Below are positions 1 to 64,000 of a stretch of 64,000 nt of DNA, piece after piece. The stretch lies in the IMG/VR virus record IMGVR_UViG_3300048575_000193; one strand, given 5' to 3'. The translations under genes were made by a program, and so were the position numbers. Under the pieces are notes generated by a model. It saw only the letters and a list, made by a program, of their open reading frames with translations. It did not search any database and was not told where the DNA came from. The stretch is from a virus. Numbering within the stretch: position 1 is the first letter of the stretch; the number at the start of each line of letters is the position of its first letter.

Positions 1-12
1 TGGTATCTCCGC

Positions 13-3000
13 GTGCTGGGCACCGATGAGCTAAGCTCTTCACCCATCCTGACCGACGTCAACCCAACCTCTCACCAGGTTACCAGCCCCACCACCGAGG
101 TCACGTTCACCACGACCGCAAGCCTCGGGCGATCCGTACTCTTCGAATCGAGAGCCTATCGGGCTGGCGTCCCCATCGTTACTACGACGTTCTCGGTCTA
201 CGTCCCAACGGCTGAGGGCTTGCGTGTAGGGTCAGCCCAAGAAACCGTAGAGGGCAACCCGGAGTTCGGTTGGGCAGCCATCATCAATCCCGCAATCCGA
301 CGTCCCTCGGGAGGTGGCTTCACAGCGGGCGGCGACCTTTCCGGAACGTCTACGAGCCAAGTTGTCACAGGTCTTCGTGGACGCCCCCTATCGGCAACGG
401 ATCCCGCCACGGGTCAAACCTATGTGTGGGACGGGTCCATGTGGACGCCCACAACCATCAGCGGGAGCTTCACCCCAGGGGGCGACCTCACTGGAGATGC
501 CACCGACCAGGTCGTGAGCTTCATTCGCGGGATCGAGAGTATGGACCCCGCCTTGGCGGCGGACAACCACTACGTCCAGATCAAGCGCAAGACCTACTAC
601 AGATACCCCTACGTGATCCACGTTGATGGGTCGGACATCTACGTGATGGAGGGCGCTCCGGGAGCCGAGCTTGCTTCCGGTGAGGCTACGACCATCTGGA
701 AGTTCCACGACGACGGAACAGGAACCGGCTGGACCTATGTCGCCAAGTACGACACCGTGACGGACTTCCCCACGCTGTACTCCAACGCGGACATGGCTTG
801 GGACGACAACTACCTCTATGTCGCAACGTACACGGGGAATCACGTCGCGATCATCAACAAGAGCGACATGACGATCGCGGGGTGGTGTTACAGCGATGCC
901 ACCGTCCTGAGTGTGTGCATTGATGGGTCCGGGGGAATCTACGCCTACGTCACGGCCTGGGCCAATCCCCGCATCCACAAATTCATCCTAGCAAGTTGTC
1001 TCGGACAACCCACCTTCACAGGCACCCCGGACACGGATGCGAAGACGGACGCTTCAACCCTCATCCGTTACGGGACAGGTTCTTTGTGGCTTGCGCGTGG
1101 ATGGGATAACGCCGTCAATCAGGTCGAGACGTCATACTTGACGCTGGTGGGGACATGGACCCCTTCGGATAGCTCAAACGTCACTTCCGCGATCTATGCC
1201 CTCGGATCGATCTGGGTTACCCGTTGGGATTGGAGTTCCATCTGCACCGTTGCCCGCGTCAACCCAGGGGACCTGACGTGGGTTGACATTCCTATGACGT
1301 ATGGGGCGATCACGCAACCATTCGTTTGCGAAGTCGGCCAAGACGTTCTGGGTGCCGATGCCATCTTCGTCTCGGACGGTGGGTGGAACTACAGGATCGG
1401 CCAGATTGATCCCGCAACCAATACCTACTACGGCTACTACGACGCCCCCACGAACCACGTTCCGTATTTCATGGCGTCCTCCCCGGCTGGTTATCTCTAC
1501 GCAGCGGGGTATTCTGGGTCCTACGCAAGCGTCAACTACATCAACCTGCCCTTGGGAATCTATTCCCAGACGCCCATCACGTACCCCTACTACCTGAGCT
1601 ATGCAGACGTCTGGCAGCTTGCTGGGCACGACCTCCCAACAGCCACCCCAACCAACGGCGCGCTGCTCTACTACAATAGCACGAGTGCTGCCTGGGAGAC
1701 GTCAGGGCTTTACGGGGATCTGACAGGAACTTACCCCTACCCGCAAGTCGCAGCTCTTCGTGGTTACCCCGTCCGAAACAGCATGCCGTTGAATGGGCAG
1801 GTGCTCACTTGGAATTCGACTAATTGGAGATGGGAGCCCCAAACACCCTCTAGCGGGGGGTTCACAGCAGGCGGGGACCTTTCAGGATCCTCAACGAGTC
1901 AGACCGTCATTCGGATCCAAAACCGGAGCGTCTCTGCATCGGTGCCTACTGACGGGCAACTTCTGCAATACAGCTCAAGCTCGGTCGCCTGGGTTCCAAC
2001 GACGCCCAACCAGATGACCGTGACGCTTGGCGAGTCAGCCAGCACAGACAATGCCATGTACCTTGACGAGAGCCGCGATAGCGCAAGCCCTGGTCTCCGG
2101 GCTTACCCCGTCAAGAATTCCGTCTACGAGCATTCGGTTGCCCTCGAGAACGCTACCAATTGGACGGGCGGGCCTACGCAGCCGTATGCCTACGACGCTT
2201 GCGCGCTATTGTCCGATCTCTACTTGGTGGCCTATCGCGTCAACGTCAGCGGCACCATCTACCTCCGCCTCCGGGCCATCAAGTACACCCCGGGGACGGG
2301 CGTCACGGTCGGAACCGCCGTTGACATCGATGTGGATGGCGCCTCCAATGAGGTTGCTTACGTCTCCTGCACGAAGTGCTCAAACTACAATGACACCTAC
2401 GTTGGTGGCATCGTTGCCTGGGCCAACCCGATAACGGGCCGAGGCTACATCCTCGGCCTTACGGTTTCAGGGACGACCATCACAGCGACGTCTGTGACGA
2501 CGTTCCGATCGACGGCCGTTGTCGGAACCGGGCTGGTCAACTACATGGTAGGTTACCCGCAACAAGGAGGCTTCGTCCTTGCCTGGGCTGACTCATCATC
2601 CAATACAGGGCTCTCCCAATGGGGCGATCTCTATATGGGATCAGGCGGCCCAACGCTGACGCTACACGGGAGCCCTGTGACACTCACAAGCATGGCGGCG
2701 GCCAATATAGGTCAGATCATCATGCGAAGCTCAGGGGGCAGCGGCGGCAACATCTGGGCGACATTCGGATACAATGAGCGTCGTGTTCTCAGCGGCCAGG
2801 TGTCCGCAGGTAGCTCGACAGAACTTCAATGGTACTATGCCGGAGCCGCGACCGAAACCGAAGCCCGCGTTGACGCCTACAACGATTACGGAGGAACCCC
2901 CGGCTACGTTTTGACCTCGAACCTCTACGGCACGGGAGACTTCCTTGCGGGCGGCAGCGCTGCTCACATCATCACCGGAACCCGGGCAGGCTTCACGGAC

Positions 3001-3663
3001 TACGCCTACCTCATTCACGTGCAACACGGTGACGAGGACGTGAACTACCAGGGGTCCTTCACGCATAACACGAAGGTCATCAATGGTGGCGTGTCCACCT
3101 CTTGGGGAGCTTCTCTTCAGCACATGACGCTCCGGGGCATTGGGCCGGACACCTTCATCGTGACATATTCCATGGCATCCTATGGAAACGCCATGTCTAT
3201 CGGTTACGGGCGTGTCTCGGCTCAAGGCGGGTTGTCCTTGGCTATGGGGATGTCCGTAGGGGCTCCGGCATACTATTCGATCCCCTTGGGAACGGCGCCC
3301 CAGCACTACATGCTCCCATTCCGGATCACAGACTACTTCTACGGGATGCTGCAATCCTGTCGTGAGACCGGGGGCAAGGACTACTTGAGGTTCTCGCTGT
3401 ACACCTTCAGCGACACCCGTCCGGGCTTCATTGGTTTCCTCCAATCCGGTGGAAGCCGAGGAGACAGCCGGGTCATAACCTTGCCTGGGGGCCTTCACAC
3501 CTTCGCCTCCACCATCAATGGTGCCCTTCCAGGCCAGCCCATCTACATCACCAGGTACGGCGGCATCACCCCGACAAGGAATCGCGCCGGGGGAGGCATC
3601 TTTGGAATCCTTACCGGGACCGCCAACCAGATCATCGTTCAAAAGCCGGGACGTTCGGTGTAG
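13..3663 (+). CDS. Tail fibre / virion appendage-like protein (frame open to the window edge, may be 5'-truncated)
   Basis: 1216 aa, G/T/S/Y-rich. Four copies of a G(D)L(S/T)G...Q.V...(L/I)(R/Q)G.P...GQ...W....W.P spacer module flank beta-rich domains. Confidence 0.7.
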   Translation: MLGTDELSSSPILTDVNPTSHQVTSPTTEVTFTTTASLGRSVLFESRAYRAGVPIVTTTFSVYVPTAEGLRVGSAQETVEGNPEFGWAAIINPAIRRPSGGGFTAGGDLSGTSTSQVVTGLRGRPLSATDPATGQTYVWDGSMWTPTTISGSFTPGGDLTGDATDQVVSFIRGIESMDPALAADNHYVQIKRKTYYRYPYVIHVDGSDIYVMEGAPGAELASGEATTIWKFHDDGTGTGWTYVAKYDTVTDFPTLYSNADMAWDDNYLYVATYTGNHVAIINKSDMTIAGWCYSDATVLSVCIDGSGGIYAYVTAWANPRIHKFILASCLGQPTFTGTPDTDAKTDASTLIRYGTGSLWLARGWDNAVNQVETSYLTLVGTWTPSDSSNVTSAIYALGSIWVTRWDWSSICTVARVNPGDLTWVDIPMTYGAITQPFVCEVGQDVLGADAIFVSDGGWNYRIGQIDPATNTYYGYYDAPTNHVPYFMASSPAGYLYAAGYSGSYASVNYINLPLGIYSQTPITYPYYLSYADVWQLAGHDLPTATPTNGALLYYNSTSAAWETSGLYGDLTGTYPYPQVAALRGYPVRNSMPLNGQVLTWNSTNWRWEPQTPSSGGFTAGGDLSGSSTSQTVIRIQNRSVSASVPTDGQLLQYSSSSVAWVPTTPNQMTVTLGESASTDNAMYLDESRDSASPGLRAYPVKNSVYEHSVALENATNWTGGPTQPYAYDACALLSDLYLVAYRVNVSGTIYLRLRAIKYTPGTGVTVGTAVDIDVDGASNEVAYVSCTKCSNYNDTYVGGIVAWANPITGRGYILGLTVSGTTITATSVTTFRSTAVVGTGLVNYMVGYPQQGGFVLAWADSSSNTGLSQWGDLYMGSGGPTLTLHGSPVTLTSMAAANIGQIIMRSSGGSGGNIWATFGYNERRVLSGQVSAGSSTELQWYYAGAATETEARVDAYNDYGGTPGYVLTSNLYGTGDFLAGGSAAHIITGTRAGFTDYAYLIHVQHGDEDVNYQGSFTHNTKVINGGVSTSWGASLQHMTLRGIGPDTFIVTYSMASYGNAMSIGYGRVSAQGGLSLAMGMSVGAPAYYSIPLGTAPQHYMLPFRITDYFYGMLQSCRETGGKDYLRFSLYTFSDTRPGFIGFLQSGGSRGDSRVITLPGGLHTFASTINGALPGQPIYITRYGGITPTRNRAGGGIFGILTGTANQIIVQKPGRSV

Positions 3664-3671
3664 CTGAGGCT

Positions 3672-4301
3672 ATGCCCATCGTCGTTGAGCTTGCGACTCT
3701 CCACAACATTGACTTCGCGATCGATGCCGATCGCGACTTCCCCACCCTCTCCGGTTATGTGGATTATCTCAACGGAGGCTCTCAAGGCTTCGCCCTTGTC
3801 ATTGACACGTCCTTCCTCATCCGCCTTCTCTACGTCTTCGACGCCCGAAGGCTGAGGCAGCTTGAAAACGATAGGTGCTACGTCAGACATGACTCCGAAC
3901 GCATCTACGGCTTTAGGAGCCGCGACGGATTGCGTGAGTTTGACATCGACACATGGCGGGCCTGGGCACGAGAGCGGTCGGACGCCAACGTTACCATGAA
4001 CGAGATGCGCTTCGGTACAGCCAGGACGGCAAGGCGCCCGGACGATGATGGTCCAAGGACGCGCCCGGTAGCGCCCCGACGCCCTGCCCCGCCTCGAGGC
4101 CCCTTCGAGACAGCTCTCGTGGATCCGCCCAACGCGGTTTCTGGTCCTCGCGTGCGCATTCGGCCACGGCCCGGGGACATTGGTGACACTACACGACAGC
4201 GTCTCGACGCAATGGCAGGGATCTTCACAGATAACGCGCCGGACGAATCAGACCTCAGACCGCCACCTGACTTCTTCGACCACCTCAAAGACGAAACCTG
4301 A
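3672..4301 (+). CDS. Hypothetical protein with C-terminal PPP-DFFDHLKDET tag
   Basis: 209 aa ORF starting 8 nt after a GGTGTAG box. Confidence 0.7.
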   Translation: MPIVVELATLHNIDFAIDADRDFPTLSGYVDYLNGGSQGFALVIDTSFLIRLLYVFDARRLRQLENDRCYVRHDSERIYGFRSRDGLREFDIDTWRAWARERSDANVTMNEMRFGTARTARRPDDDGPRTRPVAPRRPAPPRGPFETALVDPPNAVSGPRVRIRPRPGDIGDTTRQRLDAMAGIFTDNAPDESDLRPPPDFFDHLKDET

Positions 4302-4313
4302 AAGGACCTGAAC

Positions 4314-4811
4314 ATGAGACTAGCTCTACTTGCATTGATTGCTGTTGCCTTGGTTGGTTGCTCGGCTGACACGGGGGAAGCCCAGGAGGAGAGTATTGGG
4401 ACGGCCCAAGCGGCTCTCCGAACCCATATCGGCGTCGTGTACGACGGCACCGGCTATTGTGACAACTACAACTGCTACATCCGCAACGGAACCGAGGGGG
4501 GTGTTCGCCAGATCTGCACGAGCGCTTGTGCGTCTCAAGACCGTCTTGCGAACCGAACCTACGCATCATCGCCCCAATGTGACTACGTGTCCTCCACGGT
4601 ACAGCCCGTGTCAACATGCAGCACGGGAGGCCCTGAGCCCGATCCAAGCGAATACACCCAGTGGGAGTGTGACTGCTATTGCCTCCTGAATTCCGGAGGA
4701 GGGGGAACGCCTCCAGGGACGCAACAGCCCAACCCCGCCGAGTGTATCATCTCGCCCGGAAGCTATTGCCCCGCCTGGTGCAGCCGATGCACCACGACTT
4801 CGACGTATTGA
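4314..4811 (+). CDS. Cys-rich lipoprotein
   Basis: Signal peptide with lipobox-like VGC, then ESIGTAQAAL and many Cys. Confidence 0.75.
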   Translation: MRLALLALIAVALVGCSADTGEAQEESIGTAQAALRTHIGVVYDGTGYCDNYNCYIRNGTEGGVRQICTSACASQDRLANRTYASSPQCDYVSSTVQPVSTCSTGGPEPDPSEYTQWECDCYCLLNSGGGGTPPGTQQPNPAECIISPGSYCPAWCSRCTTTSTY

Positions 4812-4817
4812 GGGCTG

Positions 4818-5012
4818 CTATCCCTTGGCCGCAAGGGCCATCGGGATTTGGATGGGGCTTTGTACGACCTCGACACGCGCAGGGAGCACACGGATGCTTG
4901 ATTGCGTCCTTTGCCGGTCCAAGACAGCATCGTGAAAGACGGTGAGTAACCTCACCGTCTCCTGCGTTTCCTCAACAACCTCATGCAGGGCGTCCGCAAT
5001 GGGGTCGCTCAT
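4818..5012 (-). CDS. Hypothetical protein
   Basis: 64 aa, ATGA-type overlap with the upstream gene. Confidence 0.5.
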   Translation of the reverse strand: MSDPIADALHEVVEETQETVRLLTVFHDAVLDRQRTQSSIRVLPARVEVVQSPIQIPMALAAKG

Positions 5013-5584
5013 TGGCCACCTCTCTTGGGCGGACGTGCCGTCTCTTTGTTGTCAATGATGTCCATCGCGGTTAGCACCCCTCGAAGGAGCATGTTCGTCG
5101 CTGCCTGTGCATCCCTTAACATAGCGACCTCCTCAAGGATTCGCTTCTGTTCTGCGTCTACCTCTGCCCGGCTTATTCCGGCTCGAGGCTCTTCTCGAAG
5201 TCGATCGTCCATACGATCGATGCGTTCTTGAAAGCTACGAAGGCGGCTGTTCAACCGCTCCTCGTACTCCTGCTGAATCTCCATGTTGACCGTCCCTGAC
5301 CGCCCTGCGCGGGCGACAAGGCGCGTCAGCCACGCCGGGGGATCGTCCTCCCAAGAGTCGATTTCCTTCCGAAGCCGAGCCAGCGTCGTGTCAAGGATCC
5401 CTACCGTGTGGAAGAGACCCGTAGCAGGAGCAGTGTTGTGCGGGGGCGACCCGAGCCTCTCCTCAAGGATGGCTAGCCTGTTCCTGATGTCCCGAAAGGT
5501 GGCGAAGACCGTGGCGAGGGCCGTGGCGCCACCCGTCAACAATCCAGAAGCCAGGGACTCAACGATCTTCGTCCAGTCAGACAT
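5009..5584 (-). CDS. Membrane-anchored coiled-coil protein
   Basis: N-terminal hydrophobic segment (LASGLLTGGATALATVF) followed by heptad-rich helices. Confidence 0.65.
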   Translation of the reverse strand: MSDWTKIVESLASGLLTGGATALATVFATFRDIRNRLAILEERLGSPPHNTAPATGLFHTVGILDTTLARLRKEIDSWEDDPPAWLTRLVARAGRSGTVNMEIQQEYEERLNSRLRSFQERIDRMDDRLREEPRAGISRAEVDAEQKRILEEVAMLRDAQAATNMLLRGVLTAMDIIDNKETARPPKRGGQ

Positions 5585-6128
5585 CCTCTACTCCGTCAAG
5601 GCAGGATAGGCATCTCGGTTCGTATGCTTCAGCTCCCCCCACAAGTACAGTCTGACTGCTAGCCACAATCCGGTATGACCTGTTCGCGCCCTCACATCCA
5701 CAAACAGCACATCGTGCCCGGAGCTTCTTGACCTCATCAGCAAGCGCCAAGAAGGCAGGCATGGGGCCGAAGGGTTCACCCTTTGACGTGAGATCCAAGC
5801 CAGCAAGGATCACATGCGCGCCGTCATGCACCGCCTTCGCGATGACCGGCACAGCGTCAAGGGTCAAGAATTGCGCCTCGTCGAGAGCGATCACCTTGGC
5901 ATCGGTAGGCCAGGGCGTTCCATCCAAACGGACTATCTCCGCAGGGATGCGGGCGCCGTCATGGGAGACGATCTTGGTTGCGCTGTAGCGCGTATCGTTT
6001 TCAGGTTTCAAGACCCGGACGTCAACGCCTGCTTCCTTGAGCGCAAGGACCTTGGAGATCAGTGAGCGGGTCTTGCCCGCGAACATACATCCAGCGATAA
6101 CGTCTAGGCGGCCAGTGTGTGGTTGCAT
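5577..6128 (-). CDS. tdk: Thymidine kinase
   Basis: GCMFAGKT P-loop, IALDEAQF, LAGLDLTSKGEPF, CAVC...YEPRCLSC Zn site. Confidence 0.92.
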   Translation of the reverse strand: MQPHTGRLDVIAGCMFAGKTRSLISKVLALKEAGVDVRVLKPENDTRYSATKIVSHDGARIPAEIVRLDGTPWPTDAKVIALDEAQFLTLDAVPVIAKAVHDGAHVILAGLDLTSKGEPFGPMPAFLALADEVKKLRARCAVCGCEGANRSYRIVASSQTVLVGGAEAYEPRCLSCLDGVEDV

Positions 6129-6162
6129 TCTAGATCAATACACCACACAAGAGGGCTATTAG

Positions 6163-7260
6163 CTAAAGGGCCGAAGAGACAAGCTCAATGCAGAGGGAGT
6201 CAAGAGCACGGTTGTCCGGCCTTGCGGGAAGAGGGCTGGTTAGAACGATCTGGGCAAGCTCGTAGTTTTGCTGGTTTGCCCAAGCAACGAGTCTCTCGTA
6301 GCTCCAGGCGCCGTTACGCACCTCAAGAAGCTCGGCCGCGTCTGGGCGCCGTACCCGCAAGACGCCCTCCGTTAGGATCTCCCGGCACATTCGCAAGAGC
6401 CGGATGAGGTGCATGGCGTGCTTCGTATCGTAGCCCCACTTTGCCTCCAAGGCGGCCCGCGCAGGGTTTCGCTCCTTGAGCCACTTCTGATACTTCTTCC
6501 ACTCCCGGGCCTTCGCCGTGAATTGACGCTCCCGCTTGAGATACTCGATGAAGTTCTCGTCGAAACCGAAGGACCTCGCCGCGCCCTTCCACAAGTCGTC
6601 CATGTGGATCTGCATCTCGGTGAGCATCTCGAACATGGCCTCCTTGATCTCGATCCGGTAGGCGGGCTCAAGGTCTTGGAGGAAATTCATGTTCCATTGG
6701 TCGAGCTTCTTCTGGATCCCGGCGTTGACGGCCTCCAATTGCTCCGTTGGGATCTCCGGTTGGGGCGGCAATTCAAAGTCCGATCGCTCCGGCTTCTTGG
6801 TTGGAGGATTCTTGAGCCATCGGTAGTGCCCCTCAATCCGCCGCATCTGCGACGCGGCATACCCCGAGAACGTTCTCAAGGCCAAACGCGAGAGGAACAT
6901 GTCTCGGCATTCAAAAAGCCGCTTCGATGTCGCCGTCACGAACAGGTGATCCGAAGGATCCGTGAAGATGATCTCCAAGGCGTTCGGATTGCAAACCGCC
7001 GCGAGCTTCATGAACTTGCGAAGCTCGAAGATGACGAAGTCCGGGGCCACGTCGTCAGAGGTTGTCGCCGACGCCGTCTGATCGAAGTGAAGGTCGTAGC
7101 CGAGGTAGTACTCCTTGGGCGCGATGCAGATCCCCCGGATGTCCATATCGGATGTCGGGAGGTTCGTGCCATAGGCGTGCGATCCGTGGCGCGTAAGGTA
7201 GAAGGTCCGGTCTTTCACCCAGGGGAGCGCCCCTGGAGGCATGTTCCATTCGAATGTCAT
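6163..7260 (-). CDS. Pol-beta superfamily nucleotidyltransferase (RlaP-like)
   Basis: GSHAYGTNLPTSDMDIRG motif, CNPNALEI, YDTKHAMHLIRLL. Start taken at MTFEW. Confidence 0.85.
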   Translation of the reverse strand: MTFEWNMPPGALPWVKDRTFYLTRHGSHAYGTNLPTSDMDIRGICIAPKEYYLGYDLHFDQTASATTSDDVAPDFVIFELRKFMKLAAVCNPNALEIIFTDPSDHLFVTATSKRLFECRDMFLSRLALRTFSGYAASQMRRIEGHYRWLKNPPTKKPERSDFELPPQPEIPTEQLEAVNAGIQKKLDQWNMNFLQDLEPAYRIEIKEAMFEMLTEMQIHMDDLWKGAARSFGFDENFIEYLKRERQFTAKAREWKKYQKWLKERNPARAALEAKWGYDTKHAMHLIRLLRMCREILTEGVLRVRRPDAAELLEVRNGAWSYERLVAWANQQNYELAQIVLTSPLPARPDNRALDSLCIELVSSAL

Positions 7261-7514
7261 CGCGTTCTCTCTTTCCGGTAGGGCAGAGCGGGGAGGACCC
7301 CTACTTCCGTCTTGACGACCTCGTACTCCACGATCTCCCAAGAGGGCGGGATGGCTTTCTTGGGGCCGATCCAGCTAGCCGATAGCTGCGTCAGGTGGCT
7401 ACGGACGTGCTGTAACGCCTTCCACTCCTTGCCCTTCTTCTCGAAGGTTGGGTTGTAGCCTCCCGTTGAGAAAAGCCCCGTTGCCTTGTCCCGGATCTTG
7501 TAGACCGTCGCCAT
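7257..7514 (-). CDS. Hypothetical protein
   Basis: 85 aa, coupled to neighbours. Confidence 0.65.
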   Translation of the reverse strand: MATVYKIRDKATGLFSTGGYNPTFEKKGKEWKALQHVRSHLTQLSASWIGPKKAIPPSWEIVEYEVVKTEVGVLPALPYRKERTR

Positions 7515-7521
7515 ATCAACC

Positions 7522-7860
7522 TCAATTCAGGATAAGCCCTCCACGGAGGGCTTGTTTCGTTGCGCTTCGGGCAGCCTCGACCAGGGCTCTGGCCGTCCGG
7601 AGCCCGTTCCGGTACTTCAAGGTCTCAACGACAACCTCTTTCGAACCGGCCTCAATCACGTTCTCCAATCCCTTCCCCGCCTCCCAAAGCTCTGGGAGGA
7701 CCGCACCGAGCATCGCTTGTGCCTTCTCAACGCGGTAGGCATCCGTCATGGCGGGGAGCGTTCGGAACTTCTCCGCCACCTCGGCCATACCGACATGTTC
7801 CAATGCGGTCGGTACTGATTCACGGATACACTTGTCCAGATGCTGCTGATGCACGTTCAT
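7522..7860 (-). CDS. Hypothetical protein
   Basis: 112 aa from MNVHQQ, downstream of a class I promoter motif. Confidence 0.6.
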   Translation of the reverse strand: MNVHQQHLDKCIRESVPTALEHVGMAEVAEKFRTLPAMTDAYRVEKAQAMLGAVLPELWEAGKGLENVIEAGSKEVVVETLKYRNGLRTARALVEAARSATKQALRGGLILN

Positions 7861-7883
7861 GGGGATTACCTTTCTGGGGGATG

Positions 7884-7908
7884 TATGCCGGGGTAGCTGC
7901 ATGATCAA
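7884..7908 (-). promoter_or_regulatory. Class I motif TTGATC-N12-CGGCATA
   Basis: 23 nt before ATG 7860. Confidence 0.75.
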
Positions 7909-7930
7909 CAACTACCCCGACGAGGGCGGG

Positions 7931-9514
7931 CTATTTGTAGGATTCGATCGAGGCAACCCAACTCGAGGCGTCGCCGGAGACGAAGGCCCCGATGACGTTG
8001 AAGACCTCGTCCGAGAACCCGCCGACCTGAAGGATCCCAGGACGGCTTGGGACCTGGTGCGTGGACGAAGGCGTCACGTCGATGCAGATCAGCTTGGCCT
8101 TGGGGTTACGCTTGACGATCTGCTGCCACTCCGTGAGCATCCCAGTACCGTGCCCGTACTCACGATCAACCCATGACTCGTAGTCCGAGATGAAGATGAC
8201 CACATCCGGCGCGGCGTTCTCCTTGTTGAGCAAGGCCAGGGGCGCCGAGCAGTTGGTCCCGCCTCCGCCGATGGACGAAAGCTTCTGCGCGTTCGTCATG
8301 ACCGAATCGCGAGGATTGACCTTGACGCCAACCACGCTCTGCTCGAAGGGGATGACCCTCGCAGTCTGGTTGGTCCTCAAGACGCTCGCTGCAACCAAGG
8401 CTGCAACGTCAATGCAGGTGACCTTCGAAGGCGTCTTGCTGCCCTGACGTCCCGTGACGTAGGCTGACATGGAGCCCGAAACGTCCGGGCAAATCACGAC
8501 CGAACCCTCGAACACCGGGATGTTCTTGGTAGCAGCCTCCAAGGCGTCCTGCAACGCCAGGGTGATCTCCGTGGGCATCTCCGTACCCACGTTCTTGTAG
8601 GCCGCCAGGAGCTGGTAGGGGAAGCAGTGTGCCTTCGCAACCTCTTCCGCCGACCCGAGCTTGTCGGCCAGCTTCTTGGTGAGCCTCTTGTCCGAGAAGA
8701 CCCCGTGACGCAGGAACGTGTTGAGGTTCATACGGAGCTGCGTCCACGTAGCCCTCTCCGCAAGCTGCTTCCAGCCCTTCTCCGTGATGCCCTCAACACC
8801 GACGAGCATCTCGAAGGGGACACCCTTCTCCGGGACAGCAACCTTGGCCGGGTCCGCCTTGAATGCCAGGAAGCTCTTGACCTCTTCCGGAACATGCTCC
8901 GACGTCACCAGCTCCTGCCCCTGGAACTTGAACTTGTCCTTCCCAAGCAGGTAGGCATAGAGCGCCGAACGCTCCACCGTCCCCGGAACCGGCCGGATGA
9001 GCTTGATAACGTCCGCCATCGACGGATCGTTACCCGTGGAGTTCGTGAAGACCACTCCGTCCTTACGGCTTTCGAACCAGCTCTGGATCATCCTCTTCGG
9101 ACGCGTTCCGAAGCTCTTGCGCCCCAACGCGCCAGACCGGATGACCTGGACGAAGTTGCGGAGCATCTTGCCGTTGTTGATGACACGCGGGAAGATGGGC
9201 TCGAGGAGCGCCCCATTCATCGCAGCCAGGTAGGCCGCAAGAACCGCAGGCATGTCCTTCATGAAGCCCTTCTCGTGTGCGTAGAGCGCCACCTTCGCAA
9301 CGTACTCCGGATCGCACGCGACGGCTGCGTTCAAGACGGCCTCGAGCTGCATCTTGTCCGACACGTAGTACGTATTGGACAGGCACCCCGTCACCGCCAA
9401 TTGAGCCAGGGCCATCTTTGGCGTCATCTGGTACGCCGCCCCACCCGCCTCGTTGACCGTGTCCGCCGCCTGAACAGACGGCTTCGCCCCTGGGAACAGA
9501 ATCTTGCTTGCCAT
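7931..9514 (-). CDS. rsr: Ro60 / TROVE-vWA RNA-binding protein
   Basis: NEAGGAAY, LAQLAVTGCL, KDMPAVL, LRMNLNTF, MIDAS-like PDVSGSM, GGGTNCS, FISDYESW. SD GGAGG 5 nt before ATG 9514. Confidence 0.93.
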   Translation of the reverse strand: MASKILFPGAKPSVQAADTVNEAGGAAYQMTPKMALAQLAVTGCLSNTYYVSDKMQLEAVLNAAVACDPEYVAKVALYAHEKGFMKDMPAVLAAYLAAMNGALLEPIFPRVINNGKMLRNFVQVIRSGALGRKSFGTRPKRMIQSWFESRKDGVVFTNSTGNDPSMADVIKLIRPVPGTVERSALYAYLLGKDKFKFQGQELVTSEHVPEEVKSFLAFKADPAKVAVPEKGVPFEMLVGVEGITEKGWKQLAERATWTQLRMNLNTFLRHGVFSDKRLTKKLADKLGSAEEVAKAHCFPYQLLAAYKNVGTEMPTEITLALQDALEAATKNIPVFEGSVVICPDVSGSMSAYVTGRQGSKTPSKVTCIDVAALVAASVLRTNQTARVIPFEQSVVGVKVNPRDSVMTNAQKLSSIGGGGTNCSAPLALLNKENAAPDVVIFISDYESWVDREYGHGTGMLTEWQQIVKRNPKAKLICIDVTPSSTHQVPSRPGILQVGGFSDEVFNVIGAFVSGDASSWVASIESYK

Positions 9515-9526
9515 TTGATCCTCCAT

Positions 9527-9588
9527 GCGGCCGAAGCCGCCAAGTGTTGCCAGCATGCCCGTGTGGGCCAAAGTTACGGCACGGGCAT
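9527..9588 (-). promoter_or_regulatory. Two-hairpin structured 5' leader of Ro60
   Basis: 9-bp stem ATGCCCGTG/CACGGGCAT and GCGGC-TTCG-GCCGC tetraloop hairpin abutting the SD. Confidence 0.6.
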
Positions 9589-9623
9589 TACCTACACCGT
9601 TCCGAACCTTGGCGCCAGGGAAT

Positions 9624-9788
9624 TCACCCGCGATCGTTTGATAGCAGGTGCGCAGCCTGGATGATGTAGAAGGCGGCGGCGGCCCCCGTGATGTCATCCT
9701 TAGCCAGGATGCTCACAGCGACTTCGTCGCTGATTCCAAGGTCAAAAGCCTGGGCCATTCTTGCGATTTGGAAGTCGATGCTCTCCAT
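9624..9788 (-). CDS. Small hypothetical protein (MESIDFQ..., alternative start 9902)
   Basis: ATG lies 8 nt after a class I motif. Confidence 0.5.
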   Translation of the reverse strand: MESIDFQIARMAQAFDLGISDEVAVSILAKDDITGAAAAFYIIQAAHLLSNDRG

Positions 9789-9796
9789 GTGTCCAA

Positions 9797-9821
9797 CATG
9801 CCGGACGGGCTCCGTGATCAA
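9797..9821 (-). promoter_or_regulatory. Class I motif TTGATC-N12-CGGCATG
   Basis: 8 nt before ATG 9788. Confidence 0.6.
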
Positions 9822-9920
9822 CGGTTTTCTGGGTGCCCTCGGTCCCAATACCTCTGCATCAATGATCGCCAAGACAGCATCTGATTTCACGGTCAAATTC
9901 ATTTCCCCACCCCAAATACG

Positions 9921-9945
9921 TTGATCCCTCTACCCCACCGGCATA
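9921..9945 (+). promoter_or_regulatory. Class I motif TTGATC-N12-CGGCATA
   Basis: 38 nt before ATG 9984. Confidence 0.75.
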
Positions 9946-9983
9946 CCAGCCCCGGAAGAGAAACCTCTCGGAGACATGAACCA

Positions 9984-11300
9984 ATGCGTATCGAGCTAAC
10001 AATCAAAGTGACATACCTACCTACCTGGGGAGCTTATGAGGGGTTGCGCGAGCTGATTCAAAACGCCCGCGACGCAGAGGTGGAGCACAATGCCCCGATG
10101 TCCGTGGCCTACCAAGGCGGCAAGGTCGTTATCACCAATGAGGGCTCAACCCTCGACAAGCGGGACCTCCTCCTCGGTCAGACCACCAAGGTTGGCCGCG
10201 CTGACCTCATCGGCAAATTCGGAGAGGGCCTCAAGCTCGGCGTCCTTGCCCTTGTTCGCGCGGGGCACGCCGTCCGTATCGTCACCGGAGGCGAATCCTG
10301 GATCCCCGTCATCGAGAATTCCGAAACCTTCAACGAGCCGGTCTTGGTCTTCAAGACCCGCACGCTCCAGAACACCTACAACCGCGTCTCGATCGAGATT
10401 GACGACATCAGCCGCGAGGATTGGAAGCTGATGCGGAAAAACTTCCTCTTCCTCGAGGACGAAGGCACCACGGTCCAAACCGGCAACGGCACGATCCTCA
10501 TCAACCCCGAGAACAAGGGCCGCGTCTTCGTCCGAGGCATCTTTGTTCAGTACATGCCCGACTTGGCCTACGGCTACAACCTCAATGAGGCTGACCTTGA
10601 CCGCGACCGGCGTATGGTTGAATCCTGGGACCTCAACTATCGCATCTGCGCCATTTGGCAGGAAGCCGTCAACCGCCGCCCCGACCTATTCGAGAACTTC
10701 ACGGCCATGCTTGAGGATTCAGCCCGTGACTTGAGCGGGATCGATGAATACGCGGCGGGCTTCATGGACCGAGAACTTCGGCAGCAAGTCACCTCCGCCT
10801 TCATCTCCCGGCACGGTCAAGACGCCGTCCCCGTATCCAACCTCGCGGAGTCTGCTGAGATCGGCCACCTCGGCAAGCAAGGCATCGTCGTGAACAAGCC
10901 CCTGGGTGCAATCCTACGGAGCATCATGGGGACCACGGACGTCATCAAGGAGAAGCTCCGAAACGAGGCGACCGTGATCTACGGCTGGCACGCCTTGAGC
11001 CTCGATGCGCAAACACACCTCAAGCGGGCCATCGCTCTTCTTGAGCAGGCGGGGGAAGCGATCGGCTTGGCCGACATCGACGTCACGGATTTCCGCGACC
11101 CTGACATCCACGGGATGTGCAAGGACGGCCGCATCCTCCTTGCCAAGAAGGCTCTGGACACACAGAAGCAAGCGCTCCAAGTCCTCATCCACGAGCTTGC
11201 CCACAAGACCTCGGGGAGCGGCGACGGCACCAAGGCGCATGTCAGCGAGATTGAGCGCCTCTGGTCAAACGTCGCCGAGATCCTTCTCAATGCGAATTGA
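9984..11300 (+). CDS. GHKL (HATPase) ATPase with C-terminal HExxH metallopeptidase-like motif
   Basis: RELIQNARDA (N box), GKFGEGLKLG (G box), VLIHELAH. Confidence 0.8.
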   Translation: MRIELTIKVTYLPTWGAYEGLRELIQNARDAEVEHNAPMSVAYQGGKVVITNEGSTLDKRDLLLGQTTKVGRADLIGKFGEGLKLGVLALVRAGHAVRIVTGGESWIPVIENSETFNEPVLVFKTRTLQNTYNRVSIEIDDISREDWKLMRKNFLFLEDEGTTVQTGNGTILINPENKGRVFVRGIFVQYMPDLAYGYNLNEADLDRDRRMVESWDLNYRICAIWQEAVNRRPDLFENFTAMLEDSARDLSGIDEYAAGFMDRELRQQVTSAFISRHGQDAVPVSNLAESAEIGHLGKQGIVVNKPLGAILRSIMGTTDVIKEKLRNEATVIYGWHALSLDAQTHLKRAIALLEQAGEAIGLADIDVTDFRDPDIHGMCKDGRILLAKKALDTQKQALQVLIHELAHKTSGSGDGTKAHVSEIERLWSNVAEILLNAN

Positions 11301-11302
11301 GG

Positions 11303-11327
11303 TTGATCGCTGCCAGCCCCCAGCATA
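11303..11327 (+). promoter_or_regulatory. Class I motif TTGATC-N12-CAGCATA
   Basis: 8 nt before ATG 11336. Confidence 0.75.
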
Positions 11328-11335
11328 CTAGGGGC

Positions 11336-11620
11336 ATGATGAACCTCGAAGCCACCCACAACGCCAACATCAAGAGCACCATCAAAGCCAAGGCCGAGGC
11401 AGCCCACGCAGCGTACCCCCAGTACAAAAACCACTGGAACGGCTGGGCCTTGGTTCAAGTGACCAAGATCATCAAGACCAAATTCGGGGTGGCCTTCTTG
11501 AAGGGCGAGATGAGCCTTGGGAAGTACGAGCCCGAGACGGGCTTCTGGACGGTCTACAGCGTGAGCAACAAGATCGATACCTCGGTCAACGCCAAGCACG
11601 TCAAGGTCATCTCGGCCTAG
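11336..11620 (+). CDS. Hypothetical protein (MMNLEA start)
   Basis: 94 aa, leaderless-type start. Confidence 0.7.
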   Translation: MMNLEATHNANIKSTIKAKAEAAHAAYPQYKNHWNGWALVQVTKIIKTKFGVAFLKGEMSLGKYEPETGFWTVYSVSNKIDTSVNAKHVKVISA

Positions 11621-11868
11621 AGCCTACCCTCATAGTAGTCCTGCCACATTGCATCCCAGAATTCATGGTGCTCCTCAGCGCAAGCCCGACACAAGGGGAC
11701 GGGCGCATTCGGATCCGGAGGAGGCTCCCCTATGAGGTGGTCGAAGAAGTCAGGCTCGGGTTGAGCATACTCCGTCCTGGCATCCTCAAGCTGAATGCCC
11801 TCGGCTGCCCCACACCGGGCGCACACGGCGTCAGGATCTGCCAAGCAACCTCTGACGCAAGGCATCAC
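11617..11868 (-). CDS. Small Cys-rich protein with internal DFFDHL motif
   Basis: CxxC pairs, PEPDFFDHLIGE. Confidence 0.6.
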   Translation of the reverse strand: MMPCVRGCLADPDAVCARCGAAEGIQLEDARTEYAQPEPDFFDHLIGEPPPDPNAPVPLCRACAEEHHEFWDAMWQDYYEGRL

Positions 11869-12241
11869 CGTCCCCCTTGCAGACCGTCAGCATCCCCGCC
11901 AACCCGCCTCGGTTCCAAACCCGCACAACGTCATGACTCCCGACCGTCTCGACCGTGACGCTGGAGACCAGCCCAGCATCCTTGCCCGTGGGCTCGGGCA
12001 AGATGTCGTCCGCCATGAGCCTATCGAACGCCGTTTGCTCTTCCCGTGCCATCTCATCCTCAATGGGAGCGAAGTCCTCCCGGAATTGTGTAGCGTCTAC
12101 GGCCGACACCCTTCCGTTGTTTCGGATCGTGATGTAAGGGTACCCGTACATGTCCTCTTCGGTTGTATCGATTACCTCGTAGACCACGCCTGGGAAGTGT
12201 GGATTCTCCCAGAGGCTACCTACTGTGACGGGTGTCGGCAT
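11831..12241 (-). CDS. Hypothetical protein (VGSLW domain + AFDRLMADD motif)
   Basis: 136 aa. Confidence 0.65.
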   Translation of the reverse strand: MPTPVTVGSLWENPHFPGVVYEVIDTTEEDMYGYPYITIRNNGRVSAVDATQFREDFAPIEDEMAREEQTAFDRLMADDILPEPTGKDAGLVSSVTVETVGSHDVVRVWNRGGLAGMLTVCKGDGDALRQRLLGRS

Positions 12242-12290
12242 GGTGCCCTCGGCAGGAGTTGAACCCGCGACGCGCGGTTCTTGGACATCT
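12241..12290 (-). pseudogene. 3' half of a tRNA (T arm + acceptor 3' strand + ACCA) with no adjacent 5' half
   Basis: GCGGG-TTCAACT-CCTGC CGAGGGC A CCA, preceded by GTCCAAG AACCG. Confidence 0.7.
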
Positions 12291-12294
12291 CATG

Positions 12295-12386
12295 TGGTGG
12301 GCTCGGAGGGATTCGAACCCTCGTTGGCGGTATTACCCTGCGGCTGGGTTAAAATCAGCTACCTTCGACCACTAGGTGACGAGCCC
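12295..12386 (-). tRNA. Type II tRNA with Tyr-like body and anticodon TTA (ochre suppressor), CCA encoded
   Basis: Acceptor GGGCTCG/CGAGCCC, A73, CCA. D arm ACC/GGT with AGTGG. Anticodon arm GCTGA-TT TTA AC-CCAGC. 20-nt variable arm. T arm GAGGG-TTCGAAT-CCCTC. Confidence 0.9.
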
Positions 12387-13038
12387 GCATGTGCTTCCGT
12401 ACTGCATTGTCTGATACACCGAGCGCACGTGCAACCGCCAAGAAAGATGACTCCCGGACACGCCTTAGAAGCTCTGCATCCGGGGGCCACTCCGCCTTTG
12501 GGGGCTGGTTTCGAGCCTTAACCGAGCACGACTTGCAAGCCGTGCTTCGACGTTGGATCACGGCACCGCAAGAGCACCTCTTGTGATCCTTGTAGATGCG
12601 CCGGTTCCCACCACAATAGGTCTCCGTTTGGGAATCGCAGTTGGGACACAGGAAGCGCAAATTGGTGATCCTGTGATCCGTGCGTACGCCGTTCACGTGA
12701 TCTAACCGAAGAACTAAGGGGCGCCCATTCCACTCTGGGTCACGTCCACAAAGGGCGCACGTGTAGGGGATCAGGCGCTCTCGAAGCACAACCCGTTTGA
12801 CGACACTTGTAGCATGTACGCCATTTTCGATCAGCACTTGGGAGGATCCGACTTTCGGAAGGACCCTCCCAGCCCCGTTCCAATGGGACGTGTCAAGCCC
12901 AAGCCTGGCCGCTTCTCTTTTGACCAGCTCGACATTATTCCCCCCGACCGCCCGACCCAACAGGCGAACAAGATTTGAAGGAGACCGGCTAAGAGCCGCA
13001 AGCCGCGTGAACTCGACGTCATCACAGAAATAGCTCAT
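12355..13038 (-). CDS. HNH endonuclease (free-standing, homing-type)
   Basis: CALC, LRLDHVNGVRTDHRITNLRFLCPNCDSQT, C-terminal HTH-like LAVARALGVSDNAVRK. Overlaps the tRNA 5' end by 32 nt. Confidence 0.9.
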   Translation of the reverse strand: MSYFCDDVEFTRLAALSRSPSNLVRLLGRAVGGNNVELVKREAARLGLDTSHWNGAGRVLPKVGSSQVLIENGVHATSVVKRVVLRERLIPYTCALCGRDPEWNGRPLVLRLDHVNGVRTDHRITNLRFLCPNCDSQTETYCGGNRRIYKDHKRCSCGAVIQRRSTACKSCSVKARNQPPKAEWPPDAELLRRVRESSFLAVARALGVSDNAVRKHMRARHLVVEGS

Positions 13039-13089
13039 ACCCAGAACATAACACCGTTCTGGGTTCGAGTCAACCGATGACGATTTCCG

Positions 13090-13114
13090 TTGATCGTAAG
13101 AAGGCTCCGGCATT
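13090..13114 (+). promoter_or_regulatory. Class I motif TTGATC-N12-CGGCATT
   Basis: 8 nt before ATG 13123. Confidence 0.75.
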
Positions 13115-13122
13115 AACCCACC

Positions 13123-13581
13123 ATGATGAACACCAACGCCAGCCGCACCGCCAAGATCGAAAACCTCGCCAAGGCCCTCCGCGCGGAAGGCATCGATACG
13201 GACGCCCTTCACTTCGAAATCACCAAGATGGAAGCGGAGAGCCGCGAAGAAGCCGACGAAGACGGCCGCTACACTGTGACCGAGTACCGAGGGACCTGCA
13301 CGATCGTGATTAGCGAATGCATCAAGGCGACCATGAACATCGTCGACGACGATGTTGACTGCGAATTCACGGATACCGAGATCCTGATTGCCGACGACGA
13401 TGACGACCTCACGGTTTGGCTTGAGAACTACAACGTCGCCCCCTTGGCCGAGTACCTCACCTTGGTCAATGCCAAGGTGATCGGCGACGCCCAGAGCGAC
13501 GCGCGCTATGAAGAAGCCGACGCCGCCGACTTCAGCCGCGATGCCTACCGCTACTACGGCGTTAGCCGCCGAGACTTCTAA
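13123..13581 (+). CDS. Acidic hypothetical protein
   Basis: 152 aa, phage-like codon usage. Confidence 0.75.
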   Translation: MMNTNASRTAKIENLAKALRAEGIDTDALHFEITKMEAESREEADEDGRYTVTEYRGTCTIVISECIKATMNIVDDDVDCEFTDTEILIADDDDDLTVWLENYNVAPLAEYLTLVNAKVIGDAQSDARYEEADAADFSRDAYRYYGVSRRDF

Positions 13582-13907
13582 GCAAGGGCGAGGGGGAGGG
13601 ACCGTGTGATGGCGCGGGCATCCTCCCCCGGAGCGATTGCGATAGCCGTAAGAGCATCCCCAAAGTCTGGCTCCCGAAAGGCGGAGGCTTCAAGCCCCCG
13701 CCTTTTTGCCTTTCGAAGAACCTCCGCAAGCCGCGCCTCGTTTGGAACGGAGAGCAGGGCGAGGTAGTTGCTCTCCGTATGCCAAGCCCGCGCAGTGTCA
13801 GGGTGCTCCACGTTGAATTGCTGGAGCGCGTGAGCTGCTTGGACCGCCTGCGCCCCGGGCGCGAGGTCCGCCCGGGTCACGAGATAGAGCTTGTCATCCG
13901 GGCGCAT
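13578..13907 (-). CDS. PTH2-type peptidyl-tRNA hydrolase-like protein
   Basis: LYLVTRADLAPGAQAVQAAHA ... FREPDFGDALTAIAIAP. Confidence 0.75.
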   Translation of the reverse strand: MRPDDKLYLVTRADLAPGAQAVQAAHALQQFNVEHPDTARAWHTESNYLALLSVPNEARLAEVLRKAKRRGLEASAFREPDFGDALTAIAIAPGEDARAITRSLPLALA

Positions 13908-14334
13908 CGCCGTTCTCCTTGAGGAATTTTCGGAGCACAGCGACTTGCTGCATGATCTCCCGCGCCTCGTAGACCGCGTTGTTCACCTTGGACTCCGCAG
14001 GGTAGAGCCGGATGCAATGGTCGGTGCAGCAACCCTTGGGGCAGGGCTCCGACCACGTCTCCGACGCATACCAACCCGGGCCTTCCCACGTGACCTCTTG
14101 GACGCGGTACCAATCCTCGTTCCGTCGAAGCCAAACCTTGGCGTCCTCCTCCGTCTTGAACCAACGGAGCGTACAATTCCCAACCTCCGCCTCTTTGCGG
14201 CAAGCGTGCGTCTCGGCATAGTGCCTCTCGACCTGCTCCTTGTGGTCTGCGACGAATTCACACTCGTCGCATCCGTAGGTCGTGATCGTGACGTCCTCGG
14301 CCGGGACGGTCTTCGTTTCAGAGATGGTCCTCAT
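13894..14334 (-). CDS. Hypothetical protein with C2H2-like motif
   Basis: YGCDECEF...VERHYAETH. Confidence 0.65.
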   Translation of the reverse strand: MRTISETKTVPAEDVTITTYGCDECEFVADHKEQVERHYAETHACRKEAEVGNCTLRWFKTEEDAKVWLRRNEDWYRVQEVTWEGPGWYASETWSEPCPKGCCTDHCIRLYPAESKVNNAVYEAREIMQQVAVLRKFLKENGDAPG

Positions 14335-14708
14335 GCAGCCACCTCTTCGGTTGCGGGCATGGCGGGCGCTGCGCCGTCAACCCAGGCTTGAACCATCTCC
14401 TTGGTCACAAGGATCCCAGCCTCCTTGAGAAGGCTGGCGACGGCCCCAGCGTAGGGCTTCGACCCGTGCGCGCGCTCACAAGCGGCGTAGGAGCGCCCCC
14501 GGAGGTACGCAAGAGCGAGGCAGCAGTCACGCCGATCGGATTGGGCGTAGCGCTTCTCACCCCAGAGGTCCATGAGGGCAGCTCCCCGGGCAGGGCTCGA
14601 GGGCTCCATCTTCTTCTCTTGGATGCGGCGACGCGCCTCGTGGGCGGCGGCAACGTGGAGCTTGAGTGTTTCGCGGATCTTGAGAATTGCTTGCTTACGT
14701 GTTGTCAT
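14331..14708 (-). CDS. Hypothetical protein
   Basis: 125 aa from MTTRKQ, SD AGGAG. Confidence 0.7.
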   Translation of the reverse strand: MTTRKQAILKIRETLKLHVAAAHEARRRIQEKKMEPSSPARGAALMDLWGEKRYAQSDRRDCCLALAYLRGRSYAACERAHGSKPYAGAVASLLKEAGILVTKEMVQAWVDGAAPAMPATEEVAA

Positions 14709-14825
14709 CTTCGATCTCCTGTCATTTACTAAAAGACACCGTACAGTCATGGTGGAAAATGACTGGGAGATCGGTGGACCGCGTATTTACCAGAAGTGCA
14801 TCATGGTGGTTGCCTCACCGTAACC

Positions 14826-15227
14826 CTACACCGGAGAGCTGTCAACCTCGTCGAGAAGTTTTCCTTCGGGGAACGCGTGCGAGAATACTCTGGTTGAGGT
14901 CTTGGCGCGTTTGAGCCGGATGACCATATCAAAGGTGCCCTTTCCCAGGTTGGGGTCGTCATGAAAGGCAAGGGCTTCGTCGAAGGGACCCTCCTTGTCG
15001 AGCATCTCCTGATTGCGCAAGCGTCCTGCGGCATTGCCATAGGCGTCCCAGTTAGCCGGGTAGGGTCGGACATCGAAGCCGAGCTTTCTGCCGACCTTGG
15101 CGGCGATACGGTCAGCCCCATGCGCATCACCATGGACGAGGATCGTCCCCTTGGGGTACTTGGCGAGCACCTTGGCCACGAGAGCCTCGTCACACCATTC
15201 TCGTGAGCCGGTCACTAGAATCTTCAT
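14826..15227 (-). CDS. SLOG family protein (DUF2493/YspA-like)
   Basis: KILVTGSREW, LVHGDAHGADRIA, GNAAGRLRNQEML, GKGTFDM. Confidence 0.85.
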   Translation of the reverse strand: MKILVTGSREWCDEALVAKVLAKYPKGTILVHGDAHGADRIAAKVGRKLGFDVRPYPANWDAYGNAAGRLRNQEMLDKEGPFDEALAFHDDPNLGKGTFDMVIRLKRAKTSTRVFSHAFPEGKLLDEVDSSPV

Positions 15228-15236
15228 GTTCAGCCC

Positions 15237-15253
15237 CTACACCAACGGTGTAG
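15237..15253. promoter_or_regulatory. Palindromic pair of class II boxes CTACACC-AAC-GGTGTAG between divergent genes
   Basis: 9 nt to ATG 15227 (-) and 8 nt to ATG 15262 (+). Confidence 0.7.
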
Positions 15254-15261
15254 AACCCCTC

Positions 15262-16797
15262 ATGCCTGCTGATAACCCTGTCCGTGGTGAGGTCTGGAGT
15301 ACACAATCGTTCGAGGGTAACACGATGCTCGGTTGTGTCGCCGCGATATCCTCGGACGGTGACACTGCTCTTCTTATTTCACAAACGGGCCGCAGCACAA
15401 GTATGCCCATCCGGTCCATGCTTCACATGTGGCGGCTCGCGCGAATCACGCCCATACCCCAAGAAGGCGAGATCCAACTCTGTGAAGCACAAGGCTGCCA
15501 AGAGGTCTCCTTCTTGCGGCAGTCCGTTCAGGGCGTCATACGGAGGGTCTGTCACCGGCACATCTCCATCAACCAGCCTACGTACTTCCCCGGGGACGAT
15601 CCCACGTCAACGGTGATCCCGGGCATAACCGCTGCTGCCTCTCGGGAGGAGTTCCCTCCAGGACCGAACCTTTCTTCTTGCCCGTCTTGCGGATCACACC
15701 TTGAGGGCGTCCGCTCAACGTGCCCCCAATGCCAGGCCCAATGGCAGACCCTTGATAGCTCGGTCCCGATGCAGCGTATGGGGGACGCCGTCTCCCAAGC
15801 TCGCCGTCGCCTACGGGTCAACGGCCGTAACGCTACCTTCGTTCGCATGGACGAATCCACGTGCAACCTTGTCGTCTTGGATAACAGCCAGATCCCCCTG
15901 CATGATAGCGGGGGGATGCGTACGCTCGTCACAAGAGGGACCGTTCATGGCGGCGGGCGTATGTTCGCTGGGCTCCCCGTCATAGTCAGCCCAGGCCCCG
16001 TAACGATCGTCGCTGCCAATACGACGAACATCACCATGCCTCAAGGCGATCAATTCATTCGCCTCACGGACTACGTCGCCTATGCGCATCATTCCTTCGG
16101 AGGCTCCGGGCGTATCCTTGACCGCGTAGGGCACCACGTAGGTTCGGAAAGGATCGTCGTCACCCAGGAGGACTTCGAGCGTGGCTTCCGGCCTATCGCC
16201 GACGTGGCGCCACCAAGCGGCTCTATGTGGAGGAACCCCCGATCGGACGGCTCCTTCATCACAGTGAACGGGCACGGTCAAGGCTTGGGCGCTCCTTGTC
16301 AAGTCAACGTCACGGACGAGGCTGGAACCCAGGGGACCATCCCGCTCATGGCCTTCGTGCGTGACTACATCCGGTTCGACGAGGAAGCTGCCCCGCCAAT
16401 CGGAAGCATTTGGGTGTGCCGAGGCAATGGAGCCCTCGTGGTCATCACCGATTCGGACGTCGTCGAAGGGATGCGCCACGTGGCCGTCCGTAACGCTGAC
16501 GGGCACATCTTACGGATGCTGATCCCAGACTTGTGGCGTAACTACACGCAAGTCGAAGAACGCGTGATTCCTCTTGAATGCCACGTGGGTGAAGAGTGGA
16601 TTGACCAAAAGGGAGTGAGCTACACGGTCGCCCTCCTTGACCCTGCTCTGGGCATAGCCACCCTCGAGGATTCAAACGGCATCCGTGTGCAAGCCTCCGC
16701 CAGGGCATTTCTTGAGGGCGGCACGTGGAAGCGTGTGGAGCGAAAGGACGCATTCGAACGACTTGCTAACGAGGACCCGTTTGGGTGGGGGGACTAA
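15262..16797 (+). CDS. Multi-domain hypothetical protein (repeated PxxGxxW units, Zn ribbons, C-terminal DAFERLANED tag)
   Basis: 511 aa. VRGEVW, PPSGSMW, PPIGSIW, HVGEEW, CPSC..CPQC. Confidence 0.75.
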   Translation: MPADNPVRGEVWSTQSFEGNTMLGCVAAISSDGDTALLISQTGRSTSMPIRSMLHMWRLARITPIPQEGEIQLCEAQGCQEVSFLRQSVQGVIRRVCHRHISINQPTYFPGDDPTSTVIPGITAAASREEFPPGPNLSSCPSCGSHLEGVRSTCPQCQAQWQTLDSSVPMQRMGDAVSQARRRLRVNGRNATFVRMDESTCNLVVLDNSQIPLHDSGGMRTLVTRGTVHGGGRMFAGLPVIVSPGPVTIVAANTTNITMPQGDQFIRLTDYVAYAHHSFGGSGRILDRVGHHVGSERIVVTQEDFERGFRPIADVAPPSGSMWRNPRSDGSFITVNGHGQGLGAPCQVNVTDEAGTQGTIPLMAFVRDYIRFDEEAAPPIGSIWVCRGNGALVVITDSDVVEGMRHVAVRNADGHILRMLIPDLWRNYTQVEERVIPLECHVGEEWIDQKGVSYTVALLDPALGIATLEDSNGIRVQASARAFLEGGTWKRVERKDAFERLANEDPFGWGD

Positions 16798-17748
16798 ATG
16801 CCGGTACGTGACCCGCAGATCGGTGAACGCTGGATTCTCAACACAGCAACCCGAGTCATCGCCGCACAAGACACTCCAGCAGTCGCCTTGATTCTAGCCC
16901 GGAGTGATACGAACGTCACGATCATGCAATTCGGGGCGACCCCGGATCGACACTGGATCATCCCGCTTGAGGAGTTCTTCTTCTGGTACAGCTACCTGGC
17001 CCAGCTAACAGGGCGTCAATTTCGCAGCAACACGGGTGACACCCTCGTGGTTGTCGACAGAGACGACGGGAGCACTATCACAATCAGAAGAGCTGACAAT
17101 GACGACCGTGCGACAACCATCTCGTACCAGCTCCACAACTTCCTTGATAGGTTCATCATTGAGGACGTCGTGCGCGCCACCACGCCTTTCGGCGACGTGA
17201 CCCTTGAGGTCCCTCGCGAGATCCGAGACCAGATCCAGCGTGGTCAAGTCCACGGCGTCTCGATGGGGACCAGCGTTCAGATGCAGCTATGTCCCATCTG
17301 CTTTGAGCCACATGAGCCGGGACAATGCACCACCCTCCAAGTCTCCGCGTTCCGGGACGATCCCCCACCTGAACCATCTGAGGGGGTCACTTACATTGTA
17401 AGCGGCAACCCGTCCGGCGCCTGGTATGACCACCCTGACGATATTGTGACCTTCTGGAGAGGGGCGTGGTCATTCACTCAGCCGCGCCTCGGGCAGCGCG
17501 CTCGCATCAACGAGCTTGGAATCGTGTGCCGCTACACGGCGTTAGGGTGGGTCGCTCTCGACGGAGCTGAGATCGTCATGGCCTACAATGGGGAGACGAA
17601 CCGCTTTGAGGAGACCCCGATAGAGCACCCACCGGGAGCGGCGCCTTTCACACAGGTCCCGCTTGTAGGCTTCCAACGAGTCGCTCCTCCGCAGCCTACG
17701 GTGGAACCCCGTGACATCTTCGACCGCCTCATGGATGACGATGACTGA
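16798..17748 (+). CDS. Hypothetical protein (PQIGERW unit, C-terminal DIFDRLMDDDD)
   Basis: 316 aa, in frame directly after the TAA of the previous gene. Confidence 0.75.
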   Translation: MPVRDPQIGERWILNTATRVIAAQDTPAVALILARSDTNVTIMQFGATPDRHWIIPLEEFFFWYSYLAQLTGRQFRSNTGDTLVVVDRDDGSTITIRRADNDDRATTISYQLHNFLDRFIIEDVVRATTPFGDVTLEVPREIRDQIQRGQVHGVSMGTSVQMQLCPICFEPHEPGQCTTLQVSAFRDDPPPEPSEGVTYIVSGNPSGAWYDHPDDIVTFWRGAWSFTQPRLGQRARINELGIVCRYTALGWVALDGAEIVMAYNGETNRFEETPIEHPPGAAPFTQVPLVGFQRVAPPQPTVEPRDIFDRLMDDDD

Positions 17749-18112
17749 CGTGCGCCCAGGGCAAGTCTGGCTCCGCAAGTACCCCGAGGGGCGTCCTCCC
17801 GAGGCTACGGTCCTTTCTGTGGACGCTGAGCACGTCTTCCTTGAGGGTGACGCAACCGCCTGGTGCACATCCGTCTTCCCGGTCCTGTTCAGCTTCATCC
17901 GAGACGACTCCGATATCTTCGATCGCCTCAAGGATGAGGAGCCCTTTCGGATGCGACCCGAGCCACCGCCCCCGCCTCCAAGACCGCTCACGGCAGCCCA
18001 GCAGATCGCTTACGAGATTGATCTTGAGATCCTTGCTCAGCTTGAGCAGGCAGCAATGATCCAGCCTAAGCCCAAAGACGCCTGGGACCTTCTTGAGGAG
18101 GACGACGCTTGA
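17741..18112 (+). CDS. Hypothetical protein (VRPGQVW unit, two tag copies)
   Basis: DIFDRLKDEE and DAWDLLEEDDA. Confidence 0.7.
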   Translation: MTDVRPGQVWLRKYPEGRPPEATVLSVDAEHVFLEGDATAWCTSVFPVLFSFIRDDSDIFDRLKDEEPFRMRPEPPPPPPRPLTAAQQIAYEIDLEILAQLEQAAMIQPKPKDAWDLLEEDDA

Positions 18113-18444
18113 GCTACGGAACGACAGCCACTACTTGGGGCAATAGGCAAGACACGGACACGACGCTCTACACGAACTACGCCCCCGTCTTCGACACCAA
18201 TAAGCCTCTGGCGCGTAACCGGCGCGAGCGGCGCCTTTTGAAGCGTGGCCTACCGAGGCAGGCCAAGGTCTTGTGGCGGGTCTATTTGGAAGCCTGTCGA
18301 GACTTCGACAAGGCTAACGCGGAATTTTGGGACGCCCTGCTTTGTCCGAGACCACCAAGGGTTGTTGACGTCGCCTCAAGAGCGGCAGCTCTACCAAGTC
18401 CGCCACGACGACGGCGATGGCTACCCCAAGCACGATCAAAGTGA
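18109..18444 (+). CDS. Hypothetical basic protein
   Basis: 111 aa, TTG start overlapping the previous stop. Confidence 0.5.
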   Translation: MSYGTTATTWGNRQDTDTTLYTNYAPVFDTNKPLARNRRERRLLKRGLPRQAKVLWRVYLEACRDFDKANAEFWDALLCPRPPRVVDVASRAAALPSPPRRRRWLPQARSK

Positions 18445-18447
18445 ATA

Positions 18448-18735
18448 TCATGCGACCCTCCGAATGCTTGGCCCAACGTGTAGGCCAATCTCCTTGGAGC
18501 ACTCAAGGCAGAAGAAGACCCGGATGACACATCCTGGAGTCTTGAGCGTCTCCAGCGCAACCCAATCCCCTACAAAGATCGGGGATTGACATCGGTGGCA
18601 GCTTGCCCGACCGCTCCCTCCGCAAGCCGGGCAGTAGATGAGGTTCTTACCCGCGCACACAGAGCACGCAAACCGTGGGCGTTTAGCGCGGGGCATGGGG
18701 ATGCTCTCGCTTGTAGATCGCGCGTTCCTTGTCAC
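18448..18735 (-). CDS. Small Zn-finger protein (start uncertain)
   Basis: Four CxxC pairs. Confidence 0.55.
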   Translation of the reverse strand: MTRNARSTSESIPMPRAKRPRFACSVCAGKNLIYCPACGGSGRASCHRCQSPIFVGDWVALETLKTPGCVIRVFFCLECSKEIGLHVGPSIRRVA

Positions 18736-18922
18736 ACCACTCCCTCTTCGTCGGGACCTCAGAGGGCTCCCGCGTCTTGGCGCATTCCTGGCAACACGCT
18801 ACCTGCTCCCCTCCCTTGCGACCTAGCCCTACCGTCCAGTAAGGCGTAGGGGTACGGCAAAAGCAGCAGCACTCGTAGGGAGGGCCTCCCTGGTCCTTGG
18901 GTTCACGTCTGGTCTTGATCAT
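18683..18922 (-). CDS. Small Cys-rich protein
   Basis: CCCFC...CCQEC, 8 nt after a class I motif. Confidence 0.65.
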   Translation of the reverse strand: MIKTRREPKDQGGPPYECCCFCRTPTPYWTVGLGRKGGEQVACCQECAKTREPSEVPTKREWCDKERAIYKREHPHAPR

Positions 18923-18930
18923 GGCTCAAC

Positions 18931-18955
18931 TACTCCAGGGGCGGGCTTCGATCAA
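18931..18955 (-). promoter_or_regulatory. Class I motif TTGATC-N12-TGGAGTA
   Basis: 8 nt before ATG 18922. Confidence 0.65.
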
Positions 18956-18974
18956 CCCGCCCCGCCATCTTTTC

Positions 18975-19880
18975 TCACGCTGCCTCTTCTTCCTCGGCTG
19001 CAACCGTTCCTTCGAAGGCCTCAAGGATCTTGGAGGCCGCTCGAGCGATCCGGGTGCCGCATTGCTCGACCAGCTTGGTATCCCCGTGCGCCCAATGCTG
19101 GACGTAGGTGAAGCTGAAGCTGCTGGTGTCTACACCGAGGGCTCGGCACACGATGTAAGCCGTGCTCTCTGCCTCGACTTCCTTCTCCGGTCGGCTGTGG
19201 TAGCCGTCCTCGTCCTTGCCGTGGAGGATCGCGTGTGCGACCTCGTGAACCAAAGTCTGGAACTTCGCGGCTTCGGATCGGCCGTTGTCCATGACGACGA
19301 TCTCCTTGGTGGTCGGCTGGAACCAGCCAAGGGCGTCTGAGGGGTCATGCTTGGCGCGGTCGCGGATCTCAACCCCGCTCACGGCGTCCAGGCTCTTTGC
19401 CATTTTCACAAGCTCGGCCAAGGGGGCGGAGCCGTTGACCTCGGGGAGGCTTACGTTGAGGACTCCATCGGGGGGCTCGGCGCCTTCGGTCTGGTCGTAT
19501 GCGAACACGTAGAGGATCTTGAAGTAGATCCCGCTGACTTGCTCGTCTTCACCCTTGGCGTTCTTCTCGGTGCGCTTCCACACGTTCGGCTGAAGGATCG
19601 CAATCCCCTTCTCACCCTTCTTGACGAAGCGGCCGATGCCCTTCCACCTATTGAAAGTAGCAACCGCGTCCGCGCCGTCACGCTGGCTGGCAACCAGGAT
19701 CTGGTTGCGGAAGCTGAACCGCGCGGGGCTGAACTTTCCTCGCCGGGCCATACTATCCAAGAGGCGCGTCCAATCCTCACTGGTCTGGATGCTTTGGAGA
19801 CCCTCAACCAGGGCGGCCTTAGCGGCATCGATCTTGGCGTTGCGTTCTTCGGCGGTTTGCTTTTGGTAGGTGGTCTTCAT
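18975..19880 (-). CDS. ArdC-like ssDNA-binding / antirestriction protein with HExxH domain
   Basis: FSFRNQILV...VATFNRWKGIGRFVKKGEKGIAILQP, TLVHEVAHAILH, EVEAESTAYIVC. Confidence 0.85.
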   Translation of the reverse strand: MKTTYQKQTAEERNAKIDAAKAALVEGLQSIQTSEDWTRLLDSMARRGKFSPARFSFRNQILVASQRDGADAVATFNRWKGIGRFVKKGEKGIAILQPNVWKRTEKNAKGEDEQVSGIYFKILYVFAYDQTEGAEPPDGVLNVSLPEVNGSAPLAELVKMAKSLDAVSGVEIRDRAKHDPSDALGWFQPTTKEIVVMDNGRSEAAKFQTLVHEVAHAILHGKDEDGYHSRPEKEVEAESTAYIVCRALGVDTSSFSFTYVQHWAHGDTKLVEQCGTRIARAASKILEAFEGTVAAEEEEAA

Positions 19881-19888
19881 GCCCCTGG

Positions 19889-19949
19889 TATGCTCGGGCG
19901 ACCGATCAACAGAAAAGAAACCTGTTGATCCACACCAGGCAGCGGCATA
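19889..19949. promoter_or_regulatory. Back-to-back class I motifs: (-) TTGATC-N8-GAGCATA variant and (+) TTGATC-N12-CGGCATA (19925-19949)
   Basis: Each lies 8 nt before the ATG of a divergent gene, with the same CCAGGGGC spacer. Confidence 0.75.
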
Positions 19950-19957
19950 CCAGGGGC

Positions 19958-20272
19958 ATGATTAACGCCACCCTCGCTACCCTGATCGCCGAAGCCGTCA
20001 CCAACCTCGTCGAAGACCTCCTGGGCGACGACGAGACGACAGCGCCTTGGGCTTCCTTGGACGAGATCGCCAAGGACATCGGATGCGCGACCTACGCCGT
20101 CATCCAAGAGGCGCGCAAGCAGGGCCTCACGGTCGGTGAGCGCGGGGTGCCCCGAAAGGTCCGCACCATCAGCTCGAACAGCCACGACCGCTGGAGCGGG
20201 CCGGGCTCATGCGCGACCCACGGGGGATCTGGCTACGAACAAATCGCGGGCTTTGCAGGAGAAGAGGTCTGA
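19958..20272 (+). CDS. Hypothetical protein, possible HTH
   Basis: SLDEIAKDIGCATYAV. Confidence 0.6.
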   Translation: MINATLATLIAEAVTNLVEDLLGDDETTAPWASLDEIAKDIGCATYAVIQEARKQGLTVGERGVPRKVRTISSNSHDRWSGPGSCATHGGSGYEQIAGFAGEEV

Positions 20273-20273
20273 A

Positions 20274-20573
20274 ATGCCTGAAGCACACATCACAAACCAG
20301 GTTCTTGAATCCGGGATGATCGTCAGGATGGTCAATGCAGATGGGACAATGGAGCCCTTCTCGGATTGCGTCATCCTCAAGGTGGTCCACGCCCCCGGCG
20401 CCCAGACGATCTACACGGTCGGAAGGCCCTACGCCTTCGCTACAGGAACGCGAACTACGTCACCCTCGCCTCTTACCGGGGTAGAGACCTTTGAGGTCAA
20501 CGACGTCAAGATGGCCCGATCCTTCGTGCTCCCGCTCAATTCGCGCGGTGAGCCCTACGTCATGGAGATTTGA
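20274..20573 (+). CDS. Hypothetical protein
   Basis: 99 aa, SD GAGG. Confidence 0.7.
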   Translation: MPEAHITNQVLESGMIVRMVNADGTMEPFSDCVILKVVHAPGAQTIYTVGRPYAFATGTRTTSPSPLTGVETFEVNDVKMARSFVLPLNSRGEPYVMEI

Positions 20574-20574
20574 G

Positions 20575-20808
20575 ATGCTCTACATAGCCTTACATCTCGA
20601 GGGCTACACCCTCATCGACAAGAAAGTCTGCACAACACCGGAAGCAGCCGTGCGCCGCCTCGAGCGTATGGTCAAGGCTTCCGGAATGAGCCTCTACCTC
20701 ACCAACCCCAAAGACCTCGACGAGGGCAAGACTATCACCGTCACGACGGGCAAAACAACCTTCCTGGCCTTTCGAGCCGGGATCGAAAGGGACAGCCATG
20801 TTGGTTAG
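20575..20808 (+). CDS. Hypothetical protein
   Basis: 77 aa, coupled. Confidence 0.6.
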   Translation: MLYIALHLEGYTLIDKKVCTTPEAAVRRLERMVKASGMSLYLTNPKDLDEGKTITVTTGKTTFLAFRAGIERDSHVG

Positions 20809-21073
20809 CGGTACCACCACACTCGAATACAGGGGCGCGCCGTTCTCAATCGTCACGATTACCATCGAGAAGGACGACTCCCCCGATGACTTCAACGCAT
20901 GGTTCAAGGAATGGCGAGGAACCCCCGGCGTCGCTCGGAAGTTCCGGATCGATGTCAACCTTTGGGATAGGCGCCCCACGGTCTACAACGTCGTCATCAG
21001 CTCGGACTTCGAATTCGGAGCCTTCATGACAGGCTGGACCCTTCGCGGGATGTTTGAGCATCCTGGCAAATGA
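20798..21073 (+). CDS. Hypothetical protein
   Basis: 91 aa, coupled. Confidence 0.65.
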   Translation: MLVSGTTTLEYRGAPFSIVTITIEKDDSPDDFNAWFKEWRGTPGVARKFRIDVNLWDRRPTVYNVVISSDFEFGAFMTGWTLRGMFEHPGK

Positions 21074-21075
21074 CG

Positions 21076-21100
21076 TTGATCCCTTAGACCCTCCGGCATA
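21076..21100 (+). promoter_or_regulatory. Class I motif TTGATC-N12-CGGCATA
   Basis: 8 nt before ATG 21109. Confidence 0.8.
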
Positions 21101-21108
21101 CTAGGGGC

Positions 21109-21714
21109 ATGATGAACCTCGAAGCCTCCAATGACAACCGCCACGACCCCGAAGACTTTCGCATGGGCGAGACCAAGGAAGTCAAAGGCTGGCGGATCCA
21201 TCGCTACGCCGACAGCATCAAGGTCACCGAGCTGGCCAACGCAGGCAAGCGGGGCAAGACGGTCGGCATCGTCACGGTCTACAACTTCCGCAGCCGACTT
21301 AACCCCATGGAGAGCAACGCCCTTGAATTCGTCATGTGGGCGAACCGAGGGGCGGACATGGCGAAGATGATCGACATCGCCAATGAACAGTCAAAGCTCT
21401 TCAACGCTACGGTCGAGGTTCAATACGTCAAGGGGATCGAGGTGACACCGGCTGGATTCAAGACGATCAAGATCCACACGGAGCGACTCTACCTAGAGGC
21501 TTCCTACAGTGACTTCACCATCCGGGACGTCACTGACCATCACAACGTCCCCACGGCTATCCCGGCCATCTCGGGCGGCAAGAAGAGCATCCCGGCGCTT
21601 TACCGCTGGGTCCAAGCTAACGAGGCTGCGATCAAGGGGATGCGCTTCTACGAGCTTCTTGAAGCGATCCGAGCCGAGGGGATCAAGTACCATCAGTACT
21701 GCGCGATTGACTAG
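21109..21714 (+). CDS. Hypothetical protein (MMNLEA start)
   Basis: 201 aa. Confidence 0.75.
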   Translation: MMNLEASNDNRHDPEDFRMGETKEVKGWRIHRYADSIKVTELANAGKRGKTVGIVTVYNFRSRLNPMESNALEFVMWANRGADMAKMIDIANEQSKLFNATVEVQYVKGIEVTPAGFKTIKIHTERLYLEASYSDFTIRDVTDHHNVPTAIPAISGGKKSIPALYRWVQANEAAIKGMRFYELLEAIRAEGIKYHQYCAID

Positions 21715-22394
21715 CCCCGGACCTGGAACTCATCGAAGAAGCCGATCCGGACCTCTTTCGAGAAGGTCCGGAGGGCATTCTCCCAGCCCGATTCAATGAC
21801 GGTGCCCGCAAGCGCAAGCGCGTCGTGGATGGTCTTGCAATACGTGTGGAAGGCGTCGTCATGAACATCAAAGCCCCCGGGGCTGATGTCAATGCAGACG
21901 TCCCTCTTGGACGACCGGAGGATCGCCTTGAAGGGCCAGCGTGAGGGCGTCGTGAGCGCATAGAGCGGAAGCGGCCCCCATTGAATGCGGGTGCCCTTGC
22001 TATCGCCGTACCGCGTTACAAGCACAACAAATTCCGGGTTGACCGTGCCGTGCTCTTGGGTTGGGATCTTGACACCCTCTGGGATCTCGAGGGCTGTGTC
22101 CCTCCCCAATTGGACCTCCATGATCTCCAAGTCAAGCGCTTCGATGTGCGCCATGTACTCAACGAGACGCGCGAATCGCGCCCGCCTAGCCGCACCCTCA
22201 TAGAGATAGATCTCCCGAGGATCGTCAGGTGGCGTGTCAGATCGGGCGGGCTCAATCCGAATGACTCCGGACCCGTGGTCCAGCTTACGAATGTGCCAAG
22301 GGTAGTAGTTCTGGTCGAGGATCACTTCTTGGGCCGACAGCCCCTCCGTGCTTTCAACCTCGATCGTAATGCCCGGAATTCGCTTAACCTTCAT
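21711..22394 (-). CDS. Hypothetical protein
   Basis: ATG 9 nt after the GGTGTAG box at 22404-22410. Confidence 0.7.
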   Translation of the reverse strand: MKVKRIPGITIEVESTEGLSAQEVILDQNYYPWHIRKLDHGSGVIRIEPARSDTPPDDPREIYLYEGAARRARFARLVEYMAHIEALDLEIMEVQLGRDTALEIPEGVKIPTQEHGTVNPEFVVLVTRYGDSKGTRIQWGPLPLYALTTPSRWPFKAILRSSKRDVCIDISPGGFDVHDDAFHTYCKTIHDALALAGTVIESGWENALRTFSKEVRIGFFDEFQVRG

Positions 22395-22445
22395 GCCCAC
22401 CCCCTACACCGTCGCGAATCCTTCCATGGCAGCCCCCTTGGCAAC

Positions 22446-22643
22446 ATGCCCAACGTCATCCGTTACTTCGAGCGATCGTTTCCCGGAACCTACATCGAAG
22501 TCATCCGAGAGTATGACAACGCCCACAATCCCGTGAGCGTTCGCTACGGACGGAAGTTCCGGCTTGCAAGGGACAACGAGGTAGGAGAAACCGCGATCGT
22601 TCCGGATATGCACACGCCTATCCGGCTCACCCCGATCGCTTAG
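22446..22643 (+). CDS. Small hypothetical protein (MPNVIRYF...)
   Basis: 65 aa, fills the gap between minus-strand genes. Confidence 0.55.
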   Translation: MPNVIRYFERSFPGTYIEVIREYDNAHNPVSVRYGRKFRLARDNEVGETAIVPDMHTPIRLTPIA

Positions 22644-24019
22644 GTGAGGCTGAGCCCCCGAGACTCCAGCTCCTTCACGACATCGTCGTACATGTCGGGG
22701 TAGAGCTTACGGGTGATCTGGAGGCGCTTCTTCTTGCCTGCCTTGCCTGGCTGCGCCGCGACCTCCATGGCAAGCCCACGAACCGTTCTCGTATCCGTCT
22801 GAGACGGGCGATAGCGATCCTTGGGGTCAGGTGTCGTGACGATCGCCAAGGCCAGCTCCTTGAGGTCCTGGTCTTGGATCGACCGGGCAATCTGGATCTG
22901 CGATGCCGAGAACTTGAAATCGAGGAAGGCTGGATACCAGTCACGGACGTCGGGCGGGAAGTGTTCGATCATGGACCCGTGGCTGTGCTGAAGGTCGTTG
23001 GCGCGGTCAACGGCCGCGATAGCTGCCCGTCCGTGGGCTCGCTTGAGCATGTCGTAGCATTCTACCGCGCCCATCCATCCCTCACGATCTCCGGCCTTAC
23101 CGTAGCGCGCACGAAGCTCTTGGATAGCCGCCGCGACCGTCGTGATGTTCCGTTCGAAGTTAACCGTGACGTCGTCTCCTTGAACCACGAACTTGAATTC
23201 GTAAGGGACGCCCTGCCCCCGGCCGAAGTCCGTGAAGATCTTCGAGAAGCGGCTGATGTTCGACGGGAGCCATTCGTTGAAGAACCAATCGTGTGCGTCG
23301 AGGGATGGTGTGACCGGCTTGACCGTCCCTCGCTGAATGGCAGCTCCTGCGGAGGGCAGCTCATCTAAGGCCCGCTGGTCAAGGGTCTTGGTATGCCAAA
23401 CCGCGCCGTCGAAGTCGAACCCAAGGTCGCGCAGCTTCGCGCGGTTGGCAAAGGTCAAGGCGCTCTTGGGGATGACGTACTCCGCGCGCCCACGGTCATA
23501 CGTGATCGGAAGCGCCTCGAGGTTGGCGTTACGCTCCCCGGATCCCGCTTTCATGTACTCCATGCGGACGACCTTGAAGATCTTCTCGCCGATCGCGTCG
23601 ATCTTGTCCAAGACCAAGAATCGCGCGGCCTCTTCGGGGATGGACTTCGTGAGAGGCTCAGGGCGCCCCGAGAGCATGTTCGGAAGGCTCTCGACCCAAT
23701 CCCCCAAAGCGTCCTCCAGAGCCTTCATGGCCTTGGAGGATTGCGTCTTGTTGGCGCGGTTCAAGAAGACGTAGCCCAGCCAATCCGCAAACCGTGAGGC
23801 GTACTCTTCCGCGAGCTTGTCACGGAAGTCGGCGATCCCAGGGTGCTCCCCCGCCGATGTGTCGAAGAGGTACGTGGCAAGGGCGATGTCCTTGGAGCGC
23901 AAGCCCTCCAAGGGAAATCCTTTCAGAAGAGCGATTGCATCCTCACCTGGAAGCAGATCAATACCACCAGCAAGACGTAGCCGAGAATCACGTCGATCAT
24001 AGGAGTACCTGGAGCGCAT
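22640..24019 (-). CDS. Hypothetical protein
   Basis: 459 aa, SD GAGG. Confidence 0.8.
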   Translation of the reverse strand: MRSRYSYDRRDSRLRLAGGIDLLPGEDAIALLKGFPLEGLRSKDIALATYLFDTSAGEHPGIADFRDKLAEEYASRFADWLGYVFLNRANKTQSSKAMKALEDALGDWVESLPNMLSGRPEPLTKSIPEEAARFLVLDKIDAIGEKIFKVVRMEYMKAGSGERNANLEALPITYDRGRAEYVIPKSALTFANRAKLRDLGFDFDGAVWHTKTLDQRALDELPSAGAAIQRGTVKPVTPSLDAHDWFFNEWLPSNISRFSKIFTDFGRGQGVPYEFKFVVQGDDVTVNFERNITTVAAAIQELRARYGKAGDREGWMGAVECYDMLKRAHGRAAIAAVDRANDLQHSHGSMIEHFPPDVRDWYPAFLDFKFSASQIQIARSIQDQDLKELALAIVTTPDPKDRYRPSQTDTRTVRGLAMEVAAQPGKAGKKKRLQITRKLYPDMYDDVVKELESRGLSLT

Positions 24020-24050
24020 ACCTCAAGGCAATGAAAAGTGCTTTATCTCG

Positions 24051-24075
24051 TTGATCCCCTACACCCCTCGGCATA
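24051..24075 (+). promoter_or_regulatory. Class I motif TTGATC-N12-CGGCATA
   Basis: 8 nt before ATG 24084. Confidence 0.8.
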
Positions 24076-24083
24076 CAGGGGAC

Positions 24084-24566
24084 ATGCCTACACACGAAGC
24101 CCGCACCACCAAGATCGCAGAAACCCTCCGCAGCAGCACCATCGGCGAATGGACCGAGATCAAGGTTTCCAGGGTCGGCACCGTGTACGTCCACCGCCTC
24201 CCCAAAGCCTCCGCCGACCTCATGGGCGTCAACGAGATGTTCGTGAGAGTTGGCAGCGCAAGCCTCGCTGACTCCACGGCGGAGTTTCGCGGGACGGCCG
24301 AAGAGGTCGCCAAGAACCTCTGCCTGATGCTCAAGGCCCCCTCCAAGGCAGTCGAGACCGTCGCCAACGTCATCCTCGAAGCGGGCGGACACATCAACCC
24401 CGCTTGCGAACGCGGCATCGCCTCCCTCAAAGCCCCCGAAGCCGCAGCATGGCTCGGCCGCGACGAGGAGACGGTCTTCAAGGCTTACGACCTTCTCGAA
24501 GAACGCGGCATCGGCCGCTCAACCGAAACCGGCTGGCGCTACGCCGACGCCCCCTTCGCCTCTTGA
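24084..24566 (+). CDS. Hypothetical protein with C-terminal winged-HTH-like region
   Basis: EAAAWLGRDEETVFKAYDLLEERGI. Confidence 0.7.
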   Translation: MPTHEARTTKIAETLRSSTIGEWTEIKVSRVGTVYVHRLPKASADLMGVNEMFVRVGSASLADSTAEFRGTAEEVAKNLCLMLKAPSKAVETVANVILEAGGHINPACERGIASLKAPEAAAWLGRDEETVFKAYDLLEERGIGRSTETGWRYADAPFAS

Positions 24567-24591
24567 TTGATCCGACGCCCTCCCCGGAGTA
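24567..24591 (+). promoter_or_regulatory. Class I motif TTGATC-N12-CGGAGTA
   Basis: 8 nt before ATG 24600. Confidence 0.7.
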
Positions 24592-24599
24592 CTACCGAC

Positions 24600-24971
24600 A
24601 TGAAGACCGGAACCCTCGTAGGAGCACAAAGATGGCCCTGGGCAGCTTGCCACCCTGATTGCTGGGGCCGCCCTTGGGCCGGTCGCCTTCTCGCGATCGA
24701 CGACCCCCGCGCTTGGGCCGGAAGCATAGCCTTCCCTATGGCAAAGCCCAAAAGGGCCGACGTCAAAGCCCACGTCGCCTGGTGTAGATCCCAGGGCTTG
24801 CTTGATAACCGCGTCCCGGTCCTCTGGGACTTCGGAACCCGTGAAACGGTCTACTGGGAGGACGTAAATAGCCTCCGCCCCTACAAGGACGACGTTCAAG
24901 AGTGGGAGGAAGCCCGTGCCCGTAAGATGCTCGAATTGGGTCTGCCGCAAGACCTCAAGAAATGCGGCTGA
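24600..24971 (+). CDS. Hypothetical protein
   Basis: 123 aa. Confidence 0.7.
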   Translation: MKTGTLVGAQRWPWAACHPDCWGRPWAGRLLAIDDPRAWAGSIAFPMAKPKRADVKAHVAWCRSQGLLDNRVPVLWDFGTRETVYWEDVNSLRPYKDDVQEWEEARARKMLELGLPQDLKKCG

Positions 24972-25313
24972 AGCCGTCAAGCAGGGGTGGGGCTACGTCG
25001 AGAACACCTACGGCCAGAATGAGTACGTTTGGCGTTGCCCGGATCACCGCAAGGGCGACGAGGAAACCGAGCCCCCCGATGCCGAACCCACCGACGAGGA
25101 ATGAGATCATCGCCCGCTTCATCCACCGGGAATGGTCCGCTTTCATGACGTTCCTCTTCTCCCGCTGTACCCCCGGGCCGGATGGCTCCCTCGTCATCCC
25201 AGCCAAGCACGTAGAGCGCTGGCGAACGATCGCCGAGACGCCTTGGGAGAAGCTGTGGCCCGCCGAACAAGACACCGACCGCCAACAAGCCAAAGCGCTC
25301 GAGGAGGAGATCG

Positions 25314-25844
25314 ATGGGAATCCGCGTCCATAAGGCCATCGGCTGGGCAACACGTAAGGCAAAGATCTCCAATGAGACCATGGAGATGCTTTACGAGATG
25401 TCCTACCCTAAGTTCACCGAATGGCTCCGGGAGAACAAGGACGCCGTCTCCGCCGCGATCCCCAAGATCAAGGATCCCCGCTACACGCAAGCGTCTCCGC
25501 TTTCCAGTGTGGACTTCTACCTTTCCTGCGCCCCAACGCGATCGGTCATCCCTCACAGCATGGGCCGCTGCGTCATGCACGATCCAGAATTCGGGCTCAA
25601 GCGGCTTACCCTCTTCATTGACCCGCTTGAGTTCAAGACCTGGTTCCGCTACGACTCGACGCTGGACTGGATCGAAGAGACCGAGCGCCATAGCCAACGG
25701 CCTCGCTTCCACAAGGTCACACGTGGGCTCTATCCCTACGCCCTCGGACAAATCTCGCCCGGCGTCGTCGGCCTCTGCATCCTTGCCGGTGTACCAGAGA
25801 TCATCCCGAGCCTCCATGAGGGCCTCTACGTTTATTGGGGTTGA
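25314..25844 (+). CDS. Hypothetical protein
   Basis: 176 aa, SD GGAGGAG. Confidence 0.75.
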   Translation: MGIRVHKAIGWATRKAKISNETMEMLYEMSYPKFTEWLRENKDAVSAAIPKIKDPRYTQASPLSSVDFYLSCAPTRSVIPHSMGRCVMHDPEFGLKRLTLFIDPLEFKTWFRYDSTLDWIEETERHSQRPRFHKVTRGLYPYALGQISPGVVGLCILAGVPEIIPSLHEGLYVYWG

Positions 25845-25865
25845 TCACCCGCGAGGCTCGGCATA
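25841..25865 (+). promoter_or_regulatory. Class I motif TTGATC-N12-CGGCATA
   Basis: 8 nt before ATG 25874. Confidence 0.8.
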
Positions 25866-25873
25866 CTAGAGCC

Positions 25874-27220
25874 ATGCAAATCCCTCCCGAAGCACTCCGT
25901 ATCTGCCAGACCCTCCGCCGTGAGGGCTACGAAGCCTTCCTGGTCGGTGGCGCTATCCGCGACTTCATCATGGGCCGAGAAGCCCATGACTGGGACATCG
26001 CTACCAACTCCCGCCCAGAAGTCATGCTCCGCATTTTCCCCCGTGTCATCCTGACCGGCATCCAACATGGAACCGTGACGGCCATCGTGAACGGTTCCGG
26101 TTTCGAGGTGACGACGTACCGTGGGGACGGGGACTACACGGACGGACGCCGCCCCGACGCTGTGAACTTCCTCGACCGGATCGAAGACGACCTGGCCCGG
26201 CGCGACTTCACCATGAACGCCATCGCCTACGACCCGATCGACGACCGAACCGTCGACCCCTTCGGAGGTATGGCCGACATCGCAAACAAAGTCATCCGAG
26301 CCGTAGGCGACCCCCGCCGCAGGTTCCACGAGGACGGCTTGCGCGTCATGCGCGCCGCCCGATTCGCGGCAACCCTGGGCTTCAGCATCGAACCCGAGAC
26401 CCTCGAGGGTATTCGCCCAAACCTCGAAGTCTTCTCGAAAGTCTCGATCGAGCGCGTCCACGACGAACTCTTCAAGATCATGAAGGGCTCGGTCAAGCCT
26501 TCGGTCGCCTTCCGCGTCATGGCGGAGACGGGGATGCTCGAGGTCTTCATTCCGGAATTCAAGGCGAGCTTTGGGTGCGCCCAGAACAAGTACCACGCCT
26601 TCGACGTGTGGGAGCACACCTTGGTTACGCTTGACCGTGTCCCGGCTACGAAGCCCTTGCTGCGCTTCGCCGCCCTATTCCATGACATCGGCAAGCCCGC
26701 CGTGAAGGAGGCCCACCCGGTGACAGGAGACGCAACCTTCTACAACCACGAGGTCGTAGGGGCTGACATGACGCGGGAGATCTTGACCCGGCTGCGATTC
26801 GCCACGGAAGACTTGGAAGCGATCGTTCACTTCGTGCGGCACCACTACATCCGCTACGAAGCTGACCACGGAGCCCCCGCCGTCCGCCGCTGGGTCCGCA
26901 AGGTTGGGCTCGACAACGTCCCCGACTTCTGCACCTTGGCCCACGCAGACATCGACGGCAAAGGCCCCGCCAAGGTCGCCCTGGAGGAGACGCTCATCGA
27001 CGCCCTCCGCGATCGGGTCGCACGGATGAGCGTGACGGAGACCATCCCAACTTCCACGAAGGTCCTCGTCATCAACGGCCGCGACGTCATGGAGGCCCTC
27101 GGGATCGCCCCAGGCCCCCGCGTCGGCCGCGTCCTCAATGCACTCCTCGAATCCGTGACCGACGACCCCTCCCTCAACGAACGTGAAACCCTCCTCCGCC
27201 TCGCCAAGGAGATCCCGTGA
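25874..27220 (+). CDS. cca: tRNA nucleotidyltransferase (CCA-adding / poly(A) polymerase family) with HD domain
   Basis: LVGGAIRDF..HDWDIAT, EDDLARRDFTMNA, EDGLRVMRAARF, VWEHT...ALFHDIGKP. Confidence 0.92.
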   Translation: MQIPPEALRICQTLRREGYEAFLVGGAIRDFIMGREAHDWDIATNSRPEVMLRIFPRVILTGIQHGTVTAIVNGSGFEVTTYRGDGDYTDGRRPDAVNFLDRIEDDLARRDFTMNAIAYDPIDDRTVDPFGGMADIANKVIRAVGDPRRRFHEDGLRVMRAARFAATLGFSIEPETLEGIRPNLEVFSKVSIERVHDELFKIMKGSVKPSVAFRVMAETGMLEVFIPEFKASFGCAQNKYHAFDVWEHTLVTLDRVPATKPLLRFAALFHDIGKPAVKEAHPVTGDATFYNHEVVGADMTREILTRLRFATEDLEAIVHFVRHHYIRYEADHGAPAVRRWVRKVGLDNVPDFCTLAHADIDGKGPAKVALEETLIDALRDRVARMSVTETIPTSTKVLVINGRDVMEALGIAPGPRVGRVLNALLESVTDDPSLNERETLLRLAKEIP

Positions 27221-27909
27221 GAAAGACCCTCCGGCACCGGATCCTCAACATCTACGACCAAAACAAGTCGCACGACATCGACTTCGTCACCGTCGACCAG
27301 GCTACCCTACAGATCCTCGGCCCCGAGCCTATTGGTGACCTCATCGAGGTCCGTGTCTCGAATACGGACCTCCGGAGAGGCTTCATTCTCGTAGGCGCCC
27401 GGGGCTGGGTCTATGAGGGGCACGTCTGCTTCGACCCCAGAAAGCCGATCACGAAGGAATGCTGGCTTCGGGATTCCGAAGGCGTCATCCACCTCATGAA
27501 ACCCCGCATCGGCGTCGGCGTGCATTACGGGGAGGGCTACAACCTCCAACGACGCAACCTCGCGTCGTCCTACGACGATCCGCAGGAGCAGCACCTCTAC
27601 TACGAATGCGTGCTCTGCCACACCGTCGAAGAGGGTCAAATCTGGGCGCCCCCGGATATGCGCAAGTCTTACAGGATTGTGGCATCCCTAAGCACCATCG
27701 AAGAAGCCCCCGGAAGGATGGCCCGTATCCCCGTGGTTACGCTCGGGCTCCCCCGAAGCCCGTACCCACATAACGAGCCCGAATTCATCCAGGTCGCCCT
27801 CCCCGAATTGTACAACGATTGGAACTACGCGATCGTCGCCCCAACGCGGATGACCGCCGACCCCGTCCACACCGCTTACGACAAGCTCATGGACGAAGAC
27901 CTTTTCTAG
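27217..27909 (+). CDS. Hypothetical protein ending TAYDKLMDEDLF
   Basis: 230 aa, GTGA overlap. Confidence 0.75.
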   Translation: MRKTLRHRILNIYDQNKSHDIDFVTVDQATLQILGPEPIGDLIEVRVSNTDLRRGFILVGARGWVYEGHVCFDPRKPITKECWLRDSEGVIHLMKPRIGVGVHYGEGYNLQRRNLASSYDDPQEQHLYYECVLCHTVEEGQIWAPPDMRKSYRIVASLSTIEEAPGRMARIPVVTLGLPRSPYPHNEPEFIQVALPELYNDWNYAIVAPTRMTADPVHTAYDKLMDEDLF

Positions 27910-27918
27910 GAGATCAGC

Positions 27919-28563
27919 ATGATTGTAAACATCTCCCCCGAGAACTTCCACCTGAACCCTGCCAAAGATCGAACGCTCTCCGTTGTGATCTTTCCCCGCG
28001 ACCCGCATACCTCCGGAGAGGTCCTCCGAAAGGTCTCCTGCGGAGACGGGACGTCGATCTGGAAAGCGATCCCCAAGCGCGGCAGCTATGAAACCCTGAT
28101 CCCCGCTATCGAAGGGACCTACAAGATCGTCATCCCGGACGGGCCAAGCTACTACCTGGACCTTCGCAAACCGGCATCCTTCTGGACAGGGTCCATCCAA
28201 GCCATCGGCGTCCTGCTCCCCGGCATCTCCTTCAACCTCTCAAGGAAATTCGGATCGCCCCCATGCAAAAAGCAGAAGTCACGCTCTGCGTCCTCGGCCC
28301 GGACGCCCGCATCTACCCCTGCGGCCCAAACTACAAAGGCCCTCCCGGCCCCATCGTCGCCGTCGACGGCTACATCCAAACCGACGAGGACGGCCCCTAC
28401 CAGAACATCCGCTACTTCTACGGCGTCACCATTAGGGTCCCGCCCCTTGAAACCTGGCCCGAAGGCGCCAGCATCCCACGCCCCGACCCCCGTGAACGAA
28501 ACCCCCTCACCACCCGTAGAGACATCGAAACCATCCGGTCGACGCCCGAGGTCCGCATCGTGA
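27919..28563 (+). CDS. Hypothetical protein (C-terminal half overlaps the next ORF)
   Basis: SD GGAG. 3' part is low complexity. Confidence 0.5.
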   Translation: MIVNISPENFHLNPAKDRTLSVVIFPRDPHTSGEVLRKVSCGDGTSIWKAIPKRGSYETLIPAIEGTYKIVIPDGPSYYLDLRKPASFWTGSIQAIGVLLPGISFNLSRKFGSPPCKKQKSRSASSARTPASTPAAQTTKALPAPSSPSTATSKPTRTAPTRTSATSTASPLGSRPLKPGPKAPASHAPTPVNETPSPPVETSKPSGRRPRSAS

Positions 28564-28577
28564 CGGAGACCTTCTGA
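28263..28577 (+). CDS. Hypothetical protein
   Basis: 104 aa, protein-like composition. Confidence 0.6.
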   Translation: MQKAEVTLCVLGPDARIYPCGPNYKGPPGPIVAVDGYIQTDEDGPYQNIRYFYGVTIRVPPLETWPEGASIPRPDPRERNPLTTRRDIETIRSTPEVRIVTETF

Positions 28578-28777
28578 TGCCAAACGTCAACGACCGCGTC
28601 GCAATGGCGATCTATCGCGTAGACGGCGGCATGTCCGACGAGGACTACCTGGCCGCTACCGGACGCCCCCGAACCCCCTGGGATAGCCTCGAGGAGCACG
28701 AGAAGGACGAGTTTCGAACCATGGCCGCCGAAGCAATCAAGACCTACCGCAGGATCGTCTTCGGCCCTACGGTGTAG
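28577..28777 (+). CDS. Small hypothetical protein
   Basis: 66 aa, stop inside a GGTGTAG box. Confidence 0.65.
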   Translation: MPNVNDRVAMAIYRVDGGMSDEDYLAATGRPRTPWDSLEEHEKDEFRTMAAEAIKTYRRIVFGPTV

Positions 28778-28786
28778 TTCTCCACC

Positions 28787-29188
28787 ATGCTCATCTCCTT
28801 CGACGGACCCATCCGCATCATCCCCGAAGTCTACCCCGGCCGCCTCGTCATAGAAATCGACGATACGTCATTCCACGAGGGATCGCTCAAACCCTCCCCC
28901 GAATGCGGCGTCTTCCTCACAACCAACCTCGGAAGCAAAAGAACACGCATCCCATGCAAACGCACCAAAGGCCGCGTGCTCTACGAAGTCCCCCTCGAAC
29001 ACAACAAAGACGGCTACCATACACGCGAAGTCCTAACCGTAACCTCCTATAGAGCCGGGATGACTACCTTGACCTACGTAGGGGTCCTGTCTGAATATCG
29101 GCCTCGTCGTTGGTCGTTTAGCTATACGCGAACCGGGGATGGTGTTGCGACGACGGTAGCGATTCCTCCAATGCCAAAGCGCAAATGA
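28787..29188 (+). CDS. Hypothetical protein
   Basis: 133 aa, 9 nt after a GGTGTAG box. Confidence 0.65.
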   Translation: MLISFDGPIRIIPEVYPGRLVIEIDDTSFHEGSLKPSPECGVFLTTNLGSKRTRIPCKRTKGRVLYEVPLEHNKDGYHTREVLTVTSYRAGMTTLTYVGVLSEYRPRRWSFSYTRTGDGVATTVAIPPMPKRK

Positions 29189-29436
29189 TGGCGACACTAC
29201 CACAGAGAATCCTCCGCGAGCTTCAAACCGAAAGCCCTCTCTCCGCTACGCAAGTGGCCCGCCGCCTTAAGGCCGACCCCTCTTGCGTATCGACCGCGCT
29301 GACCCGCCTCGTCAAACGTGGCAAGGTCGTGCGAGCCAGCAAGCCCGGCCCACGCGGCGGACAAACCTACGCCCTCATGCCCGAACAACGCCCCTCCCTC
29401 TGGGAAGCTATCCGCATGAGCGAGGCTTGCGCTTGA
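29185..29436 (+). CDS. Winged-HTH DNA-binding protein
   Basis: LSATQVARRLKADPSCVSTALTRLVKRGKV...Y. Confidence 0.75.
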   Translation: MMATLPQRILRELQTESPLSATQVARRLKADPSCVSTALTRLVKRGKVVRASKPGPRGGQTYALMPEQRPSLWEAIRMSEACA

Positions 29437-29521
29437 CCCTCCTGCGCGTCGTCTTGCCCTACGCTTGCTTCGGCCTCCTCGTCGAGGGCAACACCATTGT
29501 AGAGGCCGCTCCAATAGCAAA

Positions 29522-30205
29522 ATGGTCCGAAGGAAAACCCGCAAGAAACGTCATCCTGTACTACCAAAGTCGAGGCGCAACCGTAAGCCGCGTCTCGCCG
29601 AAACCGACGTCGCAGCCCCCGTCGTCGCCTGGCTGAAAGACCTGGGCTGGGAGGTCTTCCAAGAGGTCGACTTCTTAGGCAACCGCGCCGACATCGTCGC
29701 ACGCCAAGATATGACCATCTGGGTCATCGAGGTCAAATGCAACCTCAACCTCGAAGTCCTCTCCCAAGCCAACCGCTGGGTCCCCTACGCCCAACGCGTC
29801 TCGGTCGCCGTCCCGTTCCGACGCAAAACCGACGTGACTCGCTTCGCCAAAGAAGTCCTCGTCTGGAAAGGTATCGGCCTCATCGAAGTCTCACGCAACG
29901 TCACCGAAACCCTCTCCCCTACCAACCGCCCAGGCTCCGCCCGCTGGCGCCTCCACGAAGAGCAGAAAACCTTCTGCCCAGCCGGTAGCCAATCCGGCGC
30001 TTGGACCCCCTTCAAGCAAACCGTCATCAACCTCACCGACTTCGCCAAGGCCCACCCCGGAACGCCCCTCAAAGACGCCCTCGCCCAAATCAAACACCAC
30101 TACAAGTCTACCCCCGGCGCCATCCGCCAAATCCAAAAGCTCACCGAAACCCGCGTCATCACAACGATCCGCTTGCGCGACGGTAAGGTCTTCCCCACGG
30201 TGTAG
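29522..30205 (+). CDS. PD-(D/E)XK nuclease-like protein (start uncertain)
   Basis: EVFQEV...RADIVA...WVIEVKCNL...QANRW. Confidence 0.7.
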   Translation: MVRRKTRKKRHPVLPKSRRNRKPRLAETDVAAPVVAWLKDLGWEVFQEVDFLGNRADIVARQDMTIWVIEVKCNLNLEVLSQANRWVPYAQRVSVAVPFRRKTDVTRFAKEVLVWKGIGLIEVSRNVTETLSPTNRPGSARWRLHEEQKTFCPAGSQSGAWTPFKQTVINLTDFAKAHPGTPLKDALAQIKHHYKSTPGAIRQIQKLTETRVITTIRLRDGKVFPTV

Positions 30206-30213
30206 ACCCCTAC

Positions 30214-30735
30214 GTGCATATCTCAGACGTCGACTTCACACCAAGAAAAGGCCAATGGTGGGCACGACTAAAGCCCCTCTCCCTCGCCCGTATCCTCGAA
30301 GACCTCGAACCCAACGGCTGCCTCTCCATTGAGTTCTTCGCCCCCGACGAACCCTACGGCAACGTCTGGAGCCTCGTCCCCCCCATAGGCTACCCCATCT
30401 TCCGCTACCTCTGGTGCCACGAAGAACGCCCCATCGAATGGTTCCGCTACGCTAGAACCGACGACGTCTTCGTCGTCCAGAAAACCGGCAACCTCTTCTT
30501 CACCGTCCGGGACCCCGATAGAAACATCTGCCTCTGCCTTTCGGATACGCCCCTCACCGACGACGATATCATCTCAAGCCGCCTCGTCCAACAAGGCCCC
30601 GAACCACCCCAAGGCCCCACCCTCTTCGACAAGCTCCGCGACGACAACCACTCCGCACCCGAACCACCCCTAAACCCTACAACCCCTCTCGAAATCGAAC
30701 CCCTCCCAATTGATCCCACCGACCCAGACGCATAG
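30214..30735 (+). CDS. Hypothetical protein (PRKGQWW unit, TLFDKLRDD tag)
   Basis: 173 aa, GTG 8 nt after a GGTGTAG box. Confidence 0.65.
   Translation: MHISDVDFTPRKGQWWARLKPLSLARILEDLEPNGCLSIEFFAPDEPYGNVWSLVPPIGYPIFRYLWCHEERPIEWFRYARTDDVFVVQKTGNLFFTVRDPDRNICLCLSDTPLTDDDIISSRLVQQGPEPPQGPTLFDKLRDDNHSAPEPPLNPTTPLEIEPLPIDPTDPDA
30710..30734 (+). promoter_or_regulatory. Class I motif variant TTGATC-N12-ACGCATA
   Basis: 8 nt before ATG 30743. Confidence 0.6.
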
Positions 30736-30742
30736 TACCCCC

Positions 30743-31057
30743 ATGAAGATCTCACTCGACCTCAACGTCACAACACAAACCGCCCGCGTCTACAAGACCG
30801 AAGAAAAGCTCGACACCGTTCGCGCCGAAATCACCGCCAAGGGGACCTACCAAAACCTCGCCGCCCTCGGCGACCTCATAACCGCTACCGCTAGAGCTAC
30901 CTGCCCCATCAGCGTCTGCATCCTCCAAGCCCACATCGACTACTGGAACGGATCAGCAACCCTCACCATAGACGCCGAAGGCGTCGACTCCAACGCCATC
31001 CCTACCGCTACCAAGGTCCTCAAAGACGCCCTCGCACGGTGTAGCATCCCAGTATGA
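30743..31057 (+). CDS. Hypothetical protein
   Basis: 104 aa. Confidence 0.65.
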   Translation: MKISLDLNVTTQTARVYKTEEKLDTVRAEITAKGTYQNLAALGDLITATARATCPISVCILQAHIDYWNGSATLTIDAEGVDSNAIPTATKVLKDALARCSIPV

Positions 31058-31470
31058 CCACCCTCTACATCCCAGCCTGCGGTGACCGTATCACCCTCAA
31101 CCTCCCATGGACCTTCACAGCCTACTTCGAACGCCGCAACGCCCGCTTCCTCCTCCTCCAAGGCGCCATCACCCAACCCCTCTCCTGGCGAGACTACTAC
31201 GTCGACCCAACCACCTGCTCCAAACGCCGAACAACCACCATCACCCTCCCAGCAGGTACCACCCTCGAGGTCGCCCGTGTCTACGTCCGCAATACCGCCA
31301 AGGCCGCCCCCTCCCGTGAAGCTAACTACGACTCCATCACCTGGACGATCGTCAAACCCAACGGCAAAGCCTCAACCTCCTTCTGGGCTAAGCTCTCCGA
31401 CGTCAACAAGATCAGCTTCACCCTAGAATCAACCTACGCCCAACGGAAAGCCACAAAGTGTCAACCCTAG
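31054..31470 (+). CDS. Hypothetical protein
   Basis: 138 aa, 9 nt after GGTGTAG at 31038-31044. Confidence 0.7.
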   Translation: MTTLYIPACGDRITLNLPWTFTAYFERRNARFLLLQGAITQPLSWRDYYVDPTTCSKRRTTTITLPAGTTLEVARVYVRNTAKAAPSREANYDSITWTIVKPNGKASTSFWAKLSDVNKISFTLESTYAQRKATKCQP

Positions 31471-31722
31471 CCGCCCTCGTTACCCTCGCCGCCTTGGCCG
31501 CCACCATCAGCCTCTTTATCACCCCTAGCGATTTTTGACTTCCGGGCCAAAATTCAGCCGGGCGAAAAATCCAGACCCTAACCCTTCAGGCCCCCCTTAG
31601 AAGAGACCCCCCCCATTCCCCCTTTTCAGCGTTTGCCGACCGCCCAACGTGCGCATACTCAACACGCCCCGTAGCCACCACCACAAACTCGAAAAAGATA
31701 ATCGAGCAGTTCTACAGTGGCA

Positions 31723-31938
31723 TCACTTTTGCGGGCCGAGGCAAACCTCCCCATCCTCCGACACGGTAGGCATAGGGATCCACCCGACTACATCAGGGTC
31801 CCTGGTCAGCTCACCCTCTACCGTCCACCGTTCATCCACGAACCAGTAGCCCCGATAGAACAACGGCGACCCACGCGTCAGTACCAACACCGCCTCCCCA
31901 GAAGGAGGACGCTCACTCACAGGGCGTAATCGTGACAT
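31723..31938 (-). CDS. Small DUF551-like protein
   Basis: PVSERPP...VLV...VVGWIPMP. Confidence 0.65.
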   Translation of the reverse strand: MSRLRPVSERPPSGEAVLVLTRGSPLFYRGYWFVDERWTVEGELTRDPDVVGWIPMPTVSEDGEVCLGPQK

Positions 31939-32042
31939 GAGAACTCCAGACTCTTTGTTGAAACCTGGACCTCGCCTCGCTCTAACCCCCTGTCAGAGTT
32001 GAAGGTGAGATACAGATCCGCTATAGGGGTTGATCTTCCATA

Positions 32043-32228
32043 CTATTCAACCAGGTGCAGCCCCTCAGACACGGCGTCACGGTTGGTCTGACGTGCGCGC
32101 TTACGTGATCGGCGGCGTGTAGCCTTGGGGACGTGGTATCCCATGGTCCCCTTGTGGACAGCCCCGCATGAGCAGCACCCGTAGTGGCAAACCAGGTTCT
32201 CGTGAGGCTTGTTACCGTAGGGCTTCAT
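32043..32228 (-). CDS. Small basic Cys/His-rich protein
   Basis: CHYGCCSC, RRRSRKRAR. Confidence 0.6.
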   Translation of the reverse strand: MKPYGNKPHENLVCHYGCCSCGAVHKGTMGYHVPKATRRRSRKRARQTNRDAVSEGLHLVE

Positions 32229-32239
32229 CGTGGTTCAAC

Positions 32240-32264
32240 TATGCCCCAGAGGGGCTGGGATCAA
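32240..32264 (-). promoter_or_regulatory. Class I motif TTGATC-N12-GGGCATA
   Basis: 11 nt before ATG 32228. Confidence 0.65.
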
Positions 32265-32379
32265 CCGGAAAATGAACGCCTACATCGGAGCCTCTTTTGT
32301 AGGCGTCCGAGACAATATCCGTGCCAATATCACCTTCCGTGGATTCGTGACCGTAGCCGAGAGGATGTTTGGAAACCGG

Positions 32380-32462
32380 CTGTTCTGAGGGGATGTAGGT
32401 AAGGGTGATCAGAGGTCTCTCCGTAGGGTTCTGACTGTTCTGAGGGGATGTGGGTAAGGGTG
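32380..32462. repeat. 28-bp direct repeat x2, 1 mismatch (CTGTTCTGAGGGGATGT[A/G]GGTAAGGGTG)
   Basis: Copies at 32380-32407 and 32435-32462, intergenic. Confidence 0.85.
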
Positions 32463-32493
32463 GTTCGGAGGGGGTTGCTCCCAGGGGGGCTGC

Positions 32494-32775
32494 TTACGGG
32501 GTCCCTATGGGGGCTTCTCTTGTGGCGGCGTAGGGGGAGGGTGGCCAGCGGTCTTCTGGTAGGCCGTAGGTTTTGGCGAAGTGTGACCAGGTGAATTGGG
32601 TGGTTGATTTAGCCAGGCCGATTTGGATGACGGCAAGGCGGTCCTCAAGGGGTATCTTCTCGAGGGCTTCCTTCATTTGGGAGACGCTTGGGAGGGCGTT
32701 GATCTGGGTGTAGGCGATGAGGTGCATGGCGTTGCCCCTGGGTTGGGTTATGAAGGGGTTGGGGATGTGTGTCAT
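32494..32775 (-). CDS. Hypothetical protein
   Basis: 93 aa. Confidence 0.55.
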   Translation of the reverse strand: MTHIPNPFITQPRGNAMHLIAYTQINALPSVSQMKEALEKIPLEDRLAVIQIGLAKSTTQFTWSHFAKTYGLPEDRWPPSPYAATREAPIGTP

Positions 32776-33227
32776 GGCAAGCAGTCCTCGAAGGGGCGTA
32801 GGGTGACGGCTGTAGGGGCTGGGGATTGGCAGGAGGCGAGGGTATTGCGTAGGGATTGGAGCTGGAGGTTGTCGGGGTCTTGGGCGATAGCTTCGTCGAG
32901 GGCTAGGGTGTAGGCGAGGGCGTTATCGCCTCGGATGAAGACGCCTGGCCAGTCGGTTCCGAACGCAAGGGGGCCGGTTTCGGGGCGTGTAGCTGGGGTA
33001 GCGAGGAGGGGCGTATTAGCTGGGAGGGGGAGGGTCAAGGTGATGACCCAGTTATCGCCTGGGGTTCCGGTGCCTTTCTGCATACGTTGGACGGCGAGGA
33101 TGGTTGCTCGTTGGCCGTCTTCGGTAGCGAGCCGCATACCGGGCGTAGGTGTGATCTCTGGACGGAAGATGGAGATCTGGGGTTGTCCGTTGTGGGTGAA
33201 GCTGAATTCGGCTGTGAGGGTTGGCAT
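32772..33227 (-). CDS. Hypothetical protein
   Basis: 151 aa, 9 nt after a GGTGTAG box. Confidence 0.7.
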   Translation of the reverse strand: MPTLTAEFSFTHNGQPQISIFRPEITPTPGMRLATEDGQRATILAVQRMQKGTGTPGDNWVITLTLPLPANTPLLATPATRPETGPLAFGTDWPGVFIRGDNALAYTLALDEAIAQDPDNLQLQSLRNTLASCQSPAPTAVTLRPFEDCLP

Positions 33228-33236
33228 GGTGTGGTT

Positions 33237-33671
33237 CTACACCGTGGGGTCGTTTTCGATGAGGCGGGCGTAGAGGTCGGGGTAGGTTTGGATAGCATGG
33301 CAGCCCTTTGGGGTTGTGCGGTAGAAGCCTCCTGGGCGTGTAGGTTGGGCGAGGCCGAGGGCTATGGCGTGTTTGAGGGCGATGGACTTGTAGTGGGCGA
33401 GGGCTTCGTCGTTGACGCCGCGACGGAGGAGAGTTTTGACGGGTTCTGAGATGTAGGGGGTCCCGGTGGTGCCTCTTGGGACGTTGGGGTCTGGGAGGAT
33501 AGCGGCGCCGAAGGCATAGCCTATGTAGGGGATGACGTCCCTATGTGTGTTGATATCGAACCAGCGGAAGCGTCTTAGGTGGTTGGCGAGGTAGCGGGCG
33601 TCTTTTGGGTTGAGGCTGATGACGTCGGCGTAGTGGGCGGCTCTTTGGATAAGGTTTTGGAGGCGTGTCAC
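33237..33671 (-). CDS. Hypothetical protein
   Basis: 144 aa, stop in a GGTGTAG box. Confidence 0.65.
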   Translation of the reverse strand: MTRLQNLIQRAAHYADVISLNPKDARYLANHLRRFRWFDINTHRDVIPYIGYAFGAAILPDPNVPRGTTGTPYISEPVKTLLRRGVNDEALAHYKSIALKHAIALGLAQPTRPGGFYRTTPKGCHAIQTYPDLYARLIENDPTV

Positions 33672-33985
33672 GGGTCGTCCTCCTCTTCGAGAAGCTTCTC
33701 GAAGAAGTCACTAGTCGGCACGGGCCAAGGAGGGCTACCTCTTGTGGGGCTGCTCGGGTGTAGCACGACGAGGGCGATGTCCATTTTGCCGAGGTACCAT
33801 CGGTAGAGGACGCCCAGGTGTTCGGTTTTGTCTTGGACTTTCTCGACGGCGAGGCGGTTAGCTTCTGGGGATTGGGCTAAGCCCCAGTGTAGGCAAGGGC
33901 TGTAGTTGCCGTAGGGGTCGAGGGCGTTGATGTAGCCGGGGATGTCGCGTGAGGGATTGGGGCATTCGTAGTAGCTTATGGGCAT
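33668..33985 (-). CDS. Hypothetical protein ending DFFEKLLEEEDDP
   Basis: 105 aa. Confidence 0.7.
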   Translation of the reverse strand: MPISYYECPNPSRDIPGYINALDPYGNYSPCLHWGLAQSPEANRLAVEKVQDKTEHLGVLYRWYLGKMDIALVVLHPSSPTRGSPPWPVPTSDFFEKLLEEEDDP

Positions 33986-34395
33986 TAGAAGAGGTCCTCG
34001 TCCATGAGCTTATCGTAGGCGTCGGGTTCCTTCACGGGGGGCTTCTTGGGCGCTTGTAGGGGCGTCTTGGGGGGCGCCCCGGGCTCTTGCATCCATGGAG
34101 GGGGCGTGAGGTTGCCTCCGAAGCGGTCGCTTAGGAAGATGTAGAATTCAAGGTCATATCGGAAGTCGTATGCGCCTCGGGCGATGTCACGCCACACCAC
34201 GTGGATGACGTCGTGTGGAAAGGCGGCTGTAGCCCGATTCACGGCATCCCTAGCGGCGACCTCGTCCATGACGTACCATCTAGGTTCAGAGGTGATGAAA
34301 AACCTTGAGCCTACGCATTCGACGTGGCGCACACGGTTCCGATCGACCCGGAACAGCCCCGATATGCGTCCTCCTTCGTGAAAGCACGGGTTCAT
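33985..34395 (-). CDS. Hypothetical protein ending DAYDKLMDEDLF
   Basis: 136 aa. Confidence 0.7.
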   Translation of the reverse strand: MNPCFHEGGRISGLFRVDRNRVRHVECVGSRFFITSEPRWYVMDEVAARDAVNRATAAFPHDVIHVVWRDIARGAYDFRYDLEFYIFLSDRFGGNLTPPPWMQEPGAPPKTPLQAPKKPPVKEPDAYDKLMDEDLF

Positions 34396-34399
34396 AGCG

Positions 34400-34585
34400 T
34401 CACCATTTGAGATCTTTGGGCATACGTTTGTAGATCTCGTCGCAGCGGGCCTCGAGGAGGAGGGCCTGGGCGATGCTTCCCTTAGCGCGGGCCTTCATGG
34501 CGCGGGCTTTGGTTCGGGCGTAGAGTTTGAGCCCGGGTTGCGACACGGCCTCAAGCTCGGTTATGGTCATGGCGTCGAGGTTCAT
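34400..34585 (-). CDS. Small hypothetical protein
   Basis: 61 aa. Confidence 0.65.
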   Translation of the reverse strand: MNLDAMTITELEAVSQPGLKLYARTKARAMKARAKGSIAQALLLEARCDEIYKRMPKDLKW

Positions 34586-34683
34586 GGGCGTCTCCGGATG
34601 AGGGCCTTCACGATGTCCTTAGTGAGGCGGTAGGTCATAGTTCCGAGGGCGACGCTGATACCGAGGAGGAGCAGGTTTGACAT
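34582..34683 (-). CDS. 33-aa hydrophobic peptide (MSNLLLLGISVALGTMTYRLTKDIVKALIRRRP)
   Basis: 8 nt after a class I motif, ATGA overlap downstream. Confidence 0.6.
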   Translation of the reverse strand: MSNLLLLGISVALGTMTYRLTKDIVKALIRRRP

Positions 34684-34691
34684 GGTCCTCC

Positions 34692-34716
34692 TATGCCGTT
34701 GGTCGTCGCCGATCAA
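34692..34716 (-). promoter_or_regulatory. Class I motif TTGATC-N12-CGGCATA
   Basis: 8 nt before ATG 34683. Confidence 0.75.
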
Positions 34717-34922
34717 CTCTGAATCGGCTTAGGCTTCTTCCATTGCACTTCTTTGGGATCGGTGTATTGGACGCCTTCACAGACGGGGCAGGTCCACTTA
34801 TAGAGCTGCCCATCTTCGACGGGCACTTCATGCCGGACCATCTCCACCACGGTCTCACAGGTAGGGCAGACGAACTCGGCTAAGTAGTCCTTGGGAGCAA
34901 TGCCTCTTCGAATGATTCTCAT
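34713..34922 (-). CDS. Small Zn-ribbon protein
   Basis: FVCPTC...WTCPVC. Confidence 0.7.
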   Translation of the reverse strand: MRIIRRGIAPKDYLAEFVCPTCETVVEMVRHEVPVEDGQLYKWTCPVCEGVQYTDPKEVQWKKPKPIQS

Positions 34923-34930
34923 GGCTTAGG

Positions 34931-34955
34931 TATGCCGTTGGTTCTCGGGGATCAA
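34931..34955 (-). promoter_or_regulatory. Class I motif TTGATC-N12-CGGCATA
   Basis: 8 nt before ATG 34922. Confidence 0.8.
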
Positions 34956-35200
34956 CCCCACCAGATCTTTTCTCCCACATTGGTGAAGCCCTTGGGGACG
35001 GTGTACAGGTGTGGGCCGTGGTGCCCGTCTTCAAGCTCACAGCGGAGGGAGACGGACTCCTTGCGTCCGGCAGGGCCTCGGACTCCGTTGTGTAGGGCGG
35101 GGCATCGGGGGCGCTTGGGTGGGCGTTTGGGTCGTCCGGTCCCATAGCCGAGGATGAATCCCACCAAGGCGGCGAACAGGGCGATAGCGAGAGTCGTCAT
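34952..35200 (-). CDS. Small membrane-anchored protein with C-C-H-H motif
   Basis: N-terminal TM helix, RCPAL...LRCELEDGHHGPH. Confidence 0.65.
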   Translation of the reverse strand: MTTLAIALFAALVGFILGYGTGRPKRPPKRPRCPALHNGVRGPAGRKESVSLRCELEDGHHGPHLYTVPKGFTNVGEKIWWG

Positions 35201-35625
35201 GGTGACTCTTTGGGGAAGTGTTGCGACGCTTTACAGGCGTGGCAAGTGACGCGGAGGTGGTTGAACGTGTAGAGCTGCTCGTCGGCCTCATAGACGCCCA
35301 GGGGCAAGTCCGTGGAATGGCTCCACACGTAGTGGTCGGTCTCGTCACAAGCGAACCGAACGTAGGGCTGGTCGGAGTAATGGCTGTAGTGAACGGGCCA
35401 CTCGGGCTTGTCCTCTTCGTTCCAAGGCCCCTCGGTCCACGCCTTGTAGGCTCCGTTGGCGACCACTTCACACGCAGCTTCACAGTCAAGCGGTAGCTCG
35501 GCGGTTTGGCAAGCCTCATCGTTGGGCTCGTCGAGCTTGAGGATGATAGCGTTACAGCCCCGGCATACGACCATGTCGATGCCTTCGTAGACGGGGATCG
35601 GGTTGGACCAGCAATGGCGTTTCAT
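35197..35625 (-). CDS. Cys-rich hypothetical protein
   Basis: 142 aa from MKRHCW. Confidence 0.6.
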   Translation of the reverse strand: MKRHCWSNPIPVYEGIDMVVCRGCNAIILKLDEPNDEACQTAELPLDCEAACEVVANGAYKAWTEGPWNEEDKPEWPVHYSHYSDQPYVRFACDETDHYVWSHSTDLPLGVYEADEQLYTFNHLRVTCHACKASQHFPKESP

Positions 35626-35626
35626 G

Positions 35627-36232
35627 TCACTCCTCGGTAGCGCAAAGGAAGAAGCCTCCATCGGGCGTGAGGAGGTGCCGTATGGTCGTAGCCCATGGGG
35701 CCTCCTCGGCGAGGCGCTTCTTGAGGAATTCGAACATCTCGGGGGATGCTGCTGGGCACGTGAATCCGGGGCAGAACTTGCCGGTCGCGACAACGGTTTG
35801 CCGGATCTCGTAGTTCCGGTCTATGTAGGCAACACGCGCACCGTCGTCCATGTCAAGGCATACGGCGTTGGAGGGGAGGGCCTCACGGATGCAAGCGGGT
35901 TTGACGTAGAGGGTGAATTCGATGCTTTCCGGGGCGCCTAGCTTGGCGCTCATGGCCTCGTAGCGCCGGAGGTCGAGCACGTTGTTTTCCTTGACCCAAA
36001 TAGCGGTTCGGAGGTCAAGGGCGCGGTTGAGCATATCCCTCCGGGTTGAGATGGCTGACTCGTAGGAGATCTCCATGTCGTGGTCCCCGCGATCGACCCA
36101 GCATCGGTGAGCCCCTTCGTGCCCGGCGTCCAGCTCACACCTTAGCCTTCCGCTTAGGGCGGGGCATCGGCTTGGCCTTGGCGTCAGGAGATTTTGCAGG
36201 GCGCTTTGGAGCGCTCGGAGTACGTCGAGCAT
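35627..36232 (-). CDS. Hypothetical protein (start uncertain)
   Basis: RCPALSGRLRCELDAGHEGAH motif. Confidence 0.6.
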   Translation of the reverse strand: MLDVLRALQSALQNLLTPRPSRCPALSGRLRCELDAGHEGAHRCWVDRGDHDMEISYESAISTRRDMLNRALDLRTAIWVKENNVLDLRRYEAMSAKLGAPESIEFTLYVKPACIREALPSNAVCLDMDDGARVAYIDRNYEIRQTVVATGKFCPGFTCPAASPEMFEFLKKRLAEEAPWATTIRHLLTPDGGFFLCATEE

Positions 36233-36464
36233 TGTTATCCCTCTTCGGCGGCTTGAGCCTAATCCTCACTTCGGCGGCGGCTTGAGCCTCTTCCCAGGTC
36301 CAGGCACATAGGAAATGGACGGTCCCGGTTTCCTTGTCCCAGCATGACCAGAAGTTGGTGATCTTCTTGCTCTGGTAGAGGTAGTAGCGGTCCTCTGCGA
36401 CCTTGATGGGCGTCGTCTTGCGTTCACGCCCTACCTTCATGTCAAAGGGGCCTTCCCATTTCAT
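36135..36464 (-). CDS. Hypothetical basic protein
   Basis: 109 aa. Confidence 0.55.
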   Translation of the reverse strand: MKWEGPFDMKVGRERKTTPIKVAEDRYYLYQSKKITNFWSCWDKETGTVHFLCAWTWEEAQAAAEVRIRLKPPKRDNNARRTPSAPKRPAKSPDAKAKPMPRPKRKAKV

Positions 36465-36754
36465 CCGAGGATCTCCTTGAGGTCGCGGAACTTGTTCCCG
36501 CAGGCTATGAGGTCGGCGATCTTGCTGAGAAGGACGGAGGCGTCACACTCGTCAAGCTCCTCCCAAGGACGTTTGGTGCAATCCAAGCGATAGCCCGCTT
36601 GGATCTCCGGCTCGCCGCGATCGTTGTCGCAATGCCTGACGATGAGGGGCGTCGTGTCGCTTGCTACTTCCAAGGTGACGAAGCCGTCGTTGCTCTTCTC
36701 CAAGATAATGAAGCCAACGCAGCCGCAATTGAATCGAACAAGGCGTGTGCTCAT
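36461..36754 (-). CDS. Hypothetical protein
   Basis: 97 aa from MSTRLV. Confidence 0.65.
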   Translation of the reverse strand: MSTRLVRFNCGCVGFIILEKSNDGFVTLEVASDTTPLIVRHCDNDRGEPEIQAGYRLDCTKRPWEELDECDASVLLSKIADLIACGNKFRDLKEILG

Positions 36755-37146
36755 CGTGATGCCTTCCTTTCGGCGTAGGCTATGGCGTCTGCCCAACCCT
36801 CGTCGCTTGCGGGGAAGCGAGCGGCGGGGCCGGGGGCTTCACGGGGCGGCAGGTTGTTACGGTTCTCCCGGAAGTGTGGGTCGATCTTGCGCCACCGGAT
36901 GATCTGTGACTCCGAAACGTCGAGGTAGACCATAACCTTGGTCCCCTCGTAGGAGCATCGTGAGCAGTTGGGATATTTGACCTTGAGGACGACGTGTGGG
37001 CCGCATCGGACCATGTCGATGATCTCGAAGCGCTCGGCGTCGGGCGTCTTCGCTTCTACCTCACGTCGGTATCGGTTTGATGGGTTGTCCGGGTGACTCG
37101 GGTGGCTTGAGCAGTTAGGGTCGCCTGGGGAGTGTCGGCAGGTCAT
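36751..37146 (-). CDS. Hypothetical protein
   Basis: 131 aa from MTCRHS, 8 nt after a class I variant. Confidence 0.75.
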   Translation of the reverse strand: MTCRHSPGDPNCSSHPSHPDNPSNRYRREVEAKTPDAERFEIIDMVRCGPHVVLKVKYPNCSRCSYEGTKVMVYLDVSESQIIRWRKIDPHFRENRNNLPPREAPGPAARFPASDEGWADAIAYAERKASR

Positions 37147-37150
37147 GGTC

Positions 37151-37657
37151 CTAAGACTCCGATGGGCGCTTGGGATCAACACGAATCGGACCCCAGAACA
37201 ACACGTCTTCTCTGAGCTTGTCCAAGGGGAACACGGATGGACCGCAATAGAAGCGGAGCGTGCCCTTGTCTTCCAGGATCTGGGCTACCTCGGGCCATTG
37301 GTGCCCTGTACGCTGGCAGAGATACATGCCTGGCCGCGTTGGGCGGGGGCAGCTAGGAATGCTCGTCGCGGGGTCATTCCAAGGCTCAAGCTCGGGGTTG
37401 AAGACGAATCCGTATGACTTGAGGATGTGGCGAACGATGTCCTCATGGGGGGCGTTCGGGACGTACCACGTGCACTCGGCGTCGGGCACGTCATTGAGCC
37501 AGGGGCAGGTGTTATCGATCAGCTTGATGTGATTGTCGTAGAGGCACCCCTTGGCGTCCCACCATTCTTTGGGGCAAAGGGTGACGCTCACATCGCCGGT
37601 TTCGTCGTCCTTATGGACGCCAAAGTACAGCTCGCTGGGCTTACAAGGTTTGAACAT
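37151..37657 (-). CDS. Hypothetical protein
   Basis: 168 aa. Confidence 0.7.
   Translation of the reverse strand: MFKPCKPSELYFGVHKDDETGDVSVTLCPKEWWDAKGCLYDNHIKLIDNTCPWLNDVPDAECTWYVPNAPHEDIVRHILKSYGFVFNPELEPWNDPATSIPSCPRPTRPGMYLCQRTGHQWPEVAQILEDKGTLRFYCGPSVFPLDKLREDVLFWGPIRVDPKRPSES
37155..37179 (-). promoter_or_regulatory. Class I motif variant TTGATC-N12-CGGAGTC
   Basis: 8 nt before ATG 37146. Confidence 0.6.
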
Positions 37658-37673
37658 GTCTACGGGGATCTCC

Positions 37674-37770
37674 CTAGAATTGGGCGCCCTGTGTGTGTTT
37701 CATGAGGGTAACAATCAAAACCCGTTTACGGATCTCCCGTAACACCATGCACACGAGGCGCTCAAACTAG
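37674..37770 (-). ncRNA. Candidate structured RNA / 5' leader (three-way junction)
   Basis: 5' and 3' ends form a roughly 20-bp interrupted stem enclosing two hairpins. Lies directly after the GGTGTAG box at 37772-37778. Confidence 0.55.
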
Positions 37771-37771
37771 T

Positions 37772-38284
37772 CTACACCGGGAGGGATCGGATCAGCGCGC
37801 CGAGGGCGTCAAGCCCCTCTTGCGTGTCAACATGATAGGCGTCGACGTCGCGTCTAACGTCCTGGCCGCCCGCAAACCCGTCGACGCGGACAACCTCTCG
37901 CCAGGTCTCGTTGAACTCCTTGGCGATTTCCAAGGGGACGGAGCGTTTGACCGTGTTGCAGCACCAGTAGTACCACGCCCGGCGAAACACCCAGCCATCC
38001 GCCTCGGCGGTCAAGTCGTAGAGCGTGACTTCCACGATGTCCTCGGGCTTTACCTCACAGGCACCATGGATGCCCATCCGGGCGAGCTTCCACGGCTCGG
38101 AGCCCTCCTTGTAGCACTTCCGGACCTCCGTCTTCTCGCGAAAGACGACGCCCGGGAAGGCGCGGCGAAGCTCTTCCTTGGCCTTCTCGTTGGCTTCGAA
38201 TGGACGGGGGCCGTCACCGATTACGGGAAGCCCCTTTCCCTTGACACTATTGCAGCTTGGATTGAGACTCATCACATACCTCAT
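37772..38284 (-). CDS. Hypothetical protein
   Basis: 170 aa, stop in a GGTGTAG box. Confidence 0.7.
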   Translation of the reverse strand: MRYVMSLNPSCNSVKGKGLPVIGDGPRPFEANEKAKEELRRAFPGVVFREKTEVRKCYKEGSEPWKLARMGIHGACEVKPEDIVEVTLYDLTAEADGWVFRRAWYYWCCNTVKRSVPLEIAKEFNETWREVVRVDGFAGGQDVRRDVDAYHVDTQEGLDALGALIRSLPV

Positions 38285-38609
38285 TGGGTTTGCGTGTTGT
38301 GTAAACGGTTGCCCTCCAGGCAGAATCGCCTACGGGGCTCCACCGATCGCGCGTTGAGTCGTGGGGCGGAAGGTTCAAGCCTTGGCTCAAGAGGCCCTCG
38401 AGGTTGAGCCTGTGGAAGCATTGCTCAACCAGGTGCTTGCGGGCGCGTAGCTGCGTCCCGACGTCCTCCGCAGTGACGTATGCCCCGTCCTTTTGAGCTA
38501 CAATGATCGCACGGACCGCCGTGAGGAGGCGGTCAAGTCGCCAGCGTCGGTAGGACGGCTTGAGCTTGTCGTGCTTGTCGCCGCAATGGCGACAATGGTG
38601 GCTCTTCAT
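38247..38609 (-). CDS. Hypothetical protein with wHTH-like region
   Basis: 120 aa. Confidence 0.6.
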   Translation of the reverse strand: MKSHHCRHCGDKHDKLKPSYRRWRLDRLLTAVRAIIVAQKDGAYVTAEDVGTQLRARKHLVEQCFHRLNLEGLLSQGLNLPPHDSTRDRWSPVGDSAWRATVYTTRKPNEVCDESQSKLQ

Positions 38610-39568
38610 AGCGACTTGTCCTCGAGCATCTTTCGGAAGAGCGGGCCAAGAACGCGGCTGATGGAGCCCTTATTGAGGGCCTCTTGGAAGGGCTTGTCTG
38701 GAGCGATCTCTTCCCAAACGCTCCGGCATTCCTTGTCGAGGTCGGCGATCATCTCGTCAAGCAGTACGGGCATGTCCTTCATCGTCATGGTGAGGGCCAC
38801 GCCTCGGTCCTGGAGGCGCCCTACGGCGTTCCGGACGCGTCCCTCGATCACACAGGTCAAGGCGAACTCATCGGCGGGCGTAGCCGATCGTGGGCCTTTC
38901 GGGGGCCGTTGCTTCGCGACCTCTGAGAACTTGGCAGCCTTGTGCTTGGCAATGAGCCATTCGCCGAAGACGTCACGGAAGAGCGGATTGCTCCGAATGA
39001 CGATCCCCTCGGCGATGTTGGCGGGGTCGTTGATTCCGTTGTGCTTGGCCTCGAGCGACGGGACCTCGAGGAGCTGGTCGAATGCCTCTTGGCTTGGTGG
39101 GCCTTTGTAGACCAGGTGGGCGCGGTTGAGCCCCATCTTGTCCGTGACTTCGACGAAGAGGTCATAGGTCAAGAAGTTGTCCCCGATCATGATATCGAAG
39201 GCGCGGAAGAGCATCTCAGTCCCCGTCGAATAGCGGATCCCCTTGGCTTTGATCCCAGGGCCGTAGGCTTCACCGTAAACGGTCGCCTCCGAGAAACCGT
39301 AGCTCTTGATGACGTCCCACATGGATTGCAAGAGGTTGGGCCGGGCCTTGAACCAGTTGACGGCGATGCCAAGGGGAAAGGGCTCACCGGGCTTCATCTC
39401 GACGTCATGGGAGCCGAATTGGACCTCGTCCAGGCTTGTCATGCCGCAGGGGAAGTGAATCCGGAAGTTGCTCCCGTGGAGCTTCTCGGTGCAAACGACC
39501 TCCTTGACGGCAAAGAGGTCTTGCCGATCGCGGAGGAGAACAATGGATGGGTATTTGTGAAAGCTCAT
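38606..39568 (-). CDS. RNA ligase 2 (Rnl2) family
   Basis: FHKYPSI, motif I TEKLHGSNF, VYGEAYG, FRAFDI, EGIVIR, IAKHK. Confidence 0.88.
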   Translation of the reverse strand: MSFHKYPSIVLLRDRQDLFAVKEVVCTEKLHGSNFRIHFPCGMTSLDEVQFGSHDVEMKPGEPFPLGIAVNWFKARPNLLQSMWDVIKSYGFSEATVYGEAYGPGIKAKGIRYSTGTEMLFRAFDIMIGDNFLTYDLFVEVTDKMGLNRAHLVYKGPPSQEAFDQLLEVPSLEAKHNGINDPANIAEGIVIRSNPLFRDVFGEWLIAKHKAAKFSEVAKQRPPKGPRSATPADEFALTCVIEGRVRNAVGRLQDRGVALTMTMKDMPVLLDEMIADLDKECRSVWEEIAPDKPFQEALNKGSISRVLGPLFRKMLEDKSL

Positions 39569-39578
39569 AGTGGTCTCC

Positions 39579-39998
39579 TCAGTACACCAGCATCTTGCAG
39601 CATTGACCCTTGGTGTTGCCGTAGTGCCCGCAGTGACGGGCGGATTCACAAGCGATCCAGACCTTTCGGCGGACCTTGTAGTTCTTGTCAGTTACGTCCA
39701 CGAGGCAGGGCACGCTATCAGCCGTGAGGTTGCCTCGGCAGTCAACATTGGCGCCGTAGATTGCCCCTCCGTTGGCTCTCCAAAGGACCTCATGGGCGAA
39801 GTGATAGGCGTTGTCGATCGAGTTGAACATGCACACGGGATCGCCGGGAGCCCAACGCGTCATCCGATCACGTCGAATGCCATCGGCGTCCGTCGAGACT
39901 CCGCAAGACATGGGGTCATCCATGATGGCGAGCGTGTCTTGCAGCGTGTCCCCATTCTGCGTGAGCAGTGACATGATCATGAAAGCCAGGCTAAACAT
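39579..39998 (-). CDS. Hypothetical Cys-rich protein
   Basis: 139 aa. Confidence 0.55.
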   Translation of the reverse strand: MFSLAFMIMSLLTQNGDTLQDTLAIMDDPMSCGVSTDADGIRRDRMTRWAPGDPVCMFNSIDNAYHFAHEVLWRANGGAIYGANVDCRGNLTADSVPCLVDVTDKNYKVRRKVWIACESARHCGHYGNTKGQCCKMLVY

Positions 39999-40012
39999 AG
40001 CGATCTCCTCGA

Positions 40013-41212
40013 TTACGGGTCGTAGAACCCCTCGCGTTCGTGTTCTTGGACTATGGCGTCGGCGACTCCAGCCAACGCTTGGAGGTACTGCTTGTGGTCA
40101 CGCCAGGCACCGCATTGCGGGCCGTTAGCGCTCCCTGGATGCCACTGGTAGCGGACGTTGTTGAGCACGTCCGTGATGTAGGCTAGCTCCCCGAGCGTGT
40201 TGATGACCTCTTCCTTCTCTTCGGCGGTCGGGTTCAAGCCGATGAAGACCTCGAGGGCCTCGGTGATCCCGCCTACGACCCCGGGGCCTTGGAGGTAACG
40301 GTAGAGCATGAATTCGTTGCCATGTCGAAGGTCTAGGTCAAGACGGAAGGCGTCCCGGGGATCCGCCTTCCGAATCTCCTCGAGCTTGGCCAGAACACCT
40401 CGAATGCCATCCTTGAACCATTGGAGGGGTTGTGACCCGCCTTCGTCCATTGGGCGGAGGTTGCAGAGGGCTTGCCACACGTCCTCACGGATCATGGCTT
40501 GGGCGACGTAGCGTGGGCGATGCAGATCCTCACGCAGCTTGGCGAAGGAGATGCCCTCGTAACGTCCTGGCTTCGGGCCAACGATGAGGTCACCGCCGTT
40601 GCTCAAATCCTTGGCGACCGTGATCATCGTGGCGTACTCAGTGAGGGCCTTGGCGGCCTTCTCAAGGTGCTCGATTTGGTTCTGGAATTCTGCGCAGCGT
40701 ACACGCACGAATCCCCTCTTCTGAAGGCTCACGAGGTAGCCCTGGAACTCCCCTTGGACGGTGAATCCCGCCTTTTGGAGCGCCTTGCAAACGCGCCGAA
40801 TGGTGGGGACTCCCTTCGGGGGCGCCTTTCGCTTCATCTTAACGCCGCTGGGCTGGTGGCCTACAAGCACCCTGCCCTCCCAGATGGCCTCAAGAAAGCC
40901 CTTGAATGACATGTCCCGCGTGACGGCGATGTCGTGACACTGGTTCTCCCCGACTCCACGGGTGATCAAGTCTTGCTTGAATTGCTCCGTGATGACCTTG
41001 ACAAAGATGTCCTCCTTGTAGTCCTCGATGGTCCCGTAGTCATTGTAATTTGCTCGGATCGGTATCGTCCGGGGCGCCCACCGACCGTCGATGTAGCACG
41101 CGTGCTCGGCGGGGTTGTGATGCGGGTTTTCGTTCAAGAGGAGATAGCGCACTCGATCCCCTCCGCCTATAGATAGGCCGGAAACGGCACATGTGTAGTC
41201 AAAACTTCCCAT
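40013..41212 (-). CDS. Hypothetical protein
   Basis: 399 aa, SD GAGGA. Confidence 0.8.
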   Translation of the reverse strand: MGSFDYTCAVSGLSIGGGDRVRYLLLNENPHHNPAEHACYIDGRWAPRTIPIRANYNDYGTIEDYKEDIFVKVITEQFKQDLITRGVGENQCHDIAVTRDMSFKGFLEAIWEGRVLVGHQPSGVKMKRKAPPKGVPTIRRVCKALQKAGFTVQGEFQGYLVSLQKRGFVRVRCAEFQNQIEHLEKAAKALTEYATMITVAKDLSNGGDLIVGPKPGRYEGISFAKLREDLHRPRYVAQAMIREDVWQALCNLRPMDEGGSQPLQWFKDGIRGVLAKLEEIRKADPRDAFRLDLDLRHGNEFMLYRYLQGPGVVGGITEALEVFIGLNPTAEEKEEVINTLGELAYITDVLNNVRYQWHPGSANGPQCGAWRDHKQYLQALAGVADAIVQEHEREGFYDP

Positions 41213-41232
41213 TTGGTCCTCGTTGGACCTCC

Positions 41233-41436
41233 CTACACCAGGTAGACCCCTACGGGCATTTGCCCCGAGAGGACCTCAAGCTCGCCGTTGTGCTCGACGG
41301 CGCTCCAGATCTTACCATCACGGGTTCGGGTGATGATCCCTCTGGCTTCCCCGTCGATCCCGAAGAGGACCTCGAGGTTGTAAAGCTCATGGTTGGGGCT
41401 TACTTCGATGGTCTTGTTGGCGAGATGGATCTTCAT
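41233..41436 (-). CDS. Small hypothetical protein
   Basis: 67 aa, class I start, stop in a GGTGTAG box. Confidence 0.7.
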   Translation of the reverse strand: MKIHLANKTIEVSPNHELYNLEVLFGIDGEARGIITRTRDGKIWSAVEHNGELEVLSGQMPVGVYLV

Positions 41437-41444
41437 GCCCCTAG

Positions 41445-41469
41445 TATGCCGGGGCATGTGATGGATCAA
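41445..41469 (-). promoter_or_regulatory. Class I motif TTGATC-N12-CGGCATA
   Basis: 8 nt before ATG 41436. Confidence 0.8.
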
Positions 41470-41660
41470 CCGTAAACGTTGACTCGGATGATCTTGACAG
41501 CCTTGCGGGGGAAGTGCTTGCGGGCGCGGAACCGGCCAACCTTGGCACCCTCCAGCGTCTGAAAGATGGCTGCATGGGCGCGGTATTCGCAGGCCCCACC
41601 AAGATCGTCCAGCCACTTGTCCTTGATCCGAATCCGGTAGTATGTCTCGACGATTGCCAT
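41466..41660 (-). CDS. Small hypothetical protein
   Basis: 64 aa, 8 nt after a GGTGTAG box. Confidence 0.65.
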   Translation of the reverse strand: MAIVETYYRIRIKDKWLDDLGGACEYRAHAAIFQTLEGAKVGRFRARKHFPRKAVKIIRVNVYG

Positions 41661-41668
41661 GGTAACCC

Positions 41669-42025
41669 CTACACCGGCTTGTCCGTGTCAGACGGCGTCC
41701 ACGTCGGGTCACGTCGGACCTCTTCGATCCAGGTAGCGCGGGCCTTAGCGTACCTCCTGTAGACCAACGTGCGACGAATGAGCACGCCGATGAGCTGCCC
41801 CATCCAACAAAGCAGCGCGGTTCGTAAGATGGCGCGGTCACTTGCCCCATTCCAAGAGGCCAGCCCCACGAGGGCCAGGACAAGTAACGTCTGGAGGAGT
41901 TGCGACCACCAATTGGAATTGACCGCAGATCGTTCGGTCTCGGCGTCATGTAGCTCGTCGAGATGAGGGTCATTGGGGAATCGGAATTGCGTAACGTCGG
42001 GGTGGGTGCGAACGGATACAGTCAT
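41669..42025 (-). CDS. Two-TM membrane protein
   Basis: 118 aa with two hydrophobic segments. Confidence 0.65.
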   Translation of the reverse strand: MTVSVRTHPDVTQFRFPNDPHLDELHDAETERSAVNSNWWSQLLQTLLVLALVGLASWNGASDRAILRTALLCWMGQLIGVLIRRTLVYRRYAKARATWIEEVRRDPTWTPSDTDKPV

Positions 42026-42033
42026 GAGGGCGT

Positions 42034-42052
42034 CTACACCGCCCTGGTGTAG
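42034..42052. promoter_or_regulatory. Palindromic pair of class II boxes CTACACC-GCCCT-GGTGTAG between divergent genes
   Basis: 8 nt to ATG 42025 (-) and 8 nt to ATG 42061 (+). Confidence 0.72.
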
Positions 42053-42060
42053 TGTACCCT

Positions 42061-42549
42061 ATGGACTACCGCGAACTCCTCACAAGGGACCACGTTCCCG
42101 ACCTGTGCGCCGTCTACTATGACTTCGACAAACCCATCTACATCCTTGGGATGGATGCGGATGCTATCCACATGGTGATCCGAGACGGACGGCATCCAAT
42201 CACACTGCACGCCAACCTTGACTTCAACCGAATCTTCAACGAGATGGTCAAGGCCACTCCGGCTTTTCAACGGGCCACGACGGTACTGCCCCCTGGGTTT
42301 GAAGGGACGCTCATGGACGCGCTCGAGAGCCAGGTTCAGGATCTCCGGATCACGACGCTCTATGTCTCCGGAGAGACGGTGCTGCCCCCTACCACGGCGC
42401 GTGTAGTCATTGCGCCGGAGTACGCCTTCCCCGATGGTGTCATTGTAGGTCTTCCGGAGCCAGAATTCCTCGGGATGAACCCCTGGTCCGAAGGGCGCGA
42501 TGGCATAGCCTTCGTCTTTGGTAACGTTGCTTGCGTGAGGCTGTCATGA
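42061..42549 (+). CDS. Hypothetical protein
   Basis: 162 aa. Confidence 0.7.
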   Translation: MDYRELLTRDHVPDLCAVYYDFDKPIYILGMDADAIHMVIRDGRHPITLHANLDFNRIFNEMVKATPAFQRATTVLPPGFEGTLMDALESQVQDLRITTLYVSGETVLPPTTARVVIAPEYAFPDGVIVGLPEPEFLGMNPWSEGRDGIAFVFGNVACVRLS

Positions 42550-42761
42550 CCGATAAACCCCCAAGTCCCGACGAGCTTGTCAAAGACGCGCTCAGCTCAG
42601 CCGAGGGGAGGACGCGCCTAGCGGCGTCCTTGCACGATGTCATCCGAAAGGAGCAGCATCGCCGAGCCTCTGAGCCCCTATGTCACCGGGTCTGCCATCC
42701 CTTCCTTGGCCGCAGCGGGTTCAAAGACACTTGCCCGATCTGCGGTTTCAAAGCTTCCTGA
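42546..42761 (+). CDS. Small Zn-finger-like protein
   Basis: CHRVCH...TCPICG. Confidence 0.6.
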   Translation: MTDKPPSPDELVKDALSSAEGRTRLAASLHDVIRKEQHRRASEPLCHRVCHPFLGRSGFKDTCPICGFKAS

Positions 42762-43119
42762 CCAGCTCCACGTTGATGTTCGGCCCTACCGGGCGGTGCA
42801 TCAAGACCTCTCGGAACGTCTCGTAATCAGGGTGAATCACGCAGAACGTGTAGCGATCCGGGTCCTCGCTGCACCCTGAATCTACGTGGAGGTACTCGTA
42901 CTCCCCTTTGACGTCCGTTGTGACGTAGTTCGGATCAGCGTCGTCACAAGGCACGTCCCCCGCCGCAAGGGATACGTGCGCGCCAACAACGACAACGTCA
43001 GGGTCATACGGCCCCGGACGAATGCCGCCTAGCTTACCCTCACCAACACGGCCTCCATCGATCTTGGCGTAGTTTCCGCAGGAGCAAAGGGCGATGAGAA
43101 TGGGGATGAGACGTCGCAT
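42748..43119 (-). CDS. Lipoprotein
   Basis: MRRLIPILIALCSC signal/lipobox. Confidence 0.65.
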   Translation of the reverse strand: MRRLIPILIALCSCGNYAKIDGGRVGEGKLGGIRPGPYDPDVVVVGAHVSLAAGDVPCDDADPNYVTTDVKGEYEYLHVDSGCSEDPDRYTFCVIHPDYETFREVLMHRPVGPNINVELVRKL

Positions 43120-43121
43120 GG

Positions 43122-43772
43122 TTAAATCCAATCTACCTCGAGGTGCTCGAAGAAGTCCTCTGGAGGCTTCGGCGGCGGTGGCGGCAAGGGCGGAGCCTTC
43201 GGAAGCGTGAATCCGTCCGTGTTGTTGTCTACGATGATCGCGAATTCAACCTGACGGTGGCCTAGTTTGGTGAGCTGGCGTTCCAATCCGTCAATGTCGA
43301 ATTGGAGGATGTCCACGAAGGCGAAGAAGAGCTTGCGTCCGCCGAGGGCCTCGCTTGCGACGCGGTAGATCTCGTCGAGGACGTCCCTCCAGTGTGACTC
43401 CGCTCGAATGGCCGCCATCATGTCCTCTGCGGCGTCGTCAGAGGAGTAGTATGGGACGGCGTTCGGATGGATATCGCCATCCTCGTCATAGACGCGCCGC
43501 CTTTGCCCAGGCTTGACGATCAAGCGAGCCCGGTCTTGGAAGAGGCTTGTGACGAGGCGCTGGATCTCTTCGCTTAGGTGCGTTTCTTTCGAGACGGCCT
43601 CTTGGGCCTTGAGCGCAAGGATACACACGAGGTCGTGGCCCTCGAAGTCTACGTCGTAGACGGGGATCCCAACCGCCCCGCCTTGGCCGATGTATGCGCG
43701 GACGTTTTCAACCGTGTCCTGGTAGACGCGTTGAGGCGGGCGGATCGTTGGGAGGAAGTCAAGGCTCGGCAT
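43122..43772 (-). CDS. Hypothetical protein ending PPPPPKPPEDFFEHLEVDWI
   Basis: 216 aa. Confidence 0.75.
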   Translation of the reverse strand: MPSLDFLPTIRPPQRVYQDTVENVRAYIGQGGAVGIPVYDVDFEGHDLVCILALKAQEAVSKETHLSEEIQRLVTSLFQDRARLIVKPGQRRRVYDEDGDIHPNAVPYYSSDDAAEDMMAAIRAESHWRDVLDEIYRVASEALGGRKLFFAFVDILQFDIDGLERQLTKLGHRQVEFAIIVDNNTDGFTLPKAPPLPPPPPKPPEDFFEHLEVDWI

Positions 43773-44109
43773 TGCTTGTCTCCAGCATCACGGTTCTGTC
43801 AGGGAAGACCACGGAGACGCGCTCTTGGTGGCAAAGCTCCATCAGCCCCTTTGCGATGGTAAGCGCCTCCTCTTCGATTCGCTCGATCTCCTTGGGGAAG
43901 CGTGGGTACCGGATCAGCCCGATGATAACCCCAGGCTCCGCGCCGTCCATGTAGATGAACTCCGTAGGGGTGAGGGTGACGCCCGTCTTCTCCCGGGTGC
44001 AATAGTCCTTCAGCCACCTTCGGACCACGTTTTCCGTCGTGTAGCTATTGGTGTACCCGTGTCGAAGGCCAACATAGACGTTGGCCGTGTAGGTCGGAAT
44101 GGTCTTCAC
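43759..44109 (-). CDS. Hypothetical protein
   Basis: 116 aa, SD AGGGGGAG. Confidence 0.7.
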   Translation of the reverse strand: MKTIPTYTANVYVGLRHGYTNSYTTENVVRRWLKDYCTREKTGVTLTPTEFIYMDGAEPGVIIGLIRYPRFPKEIERIEEEALTIAKGLMELCHQERVSVVFPDRTVMLETSNAEP

Positions 44110-44552
44110 TTCTCCCCCTTCCGTAGCGTGAAGGGTCCCCTATGTAGCGGGCAGGACGCCGGGAGCGTCCCGTCCTTCGGCATGTCCTTGATGACACTTC
44201 GCTGAAGCCCACAAAGAGGCCAGGGATAGGCAACGTGGCAAGGACACAGCGAGCATCGTGGGATGCTTGCCTCAAAGGGTAAGGTCCCCCGAAGGTAGAC
44301 GCTAACCCACGGGGGCTCGATGCCGGGGGATTCGGAAGAGATTGGCTTGACGGGCATCCCCTTGGGTTTGGTCGTCACGTACTTGCAAGGCGGGTAGTCC
44401 TTATCGTTCGGGCGCCCGTTGGACGTCGCGTTACATCCGCAGACCTTGCACTTGTAGACCGTGCTGTAGCCGTCCCCGGCGTCCCCCACATTGTCCCAAT
44501 GATGGGGCGCTCTGAGCTTGATCTTCGCGATGGGCATTTTAGTGTCAGACAT
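44106..44552 (-). CDS. Cys-rich hypothetical protein
   Basis: 148 aa from MSDTK. Confidence 0.6.
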   Translation of the reverse strand: MSDTKMPIAKIKLRAPHHWDNVGDAGDGYSTVYKCKVCGCNATSNGRPNDKDYPPCKYVTTKPKGMPVKPISSESPGIEPPWVSVYLRGTLPFEASIPRCSLCPCHVAYPWPLCGLQRSVIKDMPKDGTLPASCPLHRGPFTLRKGEK

Positions 44553-44862
44553 GACGCCTCCCCTCTTCAGCGGCCTTTTCGAGGACATCGTAGAGGTCCG
44601 GATCGTCCGCCGCGATCGTTGCAGCGGCCTCTTCAGCTCGCAACTTCTCCCAAGCCTTGAGCCGCGCGTCCCAATCGGCCTTATCCGGGTCGACGGGGGC
44701 CTCACGGATGAAGGGCGCGATCGGCGGAGGAAGCCCTCCAAGCTCGTTCGTCGTGTAGAGGCGCCGAGGCTTCCGGTTGACTGTCATGTAGTGGTACAGC
44801 GCGAACCAACCAGCCATGCCCAGCGCTACGCAAGCAACGAGGAAGAAGAAGCCCTCTAGCAT
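44545..44862 (-). CDS. Membrane-anchored protein
   Basis: N-terminal TM helix. Confidence 0.65.
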   Translation of the reverse strand: MLEGFFFLVACVALGMAGWFALYHYMTVNRKPRRLYTTNELGGLPPPIAPFIREAPVDPDKADWDARLKAWEKLRAEEAAATIAADDPDLYDVLEKAAEEGRRHV

Positions 44863-45062
44863 GGGGCCACCTTCGCTTGAGATTGGGCCTTCGCAGCCTT
44901 GGCTGCACACTCAGGGCACGTCCATTCGGCAGCAGCTCCAAGGCGCAAGAAGACGGGACGCCAGCCCTTCTTGCGGGCGGTCTCGGTGAGGGCCACGATG
45001 TCATAACCGGGACGAGAGAGGGTCTTTTGGCAGTACAGGCAGGATAGTGTTGAGGTGTACAT
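44856..45062 (-). CDS. Small Zn-ribbon protein
   Basis: CLYC...WTCPEC. Confidence 0.65.
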   Translation of the reverse strand: MYTSTLSCLYCQKTLSRPGYDIVALTETARKKGWRPVFLRLGAAAEWTCPECAAKAAKAQSQAKVAPC

Positions 45063-45085
45063 GAGGGGTCCTTTCTCGCGGGTGT

Positions 45086-45110
45086 TATGCCGCAAGGGGT
45101 GGGCGATCAA
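45086..45110 (-). promoter_or_regulatory. Class I motif TTGATC-N12-CGGCATA
   Basis: 23 nt before ATG 45062. Confidence 0.75.
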
Positions 45111-45120
45111 TCAGAAAGCA

Positions 45121-45621
45121 CTACGGTGTCATCGTTGGTAGGAGGACGAGACGCTTGGGGCAGCCTTCGTAGCTACCCGTGAACGGGGTCCTCCAAGCAT
45201 CTCCCATGAGGGCGGCAAATCCTAGAAGTCGTGGACCCGCCTTGTCTTTGGCAACCGTAAGCTCCCAAGGCGTGAGCTTGGCCTCACGGATCTTGAATTC
45301 ACGCTTCTTCGGCGATCGGACCGTGAGGACGCCGTCCTTGAACACTGCCTTGGCGTCAGGCGGGTTGTAGTTGTAGCCCGGGGAGATGTCGTGGTTGTGG
45401 TATGAGTACTCCACCATGAGGGCATGTAGGGAGGGGTAGTAACCGTCCTCTCCAACGGTATCCTCCGTCCAGAAGCCAAGGTCCGTGGCATGTAGGCGGA
45501 AGGATTGCCCGTCATCGGTCTTGAAGAGGCACACTCCCTCCGTAGCGTTCGCGGGTTCGACTGCGACGATGCGTTTGCCCACCAGGCGGTCTTGGAGATC
45601 TTTGAGAGCGTCCTTGCTCAC
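45121..45621 (-). CDS. Hypothetical protein
   Basis: 166 aa from GTG. Confidence 0.7.
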   Translation of the reverse strand: MSKDALKDLQDRLVGKRIVAVEPANATEGVCLFKTDDGQSFRLHATDLGFWTEDTVGEDGYYPSLHALMVEYSYHNHDISPGYNYNPPDAKAVFKDGVLTVRSPKKREFKIREAKLTPWELTVAKDKAGPRLLGFAALMGDAWRTPFTGSYEGCPKRLVLLPTMTP

Positions 45622-45968
45622 GCGGCGCCCCCATTCTTGGAACTGTCGATGACCTCGGGAGGGCCTACCTCCCCGTCCATGAAGTCTGCGGAGCACCAGA
45701 CGATTTGAAAGGCGTCACCCTCCAAGGGGGTGCAGATAGCCAGCCAGATGGAGGCTACGGCCCCCGATGCTAAATCCAAGGGACCTGCCTTGGCGGCCTC
45801 CGGGGCGGCCTCGGGGTCCTCGGCGATGAGCTGCTCCCGAGGGGTTGCATTGATGACGAGATTCTTGGTGCCCATCCATACGACCAAAACGTGGTCGGGA
45901 GGGCTGTTGAGCGCTACGGCTCGTATTGCGTTCCAGTTGTTGTGAATGAAGGCCGCGATATCTTGCAT
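45618..45968 (-). CDS. Hypothetical protein
   Basis: 116 aa, 9 nt after a GGTGTAG box. Confidence 0.65.
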   Translation of the reverse strand: MQDIAAFIHNNWNAIRAVALNSPPDHVLVVWMGTKNLVINATPREQLIAEDPEAAPEAAKAGPLDLASGAVASIWLAICTPLEGDAFQIVWCSADFMDGEVGPPEVIDSSKNGGAA

Positions 45969-45986
45969 GCCCTCATTCTACACCGC

Positions 45987-46169
45987 TTAGTAGCGGTAGA
46001 GCTTCTTTCGCGAGGGCTTCCAAGCCGCGCGGAGATCCCGATTGCCCTCATCCTCACCGATGCGCACAAGGTAACCTGCGGGGATGTCCTTGCGGCAACG
46101 GATCTCGGCGTTCCAGAGGTGCGCGTAGATCCCCTTCTTGAGGGTCTCCCGGTCGGTCACGAAGTCCAC
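45987..46169 (-). CDS. Small hypothetical protein
   Basis: 60 aa. Confidence 0.5.
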   Translation of the reverse strand: MDFVTDRETLKKGIYAHLWNAEIRCRKDIPAGYLVRIGEDEGNRDLRAAWKPSRKKLYRY

Positions 46170-46210
46170 GATATCGCGGCAGAACTTTCGAACGCAAGCG
46201 AAGTAAGGGC

Positions 46211-46290
46211 CAACACTCCAAAAGTGGCTGGCGACAGGCTCAACACTCCAAAAGTGGCTGCACTAAGGACCAGCACTCCAAGATGGGCTG
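46211..46290. repeat. 20-bp direct repeats at a 30-bp period (CAACACTCCAAAAGTGGCTG x2 plus one degenerate copy)
   Basis: Starts at 46211, 46241 and 46271, with unrelated 10-nt spacers. Confidence 0.9.
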
Positions 46291-46327
46291 GTGTAAATCA
46301 ACACCTGCTTGAGCAGGATGGGTTTTA

Positions 46328-46423
46328 GTTCTTTTGCTCCACCGGGGCAAGGGAGCAACGTTCTTTTGCTCCACCGGGGCAAGGGAGCAACGTTCTTTTG
46401 TTCCACCAGGGCAAGGGAACAAC
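46328..46423. repeat. Three tandem 32-bp hairpin-forming repeats
   Basis: GTTCTTTTGCTCCACCGGGGCAAGGGAGCAAC at 46328 and 46360, variant at 46392. Confidence 0.95.
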
Positions 46424-46448
46424 ATGCCCTATACGCAATATAGAAGGA

Positions 46449-46802
46449 TTAATGGTCTTGTGCGGGGTTGGCTTCGGCTTCAGAGGCATACAGCTCACTT
46501 TCTTCGAACACTTTCATGGCGCGTCCACCGGACACTTCATAGCGCACCCTACAGCCTCTTGAAGCACACTTGGTGGCCATCACACGTATGACCGTAAACG
46601 GTTCGGCCGACACCACCAACTCTTCCAACGTATTCTTTTCGCCATGGCACTCAGGGCACGTGAAGGTCTTACCTGTGATGACCGCCTCACCCGTGCTGTT
46701 GCAAATCACGCACTGCACGGGTACCTGTCGTTTCTTGGACACCCTTGCGTAGACTGTTTGGCCCACGTCGTACAGAAAGTTGAAGCTGTTTGTGCTTACC
46801 AT
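46449..46802 (-). CDS. Zn-ribbon protein
   Basis: CVICNSTG...TCPECHG. Confidence 0.7.
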   Translation of the reverse strand: MVSTNSFNFLYDVGQTVYARVSKKRQVPVQCVICNSTGEAVITGKTFTCPECHGEKNTLEELVVSAEPFTVIRVMATKCASRGCRVRYEVSGGRAMKVFEESELYASEAEANPAQDH

Positions 46803-46806
46803 TGTG

Positions 46807-48189
46807 TCACCTACCTGCGGGGAAGATGCCCCATTTGACCATCGCGTCTTTGGCGTTGAGTGTCATTTTGACACACATTTGGCTTGGAATCGAGATCCTG
46901 TGTGTCGCGTTGTCCCGTAGGAAGAACCTGGTCGTAGGGAATAGTCGGGATTTCATCCTGCTTGTGACCGTAGGCTTTCGACCATCCTCAAAAGGTGTCC
47001 AGACAGACTTGTTGAGCCAGATCAAGTCGTTGCCTTGGCTTATGTGTTTCGCCGGTATCCCTGTGATCGGCCGAATTCGTGGTGTTTCGTTTGGGCACTC
47101 ATGTAGTGCATACAGTGTGTACTGCGCCGGATCGTACCAGTTGATGCCTACGCGGTCTATCCCAACCGGCTTCACCAGAATTGCGTTGTGTGTGCTGTTT
47201 CCGCCGCTGATGCCGTGCAACCTGTAGAGACAGATCATGGACATCGAGCTGGCTCCGTAAGCAAGTAAACTGCGCACGATGCCCGTATAAGCGGTCTCAA
47301 ATTCCCACGCCGCCCTGTTGTTCTCGCAGATCGTTGCAAAGACTTTTCCATACCCTGTTGGTGGTGCTTCCCAATGCTGGAAGGCCCCCCCTGACATTGG
47401 GACCCATGTGGCCGTCGCGGAGTTGTACACCATACGGTCCCCAGTAGTGCTAAGGCTGTTTAGCGTAATGCCCTCTGTTGGCATGCCGTACCTTGTGCGA
47501 TTACTCCGCGTCAACCACAGCGCACGTTCCCTGTTAACGGCATAAGCTCCTGCGGGGAGGCCGAGACCTCGGCTGCATACAGCCTGGAACCAGTCTTCAA
47601 ACTGAGGCCAGTTGATCAGATCCCTACCCAAAGTCTGACGGTTGTCATTGTACCGTTTCCGGCCTTTGAGCATGGAATAGAACGTGTTGATCCCCCACAT
47701 CTTGTTGACGACAGGAATGGTAGCGTCCACCGTGTCATACACAGTCGCCATGATGTTGCGTGAATAGTACCCCCCAGTCTGGGCAGCATTGGCGGCCAGA
47801 AACGCGTATAGCGCACTTTCTGTCGAGAAGCTCAACCCGCTCCAACTGTTCCCCCCGATTTCGTAGATGTCCCACGAGCATCTACGGTAACGATCGAAGT
47901 TCAAACCCATCAGGTCAGGGTGTTGTTTCACCACGATACCCGAAAAGCCCAATTGGGTAACAGATGTCTTCGTGGCCTCAGTAAGACGAAGCGTCCCGTA
48001 TTCAAGCCGCGTTCGAGTCGAGCTTGTTGTTTGAGCATCCATGTAGGGCAAGCCGGTCCACTTGGTGGTGCCATCTCCGATTTTTGCCCTATCTGTGTCT
48101 GTCTCGAACCCAAGCTCCCCTTGGTTCATAACGGGATCACGTCCCAACCACTGAGACGCTGTCATCCGGCGAGATCTGAAGTATTCCAT
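46807..48189 (-). CDS. Tail-associated protein with Mtd_N / hyaluronidase-N-like N-terminus
   Basis: W..RDPVMNQGELGFETDTDRAKIGDGTTKWTGLPY. Confidence 0.75.
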   Translation of the reverse strand: MEYFRSRRMTASQWLGRDPVMNQGELGFETDTDRAKIGDGTTKWTGLPYMDAQTTSSTRTRLEYGTLRLTEATKTSVTQLGFSGIVVKQHPDLMGLNFDRYRRCSWDIYEIGGNSWSGLSFSTESALYAFLAANAAQTGGYYSRNIMATVYDTVDATIPVVNKMWGINTFYSMLKGRKRYNDNRQTLGRDLINWPQFEDWFQAVCSRGLGLPAGAYAVNRERALWLTRSNRTRYGMPTEGITLNSLSTTGDRMVYNSATATWVPMSGGAFQHWEAPPTGYGKVFATICENNRAAWEFETAYTGIVRSLLAYGASSMSMICLYRLHGISGGNSTHNAILVKPVGIDRVGINWYDPAQYTLYALHECPNETPRIRPITGIPAKHISQGNDLIWLNKSVWTPFEDGRKPTVTSRMKSRLFPTTRFFLRDNATHRISIPSQMCVKMTLNAKDAMVKWGIFPAGR

Positions 48190-48200
48190 GTGCTCTCCAG

Positions 48201-49565
48201 CTATTTGACACTTACGTCCATCAGAGATACCGGAAGCCCGCTCTTCCGCCTTTCCACACGAATACCTCGTGGGAGTGTCTCAGTTCGGATTCCTGTCTCG
48301 CTCTGTCTTAGGTAGAACGTGACAAGGTCTGGCCAGTTGTATGTGTCGATGCTTTCCGCCGAAGGTGTCGTGCGTGACACCACCCTCTTTAGGGTTTGCA
48401 CCACGCTTGGCAAATCTGTAACACGTATCCCATCTAGCCACCCACGGTCGAAGGTGAATCCCTGTTTGGTGAGGTTGGTAACACGCGGTTCCGTTTTCCA
48501 ATTGCGGCCACGCCCTTCGGCCAACAGCTCGTAGTTCGGCATCCCGATACTCAACAGGCCTATTTTCGTCACGCCCATAGGCTTGAGCAGAAAAGCGACT
48601 TGATTCGGGTCGTCCACGTCTCGAATGGCATATGCCAACATACCCTCGATAGGGTTTCCGGATTGAAATATTGCTCCGAAGCCTCGCAAGGACGTGTCAG
48701 GTTGCTCTAGGAACAGGGTTGTCCCGTCCACCCTTCGATAGACATGGCAGGGATTCTGCCTTAGCATACCCCCGTCGTTGAAGACCTCCCACCGGCTTCC
48801 AGGCGTCACCTGTGTGTAGTCAGACGCACCCCAGTTCCAACAGTACCTGAGCGCTGACAACCCACCGGGGTGAACAATCGTGATGTTCTGGTTTTTCGGC
48901 ATATTGTAAAGTTGTCGCTTGTTTGAGGTCCAACACACCTTGTTCTGGTCCCTACCAGGATCCAAGTTGTAGAAGTACTGCATCAAGCGTCTCTCAAGCC
49001 CTGGACCACCATGCCGCAAAAGAAAGCCGTCACTGTATCCTGCAAGAGTCCCTTGGTTTGGAGCTGTGCGGCCATGCCCACGGTCTGCCGTGTAACAAGC
49101 TCTCCCTCTAAATGACCCGTACACACCGTTCCAGCTATTGAAGCGCACAATCCCTTGTTGTGTATCGAACACTTCATACACTCGAATCAAGACATCTTCG
49201 TCGAACACCCCGCCCGTTGTAGGCACAACCGACGCGGCCCAAGTGTTCAAAGCGGCTAGGTCCATGTGCGCACGGCGTCCGAGGATGTTGCCTCCAACAC
49301 TCAGTATCTCTACAAACGCAAGATCGTACACACTGTCCCACTTAGGAAACAGGTGGCCGGGGGCTCTTTCGATTGCGATCGTAGTTGTGCTTCTGTCCAT
49401 GAGGTGCAGATACCGCTCCTGCACCCGTCGGAACTCAAGATTCTCACGACGCATCCACGCGCCGTTGGCGGAAACCCATTGCCAGACATGCTTCTGATCG
49501 TCTACGAATACCTGACCATCAAACGGGAGAGGTGCTTTGAGCGCTGTGCCCCAGTTGTATGCCAC
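48201..49565 (-). CDS. Paralog of the 46807-48189 protein with a different N-terminal module
   Basis: FDGQVFVDDQKHVWQW N-terminus, shared collinear blocks with the neighbour. Confidence 0.7.
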   Translation of the reverse strand: MAYNWGTALKAPLPFDGQVFVDDQKHVWQWVSANGAWMRRENLEFRRVQERYLHLMDRSTTTIAIERAPGHLFPKWDSVYDLAFVEILSVGGNILGRRAHMDLAALNTWAASVVPTTGGVFDEDVLIRVYEVFDTQQGIVRFNSWNGVYGSFRGRACYTADRGHGRTAPNQGTLAGYSDGFLLRHGGPGLERRLMQYFYNLDPGRDQNKVCWTSNKRQLYNMPKNQNITIVHPGGLSALRYCWNWGASDYTQVTPGSRWEVFNDGGMLRQNPCHVYRRVDGTTLFLEQPDTSLRGFGAIFQSGNPIEGMLAYAIRDVDDPNQVAFLLKPMGVTKIGLLSIGMPNYELLAEGRGRNWKTEPRVTNLTKQGFTFDRGWLDGIRVTDLPSVVQTLKRVVSRTTPSAESIDTYNWPDLVTFYLRQSETGIRTETLPRGIRVERRKSGLPVSLMDVSVK

Positions 49566-49566
49566 G

Positions 49567-50028
49567 TCACACCTCCAGCCAGACAGGGTAGTCGATGTCA
49601 GCTTGCCACACAAACAGCTTCAGCATGTCCGTGTCATACACCAGCGTGCCCGCTGTTGTAGATGGCGGCATGGCAATTCGCTGTGCTGTCGTCTTGAGCA
49701 AGACCCCAGGACCACCCCCAGACGATGCAGGGACCCACCTACCTGGCCCGCTTGCAGACGGACCTAGTTTTGGTTGTATGGCATTAACACCGTCATCCAA
49801 CGCAACTGATGTGGGATCCCATTGAAACAAGCCCACACCAGTGACAAACACATGCAACGCGGATTGGTTGTACCCGTCAGTGTCCACACAGCGTAGCGCC
49901 TCCGCGTTATCAAAAATCTGGCCGATGCCCGATTCGATAGCGTGTAAGGCCCGCTCAAGATCTCTGCTCAGATCTGCGGCACGTGTCTTTCGAACGTTGC
50001 GGCTAACAGGGTAACGCGGGGGAGCCAT
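49567..50028 (-). CDS. Virion-associated / adaptor-like protein
   Basis: GLFQWDPTSVALDDGVNAIQP...GRW, GTLVYDTDMLKLFVW. Confidence 0.6.
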   Translation of the reverse strand: MAPPRYPVSRNVRKTRAADLSRDLERALHAIESGIGQIFDNAEALRCVDTDGYNQSALHVFVTGVGLFQWDPTSVALDDGVNAIQPKLGPSASGPGRWVPASSGGGPGVLLKTTAQRIAMPPSTTAGTLVYDTDMLKLFVWQADIDYPVWLEV

Positions 50029-50073
50029 CGTTACCCTGTTAGTATAAGAGAATCAGCCAAGGTCCGCCAGTCC

Positions 50074-50973
50074 TCATCCAGGGGCTCCGGGGGCTTCTTC
50101 TTCGCCATGCCTCATAGCTACACCGCGTGAGTCAACGATCGTGAGCTGCCCGTCACGGAAGAACGTGCGCTTGCCGCCCCGGATGTCCCACGCGTTCGCT
50201 GTCTCAAGGAAACGTGGTGTGTCTGCTTCGATGAGGAGCTTCTGCATAAGCATGAGGTCGTAGGTGGGGATGTGCATGTCCGCCACGAGGCAGTATTCGA
50301 AGGCCGGGACGCCGTTGATGAGGCGGTGTACCCCGTGGCTGTGGTTCTTCGCGATCCGGTAGGTGTGCCCGTCTTGGCCTACGGTGTGAAAGTAGCTGTG
50401 CCGCTCAAGCTCTTCTCGCTGGATCTCATCAAGGTTGGCCCGGAGAATCCTGAGCGCCCTCTCTTCGACGTCACGCATCTCTTTCCGGAAGTCTGTCTCG
50501 TCGGCGTTGCTTTGGTAGCGTCGGACCGAGTCGACCACCATGGGATGGAGATCCCCCATACGCGCCCCACCATTGTGGAGCCGGAAGGTCTCGAGAATGA
50601 GTTGTCGGAGGACGGGCCAAGGGTCGCCTTGAAAGGGCTCCCCAAGGCTGGTATCGTGTGGGACGAAGGCCATGCTCCCAAGGACGAAGAGCATGGCCTT
50701 CTCCGATAGCCCGGTCGCCCATGCCTCAACGCCCCGGAGGGCGAAGATGAGCGTCCCAGGGTCGGAGAGGACCTCTTTGCCCGCCGTGAGGCTCTCATGG
50801 AACTTGGGAAGCGGATAGTCTACGCCAATGCAGACGAGGATCTTGTTGTTGCCTGTGGCCCGGCGCGGCTCCCAACCTACGTTCTCCTCGAGCTGGTAGT
50901 ACCTCGTCCCCGAGGGCAGGGGGTAGATCGGGACTTTCCCCAGTTGGACAAGATCAAGTAGCAGCCGATCCAT
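50074..50973 (-). CDS. Hypothetical protein with C-terminal Cys-containing domain (EYCL...P..D.ML.QKLL)
   Basis: 299 aa. Confidence 0.75.
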   Translation of the reverse strand: MDRLLLDLVQLGKVPIYPLPSGTRYYQLEENVGWEPRRATGNNKILVCIGVDYPLPKFHESLTAGKEVLSDPGTLIFALRGVEAWATGLSEKAMLFVLGSMAFVPHDTSLGEPFQGDPWPVLRQLILETFRLHNGGARMGDLHPMVVDSVRRYQSNADETDFRKEMRDVEERALRILRANLDEIQREELERHSYFHTVGQDGHTYRIAKNHSHGVHRLINGVPAFEYCLVADMHIPTYDLMLMQKLLIEADTPRFLETANAWDIRGGKRTFFRDGQLTIVDSRGVAMRHGEEEAPGAPG

Positions 50974-51175
50974 TGCCCGGCGTTCCTACGAATTCCCACT
51001 CCGGATTGCAACCGATCTCGGTTTTGGTGTTCTTGTAGACCACCTTGATCGTCGACTTGACCCCCATGGGCTCGATCCCCTGTGTTCTCGGGTGCTCTTC
51101 TGAGCATCGAATCATCTCGTCAACGGCCTTGGTGAATCCGTCGATCAGCTCGTCTCGATGGTCTTTGAGGCTCAT
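50954..51175 (-). CDS. Small hypothetical protein (MSLKDHR...)
   Basis: 73 aa, SD GGAGGA. Confidence 0.55.
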   Translation of the reverse strand: MSLKDHRDELIDGFTKAVDEMIRCSEEHPRTQGIEPMGVKSTIKVVYKNTKTEIGCNPEWEFVGTPGNGSAAT

Positions 51176-51177
51176 GC

Positions 51178-51498
51178 TCATCCTCCTACAGCAGGCGGGG
51201 TCGCCACGTAGTTGGCCTTGGGGTCGAACGTGTGGGCAAGCTCCCCACCTTTGTACACGAACTTGCCGGTGTTGCTGAAGTTGGCAACCTCCGCTCCTTG
51301 ACGTCCAAGGCGTGTGACCTTGAAGACGAGGAATCCCTTGGCCTTCATGGCCTTGAAATGCTCTTCGGCGGCGGCGACCTCTTCCGGCTTCCGGCGGTTC
51401 CAGTAGTACTTGATGTCTCCCGTGTGTCCCAATTCGGCCATGATGCCGATGTCGTCTTCCGCCGCCGTGGTTTCCTGTGGAACGATTAGCTTTGTCAT
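51178..51498 (-). CDS. Small protein ending in Gly-Gly (ubiquitin-like candidate)
   Basis: 106 aa, C-terminus YVATPPAVGG. Confidence 0.75.
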   Translation of the reverse strand: MTKLIVPQETTAAEDDIGIMAELGHTGDIKYYWNRRKPEEVAAAEEHFKAMKAKGFLVFKVTRLGRQGAEVANFSNTGKFVYKGGELAHTFDPKANYVATPPAVGG

Positions 51499-52271
51499 TC
51501 TGTGATCCCTTCAAATTCGGCGATGTCCGCCGCGTCAAGCTCTACCTGTGCCACGATGAGCTTACCCGGGCGCTCGTAGACTTGCAAGCCAAGGAGCCGC
51601 AACGCCGCCCGAACCTTGGCCTCCGTAAGCGGAAGCTCGAGGACTTGGACCCCTGTCACCGGGGCCTGTCCAAGGGTCTCGAAGACGAGCTTGTATTGGG
51701 CATCCTCGCTGAGGGACCGGAACTTCGCGAGGGCGGGTTGGTACTCCTCGGGGAAGAGGTCCGCACGCATCTCCTGAAGACCCCAAAGCGTCCTTGAGGC
51801 GCCATCCTCACCGTAGTCGTCGTGGCAAGAGTCTCGGTGCCGGATGAGCTTGACCAGGTCCTCTTGTGTGACCTCCGAGGCAACGATCTGCACATTGGCG
51901 TCCTTGACGATCGCGGCGATTCGCGAAAGCTGGTGTTGCGCGCCGCCCTCTTCGAACTGTAGCGCGTGGTCCAAGTCCGGGCTCCAAGTAGGTGGCCCCT
52001 CAACCCCGCCTACGCTGGCGGCCTCGTCTCCGGCGTAGTAGCCCTTGGAGGGGCTGTAGATAACCGCACCCCCCAACGGAGGCGTCTCCTTCGGAGCAAC
52101 CTCGCACATGGTGTCGAGGTACTTCTTGACCTCTTCTGCCTTCAGTTGAAAGCCGGGGCGCTTCCAGTCACGCACCGTGCAATGCTTGCCGTCGCGTGTG
52201 ACCCACCAGGTCTTTCCGTCAACGTGAAGCTGGAGGCTCTGATCCTCGAATGTGTAATCGCGTACTTGCAT
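51495..52271 (-). CDS. Hypothetical protein
   Basis: 258 aa, 9 nt after a GGTGTAG box. Confidence 0.75.
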   Translation of the reverse strand: MQVRDYTFEDQSLQLHVDGKTWWVTRDGKHCTVRDWKRPGFQLKAEEVKKYLDTMCEVAPKETPPLGGAVIYSPSKGYYAGDEAASVGGVEGPPTWSPDLDHALQFEEGGAQHQLSRIAAIVKDANVQIVASEVTQEDLVKLIRHRDSCHDDYGEDGASRTLWGLQEMRADLFPEEYQPALAKFRSLSEDAQYKLVFETLGQAPVTGVQVLELPLTEAKVRAALRLLGLQVYERPGKLIVAQVELDAADIAEFEGITE

Positions 52272-52355
52272 CGATCCCTCCTACACCAGATCCAGCCAAG
52301 CCTGCCACGCATCGGCGATCTGCTTGTCGGTCAAGGGTTCACCATAGTCGTCACC

Positions 52356-52694
52356 TCACGCGGCGTCCGGAAGATGAAGCTCAAGCCCCAAGGCGGTAAG
52401 GTCCACCCACTCGTAGGGGCCTCGCGGGATAGCATCCGGGTGTTCGGCCGCGAATGCCACGATCGCTTTGCGTACAGGGTGGCCCGCGCCCATGTCGCCC
52501 CACCACCCCGGGTGCCCCAAGTAGACCCAGTCCGAAAGGTCGGTCTGCTTCGACCCGTAGTGTCCTGGCCGTGGTGGCACGTAGTCGTCATGGGCCTTTT
52601 GGAGGTCGCGGGGGCTTTGCCCCTCACGCATCCGGTAGGGTATCCCGTAGAGCCCAAGGGCGTCTGGTTTTCGGTACAGGACGAAGATCTGCAT
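52356..52694 (-). CDS. Hypothetical protein
   Basis: 112 aa, SD GGGGGAG. Confidence 0.65.
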   Translation of the reverse strand: MQIFVLYRKPDALGLYGIPYRMREGQSPRDLQKAHDDYVPPRPGHYGSKQTDLSDWVYLGHPGWWGDMGAGHPVRKAIVAFAAEHPDAIPRGPYEWVDLTALGLELHLPDAA

Positions 52695-52703
52695 GGCTCC
52701 CCC

Positions 52704-53003
52704 TCAGAGGCTCAAGTAGAGCCCGGTTTCACGCTCGAAGAGCCCCTTGAGGCTGTCCGCGTAGATGTCCTTGAACTCGCCCTTGACCTTGCGGCTCGTC
52801 CCTCGAAGGGAGATGAACTCCACCGTGTAGGTGTCGCTCGGGTCAAGCACGATCCGGCAAGCGTTGGCGCCGTTGCGCGCCCGCGCCTTGAACCGGAAGC
52901 TCAGGCTGTTCTCTGAACCCACGAAGTTGTAGGCGCCAATCATGGCAACCATACGGTTGGCGCTGTGTCCGAGTTGCTGGGCGATAGTGTTGGCGACGAG
53001 CAT
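52704..53003 (-). CDS. Hypothetical protein
   Basis: 99 aa from MLVANT. Confidence 0.75.
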   Translation of the reverse strand: MLVANTIAQQLGHSANRMVAMIGAYNFVGSENSLSFRFKARARNGANACRIVLDPSDTYTVEFISLRGTSRKVKGEFKDIYADSLKGLFERETGLYLSL

Positions 53004-53010
53004 GCCCCTA

Positions 53011-53541
53011 TTACGCCGGAGCACCCTCTTGATCAATCCAAAGTGCATCCAGCCGTTGGATTTCCTTCCGGATCACGTCAAGCGCGTCCCCTTCATCCAA
53101 CGTCTCAAGCATGGCTAGGACGCGCCACTTGCCCCCAGACGTGAGGTTCTCCTTGTCGTAGACCGGAACGCCCCACTCGTCGACCGTGTTCGCCCGCTGG
53201 TCATGGGGCTCCGTCATGTAGATGGGCTCGACCTCGTGGCCGTCGTAGACGTAGAACGGGATCTTCGCGTAGGGCGTCCGCCGCCCCACCTTGATCGCCA
53301 TCCACCGGACAAGGGCGAAGATGTACTCACGCTCCCCACCGTAGGCGTTGTAGTCGAACCCGATGGACCGACGCCCGTTGTCGTAGCTTAGCTGTCCCGT
53401 GCGAAGGGGCCTGCTCGCGTAAGAGAACCACCCCGGCTCACCCATGACCTCCGGCCACATGCGGAAGTTCTTGGCGATGAATCGGTACATCTTCTCGAAA
53501 AGCTCTTGGCTCCGAACCGGAGCAGCAACGCTGTATCCCAT
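53011..53541 (-). CDS. Hypothetical protein
   Basis: 176 aa. Confidence 0.75.
   Translation of the reverse strand: MGYSVAAPVRSQELFEKMYRFIAKNFRMWPEVMGEPGWFSYASRPLRTGQLSYDNGRRSIGFDYNAYGGEREYIFALVRWMAIKVGRRTPYAKIPFYVYDGHEVEPIYMTEPHDQRANTVDEWGVPVYDKENLTSGGKWRVLAMLETLDEGDALDVIRKEIQRLDALWIDQEGAPA
53012..53036 (-). promoter_or_regulatory. Class I motif TTGATC-N12-CGGCGTA
   Basis: 8 nt before ATG 53003. Confidence 0.75.
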
Positions 53542-53547
53542 ACTGTC

Positions 53548-53829
53548 CTACCTGTAGGTTGTTGGGTGGATGCCCAAGAGGGCCATCTCCAAGGCATGCA
53601 CCTTTCGGAAGAGGGCGTTGGCGGCCCCTTGAGGTGTCTTGCGGGGAGGCCCTTGTAAGATGAAGCCCTTTTGGCGGAGGGTCCCCTGCCAGGTCTTCTT
53701 CGCTTGGTGGAGGACAACCTCGATCTTGATTCCCCGCACGACCTTGCTGTAGCTCGTCTGCCAACCGGAGAGCTTGGTGCCGTAGTGGAGTTGGTGCCCC
53801 GCGAAGTAGATCAAGCCTGCGGTCTTCAT
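53548..53829 (-). CDS. Hypothetical protein
   Basis: 93 aa. Confidence 0.65.
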   Translation of the reverse strand: MKTAGLIYFAGHQLHYGTKLSGWQTSYSKVVRGIKIEVVLHQAKKTWQGTLRQKGFILQGPPRKTPQGAANALFRKVHALEMALLGIHPTTYR

Positions 53830-53942
53830 GGGCTGCTCAAGTAGGCTGTAATCCCGGCGATGACGAGGGCTAGGGAGATGCCCAAAATGGCGACCACGAT
53901 CATCAATTCGACCAAGGTGAAAGCACGTTGTGGTTTTTGCAT
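53826..53942 (-). CDS. 38-aa type IV prepilin-like peptide (N-terminal methylation helix only)
   Basis: MQKPQRA|FTLVELMIVVAILGISLALVIAGITAYLSSP. Confidence 0.75.
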   Translation of the reverse strand: MQKPQRAFTLVELMIVVAILGISLALVIAGITAYLSSP

Positions 53943-53973
53943 GGTGTGTCTCTGATCTGGTCTACACCGGAGG

Positions 53974-54141
53974 CTACCAGTCGCGAGGCCGCCGCTCCCT
54001 ACGTCGCAAGAGCCACCAAACGAGCTTGACGATCTGCCGGTCGGACATACCGTCGATCTTGAGTCCCATCCAACGAGCAAGGCGCCGGAGCCCATCTGGA
54101 TTCCGACGCCTTGCCTCATTCAAGTCTGTTTTGGTTATCAC
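53974..54141 (-). CDS. Small basic protein (MITKTDLNEARRR..., 55 aa)
   Basis: Read manually, fills the gap, GTG start. Confidence 0.5.
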   Translation of the reverse strand: MITKTDLNEARRRNPDGLRRLARWMGLKIDGMSDRQIVKLVWWLLRRRERRPRDW

Positions 54142-54171
54142 CCGACACAACTACCCCGGATGGGGTATCAA

Positions 54172-54732
54172 CTACTCACGAAGCTTGATCGGCCCTGCCT
54201 TCTTCGTCTTGAATGCCTCTTCCGTGGCGGCGTTCGTCACGATGTCGAACTGGGAGAGGTCCTTCTTGGGGAAGCCCAACGTCCGCGCGACCATGCCCCC
54301 GGGGAACGTCCCAAGCGTGACCTCGTAGACCCGCTTCTTGTCCAAGAGGCTCTTCTGGTCCGCTTCGAAGCTGTTGCGCCCGGCCTCCATGGCTTGCTGG
54401 ATCGAGCGGTAGAGCGACGCGTCGACCGTGGGGTTCTTCTCTTGGATGAACTGGAAGACCGCCTTCGACCCCTCCGCCCCATACCGGCCCTTCATGGCGC
54501 CGTCGTAGAGCTTCTGAAGGTCCGCCGTGTACATGTCTGGAACTTGCGCCATCTCCTTGATCTTGTTGAAGTAGTTGGCGTAGTTGTTCCGATTCTGGTC
54601 ATATTGAGCTTGCAGCCCAGCTTCCTGTCGAATGCAATCGTTATTGACTCCGACGCACCCGCCAATGCCTAGTACGGCAAAGAGGACCACCATCGAGGCA
54701 CACCCGATAAATACCTTCATCCCTGTTGTCAT
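54172..54732 (-). CDS. LemA-like membrane-anchored protein
   Basis: N-terminal TM helix, helical body, ...[19 protein letters not shown]. Confidence 0.75.
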
Positions 54733-55262
54733 GTTGCGGACTCCTCGACTTGTCTACACCGAGCTATTTGACGCATCTTCTCTCGCCACGCCTCGGGTTT
54801 AGGTTTACCCCTACGCGCCAGGCTCATCTTCTCTCGCGTGCTTTCTGATAGCTGTTTACCCTTGTTATTCGGAGGCTTCCCCTTCTTTGCTAGGCTCATC
54901 CTCTGGCGCGTTTCCTCAGAATGGGGGTGCCCTTTACCAAGACGAGCAGATCGTATCTTCGCCCGTGCCTCCGGGCTCTGCTTGTGCCCGGATGTTCCCT
55001 GTCCACCAGCCGTTCGATTGCAACCTATACTGGATTGTCCTGCTAGAGTTCCCAGCGATGTGATTAGGGCTCGCTCCAGGTTGAGCGCTTCAGTCTCAAC
55101 AGATGTGGCCAAAACAACCTGTCTGTTTAAGCCGTATGCACGCGCAATCTCTGCGTGGTTGGCACTCCGCCTTTTGTCTTTCACACGGCTTGCTGTCCCT
55201 TTCCCCACATAAAAGGCTCGAGGATGTGCTTCGATTGTCCAGTCAACATATACGAACCACAT
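54729..55262 (-). mobile_element. GIY-YIG endonuclease with NUMOD3-type repeats (homing endonuclease)
   Basis: FVY...FYVGKG...R...EALNLE...NRTAGG, HSEETRQRMSLAKKG repeats, lower GC than flanks. Confidence 0.85.
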
Positions 55263-55271
55263 AGTCTTACC

Positions 55272-56393
55272 TCAGAAGTAGCGGCGCCTACGGAACCCGT
55301 AGGACCGCCGTTCATCCCCGAAAACATCGTAGCGCTGAAGGATAGCGGTGAGCGCCGCTGCTATGATAAGGCCGATTACGATCGCGACAACAAGCTGCGT
55401 GGTGTTTGGCTTGATGCTCGCCTGGAGGTACTCAAAGTCCTTCATCGGCTTGCGCTTGTAGTACTCCTCTGTCGTGTCATGTAGGACCTTGAGGGTCGCC
55501 CCCGGTGTGATCTCCGGCAGGGCCATGACGGCATCCCGGAGCTTGACCTCGTAGAGCTTCGCGGTGGTCCACGCCATGACTTGCGCCCAGGCAGGCTTGA
55601 GCGATCCCGGCTCGAGCCCTATGACCAAGATGGCGTCGTTCTTCTTGCCTCCAATCCAATCCTCCTCGAGGGCGTAGAACCACTCGGCGGGCTGGTCCGT
55701 GAGGACGACCGCCATGGAGACCTGCTTGCGCGCCCCGATGTCCGCGTTGATCCTCATCAAGCCTTCGTTCCATGCCACGGGGTCCGCTACGTTCACGCCC
55801 TGCAACACCAGCCGGTTGATCTTGTAGTAGTCGTAGATGCGCCTTGGGTAGCTCGGGAGCTTCCCGGCGTACTTGGCCTTAAGCCCCTGGTGCCGAAAGA
55901 GCGTGTCCGGCGCTGCCTTGATGTAGCTCGTGTAGCCATGCGGCCTCGCCGTTGGGTCCGCGACCTTGACCTGTGTCCACCGAGGCGGCTCACCCGTCCC
56001 TTGACGGTCAACACGATCGATCGTGATAGTCTCACGGTTTGATGTGTAGACGTTCCAATCGTAGTCGTGAAGATGCTCGTAACAGGTGTCGCAATGCGTC
56101 GTGGTCGAGCAGGTCTGACTCTTGCCCGACCCGGAGCACGTCGTCACGGGACGGCAGTTGCATTGGTAGGAATGGCTGCAAGATACCGTTTCCCTCTGCT
56201 TGTAGGTGACGAACCCACCCCAGATCTCCACGTCCCCCGTGTTCTTGGAGTAGATGATCCACGCAGAGATACCCGCGACGATGAGCTGGATGCCTACATG
56301 TAGGAGGAATTCCTTCCATGTGATCCCCTTGAGGACCACGAAGGAGAACACGGCGACGGCTACGGGTAGAACCAGCAGGATGAGTAGGGTCAT
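55272..56393 (-). CDS. Membrane protein with large extracytoplasmic Cys-rich domain
   Basis: Two N-terminal TMs, CSHSYQCNC...CDTCYEH, C-terminal TM. Confidence 0.8.
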   Translation of the reverse strand: MTLLILLVLPVAVAVFSFVVLKGITWKEFLLHVGIQLIVAGISAWIIYSKNTGDVEIWGGFVTYKQRETVSCSHSYQCNCRPVTTCSGSGKSQTCSTTTHCDTCYEHLHDYDWNVYTSNRETITIDRVDRQGTGEPPRWTQVKVADPTARPHGYTSYIKAAPDTLFRHQGLKAKYAGKLPSYPRRIYDYYKINRLVLQGVNVADPVAWNEGLMRINADIGARKQVSMAVVLTDQPAEWFYALEEDWIGGKKNDAILVIGLEPGSLKPAWAQVMAWTTAKLYEVKLRDAVMALPEITPGATLKVLHDTTEEYYKRKPMKDFEYLQASIKPNTTQLVVAIVIGLIIAAALTAILQRYDVFGDERRSYGFRRRRYF

Positions 56394-56962
56394 CAGCGTT
56401 CCCGCGAGCGGGACTCCTTGAGCATGTTGATGAACATGATGCCTTGACCGCGAGCGTCGTCGACGGCGACGTGGTTGTGCTCCCCTACGCCGTAGAACCA
56501 GCGCTTAGGCATGTGCTTCTTGACGCTTTCCCGGTAGGTCTTGCCCATGAGCGACATTGCGAAGGTCTTGATGTCGATCGCGGAGAAGCTGAAGGGCGAT
56601 GACCCGTGGAAGGCCATGAGGTACCAGTACACGAAGGTGAAGTCATACCCGGCCGGGTAGGCGACAAAGACAAGGCGACCGGGCAACCTCTCTGCCCATG
56701 TTGCGAAGTCGTCCATCGCATTTTTGGCGGAGACGGGGTTCTTTCGACACTCCTCCCAGGCTTCGGGCTGCTTGGCCCACCACGCCATGGTGTCAGGGTC
56801 GGGCTTGGCCTCGGGGAGGACCTCAAGGTTGCGGGAGAAGCTTCCAATCTCCTTGCCGGTCTCGTCGAAGGCGACGGCGCCGATCGAGAGCATGCTGTTG
56901 CGACCCGGGATAGGACCATCAGCTTCGATGTCAACGGATACGTAAATCTCTTGTGGGCTCAT
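56393..56962 (-). CDS. DEDDh 3'-5' exo(ribo)nuclease (Rv2179c-like)
   Basis: VSVDIEADGP, YDFTFV, IDIKT, HNHVAVDDA. Confidence 0.85.
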   Translation of the reverse strand: MSPQEIYVSVDIEADGPIPGRNSMLSIGAVAFDETGKEIGSFSRNLEVLPEAKPDPDTMAWWAKQPEAWEECRKNPVSAKNAMDDFATWAERLPGRLVFVAYPAGYDFTFVYWYLMAFHGSSPFSFSAIDIKTFAMSLMGKTYRESVKKHMPKRWFYGVGEHNHVAVDDARGQGIMFINMLKESRSRER

Positions 56963-57180
56963 GGCGTGGTCCTACACCGGAGGACTTTGAATCTGAAGAC
57001 CCTCTCGGTCTCACACTTCGGGCAATAAGCGCTGATCTCCCATATCCCCGGGGACGGGTTAGGGTTACCGCATTCAATGTCGTAGTCGTCAAAGTGCGTG
57101 GGGACCTTCGCCCGGCAGTACCGGCAGACGTGATTCTTCGGCGCGTTCAACATGACGGTGAGGTCGACTTGTAAGCCCAT
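56959..57180 (-). CDS. Small Zn-ribbon protein
   Basis: CRYC...YCPKC. Confidence 0.65.
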   Translation of the reverse strand: MGLQVDLTVMLNAPKNHVCRYCRAKVPTHFDDYDIECGNPNPSPGIWEISAYCPKCETERVFRFKVLRCRTTP

Positions 57181-57182
57181 GA

Positions 57183-57872
57183 CTACCGGATCCCTTTCGC
57201 ATTGAGGATGTCTTGGATTAGCTTGAATCGACGATGGCTTTCGGCCTTAAGCTCGGAGAGCGGGCGAACCTTGGGGGCGCGGTCAAGCCACTCGGTGAGC
57301 GTGTTGACCGGATCGTCCCCGAAGCAGAGGAAGTGTGCGTTGAGCCCTGTGAGGTTGCGCAGCAGCGATTTGCTATGCGTCACAACAACCGCGCCTAAGA
57401 GGTGCTCTGGGGCGTCCTCAAGGAAGGCGCGGATCTCCGCCCCTGCGGAAGCCGCCCAGCTATCGCTTAGGCCGATGTCCGGCTCATCCCAGAAGATGAC
57501 GTGCGAGCTGTCCCGCCCCTGGCTTGTTCGGATGGCGCCAAGGATCGTCTCCGAGGAGTTTGCCCCGGTGCTTTGCCATTCCTCGGAACCGTAGACGAAA
57601 CAAAGGCCAGGGTTGTAGGCGGTTTGACGCCGCCCCTCCATGGAGAGGTGGATGGTAGACGTTCCCGCTTGCGAACAGGTCCCTTGGACGACCCTTCGGA
57701 AGAATGACTTGCCCGAGGCGTTCTCTCCTACGGCGACGATGAGCTTGGACTTGCCAGGGGTGTAGCGGACGGGGATAGGCGTCACCCCGTCCGCGTTGGG
57801 CTCGAAGTACTCGAGCCCCAAACACCTGCGCACGAGGTCGCCTGCGTCCTTGATGGGGGGTTTCTTTGCCAT
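57183..57872 (-). CDS. Minimal ABC-type ATPase
   Basis: GENASGKS, STGANS, FWDEPDIGLS, VVTHS. Confidence 0.8.
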   Translation of the reverse strand: MAKKPPIKDAGDLVRRCLGLEYFEPNADGVTPIPVRYTPGKSKLIVAVGENASGKSFFRRVVQGTCSQAGTSTIHLSMEGRRQTAYNPGLCFVYGSEEWQSTGANSSETILGAIRTSQGRDSSHVIFWDEPDIGLSDSWAASAGAEIRAFLEDAPEHLLGAVVVTHSKSLLRNLTGLNAHFLCFGDDPVNTLTEWLDRAPKVRPLSELKAESHRRFKLIQDILNAKGIR

Positions 57873-57880
57873 GCCTCATC

Positions 57881-57905
57881 TACGCCGACGAGGCAGCCGG
57901 ATCAA
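57881..57905 (-). promoter_or_regulatory. Class I motif TTGATC-N12-CGGCGTA
   Basis: 8 nt before ATG 57872. Confidence 0.75.
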
Positions 57906-58207
57906 CCAGGATTGATGTAGTAAACGAGACGGCCGTAGACCTGGCGGGTCCAACCATTAACATGCCCCGAGGAGTTGGCGATCTGAAAGCGTCCGTCTTG
58001 GCCGATCGCCTTGACCATGTGGAGGAAGTGGCTGCCACCTACGCGGCAGAATACGATGTCCCCGACGGCTATCTCCTCGGGCTTTACTGGCGCCACGGTG
58101 ACTTTCACGCCGTCCTTGAGGCGTGGTGTCATCGAGTTACCGTGCTCCGTGTAGGTCACGGATCTCCCCGCCTGTAGCTCGGCGGCAAGCATTGCATATC
58201 GACTCAC
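57902..58207 (-). CDS. S24/S26 peptidase-fold protein (stand-alone)
   Basis: GNSMTPRLKDG...VGDIVFC...LHMV (His at the usual Lys position). Confidence 0.75.
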   Translation of the reverse strand: MSRYAMLAAELQAGRSVTYTEHGNSMTPRLKDGVKVTVAPVKPEEIAVGDIVFCRVGGSHFLHMVKAIGQDGRFQIANSSGHVNGWTRQVYGRLVYYINPG

Positions 58208-58509
58208 GAATCTTCTCCGAATTCCAATTGGTTTGGGGGGTCCGGGGCCTCCTCGACCTCATAGACCTCAAGGTCCATATCCTTGTCGAGGAAGATCCCG
58301 ATGACGCCCCGTCCGGTCTCACTATGCGCCATCCTCACGATGTCCCGCATGGTCTCCTCGGTCGGTGACTTGTTCCCGCGAAGAACGACGATGAGGGACC
58401 CCGCGTCGAAGCCCGTAGCCGATTCGAATTCATCGAGAAGTGGCATCTCCCGAGGAAGGGCTGCTTTGGGGACGGCGCGGAGGTAGAGGCGCTTGAACGT
58501 TTGGGGCAT
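58204..58509 (-). CDS. Hypothetical protein
   Basis: 101 aa. Confidence 0.65.
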   Translation of the reverse strand: MPQTFKRLYLRAVPKAALPREMPLLDEFESATGFDAGSLIVVLRGNKSPTEETMRDIVRMAHSETGRGVIGIFLDKDMDLEVYEVEEAPDPPNQLEFGEDS

Positions 58510-58520
58510 TGCCCCAAGAA

Positions 58521-59696
58521 CTACACCAGCTCAGGGCGGGCGTACTTGCCTTCGGGGGGCTTGCCTTTCACTGGAGGCATCCATCCTTCTGCCCGAGCCC
58601 TCGCATAAACATCCGCAAGCGGGGTGGCTTCGACAAAGGGCTGCACAGGCTTGTTCAAGAGGTTTGATAGGGCCGCCGTGGCTTGAGCCGCTGACAGGAG
58701 CCCTACCTCGACGTGGCGGCACAGGCGCCCCTTCCGGCGCGTAGCCGCGTCCATTTGAAGCGTCTCAGCATTCGTGGTCGCGAGGATCCGAACGTCAAGG
58801 ATCGACCCGAGGATCCCGTCCCCAAGGTTGAGCATCGACGAGATCGCGTCCATGTTGCCGTTGTCACGCTTCACAAGGCACCGATCCGCGTCTTCGATGA
58901 TGAGCATGATCGGCCCGTTGAATTCCTGCTTCGCCGACGTCAAGGCAGGCAAGATCTCCGGTGAACCAAGACTCTCAACGAGGTGCGGCGGAATCAGGAT
59001 GTAGGCGACCCGAGGCGCGTCCGCCAACAGGCTCCGCACTAGGTAGGTCTTGCCCGTCCCAGGGCTCCCACTAAGAATCGTGAGGCGCCCACACGGGCTG
59101 TCACTTGTCTGCTCTTTCACGATGTGGTCGTAGTCAGCAAGGACCTGCGGCGTGTAGTTGCTCCGGATGAGCAGGGTTCCTGCTGTACCTAGTCGTGTGA
59201 TGGAATAGCCCGTCATGCCCTTGGCAAGCGTGAAGACGAGCCCCTCATGGGGGTTGTCTGGCTGAAGCGCCCGTGAGAGGAGCTTGTTGACCTTGTCGGC
59301 AACCTCCTCGTCGGATGTTGCTAACGCCACCTCTCCCTCGGTCCCGGAGCTATAGATCGAGACGCTCAGCATCACCTTGTCGCCAGCGAAGGTGAAGTCC
59401 CCGTTACCGTTCCCACGATCTGCGATGCGAACAAGCCGAGCACCTGTGATTTCACAAAGGCCCTCGAAGAGGTTCTGAGGTGGTGTGACAAGACGCCCGG
59501 ACCAGGTGACGGTCCGCAAGGGCGGTCCGCCCTCGAGGGCTTCTTTGAAGATCGCGTGTCCGATCCATTGCCCTGGACCAAGACCTACACTATCTCCCAA
59601 GGTAGGGAATCGGAACGTCTTCCACCAATCAGCGGCAACTTTGATGAGCCCTGTCAAGGATGCTTGAGGAGAGGCTGCCTTCCAGCGGGGATCCAT
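58521..59696 (-). CDS. AAA+ ATPase
   Basis: GSPGTGKT, LIIEDAD, MLNLGDG, ATTN, RRKGR. Confidence 0.9.
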   Translation of the reverse strand: MDPRWKAASPQASLTGLIKVAADWWKTFRFPTLGDSVGLGPGQWIGHAIFKEALEGGPPLRTVTWSGRLVTPPQNLFEGLCEITGARLVRIADRGNGNGDFTFAGDKVMLSVSIYSSGTEGEVALATSDEEVADKVNKLLSRALQPDNPHEGLVFTLAKGMTGYSITRLGTAGTLLIRSNYTPQVLADYDHIVKEQTSDSPCGRLTILSGSPGTGKTYLVRSLLADAPRVAYILIPPHLVESLGSPEILPALTSAKQEFNGPIMLIIEDADRCLVKRDNGNMDAISSMLNLGDGILGSILDVRILATTNAETLQMDAATRRKGRLCRHVEVGLLSAAQATAALSNLLNKPVQPFVEATPLADVYARARAEGWMPPVKGKPPEGKYARPELV

Positions 59697-59720
59697 GCTC
59701 AGGCAGATCGCATAAGAGGG

Positions 59721-60482
59721 CTAAGCTAGGCGGCTGGACTTCCGGTAACGCTGCTTGGGGTTACCGTGCGCGTCAGTTACAATCTCGGTGGGGATGACCC
59801 AATTCCGCCGCGCGAGGGAGCCAAGCATAGCTGCAACATTCCGACCGCTTAAGGTGGTGGCCCTTGCCAGGTCTGTTGAGGTGAACTCCTCTCCGGGATA
59901 GGACCGGATGACGGCGAGAAGGGCCTCGGCTGGATCTGCCTTCTCTTGAGGGGCCTTGAGGGGTGTCCAAGACACCAGGCCGTGCTTTGTTTGCTTGATC
60001 TTGGACACACATCCGTCGCGGCTTAGGAATTCCAGTTGGATGGCTGTCTTGTTCATATCCGCGCCGAGGACCTTTGCGACGCTCAATGATGCTACCGGTC
60101 CCTTCTCGGCCGCCTTGACCAGGGCGGCGTAGACCTCATCCTTAGATGGCAGGGGTCCTTGGCTGGCTCGAGCGCCTGGCTTAAACTCCACATTGATGAC
60201 AGGCAGCGTCTTGGGGGACGCTTGCGCGGGCTGGGGTGCTTGCGTCTTGGGGGGCACTTGTGCAGGCTGGGTGTCAAGCAAGGCCGTAAGGGCGCCCTCA
60301 AGGATCTGCCCCGCGTTCTTGTTCTTCTCAATGTCGAGCCAAGCCGCGTGGATCTTGACCTCGAGCATGGTCCGATCCTCATCCATGTGCTTGGTCAAGC
60401 AATCGAATCGGCTTGTCTCGGTGACGATGCGGTTGATGAGTACGCGAAGGGCTGCTTGTCTGCGGATATCGTTGTTGTTCAT
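59721..60482 (-). CDS. Protein with two winged-HTH-like domains
   Basis: SVAKVLGADMNKTAIQLEFLSRDG and TDLARATTLSGRNVAAMLGSLARRN. Confidence 0.7.
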   Translation of the reverse strand: MNNNDIRRQAALRVLINRIVTETSRFDCLTKHMDEDRTMLEVKIHAAWLDIEKNKNAGQILEGALTALLDTQPAQVPPKTQAPQPAQASPKTLPVINVEFKPGARASQGPLPSKDEVYAALVKAAEKGPVASLSVAKVLGADMNKTAIQLEFLSRDGCVSKIKQTKHGLVSWTPLKAPQEKADPAEALLAVIRSYPGEEFTSTDLARATTLSGRNVAAMLGSLARRNWVIPTEIVTDAHGNPKQRYRKSSRLA

Positions 60483-60490
60483 GCTGGCAA

Positions 60491-60515
60491 TATGCCGCAT
60501 CCTCAAAGGGATCAA
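60491..60515 (-). promoter_or_regulatory. Class I motif TTGATC-N12-CGGCATA
   Basis: 8 nt before ATG 60482. Confidence 0.8.
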
Positions 60516-61132
60516 CAACCTTTTCGCTCTGGGAGCGTCGAATTCAGACGGCGTGCCTCCAAAAGATCCGTGAGGGCCGTGACAGTGGCTCGCAAATGCG
60601 GGAGGACCGTCTGCGCTACCGTCCGGCGAGCTACCCCACCCCGATCGAGGCGTTGAATGCATACGTGAATCATGCGGATGAGGTAGGTGACCTCATCTTC
60701 ACGAGGGATGCCACGGATCTCCCTAATTTGCCGGACCATCCATTGGTAGGTGGGAGGGTGGTGGAATTCAGCATGATAGGCACGTGCCCGCGACAGAAGC
60801 TCAGGCTGCTCGGAAGAACTCAAGCTCGATGCTTGGTTGGCGCCATGGACCCCGCAGACAGCGAAGATCTCTGGATGGATCCCTGCGAATTCCCCGTCAA
60901 ACAATCGAACATGCTCACGGTATGTTCTGGGAGTGATGCCGAGACGCTCTCTCCTGAGCATTTCGTCAAAAGAGTCGTAGAATTGCCCCCAAAGATGCCG
61001 ATGGTTCAGCTCATAGTCACGTAACCCCCGCGCTGCCTGGAGGTAGGTCTCCGATGACTGCCGGAACATGTTACGGTAGATTTGGAGGCTGTTTTGAAAT
61101 TGCTCGGTTTGGCGTGCTTGTGAGGTTGCCAT
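60512..61132 (-). CDS. Hypothetical protein
   Basis: 206 aa. Confidence 0.7.
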   Translation of the reverse strand: MATSQARQTEQFQNSLQIYRNMFRQSSETYLQAARGLRDYELNHRHLWGQFYDSFDEMLRRERLGITPRTYREHVRLFDGEFAGIHPEIFAVCGVHGANQASSLSSSEQPELLSRARAYHAEFHHPPTYQWMVRQIREIRGIPREDEVTYLIRMIHVCIQRLDRGGVARRTVAQTVLPHLRATVTALTDLLEARRLNSTLPERKGC

Positions 61133-61135
61133 GAT

Positions 61136-61690
61136 CTACATCCCTTCATACTTGCGGAATTCCGCTCTGATTGCCATTTTGTAGCGTGTCCAGTAGTTGA
61201 TTGAGACCGGGGTGTCCGTGAAGAACCCTCCCAGGATCAGCCCTCTGTCGGAGGCTTCGTCCGCAATGACAAGCTCGAGGTACTCAGGTGCCTTCGGATG
61301 TATGTCCTCGAGGCTGTCAACAAAGGCTGCGATTTCGGAGGGTGTCAGCTCATCATCCAACACAGCAGGTGCCTTCTCTGGAAGCGCCTTCATTTGCCCC
61401 CGCAAGGCCCTCTGTCGCGCTCGGACGCTCATTGTAGCGTGGTGCAATGCTGCGTTGTTGATATACCCCCGAGCACCCGAGTAAGGCATTCCCCTCAAGT
61501 AGTCCTTGGACATGAGCTTGAGCGCGAATGCCTGACACAAGTCGTCAACGTCGCCCGTCCCGTACTTCCGAAAGATGAAGACCAACCGCGCGCCGAGCAT
61601 CATGTTGGGGTGCTCAGGGCAGCCCGTCACGCCATTCTTAAGCATGTACTGGTGCAGGAATTCGGAGAGGACTTTGGCGGATCGTTCCAT
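61136..61690 (-). CDS. Divergent sigma-factor-like protein (ECF-type region 2 resemblance)
   Basis: LVFIFRKYGTGDVDDLCQAFALKLM...ARGYINNAALHHATMSVRARQR. Confidence 0.5.
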   Translation of the reverse strand: MERSAKVLSEFLHQYMLKNGVTGCPEHPNMMLGARLVFIFRKYGTGDVDDLCQAFALKLMSKDYLRGMPYSGARGYINNAALHHATMSVRARQRALRGQMKALPEKAPAVLDDELTPSEIAAFVDSLEDIHPKAPEYLELVIADEASDRGLILGGFFTDTPVSINYWTRYKMAIRAEFRKYEGM

Positions 61691-61698
61691 GCGGTGAC

Positions 61699-61723
61699 TA
61701 TGCCGATGGAGCTAGGGGATCAA
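61699..61723 (-). promoter_or_regulatory. Class I motif TTGATC-N12-CGGCATA
   Basis: 8 nt before ATG 61690. Confidence 0.8.
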
Positions 61724-61914
61724 CGAGAATCTGCTCCGGCGTCTTCAGGCTTCCAGCAGTCACAAGGCCCCCAATACGCCCCGAAGCAATACTGGTAGCC
61801 ATCGTAGCCCAACGTGCAGGAGCAACGCTGCCACGTGCCCCTTTCGCAAACCTGCGGGGGATCGTCTGGGCCACATGCCGTGAGGAGTAAGGCCAGGATC
61901 AAGAGTCGCTTCAT
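61720..61914 (-). CDS. Small Cys-rich lipoprotein
   Basis: MKRLLILALLLTAC lipobox, CxC/CDC motifs. Confidence 0.7.
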   Translation of the reverse strand: MKRLLILALLLTACGPDDPPQVCERGTWQRCSCTLGYDGYQYCFGAYWGPCDCWKPEDAGADSR

Positions 61915-62024
61915 CGCAGCTCCCCCTTCTCGTCGTAGACGATCGTCCGCGCCCATGGGAGCAGGCCCTGCGCTCCCATCTTGGGCGCTCGGGCACACTT
62001 CACAAAGGACCTCAATGTCCGGCC

Positions 62025-62912
62025 TCATGGCATCTCCAACACACGGTAGGAGGGCTTCCCTACAAGTCCCTCCATCACTTTGTCGAGGGCCTCATGGAGG
62101 TCCCAGGCGTCTTGTACGCGCTCGGATGCCGTCGTCGCGAGGCAACCCCGTAGGAGGCGCGCTAAGGGGGAGGGTACCGCCGATGGCAGCTCGTTGGTGA
62201 CAACGTTACCGCCGAGAAGCAAGACCCCGAGCTTGGCCGCCATGTAGATGTCCAAGGCAGGCGTAGGGAGTCGCTTCGCAAAGACCTCTGGCGGGTAGTA
62301 GTCCCGGAACCGCTTGACGATGACCTTGATGCTCTGCTTGTCCTTGAGCCGCGAAGAGTAACACCAATCGATGATCTTGGCGCCCCGCTCGGTCGGGTGG
62401 ACCAGGACGTGGGGAGGAAGCAGCGCGGCATGGACGAATCCAACGCTGTGCGCATAGCCAATCCCAGCGAGGATGCGCTTGAAGATCCAGGCGAAGTCAC
62501 GGATGTCGAGCCCGCTCGGATGGGCCGTCATGACCTCCTCAAGGGTGACCATCCCCTCCGCCCGGATCAAGACGTGTGTGGCTAAGTCGTCGTAGCTCGC
62601 CGGGAAGGAGATGAGCTTGGGGAAGTACCGGAGGAACTTCTCATCCGGAAGATTTGGAGGTCGGATGACCGTGAGGGCCGTCTTTTCTGCCAGCATGAGA
62701 TCCGTATCGGCGGTCCAGCGCTGCCGTTTGATGATGACGGGCTCGCGTGTCTCCCCGTCATCTGCCTCAAGCTGCTCGAAGAAGCCCCCGCCTGTGTTGG
62801 TCTTCGGCGCATGAATGACCTCCCCCATACGAAGAGCGCAGACGTCACCGTTGAATTCAGGCTTGCTGTCGTCGATCTCTACGTCGTGGCCTGAGTACTT
62901 TATCGTTGTCAT
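62025..62912 (-). CDS. Protein kinase-fold protein with atypical catalytic loop
   Basis: VIIKR, AEKTAL, VHAALLPPHV, IIDWCY, PPEV, DIYMAA. Confidence 0.8.
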   Translation of the reverse strand: MTTIKYSGHDVEIDDSKPEFNGDVCALRMGEVIHAPKTNTGGGFFEQLEADDGETREPVIIKRQRWTADTDLMLAEKTALTVIRPPNLPDEKFLRYFPKLISFPASYDDLATHVLIRAEGMVTLEEVMTAHPSGLDIRDFAWIFKRILAGIGYAHSVGFVHAALLPPHVLVHPTERGAKIIDWCYSSRLKDKQSIKVIVKRFRDYYPPEVFAKRLPTPALDIYMAAKLGVLLLGGNVVTNELPSAVPSPLARLLRGCLATTASERVQDAWDLHEALDKVMEGLVGKPSYRVLEMP

Positions 62913-63349
62913 GATTCCGCCGTCAGGTGATCGAAGAATCCACCTTCAGCTACACCGTCGACCCGCTCAACCCGCCCGTAGAGCGTCACGGTGGCAACGT
63001 GGAAGCCCGCGTTAAGCGCCTCCTGTTCGCGATTGATATCGTCCGCCGTGTCAGGTCCCTCCAAGGAGAAGCCTCGAACCTTGGCGACCAGCTCTTCGGG
63101 GATCTGGGCAAGGACCTCTGCGATGGACGGCTTGAAAAACCCAGGGTAGCCGTAGGTGTGTAGCGTTCGGATTCGCCCCACGATCTCCGTTGCCTGAACC
63201 TCTCCGTCAAGGACAGGATTCCACGTGAAGGCCACCTTGCGGGTGTCAATCCACTTGATGCAGTGGAGCTTGCCGTCTCGGTGAATCAGAGGACGGATGG
63301 TCTTGAGCATCTCACTGATGCGCGCGTCGGTAATCTTGGGGATATTCAT
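62909..63349 (-). CDS. Hypothetical protein ending GGFFDHLTAES
   Basis: 146 aa. Confidence 0.75.
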   Translation of the reverse strand: MNIPKITDARISEMLKTIRPLIHRDGKLHCIKWIDTRKVAFTWNPVLDGEVQATEIVGRIRTLHTYGYPGFFKPSIAEVLAQIPEELVAKVRGFSLEGPDTADDINREQEALNAGFHVATVTLYGRVERVDGVAEGGFFDHLTAES

Positions 63350-63999
63350 CGGACATCCTTCGGTGAGGGGCCGTAAGACTTGTAGGCCACCGGAGCCTTG
63401 GCGATGCGGGCCACCGTGTGTTCGATCGTTTCAGGGCGATTCTCGTAGACCGGCTGGGCAATGGCGAGGTCCCGCCCATTAGCCTGCTGGTCACGCAAGT
63501 CGCGTGGAAGGTGGTAGTTTGGGACGAGGTTACCATCGAGGCTATGTCGGGTGCAGACCTTGCCGCTGGGGGTCTTGTCGCAATGCGTGAGGCTGATCTC
63601 GTCAACCCCTCCGCAAGCCTTGATGGCATACCGGAGCAGCGTGTGGTCAAAGTGACCAGCTCGGAAGGCGTTCTGCCACACGTTCCACTCGTTATGCGCC
63701 TCAATGTAGCCGTTGCGAATAAGCTCGGGATCCTCCGAGGGCATCGGCCCCGCCCCGTGGCGCGTGAGGTACGTCCGAAGGACGCCGACCCGGGTGAAGT
63801 TCAAGTGCCCCTTCATGAGCAGGTAGGCATTGTTGAATGTCGTCGTGCTCCGGGTGCAATGCGGCATGAAGCCCATGAATTGGTCTAGGAGGACCCCTTG
63901 GGCGCCTTCGAACACGATGGTACCGTCCCCCGCAAGCTCCTCGTCGAGCCAATCCTCGTTGACGATGTGAACCTTGGCCCTTTCAATGAGGATCTGGGC
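63346..63999 (-). CDS. Adenylosuccinate synthetase-like protein, C-terminal part (5' end outside the window)
   Basis: FEGAQGVLLD, TYLTRHGAGPMPSE, FRAGHFD...RYA, LTHCDK. Frame is open to the window edge. Confidence 0.85.
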   Translation of the reverse strand, partial: AQILIERAKVHIVNEDWLDEELAGDGTIVFEGAQGVLLDQFMGFMPHCTRSTTTFNNAYLLMKGHLNFTRVGVLRTYLTRHGAGPMPSEDPELIRNGYIEAHNEWNVWQNAFRAGHFDHTLLRYAIKACGGVDEISLTHCDKTPSGKVCTRHSLDGNLVPNYHLPRDLRDQQANGRDLAIAQPVYENRPETIEHTVARIAKAPVAYKSYGPSPKDVR

Positions 64000-64000
64000 G

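Follow-up and report, generated by a model that had tools for sequence, protein, structure and literature searches.

An acidic–aromatic peptide tag on about two dozen unrelated small proteins of an uncultured huge phage: a candidate docking motif

Introduction

Shared acidic tails are known in principle from phages T4 and T7. The C-terminal tip of SSB, an OB-fold protein, is an acidic run closed by a hydrophobic residue whose carboxylate is free (D-D-D-I-P-F type). The T4 capsid-targeting sequence is N-terminal, about ten residues long and removed by the prohead protease, and the cargo-loading peptides of encapsulins are rich in Gly, Ser and Leu and are not acidic. Peptides that bind sliding clamps are likewise among the closest described systems. 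The C-terminal tails of gp43, gp55 and gp33 of T4/RB69 combine hydrophobic and acidic residues, are interchangeable and linker-borne, and bind the gp45 clamp (PMC2988020). The bacterial clamp-binding motif is Q-phi-x-[LM]-[FL] or QL[SD]LF (PMC11139829), and MuC of phage Mu carries the clamp-binding motifs QHDLF and QPDLF (PMC12867686).

The tag described here resembles the tails of gp43, gp55 and gp33 in being a short C-terminal peptide, both hydrophobic and acidic, that follows a variable unstructured linker on unrelated proteins. The T4 tails are portable, function even when internal and are read by one phage-encoded hub; the tag, likewise portable and in places internal, may have such a reader too. 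In T4 the carriers number three and have known roles in replication or transcription, whereas here there are 11–32 per genome, nearly all without known function. Moreover, gp45 is a trimeric clamp whereas the clamp of the present phage is of the DnaN type, and T4-type tails sit on the replicative polymerase and late transcription factors, whereas replication proteins are untagged here. Like the bacterial clamp-binding motif, the tag is acidic at position 3 and hydrophobic at positions 2 and 5, lies at termini or in disordered regions and sometimes occurs in two copies; unlike it, the tag lacks the Gln at position 1, is aromatic rather than aliphatic at position 2, is basic at position 4 in most lineages and continues into a long acidic run after the core. 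A literature text search found no description of the exact motif. The remark in the original prediction that no description of the motif was known to it may thus hold for this exact form, while the principle is established (T4 tails, PMC2988020; clamp-binding motifs, PMC11139829).

Sequence and placement of the tag

About two dozen unrelated small proteins of an uncultured huge phage carry an acidic–aromatic tag on a flexible end. The motif is [DT]-hydrophobic-[FYW]-[DE]-[RHK]-L-x-acidic, preceded by a Pro-rich linker: a helix-capping D, T or S is followed by one variable residue, an aromatic, an acidic and usually a basic residue, and then by L or I, a second hydrophobic residue, an acidic run and often a further hydrophobic pair (LF, FF or PF). 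Judging from this spacing, the tag would form an amphipathic helix of one to three turns. The linker is Pro/Lys-rich and flexible, with a Pro content of 16% over the 25 residues upstream of each tag compared with 5.7% across the proteome, which bears out the Pro-rich linker originally described. Most tags are C-terminal, with their aromatic residue 8–15 residues before the stop; others lie in an internal linker (36–250 residues from an end of the protein) or at the N-terminus, and some are doubled. Such doubled, internal and N-terminal copies are typical of short linear motifs.

A six-frame check of the window (the whole 64-kb stretch of DNA analysed) recovered all 16 peptides quoted in the original prediction in their reported ORFs and frames, ten of them 10–16 residues from the stop codon. 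We retain 14 as convincing tags and drop two that had been called weaker: GFFDEF, which becomes GFVDYI in an orthologue at 46% identity, and SLWEAIRMSE, which has no acidic run and for which no orthologue was found. The retained sites are as follows.

4269..4301, + strand: DFFDHLKDET-stop, C-terminal, 209-aa protein (gene 3672-4301)
11725..11751, − strand: DFFDHLIGE, internal, in the Pro-rich linker between two CxxC halves of an 83-aa ORF (11617-11868)
11993..12034, − strand: TAFDRLMADD, internal, residues 70-82 of 136 (gene 11831-12241)
16747..16797, + strand: DAFERLANEDPFGWGD-stop, C-terminal, 523-aa protein (gene 15226-16797)
17713..17748, + strand: DIFDRLMDDDD-stop, C-terminal, 316-aa DUF2793 protein (gene 16798-17748)
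17912..17953, + strand: DIFDRLKDEE, first copy, internal, 133-aa protein (gene 17711-18112)
18077..18112, + strand: DAWDLLEEDDA-stop, second copy, C-terminal, same 133-aa protein (gene 17711-18112)
27871..27909, + strand: TAYDKLMDEDLF-stop, C-terminal, 230-aa protein (gene 27217-27909)
30619..30660, + strand: TLFDKLRDD, 38 residues before the stop in a Pro-rich tail, 173-aa protein (gene 30214-30735)
33668..33709, − strand: DFFEKLLEEEDDP-stop, C-terminal, 105-aa protein (gene 33668-33985)
33985..34023, − strand: DAYDKLMDEDLF-stop, C-terminal, 94-aa protein (gene 33985-34269; longest start at 34395)
43122..43157, − strand: DFFEHLEVDWI-stop, C-terminal, preceded by a PPPPPKPP linker, 216-aa protein (gene 43122-43772)
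62745..62786, − strand: GGFFEQLEADD, internal, residues 43-55, in the N-terminal linker of a 295-aa Ser/Thr-kinase-like protein (gene 62025-62912)
62909..62941, − strand: GFFDHLTAES-stop, C-terminal, 146-aa protein (gene 62909-63349)

The ORF at 11617-11868 was missed by the gene caller and has a GC3 of 0.65 (genome mean 0.73). As to gene neighbourhoods, 3672-4301 lies directly 3′ of a tail-fibre-like gene encoding 1264 aa, 27217-27909 is translationally coupled with a CCA-adding/poly(A) polymerase-like gene, and 62909-63349 is flanked by an adenylosuccinate-synthetase-like gene and the kinase gene.

The initial count of about 13 carriers was too low. The 312-kb phage record (G000) holds 19 C-terminal tags, compared with 0.32 expected by shuffling (refined regex), and about six internal ones; three further tagged proteins come from a 29-kb extension in another assembly of this phage. 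With the loose core regex, 20 of the 357 called proteins match within their last 20 residues, compared with 1.5 ± 1.3 in whole-protein shuffles (maximum 7 in 200) and likewise 1.5 when the last 30 residues alone are shuffled. These counts bear out the C-terminal bias.

Outside their tails the tagged proteins have no mutual similarity by BLAST and are therefore not paralogues. The two AYDKLMDEDLF tails do differ at synonymous positions only (GCC/GCT, GAT/GAC, GAG/GAA, CTC/CTT and TAA/TAG), as had been pointed out, and when all tags are compared pairwise, a shared residue has the same codon in 47.0% of cases compared with 49.4% expected from genome codon usage, which shows no copying at the DNA level. 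The carriers are mostly small and lineage-specific without assigned function, nearly all without a Pfam or PHROG match; they include a Ser/Thr-kinase-like protein, a radical-SAM enzyme, a two-TM membrane protein whose gene adjoins a transglycosylase gene and, in the related phage G007, a glucosaminidase-like (peptidoglycan-hydrolase-like) protein. By eye, several tagged proteins begin with a similar G-x-x-W β-hairpin-like element.

Conservation in orthologues

Orthologues retain the tag even where the rest of the protein has fallen to 28–41% identity. A syntenic contig (L260) encodes three tag-keeping orthologues at 32–62% identity. For proteins in the window, an orthologue of the 523-aa protein at 62% identity carries DALDKLTRDDPFGWGD, one of the DUF2793 protein at 34–39% identity ends in DVWDHLLDDDDDGV, and one of the 133-aa protein at 32% identity has KDAWILLMESHDD in place of the C-terminal copy. 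The kinase-like protein keeps its tag at the same internal position at 41% identity, orthologues from two other lineages having TRFDRILDDEDE and TVWDRLLDEGEE there. A Zn-ribbon family keeps the tag at 38% identity. A 165-aa family (o_171499) also keeps it at 28–33% identity to its orthologues in three other lineages (BLAST; alignment). Clustering at 50% identity divides this family into 208 clusters; of its 137 full-length representatives, at least 106 end in [TSN]-x-[YF]-[DSTE]-[RH]-[LI]-[LM]-x-DDD, and in the family alignment the information content of the tag columns roughly equals that of the folded core, whereas that of the linker columns does not.

Tag flavours in related phages

Judged by the head protein, the clade contains more than 550 related contigs. 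We compared the phage with four relatives of 286–448 kb (G008, G007, G013 and G006) and with the 485-kb relative LR745208. Each of the four has its own flavour of the tag: P-T-[AV]-W-[DE]-R-[LI] in G008 (32 proteins, 0.27 expected), P-[TS]-R-F-[DE]-R in G007 (13 proteins, 0.10 expected), S-R-F-D-[LM]-[IM]-G-stop in G013 (11 proteins, 0.02 expected) and T-R-F-[DE]-R in G006 (six proteins, 0.05 expected); LR745208 has zero tags. The flavour is uniform inside each genome and different between genomes, and flavours are mutually exclusive between lineages, the G007 regex having zero matches in G000 or G008. N-terminal tags occur in two G007 proteins only. Position 2 of the core is F, Y or W and position 5 is L, I or M; position 4 is R, H or K in G000, G007 and G008, and L or M only in G013 and a few G000 tags. 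The residue before the aromatic is A, F, V, I, W or Y in G000, A, V or C in G008, and R in G007, G013 and G006; it is Q in none of the C-terminal tags of G000, G007, G013 and G006 and in one of 20 in G008.

Concerted change of the tag across unrelated proteins argues for one co-evolving receptor and, since the flavours differ between closely related phages, a phage-encoded, fast-evolving receptor seems likelier than a host protein. Another source of concerted change, in principle, would be mutational or compositional drift that all parts of a genome share, or adaptation to a ligand other than a protein. On balance we lean, by a little, towards a portable short linear docking motif that is read by one receptor. 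The portable peptide of the original prediction gains from orthologue retention and from the concerted lineage change; the single partner reading all tags is what we infer, and the partners named there (clamp, capsid/portal, AAA ATPase, RNAP or a compartment) are all still candidates. In such a mechanism, each phage of the clade would put the tag on 1–6% of its proteins, mostly small lineage-specific ones, a putative receptor would bind both the hydrophobic face of the tag and its acidic face, the latter compatible with a basic rim, and binding would cause the tagged proteins to be gathered or handled as a group. By presence/absence profiling, more than 100 genes stay candidates for the receptor. 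Acidic amphipathic tails are widespread among phage proteins, and among the matches listed in an IMG/VR pattern scan similar tails occur on gp32-like SSBs and a terminase-like protein; part of the tag signal may therefore be generic.

What might read the tag

A more ambitious version, possible but doubtful in our judgement, is a clade-wide, genome-specific peptide 'address code' that routes 1–6% of the proteome, for the most part accessory proteins without known function, to one fast-co-evolving receptor. It would be an undescribed protein-sorting or recruitment system, for example for virion loading of effectors or for assembly on a phage-built structure.

Among specific roles, it is rather unlikely that the tag docks accessory proteins on the scaffold, protease or portal of a head under assembly, or on the tail, for packaging and perhaps ejection together with the DNA. 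As with the T4 internal proteins, there are many clients, and they are small and lineage-specific and lack a known function. Some look virion-related (the protein with a DUF2793 tail-fibre-like domain, the one encoded after the tail-fibre-like gene and the glucosaminidase-like protein of G007), as may the two-TM protein encoded beside the transglycosylase gene, and one tagged protein has a 33-residue stretch 67% identical to residues 30–62 of the major head protein. Scaffold, protease and portal, at 33–69% identity between lineages, have diverged enough for co-evolution with the tag. The major head protein, at 93–94% identity across lineages whose tags differ, makes an unlikely receptor. However, the 0–170 kb block of replication and structural genes has no tag, the GGTGTAG box that precedes nine of the 20 tagged genes is absent before the head genes, and the kinase and radical-SAM enzyme lend packaging no support. 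In T4 capsid targeting, encapsulins and microcompartments, a single short amphipathic peptide on a linker likewise sends many unrelated, fast-evolving proteins to one shell, as the tag would do here; unlike the T4 capsid-targeting sequence, the tags are C-terminal or internal, with no conserved cleavage motif in their flanks.

We regard it as unlikely that the tags attach accessory proteins to the divergent β clamp of the phage itself by way of its hydrophobic pocket. The phage does encode a 409-aa β clamp (AF2 pLDDT 77.7; Foldseek match to DnaN with E 5e-18 and TM 0.66–0.74) as well as a clamp-loader subunit; the clamp is among the fastest-evolving conserved proteins (29–35% identity between lineages) and is undetected by BLAST in the tag-free LR745208. 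With its five-residue hydrophobic/acidic core, its place at protein ends on flexible linkers and its occasional doubling, the tag is like clamp-binding peptides, and the G013 flavour R-F-D-[LM]-[IM] comes near Q-phi-x-[LM]-[FL] (PMC11139829), fitting four of the five positions of the bacterial motif, and near QHDLF/QPDLF of MuC (PMC12867686). Yet the polymerase, ligase, 5′-3′ exonuclease and clamp loader are untagged in all five genomes, the canonical Gln is missing, position 4 is basic in most flavours, and the membrane protein, peptidoglycan-hydrolase-like protein and radical-SAM enzyme among the clients count against a clamp. Two replication-module families instead bear another conserved tail, [DE][DE][FWL]xx[ILM]Lxx[VIL]-stop, which in our view is more likely than the tag to be a replisome-docking tail.

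Improbable, in our view, is a degron or timing signal by which a phage or host protease or adaptor removes a class of accessory proteins at a set time. A terminal, linker-borne, portable tag on functionally unrelated proteins is degron-like, membrane protein and enzymes alike could be substrates, and the flavours could track a phage adaptor; however, internal copies, doubled tags and N-terminal tags fit docking better than end-recognition, and no dedicated protease or adaptor gene was found in the phage. Tails of a strongly acidic kind are not known as typical signals for ClpX, Lon or Tsp.

We hold it to be very improbable that the tag mimics the SSB tail, competing for, or recruiting to, the replisome and repair enzymes that read SSB tips. 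It does share an acidic tail, aromatic or aliphatic anchors and a disordered linker with the tips of E. coli SSB, T4 gp32, T7 gp2.5 and T7 gp4. Among the IMG/VR matches listed, gp32-like SSBs of unrelated phages end in DKFDKLFEEEDDDLPF or DAFDKLFDED, the same D-x-F-D-K-L-F-acidic pattern; LF or FF closes five of the 22 C-terminal tags in this phage, and the 165-aa family has an SSB-like layout of folded body, K/P-rich linker and acidic tip. However, no OB-fold or SSB signature was detected in that family, the Pfam SSB model has no match in the record, most tags lack a C-terminal aromatic carboxylate, and the clients, so far as they can be recognised, do not include DNA enzymes. SSB and T7 gp4 tips have one or two carriers and many readers, whereas here the carriers are many.

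Least probable of all is the absence of any common binder, the tag being an acidic amphipathic ending of a generic kind, readily formed in the disordered tails of a high-GC phage and acting within its own protein (solubility, autoinhibition or nucleic-acid mimicry): similar acidic–aromatic tails do occur on unrelated proteins in many viral contigs, but composition-matched tail shuffles give 0.02–0.6 matches compared with 6–32 observed, the aromatic, L/I and capping positions are kept, and the flavour is uniform per genome but differs between genomes.

Implications

Should the tags turn out to be tails of the clamp-binding or SSB type, they would widen an established mechanism considerably, though in an ordinary way. 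If a portable docking motif is indeed read by one receptor, the tag would mark a functional class among otherwise unannotatable proteins and predict genes that act together; a flavour-matched synthetic tag peptide would serve as bait for the receptor, with the lineage flavours as natural specificity controls. The principle of 'one hub, many tails' would then extend from three T4 proteins to dozens per genome in a large clade of huge phages.

A shared tag on accessory proteins

The occurrence of a short acidic-aromatic tag, preceded by a Pro-rich linker, on many unrelated proteins is confirmed here and extended to a clade of huge phages. All 16 peptides of the original prediction, which proposed a phage-wide docking or address signal at the C-terminus of about 13 dissimilar proteins, are present in frame. 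Two that had been listed as weaker were dropped: GFFDEF because its orthologue does not keep it, and SLWEAIRMSE because it has no acidic run. The C-terminal bias is clear: using a codon-usage model we called 357 genes in the virus record (G000), and a loose core pattern is found in the last 20 residues of 20 of the 357 proteins, compared with 1.5 ± 1.3 in whole-protein shuffles; shuffling the last 30 residues alone likewise gives 1.5 expected. With a refined pattern, 19 tags are observed versus 0.32 expected. The convincing tags are confined to 171–304 kb of the record, and a second assembly of the same phage (G001) carries three more in its extension (FFERLDEDLF, YFDKLLGDFF and AFDRLLDDDNMEP). 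The aromatic residue of the tag lies 8–15 residues before the stop, and proline makes up 16% of the 25 residues upstream of the tags compared with 5.7% proteome-wide.

The carriers are indeed otherwise dissimilar, no pairwise similarity having been found among tagged proteins beyond their tails. Selection on the peptide, as originally proposed, also stands: the same-codon rate at identical tag residues is 0.470, versus 0.494 predicted by genome codon usage, and since codon sharing is no higher than this prediction, the tag is kept at the peptide and not the DNA level.

A literature text search found no published description of this motif. Back-translated IMG/VR searches with two tagged proteins gave no match, and neither did a search for a 230-aa tagged protein in 16 related records. 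In a degenerate DNA pattern scan of IMG/VR, unrelated proteins dominate among the matches listed, which include no relatives; the leads are gp32-like tails. Among these listed matches, gp32-like SSBs of low-GC uncultured phages (loci L041, L099 and L030) show the same tail pattern as the tag, ending in DAFDKLFDED-stop, DKFDKLFEEEDDDLPF-stop or DKFDKLFEEEADN... A 122-aa Cys/His-rich protein of the related phage G006 (268132 region, L258), not SSB-like in appearance, ends in DVGDDEIPF-stop, which resembles a bacterial SSB tip.

Genomic setting and promoter-like boxes

The window corresponds, in reverse complement, to bases 231,008–295,007 of a single 312,295 bp virus record (59% GC) that is about 67% complete according to its IMG/VR and CheckV ratings. 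The G001 assembly (136 kb) is 99.98% identical to it across 107 kb and adds 29 kb at its left end. The first 170 kb of the record form a block of replication, recombination and structural genes on the plus strand, with NAD ligase, RecD2, RecA, an intein-containing clamp-loader subunit, portal, head protease, a 297-aa major head protein and a full-length actin:

record 66840–67907 (L004:12840–13907), plus strand: Volactin-type actin (PF25216, E = 1.7e-78), in the structural part of the block

This actin shows 54–67% identity in all relatives. LAGLIDADG inteins are present in the clamp-loader subunit and in an 1117-aa protein (record 16132–18225 and 27535–30888); the clamp-loader gene of the G001 assembly is an uninterrupted 904-aa ORF. 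The G001 extension also holds, in a stretch missing from the record, a 552-aa gene (112707–114365, L250/L251) that we judge to be GroEL-like from its C-terminal sequence and its 53–58% identical orthologues in relatives.

The remainder of the record, including the window, has genes on mixed strands, with small genes predominating. This accessory region encodes:

window 6163–7260, minus strand: RlaP-like nucleotidyltransferase
window 7931–9571, minus strand: Ro60-like vWA protein
window 25835–27220, plus strand: CCA-adding/poly(A)-polymerase-like enzyme
record 221334–222746 (L013:5334–6746), minus strand: RCC1-repeat propeller, absent from relatives

Two classes of promoter-like box were considered. 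The CGGCATA class showed no link with tagged genes. GGTGTAG, with 150 copies in the record, usually 8–9 nt ahead of accessory-gene start codons, lies upstream of 9/20 tagged genes versus 66/337 others. It is not found ahead of head genes and so provides no argument about timing. Most of its copies in the structural block are antisense.

Conservation of the tag in orthologues

The tag is kept in diverged orthologues, both on a metagenomic contig and in families common to relatives. The contig (L260, 10.5 kb, found by one protein search) is syntenic with window positions 13–24 kb and supplies three cases: a DUF2793 protein (34–39% identity overall), in which DIFDRLMDDDD aligns with DVWDHLLDDDDDGV; a 133-aa protein (32% identity), in which KDAWDLLEEDDA aligns with KDAWILLMESHDD; and a 523-aa protein (62% identity), in which DAFERLANEDPFGWGD aligns with DALDKLTRDDPFGWGD. 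Three tagged families are shared among the phages compared:

165-aa protein: KTAFDHLLEGDDDEDTP, NRFTRLFNDDDD, PTAFDRIMQDDSFDEGEE, PNRFDRMMDDD
Zn-ribbon protein: SDAFDLLEESDGMFDEKA, NTRFDRVLEDD, QSRFDLMDEWDGTL
Ser/Thr-kinase-like protein, with an internal tag whose position is conserved: GGFFEQLEADD, TRFDRILDDEDE, TVWDRLLDEGEE

A profile search with the 165-aa family recovered 208 clusters at 50% identity, and in at least 106 of the 137 full-length representatives the C-terminus reads [TSN]-x-[YF]-[DSTE]-[RH]-[LI]-[LM]-x-DDD, after a low-information linker of K, P and A. An AF2 model of the kinase, run for cis docking of the internal tag, was poor (mean pLDDT 52.6, residues 1–120 below 50). The kinase gene (window 62025–62912, minus strand) is linked to an adenylosuccinate-synthetase-like gene (window 63346–64629, minus strand; PF00709, E = 2.4e-52) in G000, G007 and G008.

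Lineage-specific versions and their carriers

IMG/VR holds more than 550 relatives of the major head protein, and the contigs that encode them reach 529 kb; the closest GenBank record is that of an uncultured huge phage, LR745208 (485 kb). We compared G000 with LR745208, with the complete genomes G007 (407 kb), G008 (437 kb) and G013 (448 kb), and with the incomplete G006 (286 kb, about 60% complete). A tag PSSM, trained on the same instances that it counted, was used solely to scan other genomes; the versions themselves were defined by a de novo search for words enriched among the last 20 residues and by version-specific patterns. Every tag-bearing genome compared has its own version, the G007 pattern having no match in G000 or G008, and none was found in LR745208.

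Tag versions, with proteins observed and expected
G000: [DT]-hydrophobic-[FYW]-[DE]-[RHK]-L; 19 observed, 0.32 expected
G008: P-T-[AVC]-W-[DE]-R-[LI]-L; 32 observed, 0.27 expected
G007: P-[TS]-R-F-[DE]-R; 13 observed, 0.10 expected
G013: S-R-F-D-[LM]-[IM], often G-stop; 11 observed, 0.02 expected
G006: T-R-F-[DE]-R; 6 observed, 0.05 expected

The carriers are nearly all different from genome to genome and nearly all without a family match. Those with an assignment are the kinase, the Zn ribbon, the DUF2793 protein, a radical-SAM enzyme of G008, a G007 protein that resembles glucosaminidases, and a two-TM protein whose gene adjoins a transglycosylase gene. A tagged 236-aa protein (record 209693–210403, L012:11693–12403, minus strand) contains a 33-residue stretch that is 67% identical (E = 2e-11) to residues 30–62 of the major head protein.

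Candidate readers of the tag

The phage's own sliding clamp is a possible reader:

record 11893–13122 (L001:11893–13122), plus strand: divergent DnaN-type sliding clamp (AF2 pLDDT 77.7; Foldseek match to bacterial beta clamps at E = 5e-18), not recognized by Pfam

Encoded by the phage itself with a DnaN fold, this clamp is fast-evolving and was undetected in the tag-free LR745208, and the tag core is similar to clamp-binding peptides (PMC11139829, PMC12867686, PMC2988020). However, the tag lacks the canonical Gln of the clamp-binding motif and does not match its position 4, no replication protein carries the tag, and several carriers are envelope-related. Prediction of a complex between the clamp (5-row alignment) and the last 40 residues of a 94-aa tagged protein, with a score of 0.08 against a mark of 0.32, speaks neither for nor against this pairing.

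A second, clade-wide tail, [DE][DE][FWL]xx[ILM]Lxx[VIL]-stop, distinct from the tag, is found on two replication-module families:

record 4584–5537 (L001), plus strand: 317-aa protein, no family match, ending in EIDFESILGSV-stop
record 5729–6589 (L001), plus strand: 286-aa protein, no family match, ending in AEDFGDILNNV-stop

It is kept in the orthologues of most of the five relatives, LR745208 included. We take it to resemble the T4 gp32 C-terminus, and our guess is that it serves as a replisome-docking tail.

It is also possible that the tag loads its carriers into the virion: their spectrum fits such a role, and part of one carrier resembles the head protein near its N-terminus. The head protein itself is nevertheless an unlikely receptor because it is near-invariant. 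A degron, a mimic of the SSB tip, and reading by an actin-like filament or by a host hub are likewise possible.

Receptor candidates were also sought by presence and absence across six genomes. Sixteen proteins are restricted to the three genomes initially counted as tag-rich, a contrast that fails as G013 is tagged too, and the more than 50 proteins common to all tag-bearing genomes are too many to decide. The RCC1-like propeller, which fits G000 alone and is absent from G007, was dropped.

On balance we lean towards a docking tag, which is the best-supported reading. The tag is uniform within a genome, different between genomes, kept on diverged orthologues and spread over unrelated proteins, as would be expected if a single co-evolving receptor read the motif. 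The tag may form an amphipathic helix, one face of it acidic, which would fit the hydrophobic spacing (the aromatic residue, +3, +4 and often +8/+9) and a capping D/T/S two residues earlier. The principle behind such a tag is already known; this case of it is new and unusually large.

Follow-up and report, generated by a model that had tools for sequence, protein, structure and literature searches.

An imperfect 21-bp stem was found in a non-coding gap between two co-directional genes of a jumbo phage. The stem begins at the transcription start predicted from a promoter-like GGTGTAG box and closes just before the Shine-Dalgarno (SD) site of an orphan gene. We tentatively regard this element as a structured 5' leader of about 105 nt that belongs to the orphan gene at 37151-37657 and whose terminal stem may affect the fate of the mRNA; this reading is held with less than even confidence. 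Among the known kinds of RNA used for comparison, the best functional analogy would be a 5'-terminal stem-loop that protects an mRNA, and an RNase III site in a read-through RNA would come a close second.

The stretch of DNA analysed (the window) comprises 64 kb of a virus record of 312 kb with a G+C content of 60%; it corresponds to G000:C1:231008-295007 and is reversed relative to the genome. A VWA structural protein of 786 aa, the gene for which lies in another part of the genome, shares 36% identity with proteins of Ackermannviridae phages; the virus is therefore classed by its sequence as a jumbo phage with a distant link to the T4 superfamily. The locus is organised as follows.

37658 to 37771: non-coding gap of 114 nt between two minus-strand, co-directional genes, holding the element
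37675 to 37771, minus strand: the 97-nt element
37151 to 37657, minus strand: downstream orphan gene, 168 aa in two small domains, presumed to be the leader's cargo
37772 to 38284, minus strand: upstream gene of 170 aa (phrog_35792), with a likely true start at the ATG at 38272
38606 to 39649: Rnl-type RNA ligase, two genes upstream of the element
7931 to 9697, minus strand: phage Ro60 with TROVE and vWA domains, about 28 kb from the element

The genome is compact, with a median distance of 9 nt between crudely called genes, and gaps as large as this one are rare in it. The G+C content of the element is about 0.50, against 0.60 for the whole genome, and CTAG flanks it at both ends.

When the minus strand of the 97-nt element was folded with RNAfold, a minimum free energy (MFE) of -33.7 kcal/mol was obtained, positions 3-26 of the element (37746-37769) being paired with positions 68-97 (37675-37704). 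An earlier note on this DNA had proposed a pairing of about 20 bp with few mismatches, and such a pairing is present: the outer stem, of 21 bp with a single G-U, contains two 1x1 mismatches, one small asymmetric loop and a bulge of 5 nt. The parts of the fold are listed below.

37746 to 37769, minus strand: 5' arm of the outer stem, found in the RNAfold MFE and centroid structures; from 37761 downward it lies inside the predicted primary transcript
37724 to 37745, minus strand: interior hairpin 1 of the three-way-junction model (structure energy -33.0), containing GGGAGAUCC
37706 to 37723, minus strand: interior hairpin 2 of the three-way-junction model (GGGU, 10-nt loop, ACCC), swapped for other pairing in the MFE fold
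37675 to 37704, minus strand: 3' arm of the outer stem (RNAfold)

The two interior hairpins, which with the outer stem were said to make a three-way junction, can indeed be formed at -33.0 kcal/mol, but this arrangement is not unique: a rod-like interior, formed by pairing of GAGAUCCG with CGGGUUUU, reaches -33.7 kcal/mol. The outer stem alone is robust, and the three-way junction and the rod-like interior tie. A stability above that of shuffled sequences was obtained for the element by itself (z -3.1 against 200 dinucleotide shuffles, one of which was equally stable) but not in a wider context, since a 151-nt piece including the flanks gave a z of only -1.0. Relative to 6,400 real 100-nt windows of the 64 kb, with correction for G+C content, the optimally registered element lay at -1.9 to -2.7 SD, that is, in the top 0.2-2%, and by stability it does not rank within the first 40 of the 100-nt windows. 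The pairing is real, yet unexceptional by energy alone. Furthermore, the opposite (plus) strand folds at -36.2 kcal/mol with a z of -4.4 and is stabler than the minus strand, one G-U being present in each. As folding is no weaker on the plus strand, the minus-strand RNA is not marked as the selected molecule, and the energy does not tell which strand is relevant or whether the element matters as RNA or as DNA.

A second pairing, mutually exclusive with the first, had also been put forward. The complementarity itself exists: ACGGGAGAUC (37731-37740) can pair with GAUCCCCGU (37662-37670) over 9 bp with one bulged A, giving a duplex of -12 kcal/mol. However, the best fold that contains this duplex reaches -28.5 kcal/mol against an MFE of -38.4 kcal/mol for the leader, and at about 10 kcal/mol above the MFE it is uncompetitive. 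The 3' partner (37662-37670) is moreover the last part to be transcribed. The 9-bp complementarity exists because a near-palindromic word, GGGAGAUCC, is repeated, one copy being located in interior hairpin 1 and the other at the SD site. A role of this word as a decoy SD, or its origin by duplication, was considered and rejected, as the 9-nt repeat is not significant in local alignment (62 of 1000 shuffles score as well) and GGAGATC is frequent in the genome, mainly within coding sequence. Taken together, the stem and the complementarity described in the earlier note were recovered, while the junction and the switch did not hold as stated.

The observation that the element begins directly after a GGTGTAG box was borne out, and this box led to a predicted transcription start.

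37772 to 37778, minus strand: GGTGTAG box preceded by a C, a predicted phage promoter element, the TAG of which is the stop codon of the upstream ORF
37762 to 37764, minus strand: predicted transcription start, at bases of about +9/+10 after the box, where the A of the ATG sits in the leaderless class

In the 64-kb window, GGTGTAG is present in 31 copies against 4.45 expected, an enrichment of about 7-fold that was matched by none of 100 shuffles; the 312-kb genome contains 150 copies. Examples of (C/T)GGTGTAG in the window are found at 3657, 9592, 14826, 24059, 30199, 33237, 41233 and 58521. When the distance from the box to the start codon was counted for ORFs of at least 45 aa, 52 of the 150 copies had a start codon exactly 8-9 nt after the box, with an SD-like word in the spacer of just six of these, and the consensus of this class was (C/T)GGTGTAG-N5-6-(G)GC-ATG. 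Spacers of 6-12 nt, the 8-9-nt class included, were found for 67 of the 150 copies. SD-led leaders of 13-60 nt followed the box in 16 copies, and longer ones in about 12. As at 37772-37778, the TAG in 33 of the 150 copies also serves a real ORF upstream as its stop codon. On account of the enrichment and of the 8-9-nt spacing to start codons that mostly lack an SD, GGTGTAG is probably a compact one-box promoter for leaderless or near-leaderless mRNAs.

From the same box-to-ATG spacing of 8-9 nt, we infer that transcription of the element begins at 37762-37764. This predicted +1 lies on the opening bases of the GAGCGCC arm, at the base of the stem. The RNAs folded from each of these positions keep the stem, with 0-2 nucleotides left unpaired at the 5' end, and the lowest 6 bp of the outer stem, which lie upstream of the predicted +1, would exist in read-through RNA only. 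No sigma-70-type promoter was found on the element's strand, and a search for intrinsic terminators in 36500-39000 gave no terminator-like site and no U-tract. At the other end, the element stops 1 nt before the GGGAG of the SD, and the stem closes 7 nt before it.

37670 to 37674, minus strand: GGGAG SD serving the downstream gene, at 12 nt from its ATG; when the leader was folded from four candidate starts, it lay outside the main stem, in a weak local hairpin

The following course of events is proposed. The CGGTGTAG box, in which the upstream gene ends, would act as a phage-specific, -10-like promoter, and transcription would begin 8-9 nt past it, on the first one or two bases of the GAGCGCC arm. 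As it emerges, the RNA would at once form the long imperfect stem, with 0-2 unpaired 5' nucleotides. This 5'-terminal stem may shield the mRNA against 5'-end-dependent decay, either by RppH and then RNase E or by RNase J, and would set the amount of orphan protein made, the start site staying largely outside the main helix. The pairing, the box statistics and the geometry are observed; the transcription start, and any effect of the stem on mRNA stability or on translation, are inferred.

The leader reading is favoured because the element occupies a true 114-nt non-coding gap of low G+C content in a compact genome, because a promoter-like box precedes the element and a GGGAG SD follows it, and because neither a U-tract terminator nor a sigma-70-type promoter is found on the element's strand. 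It is also favoured because the stem is kept in the MFE structures that start from a +1 at 37762-37764, with at most 2 unpaired 5' nucleotides, because a second leader of like design exists in the genome (z -4.2, see below) and because protection by 5'-terminal stem-loops is established in bacteria. It is weakened because the plus strand is as stable, because the element ranks only in the top 0.2-2% of windows and because most other SD-led leaders behind the box are not unusually structured. The inference of a leader made in the earlier note is supported by the geometry of the 114-nt co-directional gap, with its promoter-like box before the element and its SD 1 nt after it; the more specific readings, as a riboswitch or a Y RNA, were left without support.

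Protective 5'-terminal stem-loops were reportedly described by Emory, Bouvet and Belasco in 1992, by Bouvet and Belasco in 1992 and by Arnold et al. in 1998, and the stabilising leaders of ompA and papA are said to go back to Emory, Bouvet and Belasco in 1992 and to Bricker and Belasco in 1999. The present element would resemble the ompA and papA stem-loops in that its stem lies 0-2 nt from the predicted 5' end, in that an accessible ribosome-binding region follows, and in acting in cis and independently of sequence. In contrast to the short ompA hairpin, it has 15-21 bp and an interior of about 40 nt, and its transcript end is a predicted one. The early RNA of T7 carries a set of intergenic RNase III processing sites. 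Like these, the element forms an irregular helix of about two turns between co-directional genes, without a U-tract; unlike them, it belongs to a genome with one or two such stems, has no sequence relation to the T7 sites, and its cleavage is putative. The papers on protective stem-loops named above are listed in PMC3997798, which also treats RNase III in mRNA leaders.

Every SD-led leader located behind a GGTGTAG box was folded for the whole genome. Most of them were not unusually structured, so that a stem is not a general requirement for such leaders. One further structured leader, outside the window, was obtained.

G000:C1:5547 to 5728 (L113:148-329): second structured leader with its box; the leader proper is at G000:C1:5562-5728 (L113:163-329) and measures 167 nt

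This sequence shows, in order, the box, 9 nt, a 15-bp stem that starts with GAGC and has structure inside it, another hairpin, the SD and the ATG. It folds at -63.6 kcal/mol with a z of -4.2, none of 200 shuffles being as stable, and the gene behind it encodes 286 aa, with a GC3 of 0.84 and no PHROG match. The two leaders have no common sequence, and covariance model R1 does not detect the second one. Another candidate, at genome position 215604, was rejected, being in frame with the downstream ORF and probably coding; a third, at 225232, was set aside as uncertain, as an earlier TTG start is possible there. Separately, a 218-aa ORF with a C-terminal DUF1653 domain was noticed outside the window (G000:C1:214941-215596; L114:141-797, minus strand). 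Its N-terminal part carries cysteine motifs of the GC..K...GLC..H type and has a strong RNA fold (z -3.3), though it is probably coding.

When the whole window was searched with Rfam 15 at the gathering score, only a tRNA at 12298-12386 was detected and nothing in the element. At E<=10, the region 37300-38100 gave a sole, spurious match to a snoRNA on the plus strand (37778-37845; 18 bits against a gathering score of 50), outside the element. The earlier note had recognised no known family, and this agrees with the absence of any Rfam 15 match to the element even at E<=10. The same absence speaks against a riboswitch-like leader, as does the switch partner, which lies about 10 kcal/mol uphill.

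A test of binding to the phage Ro60 had been suggested as well. Y RNAs are recognised by being encoded no more than 4 kb from Ro60 and on its strand, by GNCGAAN0-1G in the stem near the 5' end and by a tRNA-like module (PMC4201824), and the Ro60 of the Thermus phage phiLo binds Y-like RNAs of its own genome, Yrl1 and Yrl2, which carry a CGAA motif (PMC12135203). The element is like the Y RNAs YrlA and Yrl1/Yrl2, of 80-130 nt, in having a long stem formed by its ends around a large interior, and in that Ro60 is encoded by the phage. Unlike them, it lies about 28 kb from Ro60, though on the same strand, and has no independent 3' end. CGAA does not occur on the minus strand of 37658-37790, so that GNCGAAN0-1G is absent. 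A tRNA-like T/D module was not detected either: Rfam gave no tRNA in 37300-38100 at E<=10, and ARAGORN found nothing in the locus that covers the element (L001). Judged by its sequence, the element lacks each of the Y RNA characters listed above and shares just the generic outline, and a Y RNA-type partner of Ro60 is thus not supported. No Rfam family was found in the region next to Ro60 at E<=5.

The PeSL cassettes of T4-type phages are intergenic, about 100 bp long and present in about 50 copies per genome with conserved sequence; they combine sigma-70-like early promoters with short G/C hairpins that terminate transcription (PMC2839356, PMC4122927). Their layout is found again in the element, which is likewise about 100 bp long and shows the order of stop codon, promoter, stem-loop, SD and start of an orphan gene. 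In contrast to the PeSL family, the element is present in single copy, is preceded by a predicted one-box promoter of the phage and lacks the features of a terminator.

Relatives of the element were sought at the level of DNA, RNA and neighbouring proteins. No close DNA relatives were found among 50,697 phage records by megablast and blastn, and within the 312-kb genome the element is single copy, BLAST and covariance model R1 matching the element alone. A stem word of 19 nt with 17 specified bases gave two unrelated matches in viral contigs, both in coding sequence; the peptide ERLVCM, common to one of these, was judged to be a chance finding. With a two-arm pattern, one unrelated Streptomyces site was obtained from 185,579 species genomes. 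Neither the R1 RNA nor the downstream protein was found in five other jumbo-phage records, and a search for syntenic loci anchored on the RNA ligase gave nothing. The downstream protein, alone or together with its relative P0016, yielded no loci in viral contigs, and none was found in the phage records. With the upstream protein, 21 viral and 80 metagenome loci were retrieved; full-length relatives (34-54% identity) occur at 13 loci, and the C-terminal domain at about 90 more. No RNA resembling the element was detected at these loci by blastn, nhmmer or covariance model R1, and the relatives of the upstream gene are followed by unrelated sequence, other genes or tRNAs.

The flanking proteins were also examined. 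The downstream gene has G+C contents of 0.57, 0.43 and 0.75 at codon positions 1, 2 and 3, and its 168-aa product has no Pfam or PHROG match. It is confined to a cluster of at least 99% identity (four contigs) and one full-length relative with 56% identity, P0016. The gene call of P0002 begins with MDM, which would agree with one GTA-to-GTG change at 37661, a position outside the stem. The protein is a fusion of two domains, at about residues 3-95 and 97-165, each of which also occurs alone in short metagenomic proteins (38 matches). Its AlphaFold model has a pLDDT of 89.7, and the C-terminal domain is modelled as a small beta-barrel. A fold search with the model gave small beta-barrel proteins with a best Z of 4.6 and nothing at Z>=5. 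For the upstream protein (pLDDT 78.4), the best match was the C-terminal DNA-binding domain of T4 MotA (Z 6.2, rmsd 4.0 over 102 residues), which is below a meaningful level. A search of the ESM Atlas gave no usable match. Both flanking proteins are confidently modelled, but for neither was any structural match convincing, and they give no hint of a protein partner for the RNA. The family of the upstream protein has the conserved motifs GW.FRRAWYYW ... VRVDGFAGG ... YHVD, and in other phages its members often lie among tRNA genes (loci L024, L029 and L002): at L024 a tRNA-Ile is located 58 nt downstream of the relative, L029 has four tRNAs, and in Ralstonia phage RP12 a tRNA-Asn lies upstream of the relative.

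Other explanations have to be weighed against a leader. A functionless inverted repeat, arisen by chance or left as a relic in a gap produced by gene shuffling around the orphan gene, is somewhat unlikely but deserves serious attention. It would account for the modest stability relative to real windows (top 0.2-2%; z -1.0 with the flanks), for the equally good folding of both strands, for the single copy with nothing similar in the databases searched, and for a downstream gene that is lineage-restricted save for one 56% relative, next to an upstream gene whose relatives have other neighbours downstream. It does not readily explain why the beginning of the stem and the predicted +1 coincide exactly, why the stem stops shortly before the SD, why a second leader has the same layout, or why gaps this large are rare in the genome. 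An RNase III-type site, at which the helix would be cut in a read-through RNA of the RNA-ligase operon, splitting the upstream and orphan messages and leaving protective hairpin ends, is unlikely. With about 2.2 turns (21 bp over 24 positions), the helix has the length and irregularity of a substrate, lies between co-directional genes without a U-tract and has its lowest 6 bp in read-through RNA only; on the other hand, there is no sequence similarity to known sites, and about two such stems are present in this genome, against a set in T7. As both strands fold equally well and CTAG flanks the arms, of about 17 bp, at both ends, an element acting at the DNA level was also considered, either as an operator-like dyad below the promoter or as a miniature inverted-repeat insertion with an IS630/Correia-type layout. 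This is very unlikely, since about 45-55 bp separate the arms, a long distance for an operator, the phage has a single copy, and the searches of 185,579 species genomes and of viral contigs returned one unrelated Streptomyces match and chance coding matches, respectively.

Further alternatives concern the RNA as such or a peptide. A small RNA, stand-alone or derived from the leader, that would bind a protein in trans, for example the phage Ro60 or the nearby RNA ligase, is very doubtful. Its length of about 97 nt, with a long stem joining the 5' and 3' ends around a large interior, corresponds to the generic outline of Y RNAs (PMC4201824). The phage also encodes a Ro60 with TROVE and vWA domains next to which no Rfam family is seen at E<=5, and the Ro60 of a Thermus phage binds Y-like RNAs of its own genome (PMC12135203). 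Against this stand the distance of about 28 kb from Ro60, compared with a published limit of 4 kb, the absence of CGAA/GNCGAA and of a tRNA-like module, and the lack of a terminator that could release the RNA, the element running directly into the SD and the gene. A stable RNA of about 100 nt, released or independently transcribed, that would partner Ro60, the RNA ligase or a protein of the tRNA neighbourhood and be Y-like without the sequence hallmarks, is scarcely probable. The gap might instead encode a peptide of 24 residues (37674-37748), or an upstream ORF that opens the stem and is coupled to the downstream start.

ATG at 37748, TAG at 37674-37676, minus strand: 24-codon ORF inside the element, read from the sequence, without an SD

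This ORF has an intact frame from ATG to TAG, a stop that overlaps the SD region (the UAG abuts GGGAG) and, by hand count, a GC3 minus GC2 of about 0.33, as in real genes. It is nevertheless quite improbable that it is used, since it has no SD, its ATG lies 23 nt from the box, outside both the 8-9-nt leaderless and the SD-led classes, and is buried in the stem, 9 of the 24 codons have A or T in third position, and a frame of such length is easily open by chance. Finally, a ligand-sensing riboswitch would alternate between two states, the stem in one and hairpin 1 paired with the segment after the SD in the other. The two pairings are mutually exclusive and adjoin the SD, but the second state is less stable by 10 kcal/mol, its 3' partner is the last part to be made, the complementarity stems from the repeated near-palindromic GGGAGAUCC in a genome where GGAGATC is common, and there is no Rfam match; this reading is extremely improbable.

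If the structured-leader reading is true, the phage makes mostly leaderless mRNAs and gives a few genes long, stem-capped leaders. This would be a simple way of setting message lifetime gene by gene, and the stems would provide a marker for transcript ends in uncultured phages. The understanding of RNA regulation would be unchanged by this reading, and the GGTGTAG promoter class is a more general result than the element itself. In addition, the absence of the Y RNA characters removes a tempting but unsupported link between the element and the phage Ro60.

Some other features of the window were recorded. An intact tRNA with a long variable arm and the anticodon UUA (ochre suppressor) lies at 12295-12386 on the minus strand, 2.6 kb upstream of Ro60 and on the same strand; it scores 53 bits with the Rfam tRNA model and is called tRNA-Stop by ARAGORN. 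TCATGCCCCTGGTATGC and its complement, at 19877-19893 and 19945-19961, make up a perfect inverted repeat of 17 bp, the two copies being 51 nt apart, and form the most stable 100-nt window of the 64 kb (-53.9 kcal/mol, 4.8 SD below expectation). At 13677-13705, a compact G+C hairpin with AAA/TTT flanks (AAAGGCGGAGGCTT / AAGCCCCCGCCTTT) resembles a bidirectional intrinsic terminator; the phage thus seems to use ordinary terminators elsewhere, unlike at the element.

Follow-up and report, generated by a model that had tools for sequence, protein, structure and literature searches.

The stretch of viral DNA analysed here, called the window below, comprises 64,000 nucleotides of the IMG/VR virus record IMGVR_UViG_3300048575_000193, which belongs to a giant uncultured phage. 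It contains four closely packed open reading frames, all on the minus strand, which encode proteins of 258, 106, 73 and 299 amino acids and follow a GGTGTAG box, just as the initial annotation had described. The features discussed in the text are the following.

52281-52287, minus strand: GGTGTAG box, 10 nt 5' of the first ATG, in the context GGTGTAG-GAGGG-ATCG-ATG
51495-52271, minus strand: gene of the 258-aa ORFan, GC3 0.75
51178-51498, minus strand: gene of the 106-aa GG protein, C-terminus ...ATPPAVGG, a candidate ubiquitin-like (Ubl) beta-grasp protein
51181-51186, minus strand: codons of Gly105 and Gly106, followed by the stop codon at 51178-51180
50954-51175, minus strand: 73-aa ORF between the GG and partner genes, without matches in Pfam or PHROG
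50074-50973, minus strand: gene of the 299-aa partner, which carries ...FEYCLVADMHIPTYDLMLMQKLL
50509-50973, minus strand: N-terminal domain of the partner, residues 1-155, AF2 pLDDT about 90
50179-50505, minus strand: conserved C-terminal domain of the partner, residues about 157-265, model pLDDT 87
50290-50292, minus strand: codon of Cys228, a Cys in 31/31 distinct partners
50074-50178, minus strand: C-terminal tail of the partner, residues 266-299, poorly conserved, the last 16 residues with low model confidence

The composition of all four frames is of the coding type (GC3 0.69-0.75 vs a GC2 of about 0.41) and their spacing is tight: the 258-aa and 106-aa genes share 4 nt (ATGA), the start of the 73-aa gene falls on the stop of the 106-aa gene or immediately past it, and the 73-aa and 299-aa genes share 20 nt. 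Against an expectation of 4.45, the window has 31 copies of GGTGTAG, a count that 0 of 100 shuffles reached. We take it to be an over-represented phage motif, which probably acts as a promoter or initiation signal of the block of four genes. The 106-aa and 299-aa genes, treated below as one module, sit in this window just upstream of tail-fibre genes.

Do all four genes belong together? The initial annotation described them as one operon, and the idea that this operon is the functional unit did not survive the comparison with 38 related loci, none of which contains a homologue of the 258-aa or the 73-aa gene. What recurs is the pair formed by the gene of the GG protein and that of its partner. 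A partner homologue lies directly or nearly directly 3' of the GG gene in 36 of the 38 loci; one of the remaining two has the reverse gene order and the other is on a contig which ends too early. The partner usually starts between -8 and +7 nt from the stop of the GG gene; a few loci have a single small, unrelated ORF between the two. In locus L001 they overlap directly, and loci L002, L005 and L015 hold unrelated inserts at this place. No third gene recurs across the related loci, be it a peptidase, a biosynthetic enzyme or any other. As far as these comparisons of sequences go, the conserved unit is the GG gene and the partner gene only, the 73-aa ORF is lineage-specific filler, and the 258-aa and 73-aa genes are both lineage-specific passengers outside the module. 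The analysis of neighbourhoods thus supported the pairing and, as described below, added an E1 gene in eight loci, but it did not bear out the two passengers as recurring members. The 258-aa protein has no match in Pfam or PHROG, nor in the PDB or among phage genomes. The place of its gene and the 4-nt coupling to the GG gene are the same as those of a ThiF-type E1 in related loci. Could it be a hidden E1? We rejected this candidate, as the Pfam search gave no ThiF signal.

The genes which flank the module differ from locus to locus and include those of DNA polymerase, SbcC, NAMPT, terminase and structural proteins, and the proximity to tail genes is not kept in the other loci. This suggests a mobile accessory cassette whose neighbours change from place to place. 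A tblastn search of 50,697 phage genomes with the GG protein and the partner gave no matches, and the matches in BFVD were unnamed proteins only, probably members of the same families. A pattern scan of 185,579 species genomes returned a single match, on a Planctomycetaceae MAG contig, which is a lower bound given the narrow pattern. Our literature search found no description of a module made of a GG tag and a Cys partner.

The GG protein belongs to a family of 713 clusters, most of them viral. The di-glycine end noticed in the initial annotation is present in 5/5 closest homologues, in 130 of the 150 best representatives of the 713-cluster family and in nearly all of the 38 loci, where the exceptions end in IPG, VAG or GGC. 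It had been cautioned that the window's glycine codons, GGA GGA, could double as the Shine-Dalgarno sequence of the next gene, and they do create a GGAGG ahead of the 73-aa gene. Nevertheless, we rejected both chance and a Shine-Dalgarno by-product as the source of the di-glycine, because the GG end is family-wide (130/150) and all four glycine codons are used across the loci (GGC 11, GGG 9, GGA 9 and GGT 7). The frequency of a terminal GG is clearly far above chance, and the di-glycine is, by all signs in these sequences, under selection at the level of the protein.

The AF2 model of the GG protein (pLDDT 74) has the element order beta-beta-alpha-beta...beta, with strands at residues 17-23 and 28-34, a helix at 38-54 and further strands at 57-61 and 96-100. 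The folds which match it in Foldseek and VIA-align searches are almost all beta-grasp, and the matches are weak (E of at least 0.2, Z 3.5-5.4). They include MoaD, TtuB, CysO, SUMO and Urm1, and the first four of these are among the matches which align through the extreme C-terminus of the GG protein. Nothing in the Foldseek search against the PDB was significant (E of at least 0.2). The protein therefore models as beta-grasp-like, which agrees with the fold anticipated for it earlier. The family has no match in PHROG, its profile does not match any PDB sequence, and none of 110 members matched a Pfam or NCBIfam model of the ThiS, ubiquitin or Prok_Ub type at E <=0.01.

The partner is a protein of two unlike halves. 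Alignments and HMM domain ranges show that its N-terminal domain is common only to the window's clade of long partners; in the remaining partners Trp-rich (WxxWN) or different regions take its place. From this variability we consider it a candidate for the part which recognizes a target. Some likeness of this domain to capsid and baseplate proteins was also found, and we distrust it (Z about 3, Foldseek probability of at most 0.06). The C-terminal domain is the conserved half, and it is modelled as two helices, a four-strand meander and two more helices. Pairwise BLAST between the window's partner and those of loci L004 and L005 is not significant, and they are linked through HMMs at E 1.7e-9 and 2e-4. 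Cys228 is found in 31/31 distinct partners, Asp239 in 30/31, and Gln185 and Leu181 each in 29/31. In the model strand 4 ends at Cys228, and the conserved Pro236 and a helix at 237-250 come 8 residues later; we infer that the Cys has a catalytic role.

The initial annotation had compared this region loosely with the active site of E2 enzymes, and the comparison holds in part. The invariant Cys speaks for it, and so does the fold: the order of secondary structure elements in the model fits a UBC-type fold, in VIA-align, residues 157-257 match RWD domains and Ubc9 best (Z 4.1-4.4), and more than 15 further rows of the UBC superfold, among them UEV, FANCL, E2S, Ube2W, Bub and CdnG-E2, follow at Z 2.8-3.5. 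However, the Z-scores reach at most 4.4, a level which, by the tool's own warning, a common structural arrangement alone can produce. The HPN motif of E2 enzymes is absent from the partners, in which the strand runs directly into the Cys, and there is no match in sequence to E2 families. None of 22 members matched Pfam (UQ_con, Prok-E2 or RWD), the Foldseek search of the model against the PDB gave nothing significant, and the full-length and C-domain profiles did not match any PDB sequence even at E <=10. Searches of NCBIfam and PHROG with the partner were also negative, as was PADLOC for components of Bil or CBASS. At these low Z values the C-terminal domain may be called E2/RWD-like at the level of the fold only.

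Is it possible that the partner is not an enzyme at all? It could be a non-catalytic binder of the RWD or UEV type which holds the tail of the GG protein, and the two together would work as an adaptor or regulator. GG and Cys would then be kept for fit or stability rather than for chemistry. Non-catalytic RWD and UEV domains do score on a par with true E2s, the HPN motif is missing and most carriers have no E1. We nonetheless find such a non-covalent pair quite unlikely, since a strictly terminal GG over hundreds of clusters, together with an invariant Cys and a nearby Asp, bears the signatures of carboxylate chemistry, and the gain of a translationally coupled adenylating E1, which has happened in one subclade, would make no sense for it.

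More questions concern this activating enzyme. The window had been said to contain neither an E1/ThiF nor a JAB gene, and we can confirm this and extend it to the whole 312-kb virus record, in which no ThiF-type E1 and no Prok-JAB was found. Three carrier contigs rated 100% complete are also without an E1. In eight loci of the window's clade, on the other hand, a gene upstream of the GG gene and on its strand encodes a ThiF protein; Pfam confirmed five of these (E 4e-73 to 7e-65) and phmmer the other three. The E1 gene is coupled to the GG gene or near it, with a 4-nt overlap of the GG start in three loci. On the partner tree the E1-bearing loci group together as a single clade (97/99). Their enzyme resembles E. 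coli MoeB most (2e-51 over the full length). It keeps both CxxC zinc motifs, but there is a Met at the position of the MoeB loop Cys; a nucleophile from outside is therefore needed. The coupling of a MoeB-like E1 to the GG gene in one subclade of the window's clade is new here. As for the phage of the window, it probably borrows the E1 of its host. We consider this use of a host enzyme probable because no E1 is found in the 312-kb record or in the three complete carrier genomes, and it is favoured indirectly by the related subclade, which holds a MoeB-like E1 in the same operon. A host E1 should be generally available, as ThiF-family enzymes were present in all 14 control genomes.

The nearest relatives of the linked E1, that is MoeB, ThiF and Uba4, serve sulfur carriers. 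This leads to the main rival of a conjugation system. According to this alternative, the GG protein is a sulfur carrier like MoaD, ThiS or TtuB, which a MoeB-type E1 adenylates so that a thiocarboxylate can be formed, and the Cys of the partner is a persulfide carrier or part of a sulfur-using enzyme, making, for example, a thio-modified nucleoside or a cofactor during infection. The closest relatives of the E1 and its lack of the loop Cys suit this idea, as do the MoaD, TtuB, CysO and Urm1 folds among the matches of the GG protein and the absence of a JAB or other isopeptidase gene beside the module. We still regard it as unlikely. The partner domain matches RWD and UBC folds and not those of rhodanese, PP-loop, MoaE or ThiG proteins, and its hypervariable N-terminal half is better suited to the recognition of proteins than to one fixed reaction. 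Moreover, no biosynthetic enzyme recurs near the module, and its flanks differ by locus.

We hypothesize instead that the GG protein and its Cys partner are a minimal phage-borne module for ubiquitin-like conjugation, and we give this reading an even chance. The strict pairing of the genes, the selection on the GG end, the invariant Cys with the conserved Asp, the beta-grasp-like model and the linkage to an E1 in relatives are what the sequences and models show. The module would work through adenylation, a thioester, an E1 taken from the host and the passing of the tag to a target. In the first step, an E1 of the MoeB/ThiF type would adenylate the GG protein at its free Gly-Gly carboxylate. 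This enzyme would come from the host in the present phage and in most carriers, and from the phage itself in the one related subclade; for the present phage we infer the activation step entirely. Cys228 in the UBC/RWD-like domain would then attack the adenylate or an E1-bound intermediate, so that the tag is held as a thioester. Lastly, the fast-changing N-terminal region of the partner would pick the protein which receives the tag. Such a module could serve to tag host proteins, to tag phage proteins or to interfere with a Ubl-based defence of the host. In its widest form, our proposal is that phages of many lineages carry a GG tag together with a mini-E2 whose targeting head can be exchanged, borrow MoeB/ThiF from the host and covalently mark host or phage proteins during infection. 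We hold this general form more tentatively, at somewhat less than an even chance.

Could the phage tag simply be a decoy, as was also suggested in the initial annotation? It would soak up or mis-load E1 and E2 enzymes that belong to Bil, Bub or type II CBASS systems, with the partner helping to trap them. Host Ubl defences are reported to exist and to target phage tail proteins (preprint 10.1101/2023.09.04.556158), and both the location of the window's module beside tail-fibre genes and its character of a mobile cassette with changing neighbours would, circumstantially, fit a role against them. It is a very unlikely explanation, however, as no PADLOC model of a Bil or CBASS component matched the partner family, the E1 which travels with the module is MoeB-like and not Bil- or Cap2-like, and the closeness to tail genes is lost in other loci.

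Why would a conjugation module of this kind matter? Until now, studies of Ubl conjugation in the conflict between phages and bacteria have treated it as a bacterial defence, in Bil, Bub and type II CBASS. If our reading is true, the same chemistry is also wielded from the side of the virus, as a phage weapon besides the bacterial defence, and in the smallest form yet seen, which lacks an E3 and a deconjugase and usually an E1 too. It would further mean that protein tagging can recruit a housekeeping enzyme of the host's sulfur pathways (MoeB/ThiF), a point relevant to the origin of ubiquitin systems from sulfur carriers. The operons which encode the E1, the Ubl and the partner offer a complete three-protein set that is open to direct reconstitution, and in this way the observation of a "GG protein" becomes a testable biochemical question.

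Taken as a whole, the GG tag and its partner, in some phages with an E1, look like an undescribed, stripped-down protein-tagging kit, and several known systems resemble it in part. The sole phage-borne Ubl in the 2006 survey was that of the Lambda/T1 tail-assembly protein I, which has a Ubl domain and is accompanied by protein K, a JAB and NlpC/P60 protein (PMC1779556). Protein I is a phage beta-grasp protein with a conserved C-terminal Gly, which our GG protein resembles in its modelled fold and its end, and the window's module likewise lies near tail genes. However, the Ubl there is an N-terminal domain within a larger protein, from which a peptidase partner frees it, whereas the tag here stands alone and has its free GG from the start, its partner belongs to neither the JAB nor the NlpC peptidases, and the linkage to tail genes is not conserved. 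The anti-phage Bil system (BilABCD) corresponds to operon class 6d of Iyer et al. 2006, with a bacterial Ubl, E2, JAB and E1 (PMC1779556). Our module is similar in its tag, which ends in GG and models as beta-grasp-like, in its small E2-like Cys protein, which also lacks the classical HPN His, and in a ThiF-type E1 of the same operon, the last being found here in one subclade only. The E2-like proteins of class 6d have a conserved His C-terminal to the Cys, and some other prokaryotic E2-like families also lack HPN (PMC1779556). A His two residues past the Cys is present in 15/31 of our partners, many of them short, but the window's own partner has no His after the Cys. The module further differs from Bil in being encoded by phages and not by the host, in having no JAB and usually no E1, in matching no Pfam model and, for the partner family, no PADLOC model, and in the partner's much shorter segment from strand 4 to the Cys and its variable N-terminal extension. 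Type II CBASS, with the E1-E2 fusion Cap2 and with the stand-alone CdnG-E2 (PDB 8hsb), uses minimal bacterial E2-type domains which act on a C-terminal Gly, as our partner may do, and 8hsb_B is among the fold matches of the partner (Z 2.8); there is no sequence similarity, the "tag" there is the cyclase itself and not a beta-grasp protein, and CBASS is a host defence and not phage-encoded.

The MoeB-MoaD and ThiF-ThiS pairs (PDB 1jw9 and 1zud) are similar in a protein which ends in GG, with the beta-grasp fold that is probable for our tag, and MoeB also in the E1 of the subclade, which resembles the E. coli enzyme over its full length and has both zinc motifs. Unlike these pairs, our module has no MoaE, ThiG or other sulfur-using enzyme and does have a UBC/RWD-like Cys protein, its tag matches no ThiS/MoaD Pfam model, and the phage E1 is without the MoeB loop Cys. 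Archaeal SAMPs with UbaA, TtuB with TtuC in Thermus, and Urm1 with Uba4 are E2-independent modifiers which use a single MoeB-type E1. The proposed phage module would resemble them in this type of E1 for a GG beta-grasp protein that can serve as a modifier, in the lack of an E3 and in a minimal set of genes. Those systems work without an E2-like partner, whereas here the Cys protein is the invariant companion and it is the E1 that is dispensable.

In this work we have examined a block of four genes on the minus strand of the window, which belongs to a virus record of 312 kb. The initial annotation described a coupled operon encoding proteins of 258, 106, 73 and 299 aa, and all four were found by ORF reading, overlapping or abutting one another and each with coding-type composition (GC3 0.69-0.75):

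52271..51495, minus strand: 258-aa gene
51498..51178, minus strand: GG gene, 106 aa, with the end PPAVGG
51175..50954, minus strand: 73-aa gene
50973..50074, minus strand: partner gene, 299 aa, containing the EYCLV segment already quoted in that annotation

None of the four proteins matched Pfam or PHROGs; the longest contig encoding them is about 341 kb. A GGTGTAG box lies 10 nt 5' of the first ATG, at 52281-52287(-). This heptamer is present in 31 copies in the window against 4.45 expected, a number reached by none of 100 shuffles (further examples are 50118-50124(-) and 41233-41239(-)). The copy at 52281 stands directly next to the Shine-Dalgarno site (GGTGTAG-GAGGG-ATCG-ATG), and transcripts starting there would consequently be almost leaderless. 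A possible role of the motif is that of a late-promoter or initiation element of the phage. Directly downstream of the block are tail-fibre genes (Mtd_N domain). A perfect 14-nt inverted repeat, CTAACAGGGTAACG / CGTTACCCTGTTAG, with a 12-nt loop (window 50003-50042) is located 32 nt past the partner stop codon, and in the mRNA sense the start codon of the following gene (ATG, 50028) is at the loop start; the hairpin may have a processing, stabilising or translation-control role between the module and the tail-fibre block.

Is the whole block the functional unit? We assembled a set of 38 related loci, drawn from IMG/VR, GenBank phages, metagenomes and a single MAG, and scanned their ORFs with HMMs of the GG family and the partner family. 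All but two of these loci (36 of 38) have a gene homologous to the 299-aa partner 3' of the GG gene, usually starting -8 to +7 nt from the GG stop, with one small unrelated ORF between them in a few loci. Of the other two, one has the reversed order (L039:726-2687, a 451-aa protein with the Cys domain ahead of the GG gene), and the second contig ends before the partner position can be judged. None of the 38 loci contains a homologue of the 258-aa or the 73-aa gene, which rules out the four-gene operon as a unit; what survives of the original proposal is the GG gene with its Cys partner. Since the flanking genes differ widely (DNA polymerase, SbcC, NAMPT, terminase, structural proteins) and no other gene recurs apart from that of the activating enzyme E1, the pair behaves, in its gene order, as a self-contained cassette. 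In L006, a 79-kb phage contig, two extra partner Cys-domain paralogues (2400-2867 and 3011-3559) lie just 5' of the GG gene besides the regular downstream partner, and in the 197-kb record L004 (Virus Rctr197k, KX853510.1) an annotated CRISPR repeat region (3312-3566) and transposase-like genes are within 2 kb of the module.

When 1.84 billion cluster representatives were searched with a profile, the GG family comprised 713 proteins at E 0.001 or better; its consensus is GD(T)K..WD -> helix -> KG(F/Y).(A/V)F.V -> ..FDP.A..(I/V)(I/V)..P...GG. The terminal di-glycine is present in 5/5 close homologues (47-67% identity) and in 130 of the best 150 of the 713, most of which are 74-125 aa long. It had been cautioned that the GG codons also form the Shine-Dalgarno site of the next gene. 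A di-glycine that is a mere by-product of that site is ruled out by codon usage at the two positions across 20 loci (GGC 11, GGG 9, GGA 9, GGT 7); because all four glycine codons occur, the di-glycine is selected at the protein level and not as a ribosome-binding site. The rare other ends among the loci are IPG, VAG and GGC (...TIPG in L004:4800-5231, ...PVAG in L008/L009:3989-4216, ...RGGC in L017:1819-2109), the last being a possible precursor because one extra Cys follows the GG. No model in Pfam, NCBIfam or PHROG covers the family, and its ESM Atlas look-alikes are mostly viral hypothetical proteins. The AlphaFold model (110 sequences, pLDDT 74) begins with two strands and a helix, after which come a third strand, a variable loop, a fourth strand and the tail. 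None of the Foldseek matches was significant, the list being almost wholly ubiquitin-type folds, and an exhaustive VIA-align search returned almost only beta-grasp proteins (Z 3.5-5.4), including MoaD, TtuB, CysO, SUMO, Urm1 and an archaeal Ubl, several aligned through the last residue. With moderate confidence, we predict that the GG protein is a beta-grasp protein.

All partners have in common only a C-terminal part of about 100 residues. Their N-terminal parts differ between clades, and in many short partners these are Thr/Ser-rich with repeated WxxWN motifs and may bind the target; in L017:2110-2352 and L009:4221-4607, about three such repeats are separated from the Cys domain by a charged, coiled-coil-like linker. 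Cys228 is shared by all 31 distinct partners; Asp239 is conserved in 30 of them, and Gln185 and Leu181 in 29 each. A His two residues past the Cys occurs in 15, none of them in the window's clade. The AlphaFold model (pLDDT 87) contains helices 159-179 and 183-192, four strands (194-198, 204-208, 215-219, 222-228), with Cys228 at the end of the fourth, and helices 237-250 and 252-258. A Foldseek search of the PDB was negative. The best VIA-align matches of residues 157-257 were RWD domains (Z 4.4, 4.1, 4.1) and the E2 Ubc9 (Z 4.4), followed at Z 2.8-3.5 by a UEV-like domain, FANCL, E2S, Ubc8, Ube2W, E2 E1, a Citrobacter Bub complex chain and CBASS CdnG-E2; as these scores fall in the range covered by the tool's own warning, the E2-like fold is a candidate, a supported lead. 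The E2-like reading of the initial annotation gains an invariant Cys and RWD/Ubc9 top matches, but the HPN motif is absent and no E2, RWD or defence-system model is matched at the level of sequence. In the E1-linked loci L023:1193-2148 and L025/L026:8372-9327 two overlapping ORFs, of 115 aa (N-terminal part) and 221 aa (C-terminal part), together make up the partner; a frameshift, a programmed shift or an error in sequencing could account for the split.

Neither ThiF nor Prok-JAB was found in the whole 312-kb record, which extends what had been noted for the window, and ThiF was likewise not found in three carrier contigs rated 100% complete. In the 228-kb contig L001 a gene for a ThiF protein (Pfam 4e-73) lies 2.8 kb 5' of the GG gene in the same orientation, and a metagenome scan of the window's own clade revealed seven more loci with an upstream ThiF gene, four confirmed by Pfam (2e-72 to 7e-65). 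In L029, L030 and L031 this gene shares 4 nt with the start of the GG gene, making E1, tag and partner one coupled operon. In the partner-protein tree the E1-linked loci cluster in a single clade (97/99), the window falls with the homologous partners P0007 and P0008 in a separate one (100/99), and no E1 is present in the remaining clade or in the outgroup. An RNA-ligase-family gene adjoins the three genes at L001:3239-4180 (Pfam RNA_ligase 3e-14), L023:2081-3022(-) and L025:9260-10201(-). In the window, the 258-aa ORFan (51495-52271, -), for which no relatives or family were detected, has the same position and ATGA overlap as the ThiF E1 of related operons and may be its non-homologous stand-in. 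ThiF-family enzymes were detected in 14/14 control genomes, so phages without their own E1, including this one, plausibly use that of the host.

The linked E1 most resembles E. coli MoeB (2e-51, full length), with ThiF and Uba4 next. It retains the nucleotide loop and both CxxC motifs and has Met at the position of the MoeB loop Cys; judged by these residues, it can make an acyl-adenylate and would need an outside nucleophile, for which the invariant Cys of the partner is the natural candidate. We give an even chance to a minimal phage ubiquitin-like conjugation module, in which the MoeB-type E1 would activate the ready-made GG tag, the tag would then be carried on the Cys of the partner, a mini-E2, and the variable head of the latter would choose the target. 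A sulfur-carrier system would accord with an E1 of the MoeB type and with the missing deconjugase, but it is improbable given the fold and variable head of the partner and the absence of a sulfur-using enzyme. A non-covalent adaptor pair is more doubtful still. Least likely is the decoy against host Ubl-based immunity suggested in the initial annotation; a true conjugation module could also serve that end.

Full-text literature searches found no description of a GG protein paired with such a Cys partner, and in a 2006 survey of prokaryotic Ubl systems the lambda/T1 tail-assembly Ubl is the sole phage entry (PMC1779556). What is new here is an E1 travelling with the GG-partner pair in one subclade. 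The module would be a reduced, phage-borne version of the Ubl-E1-E2 scheme, assembled from families that no model covers.
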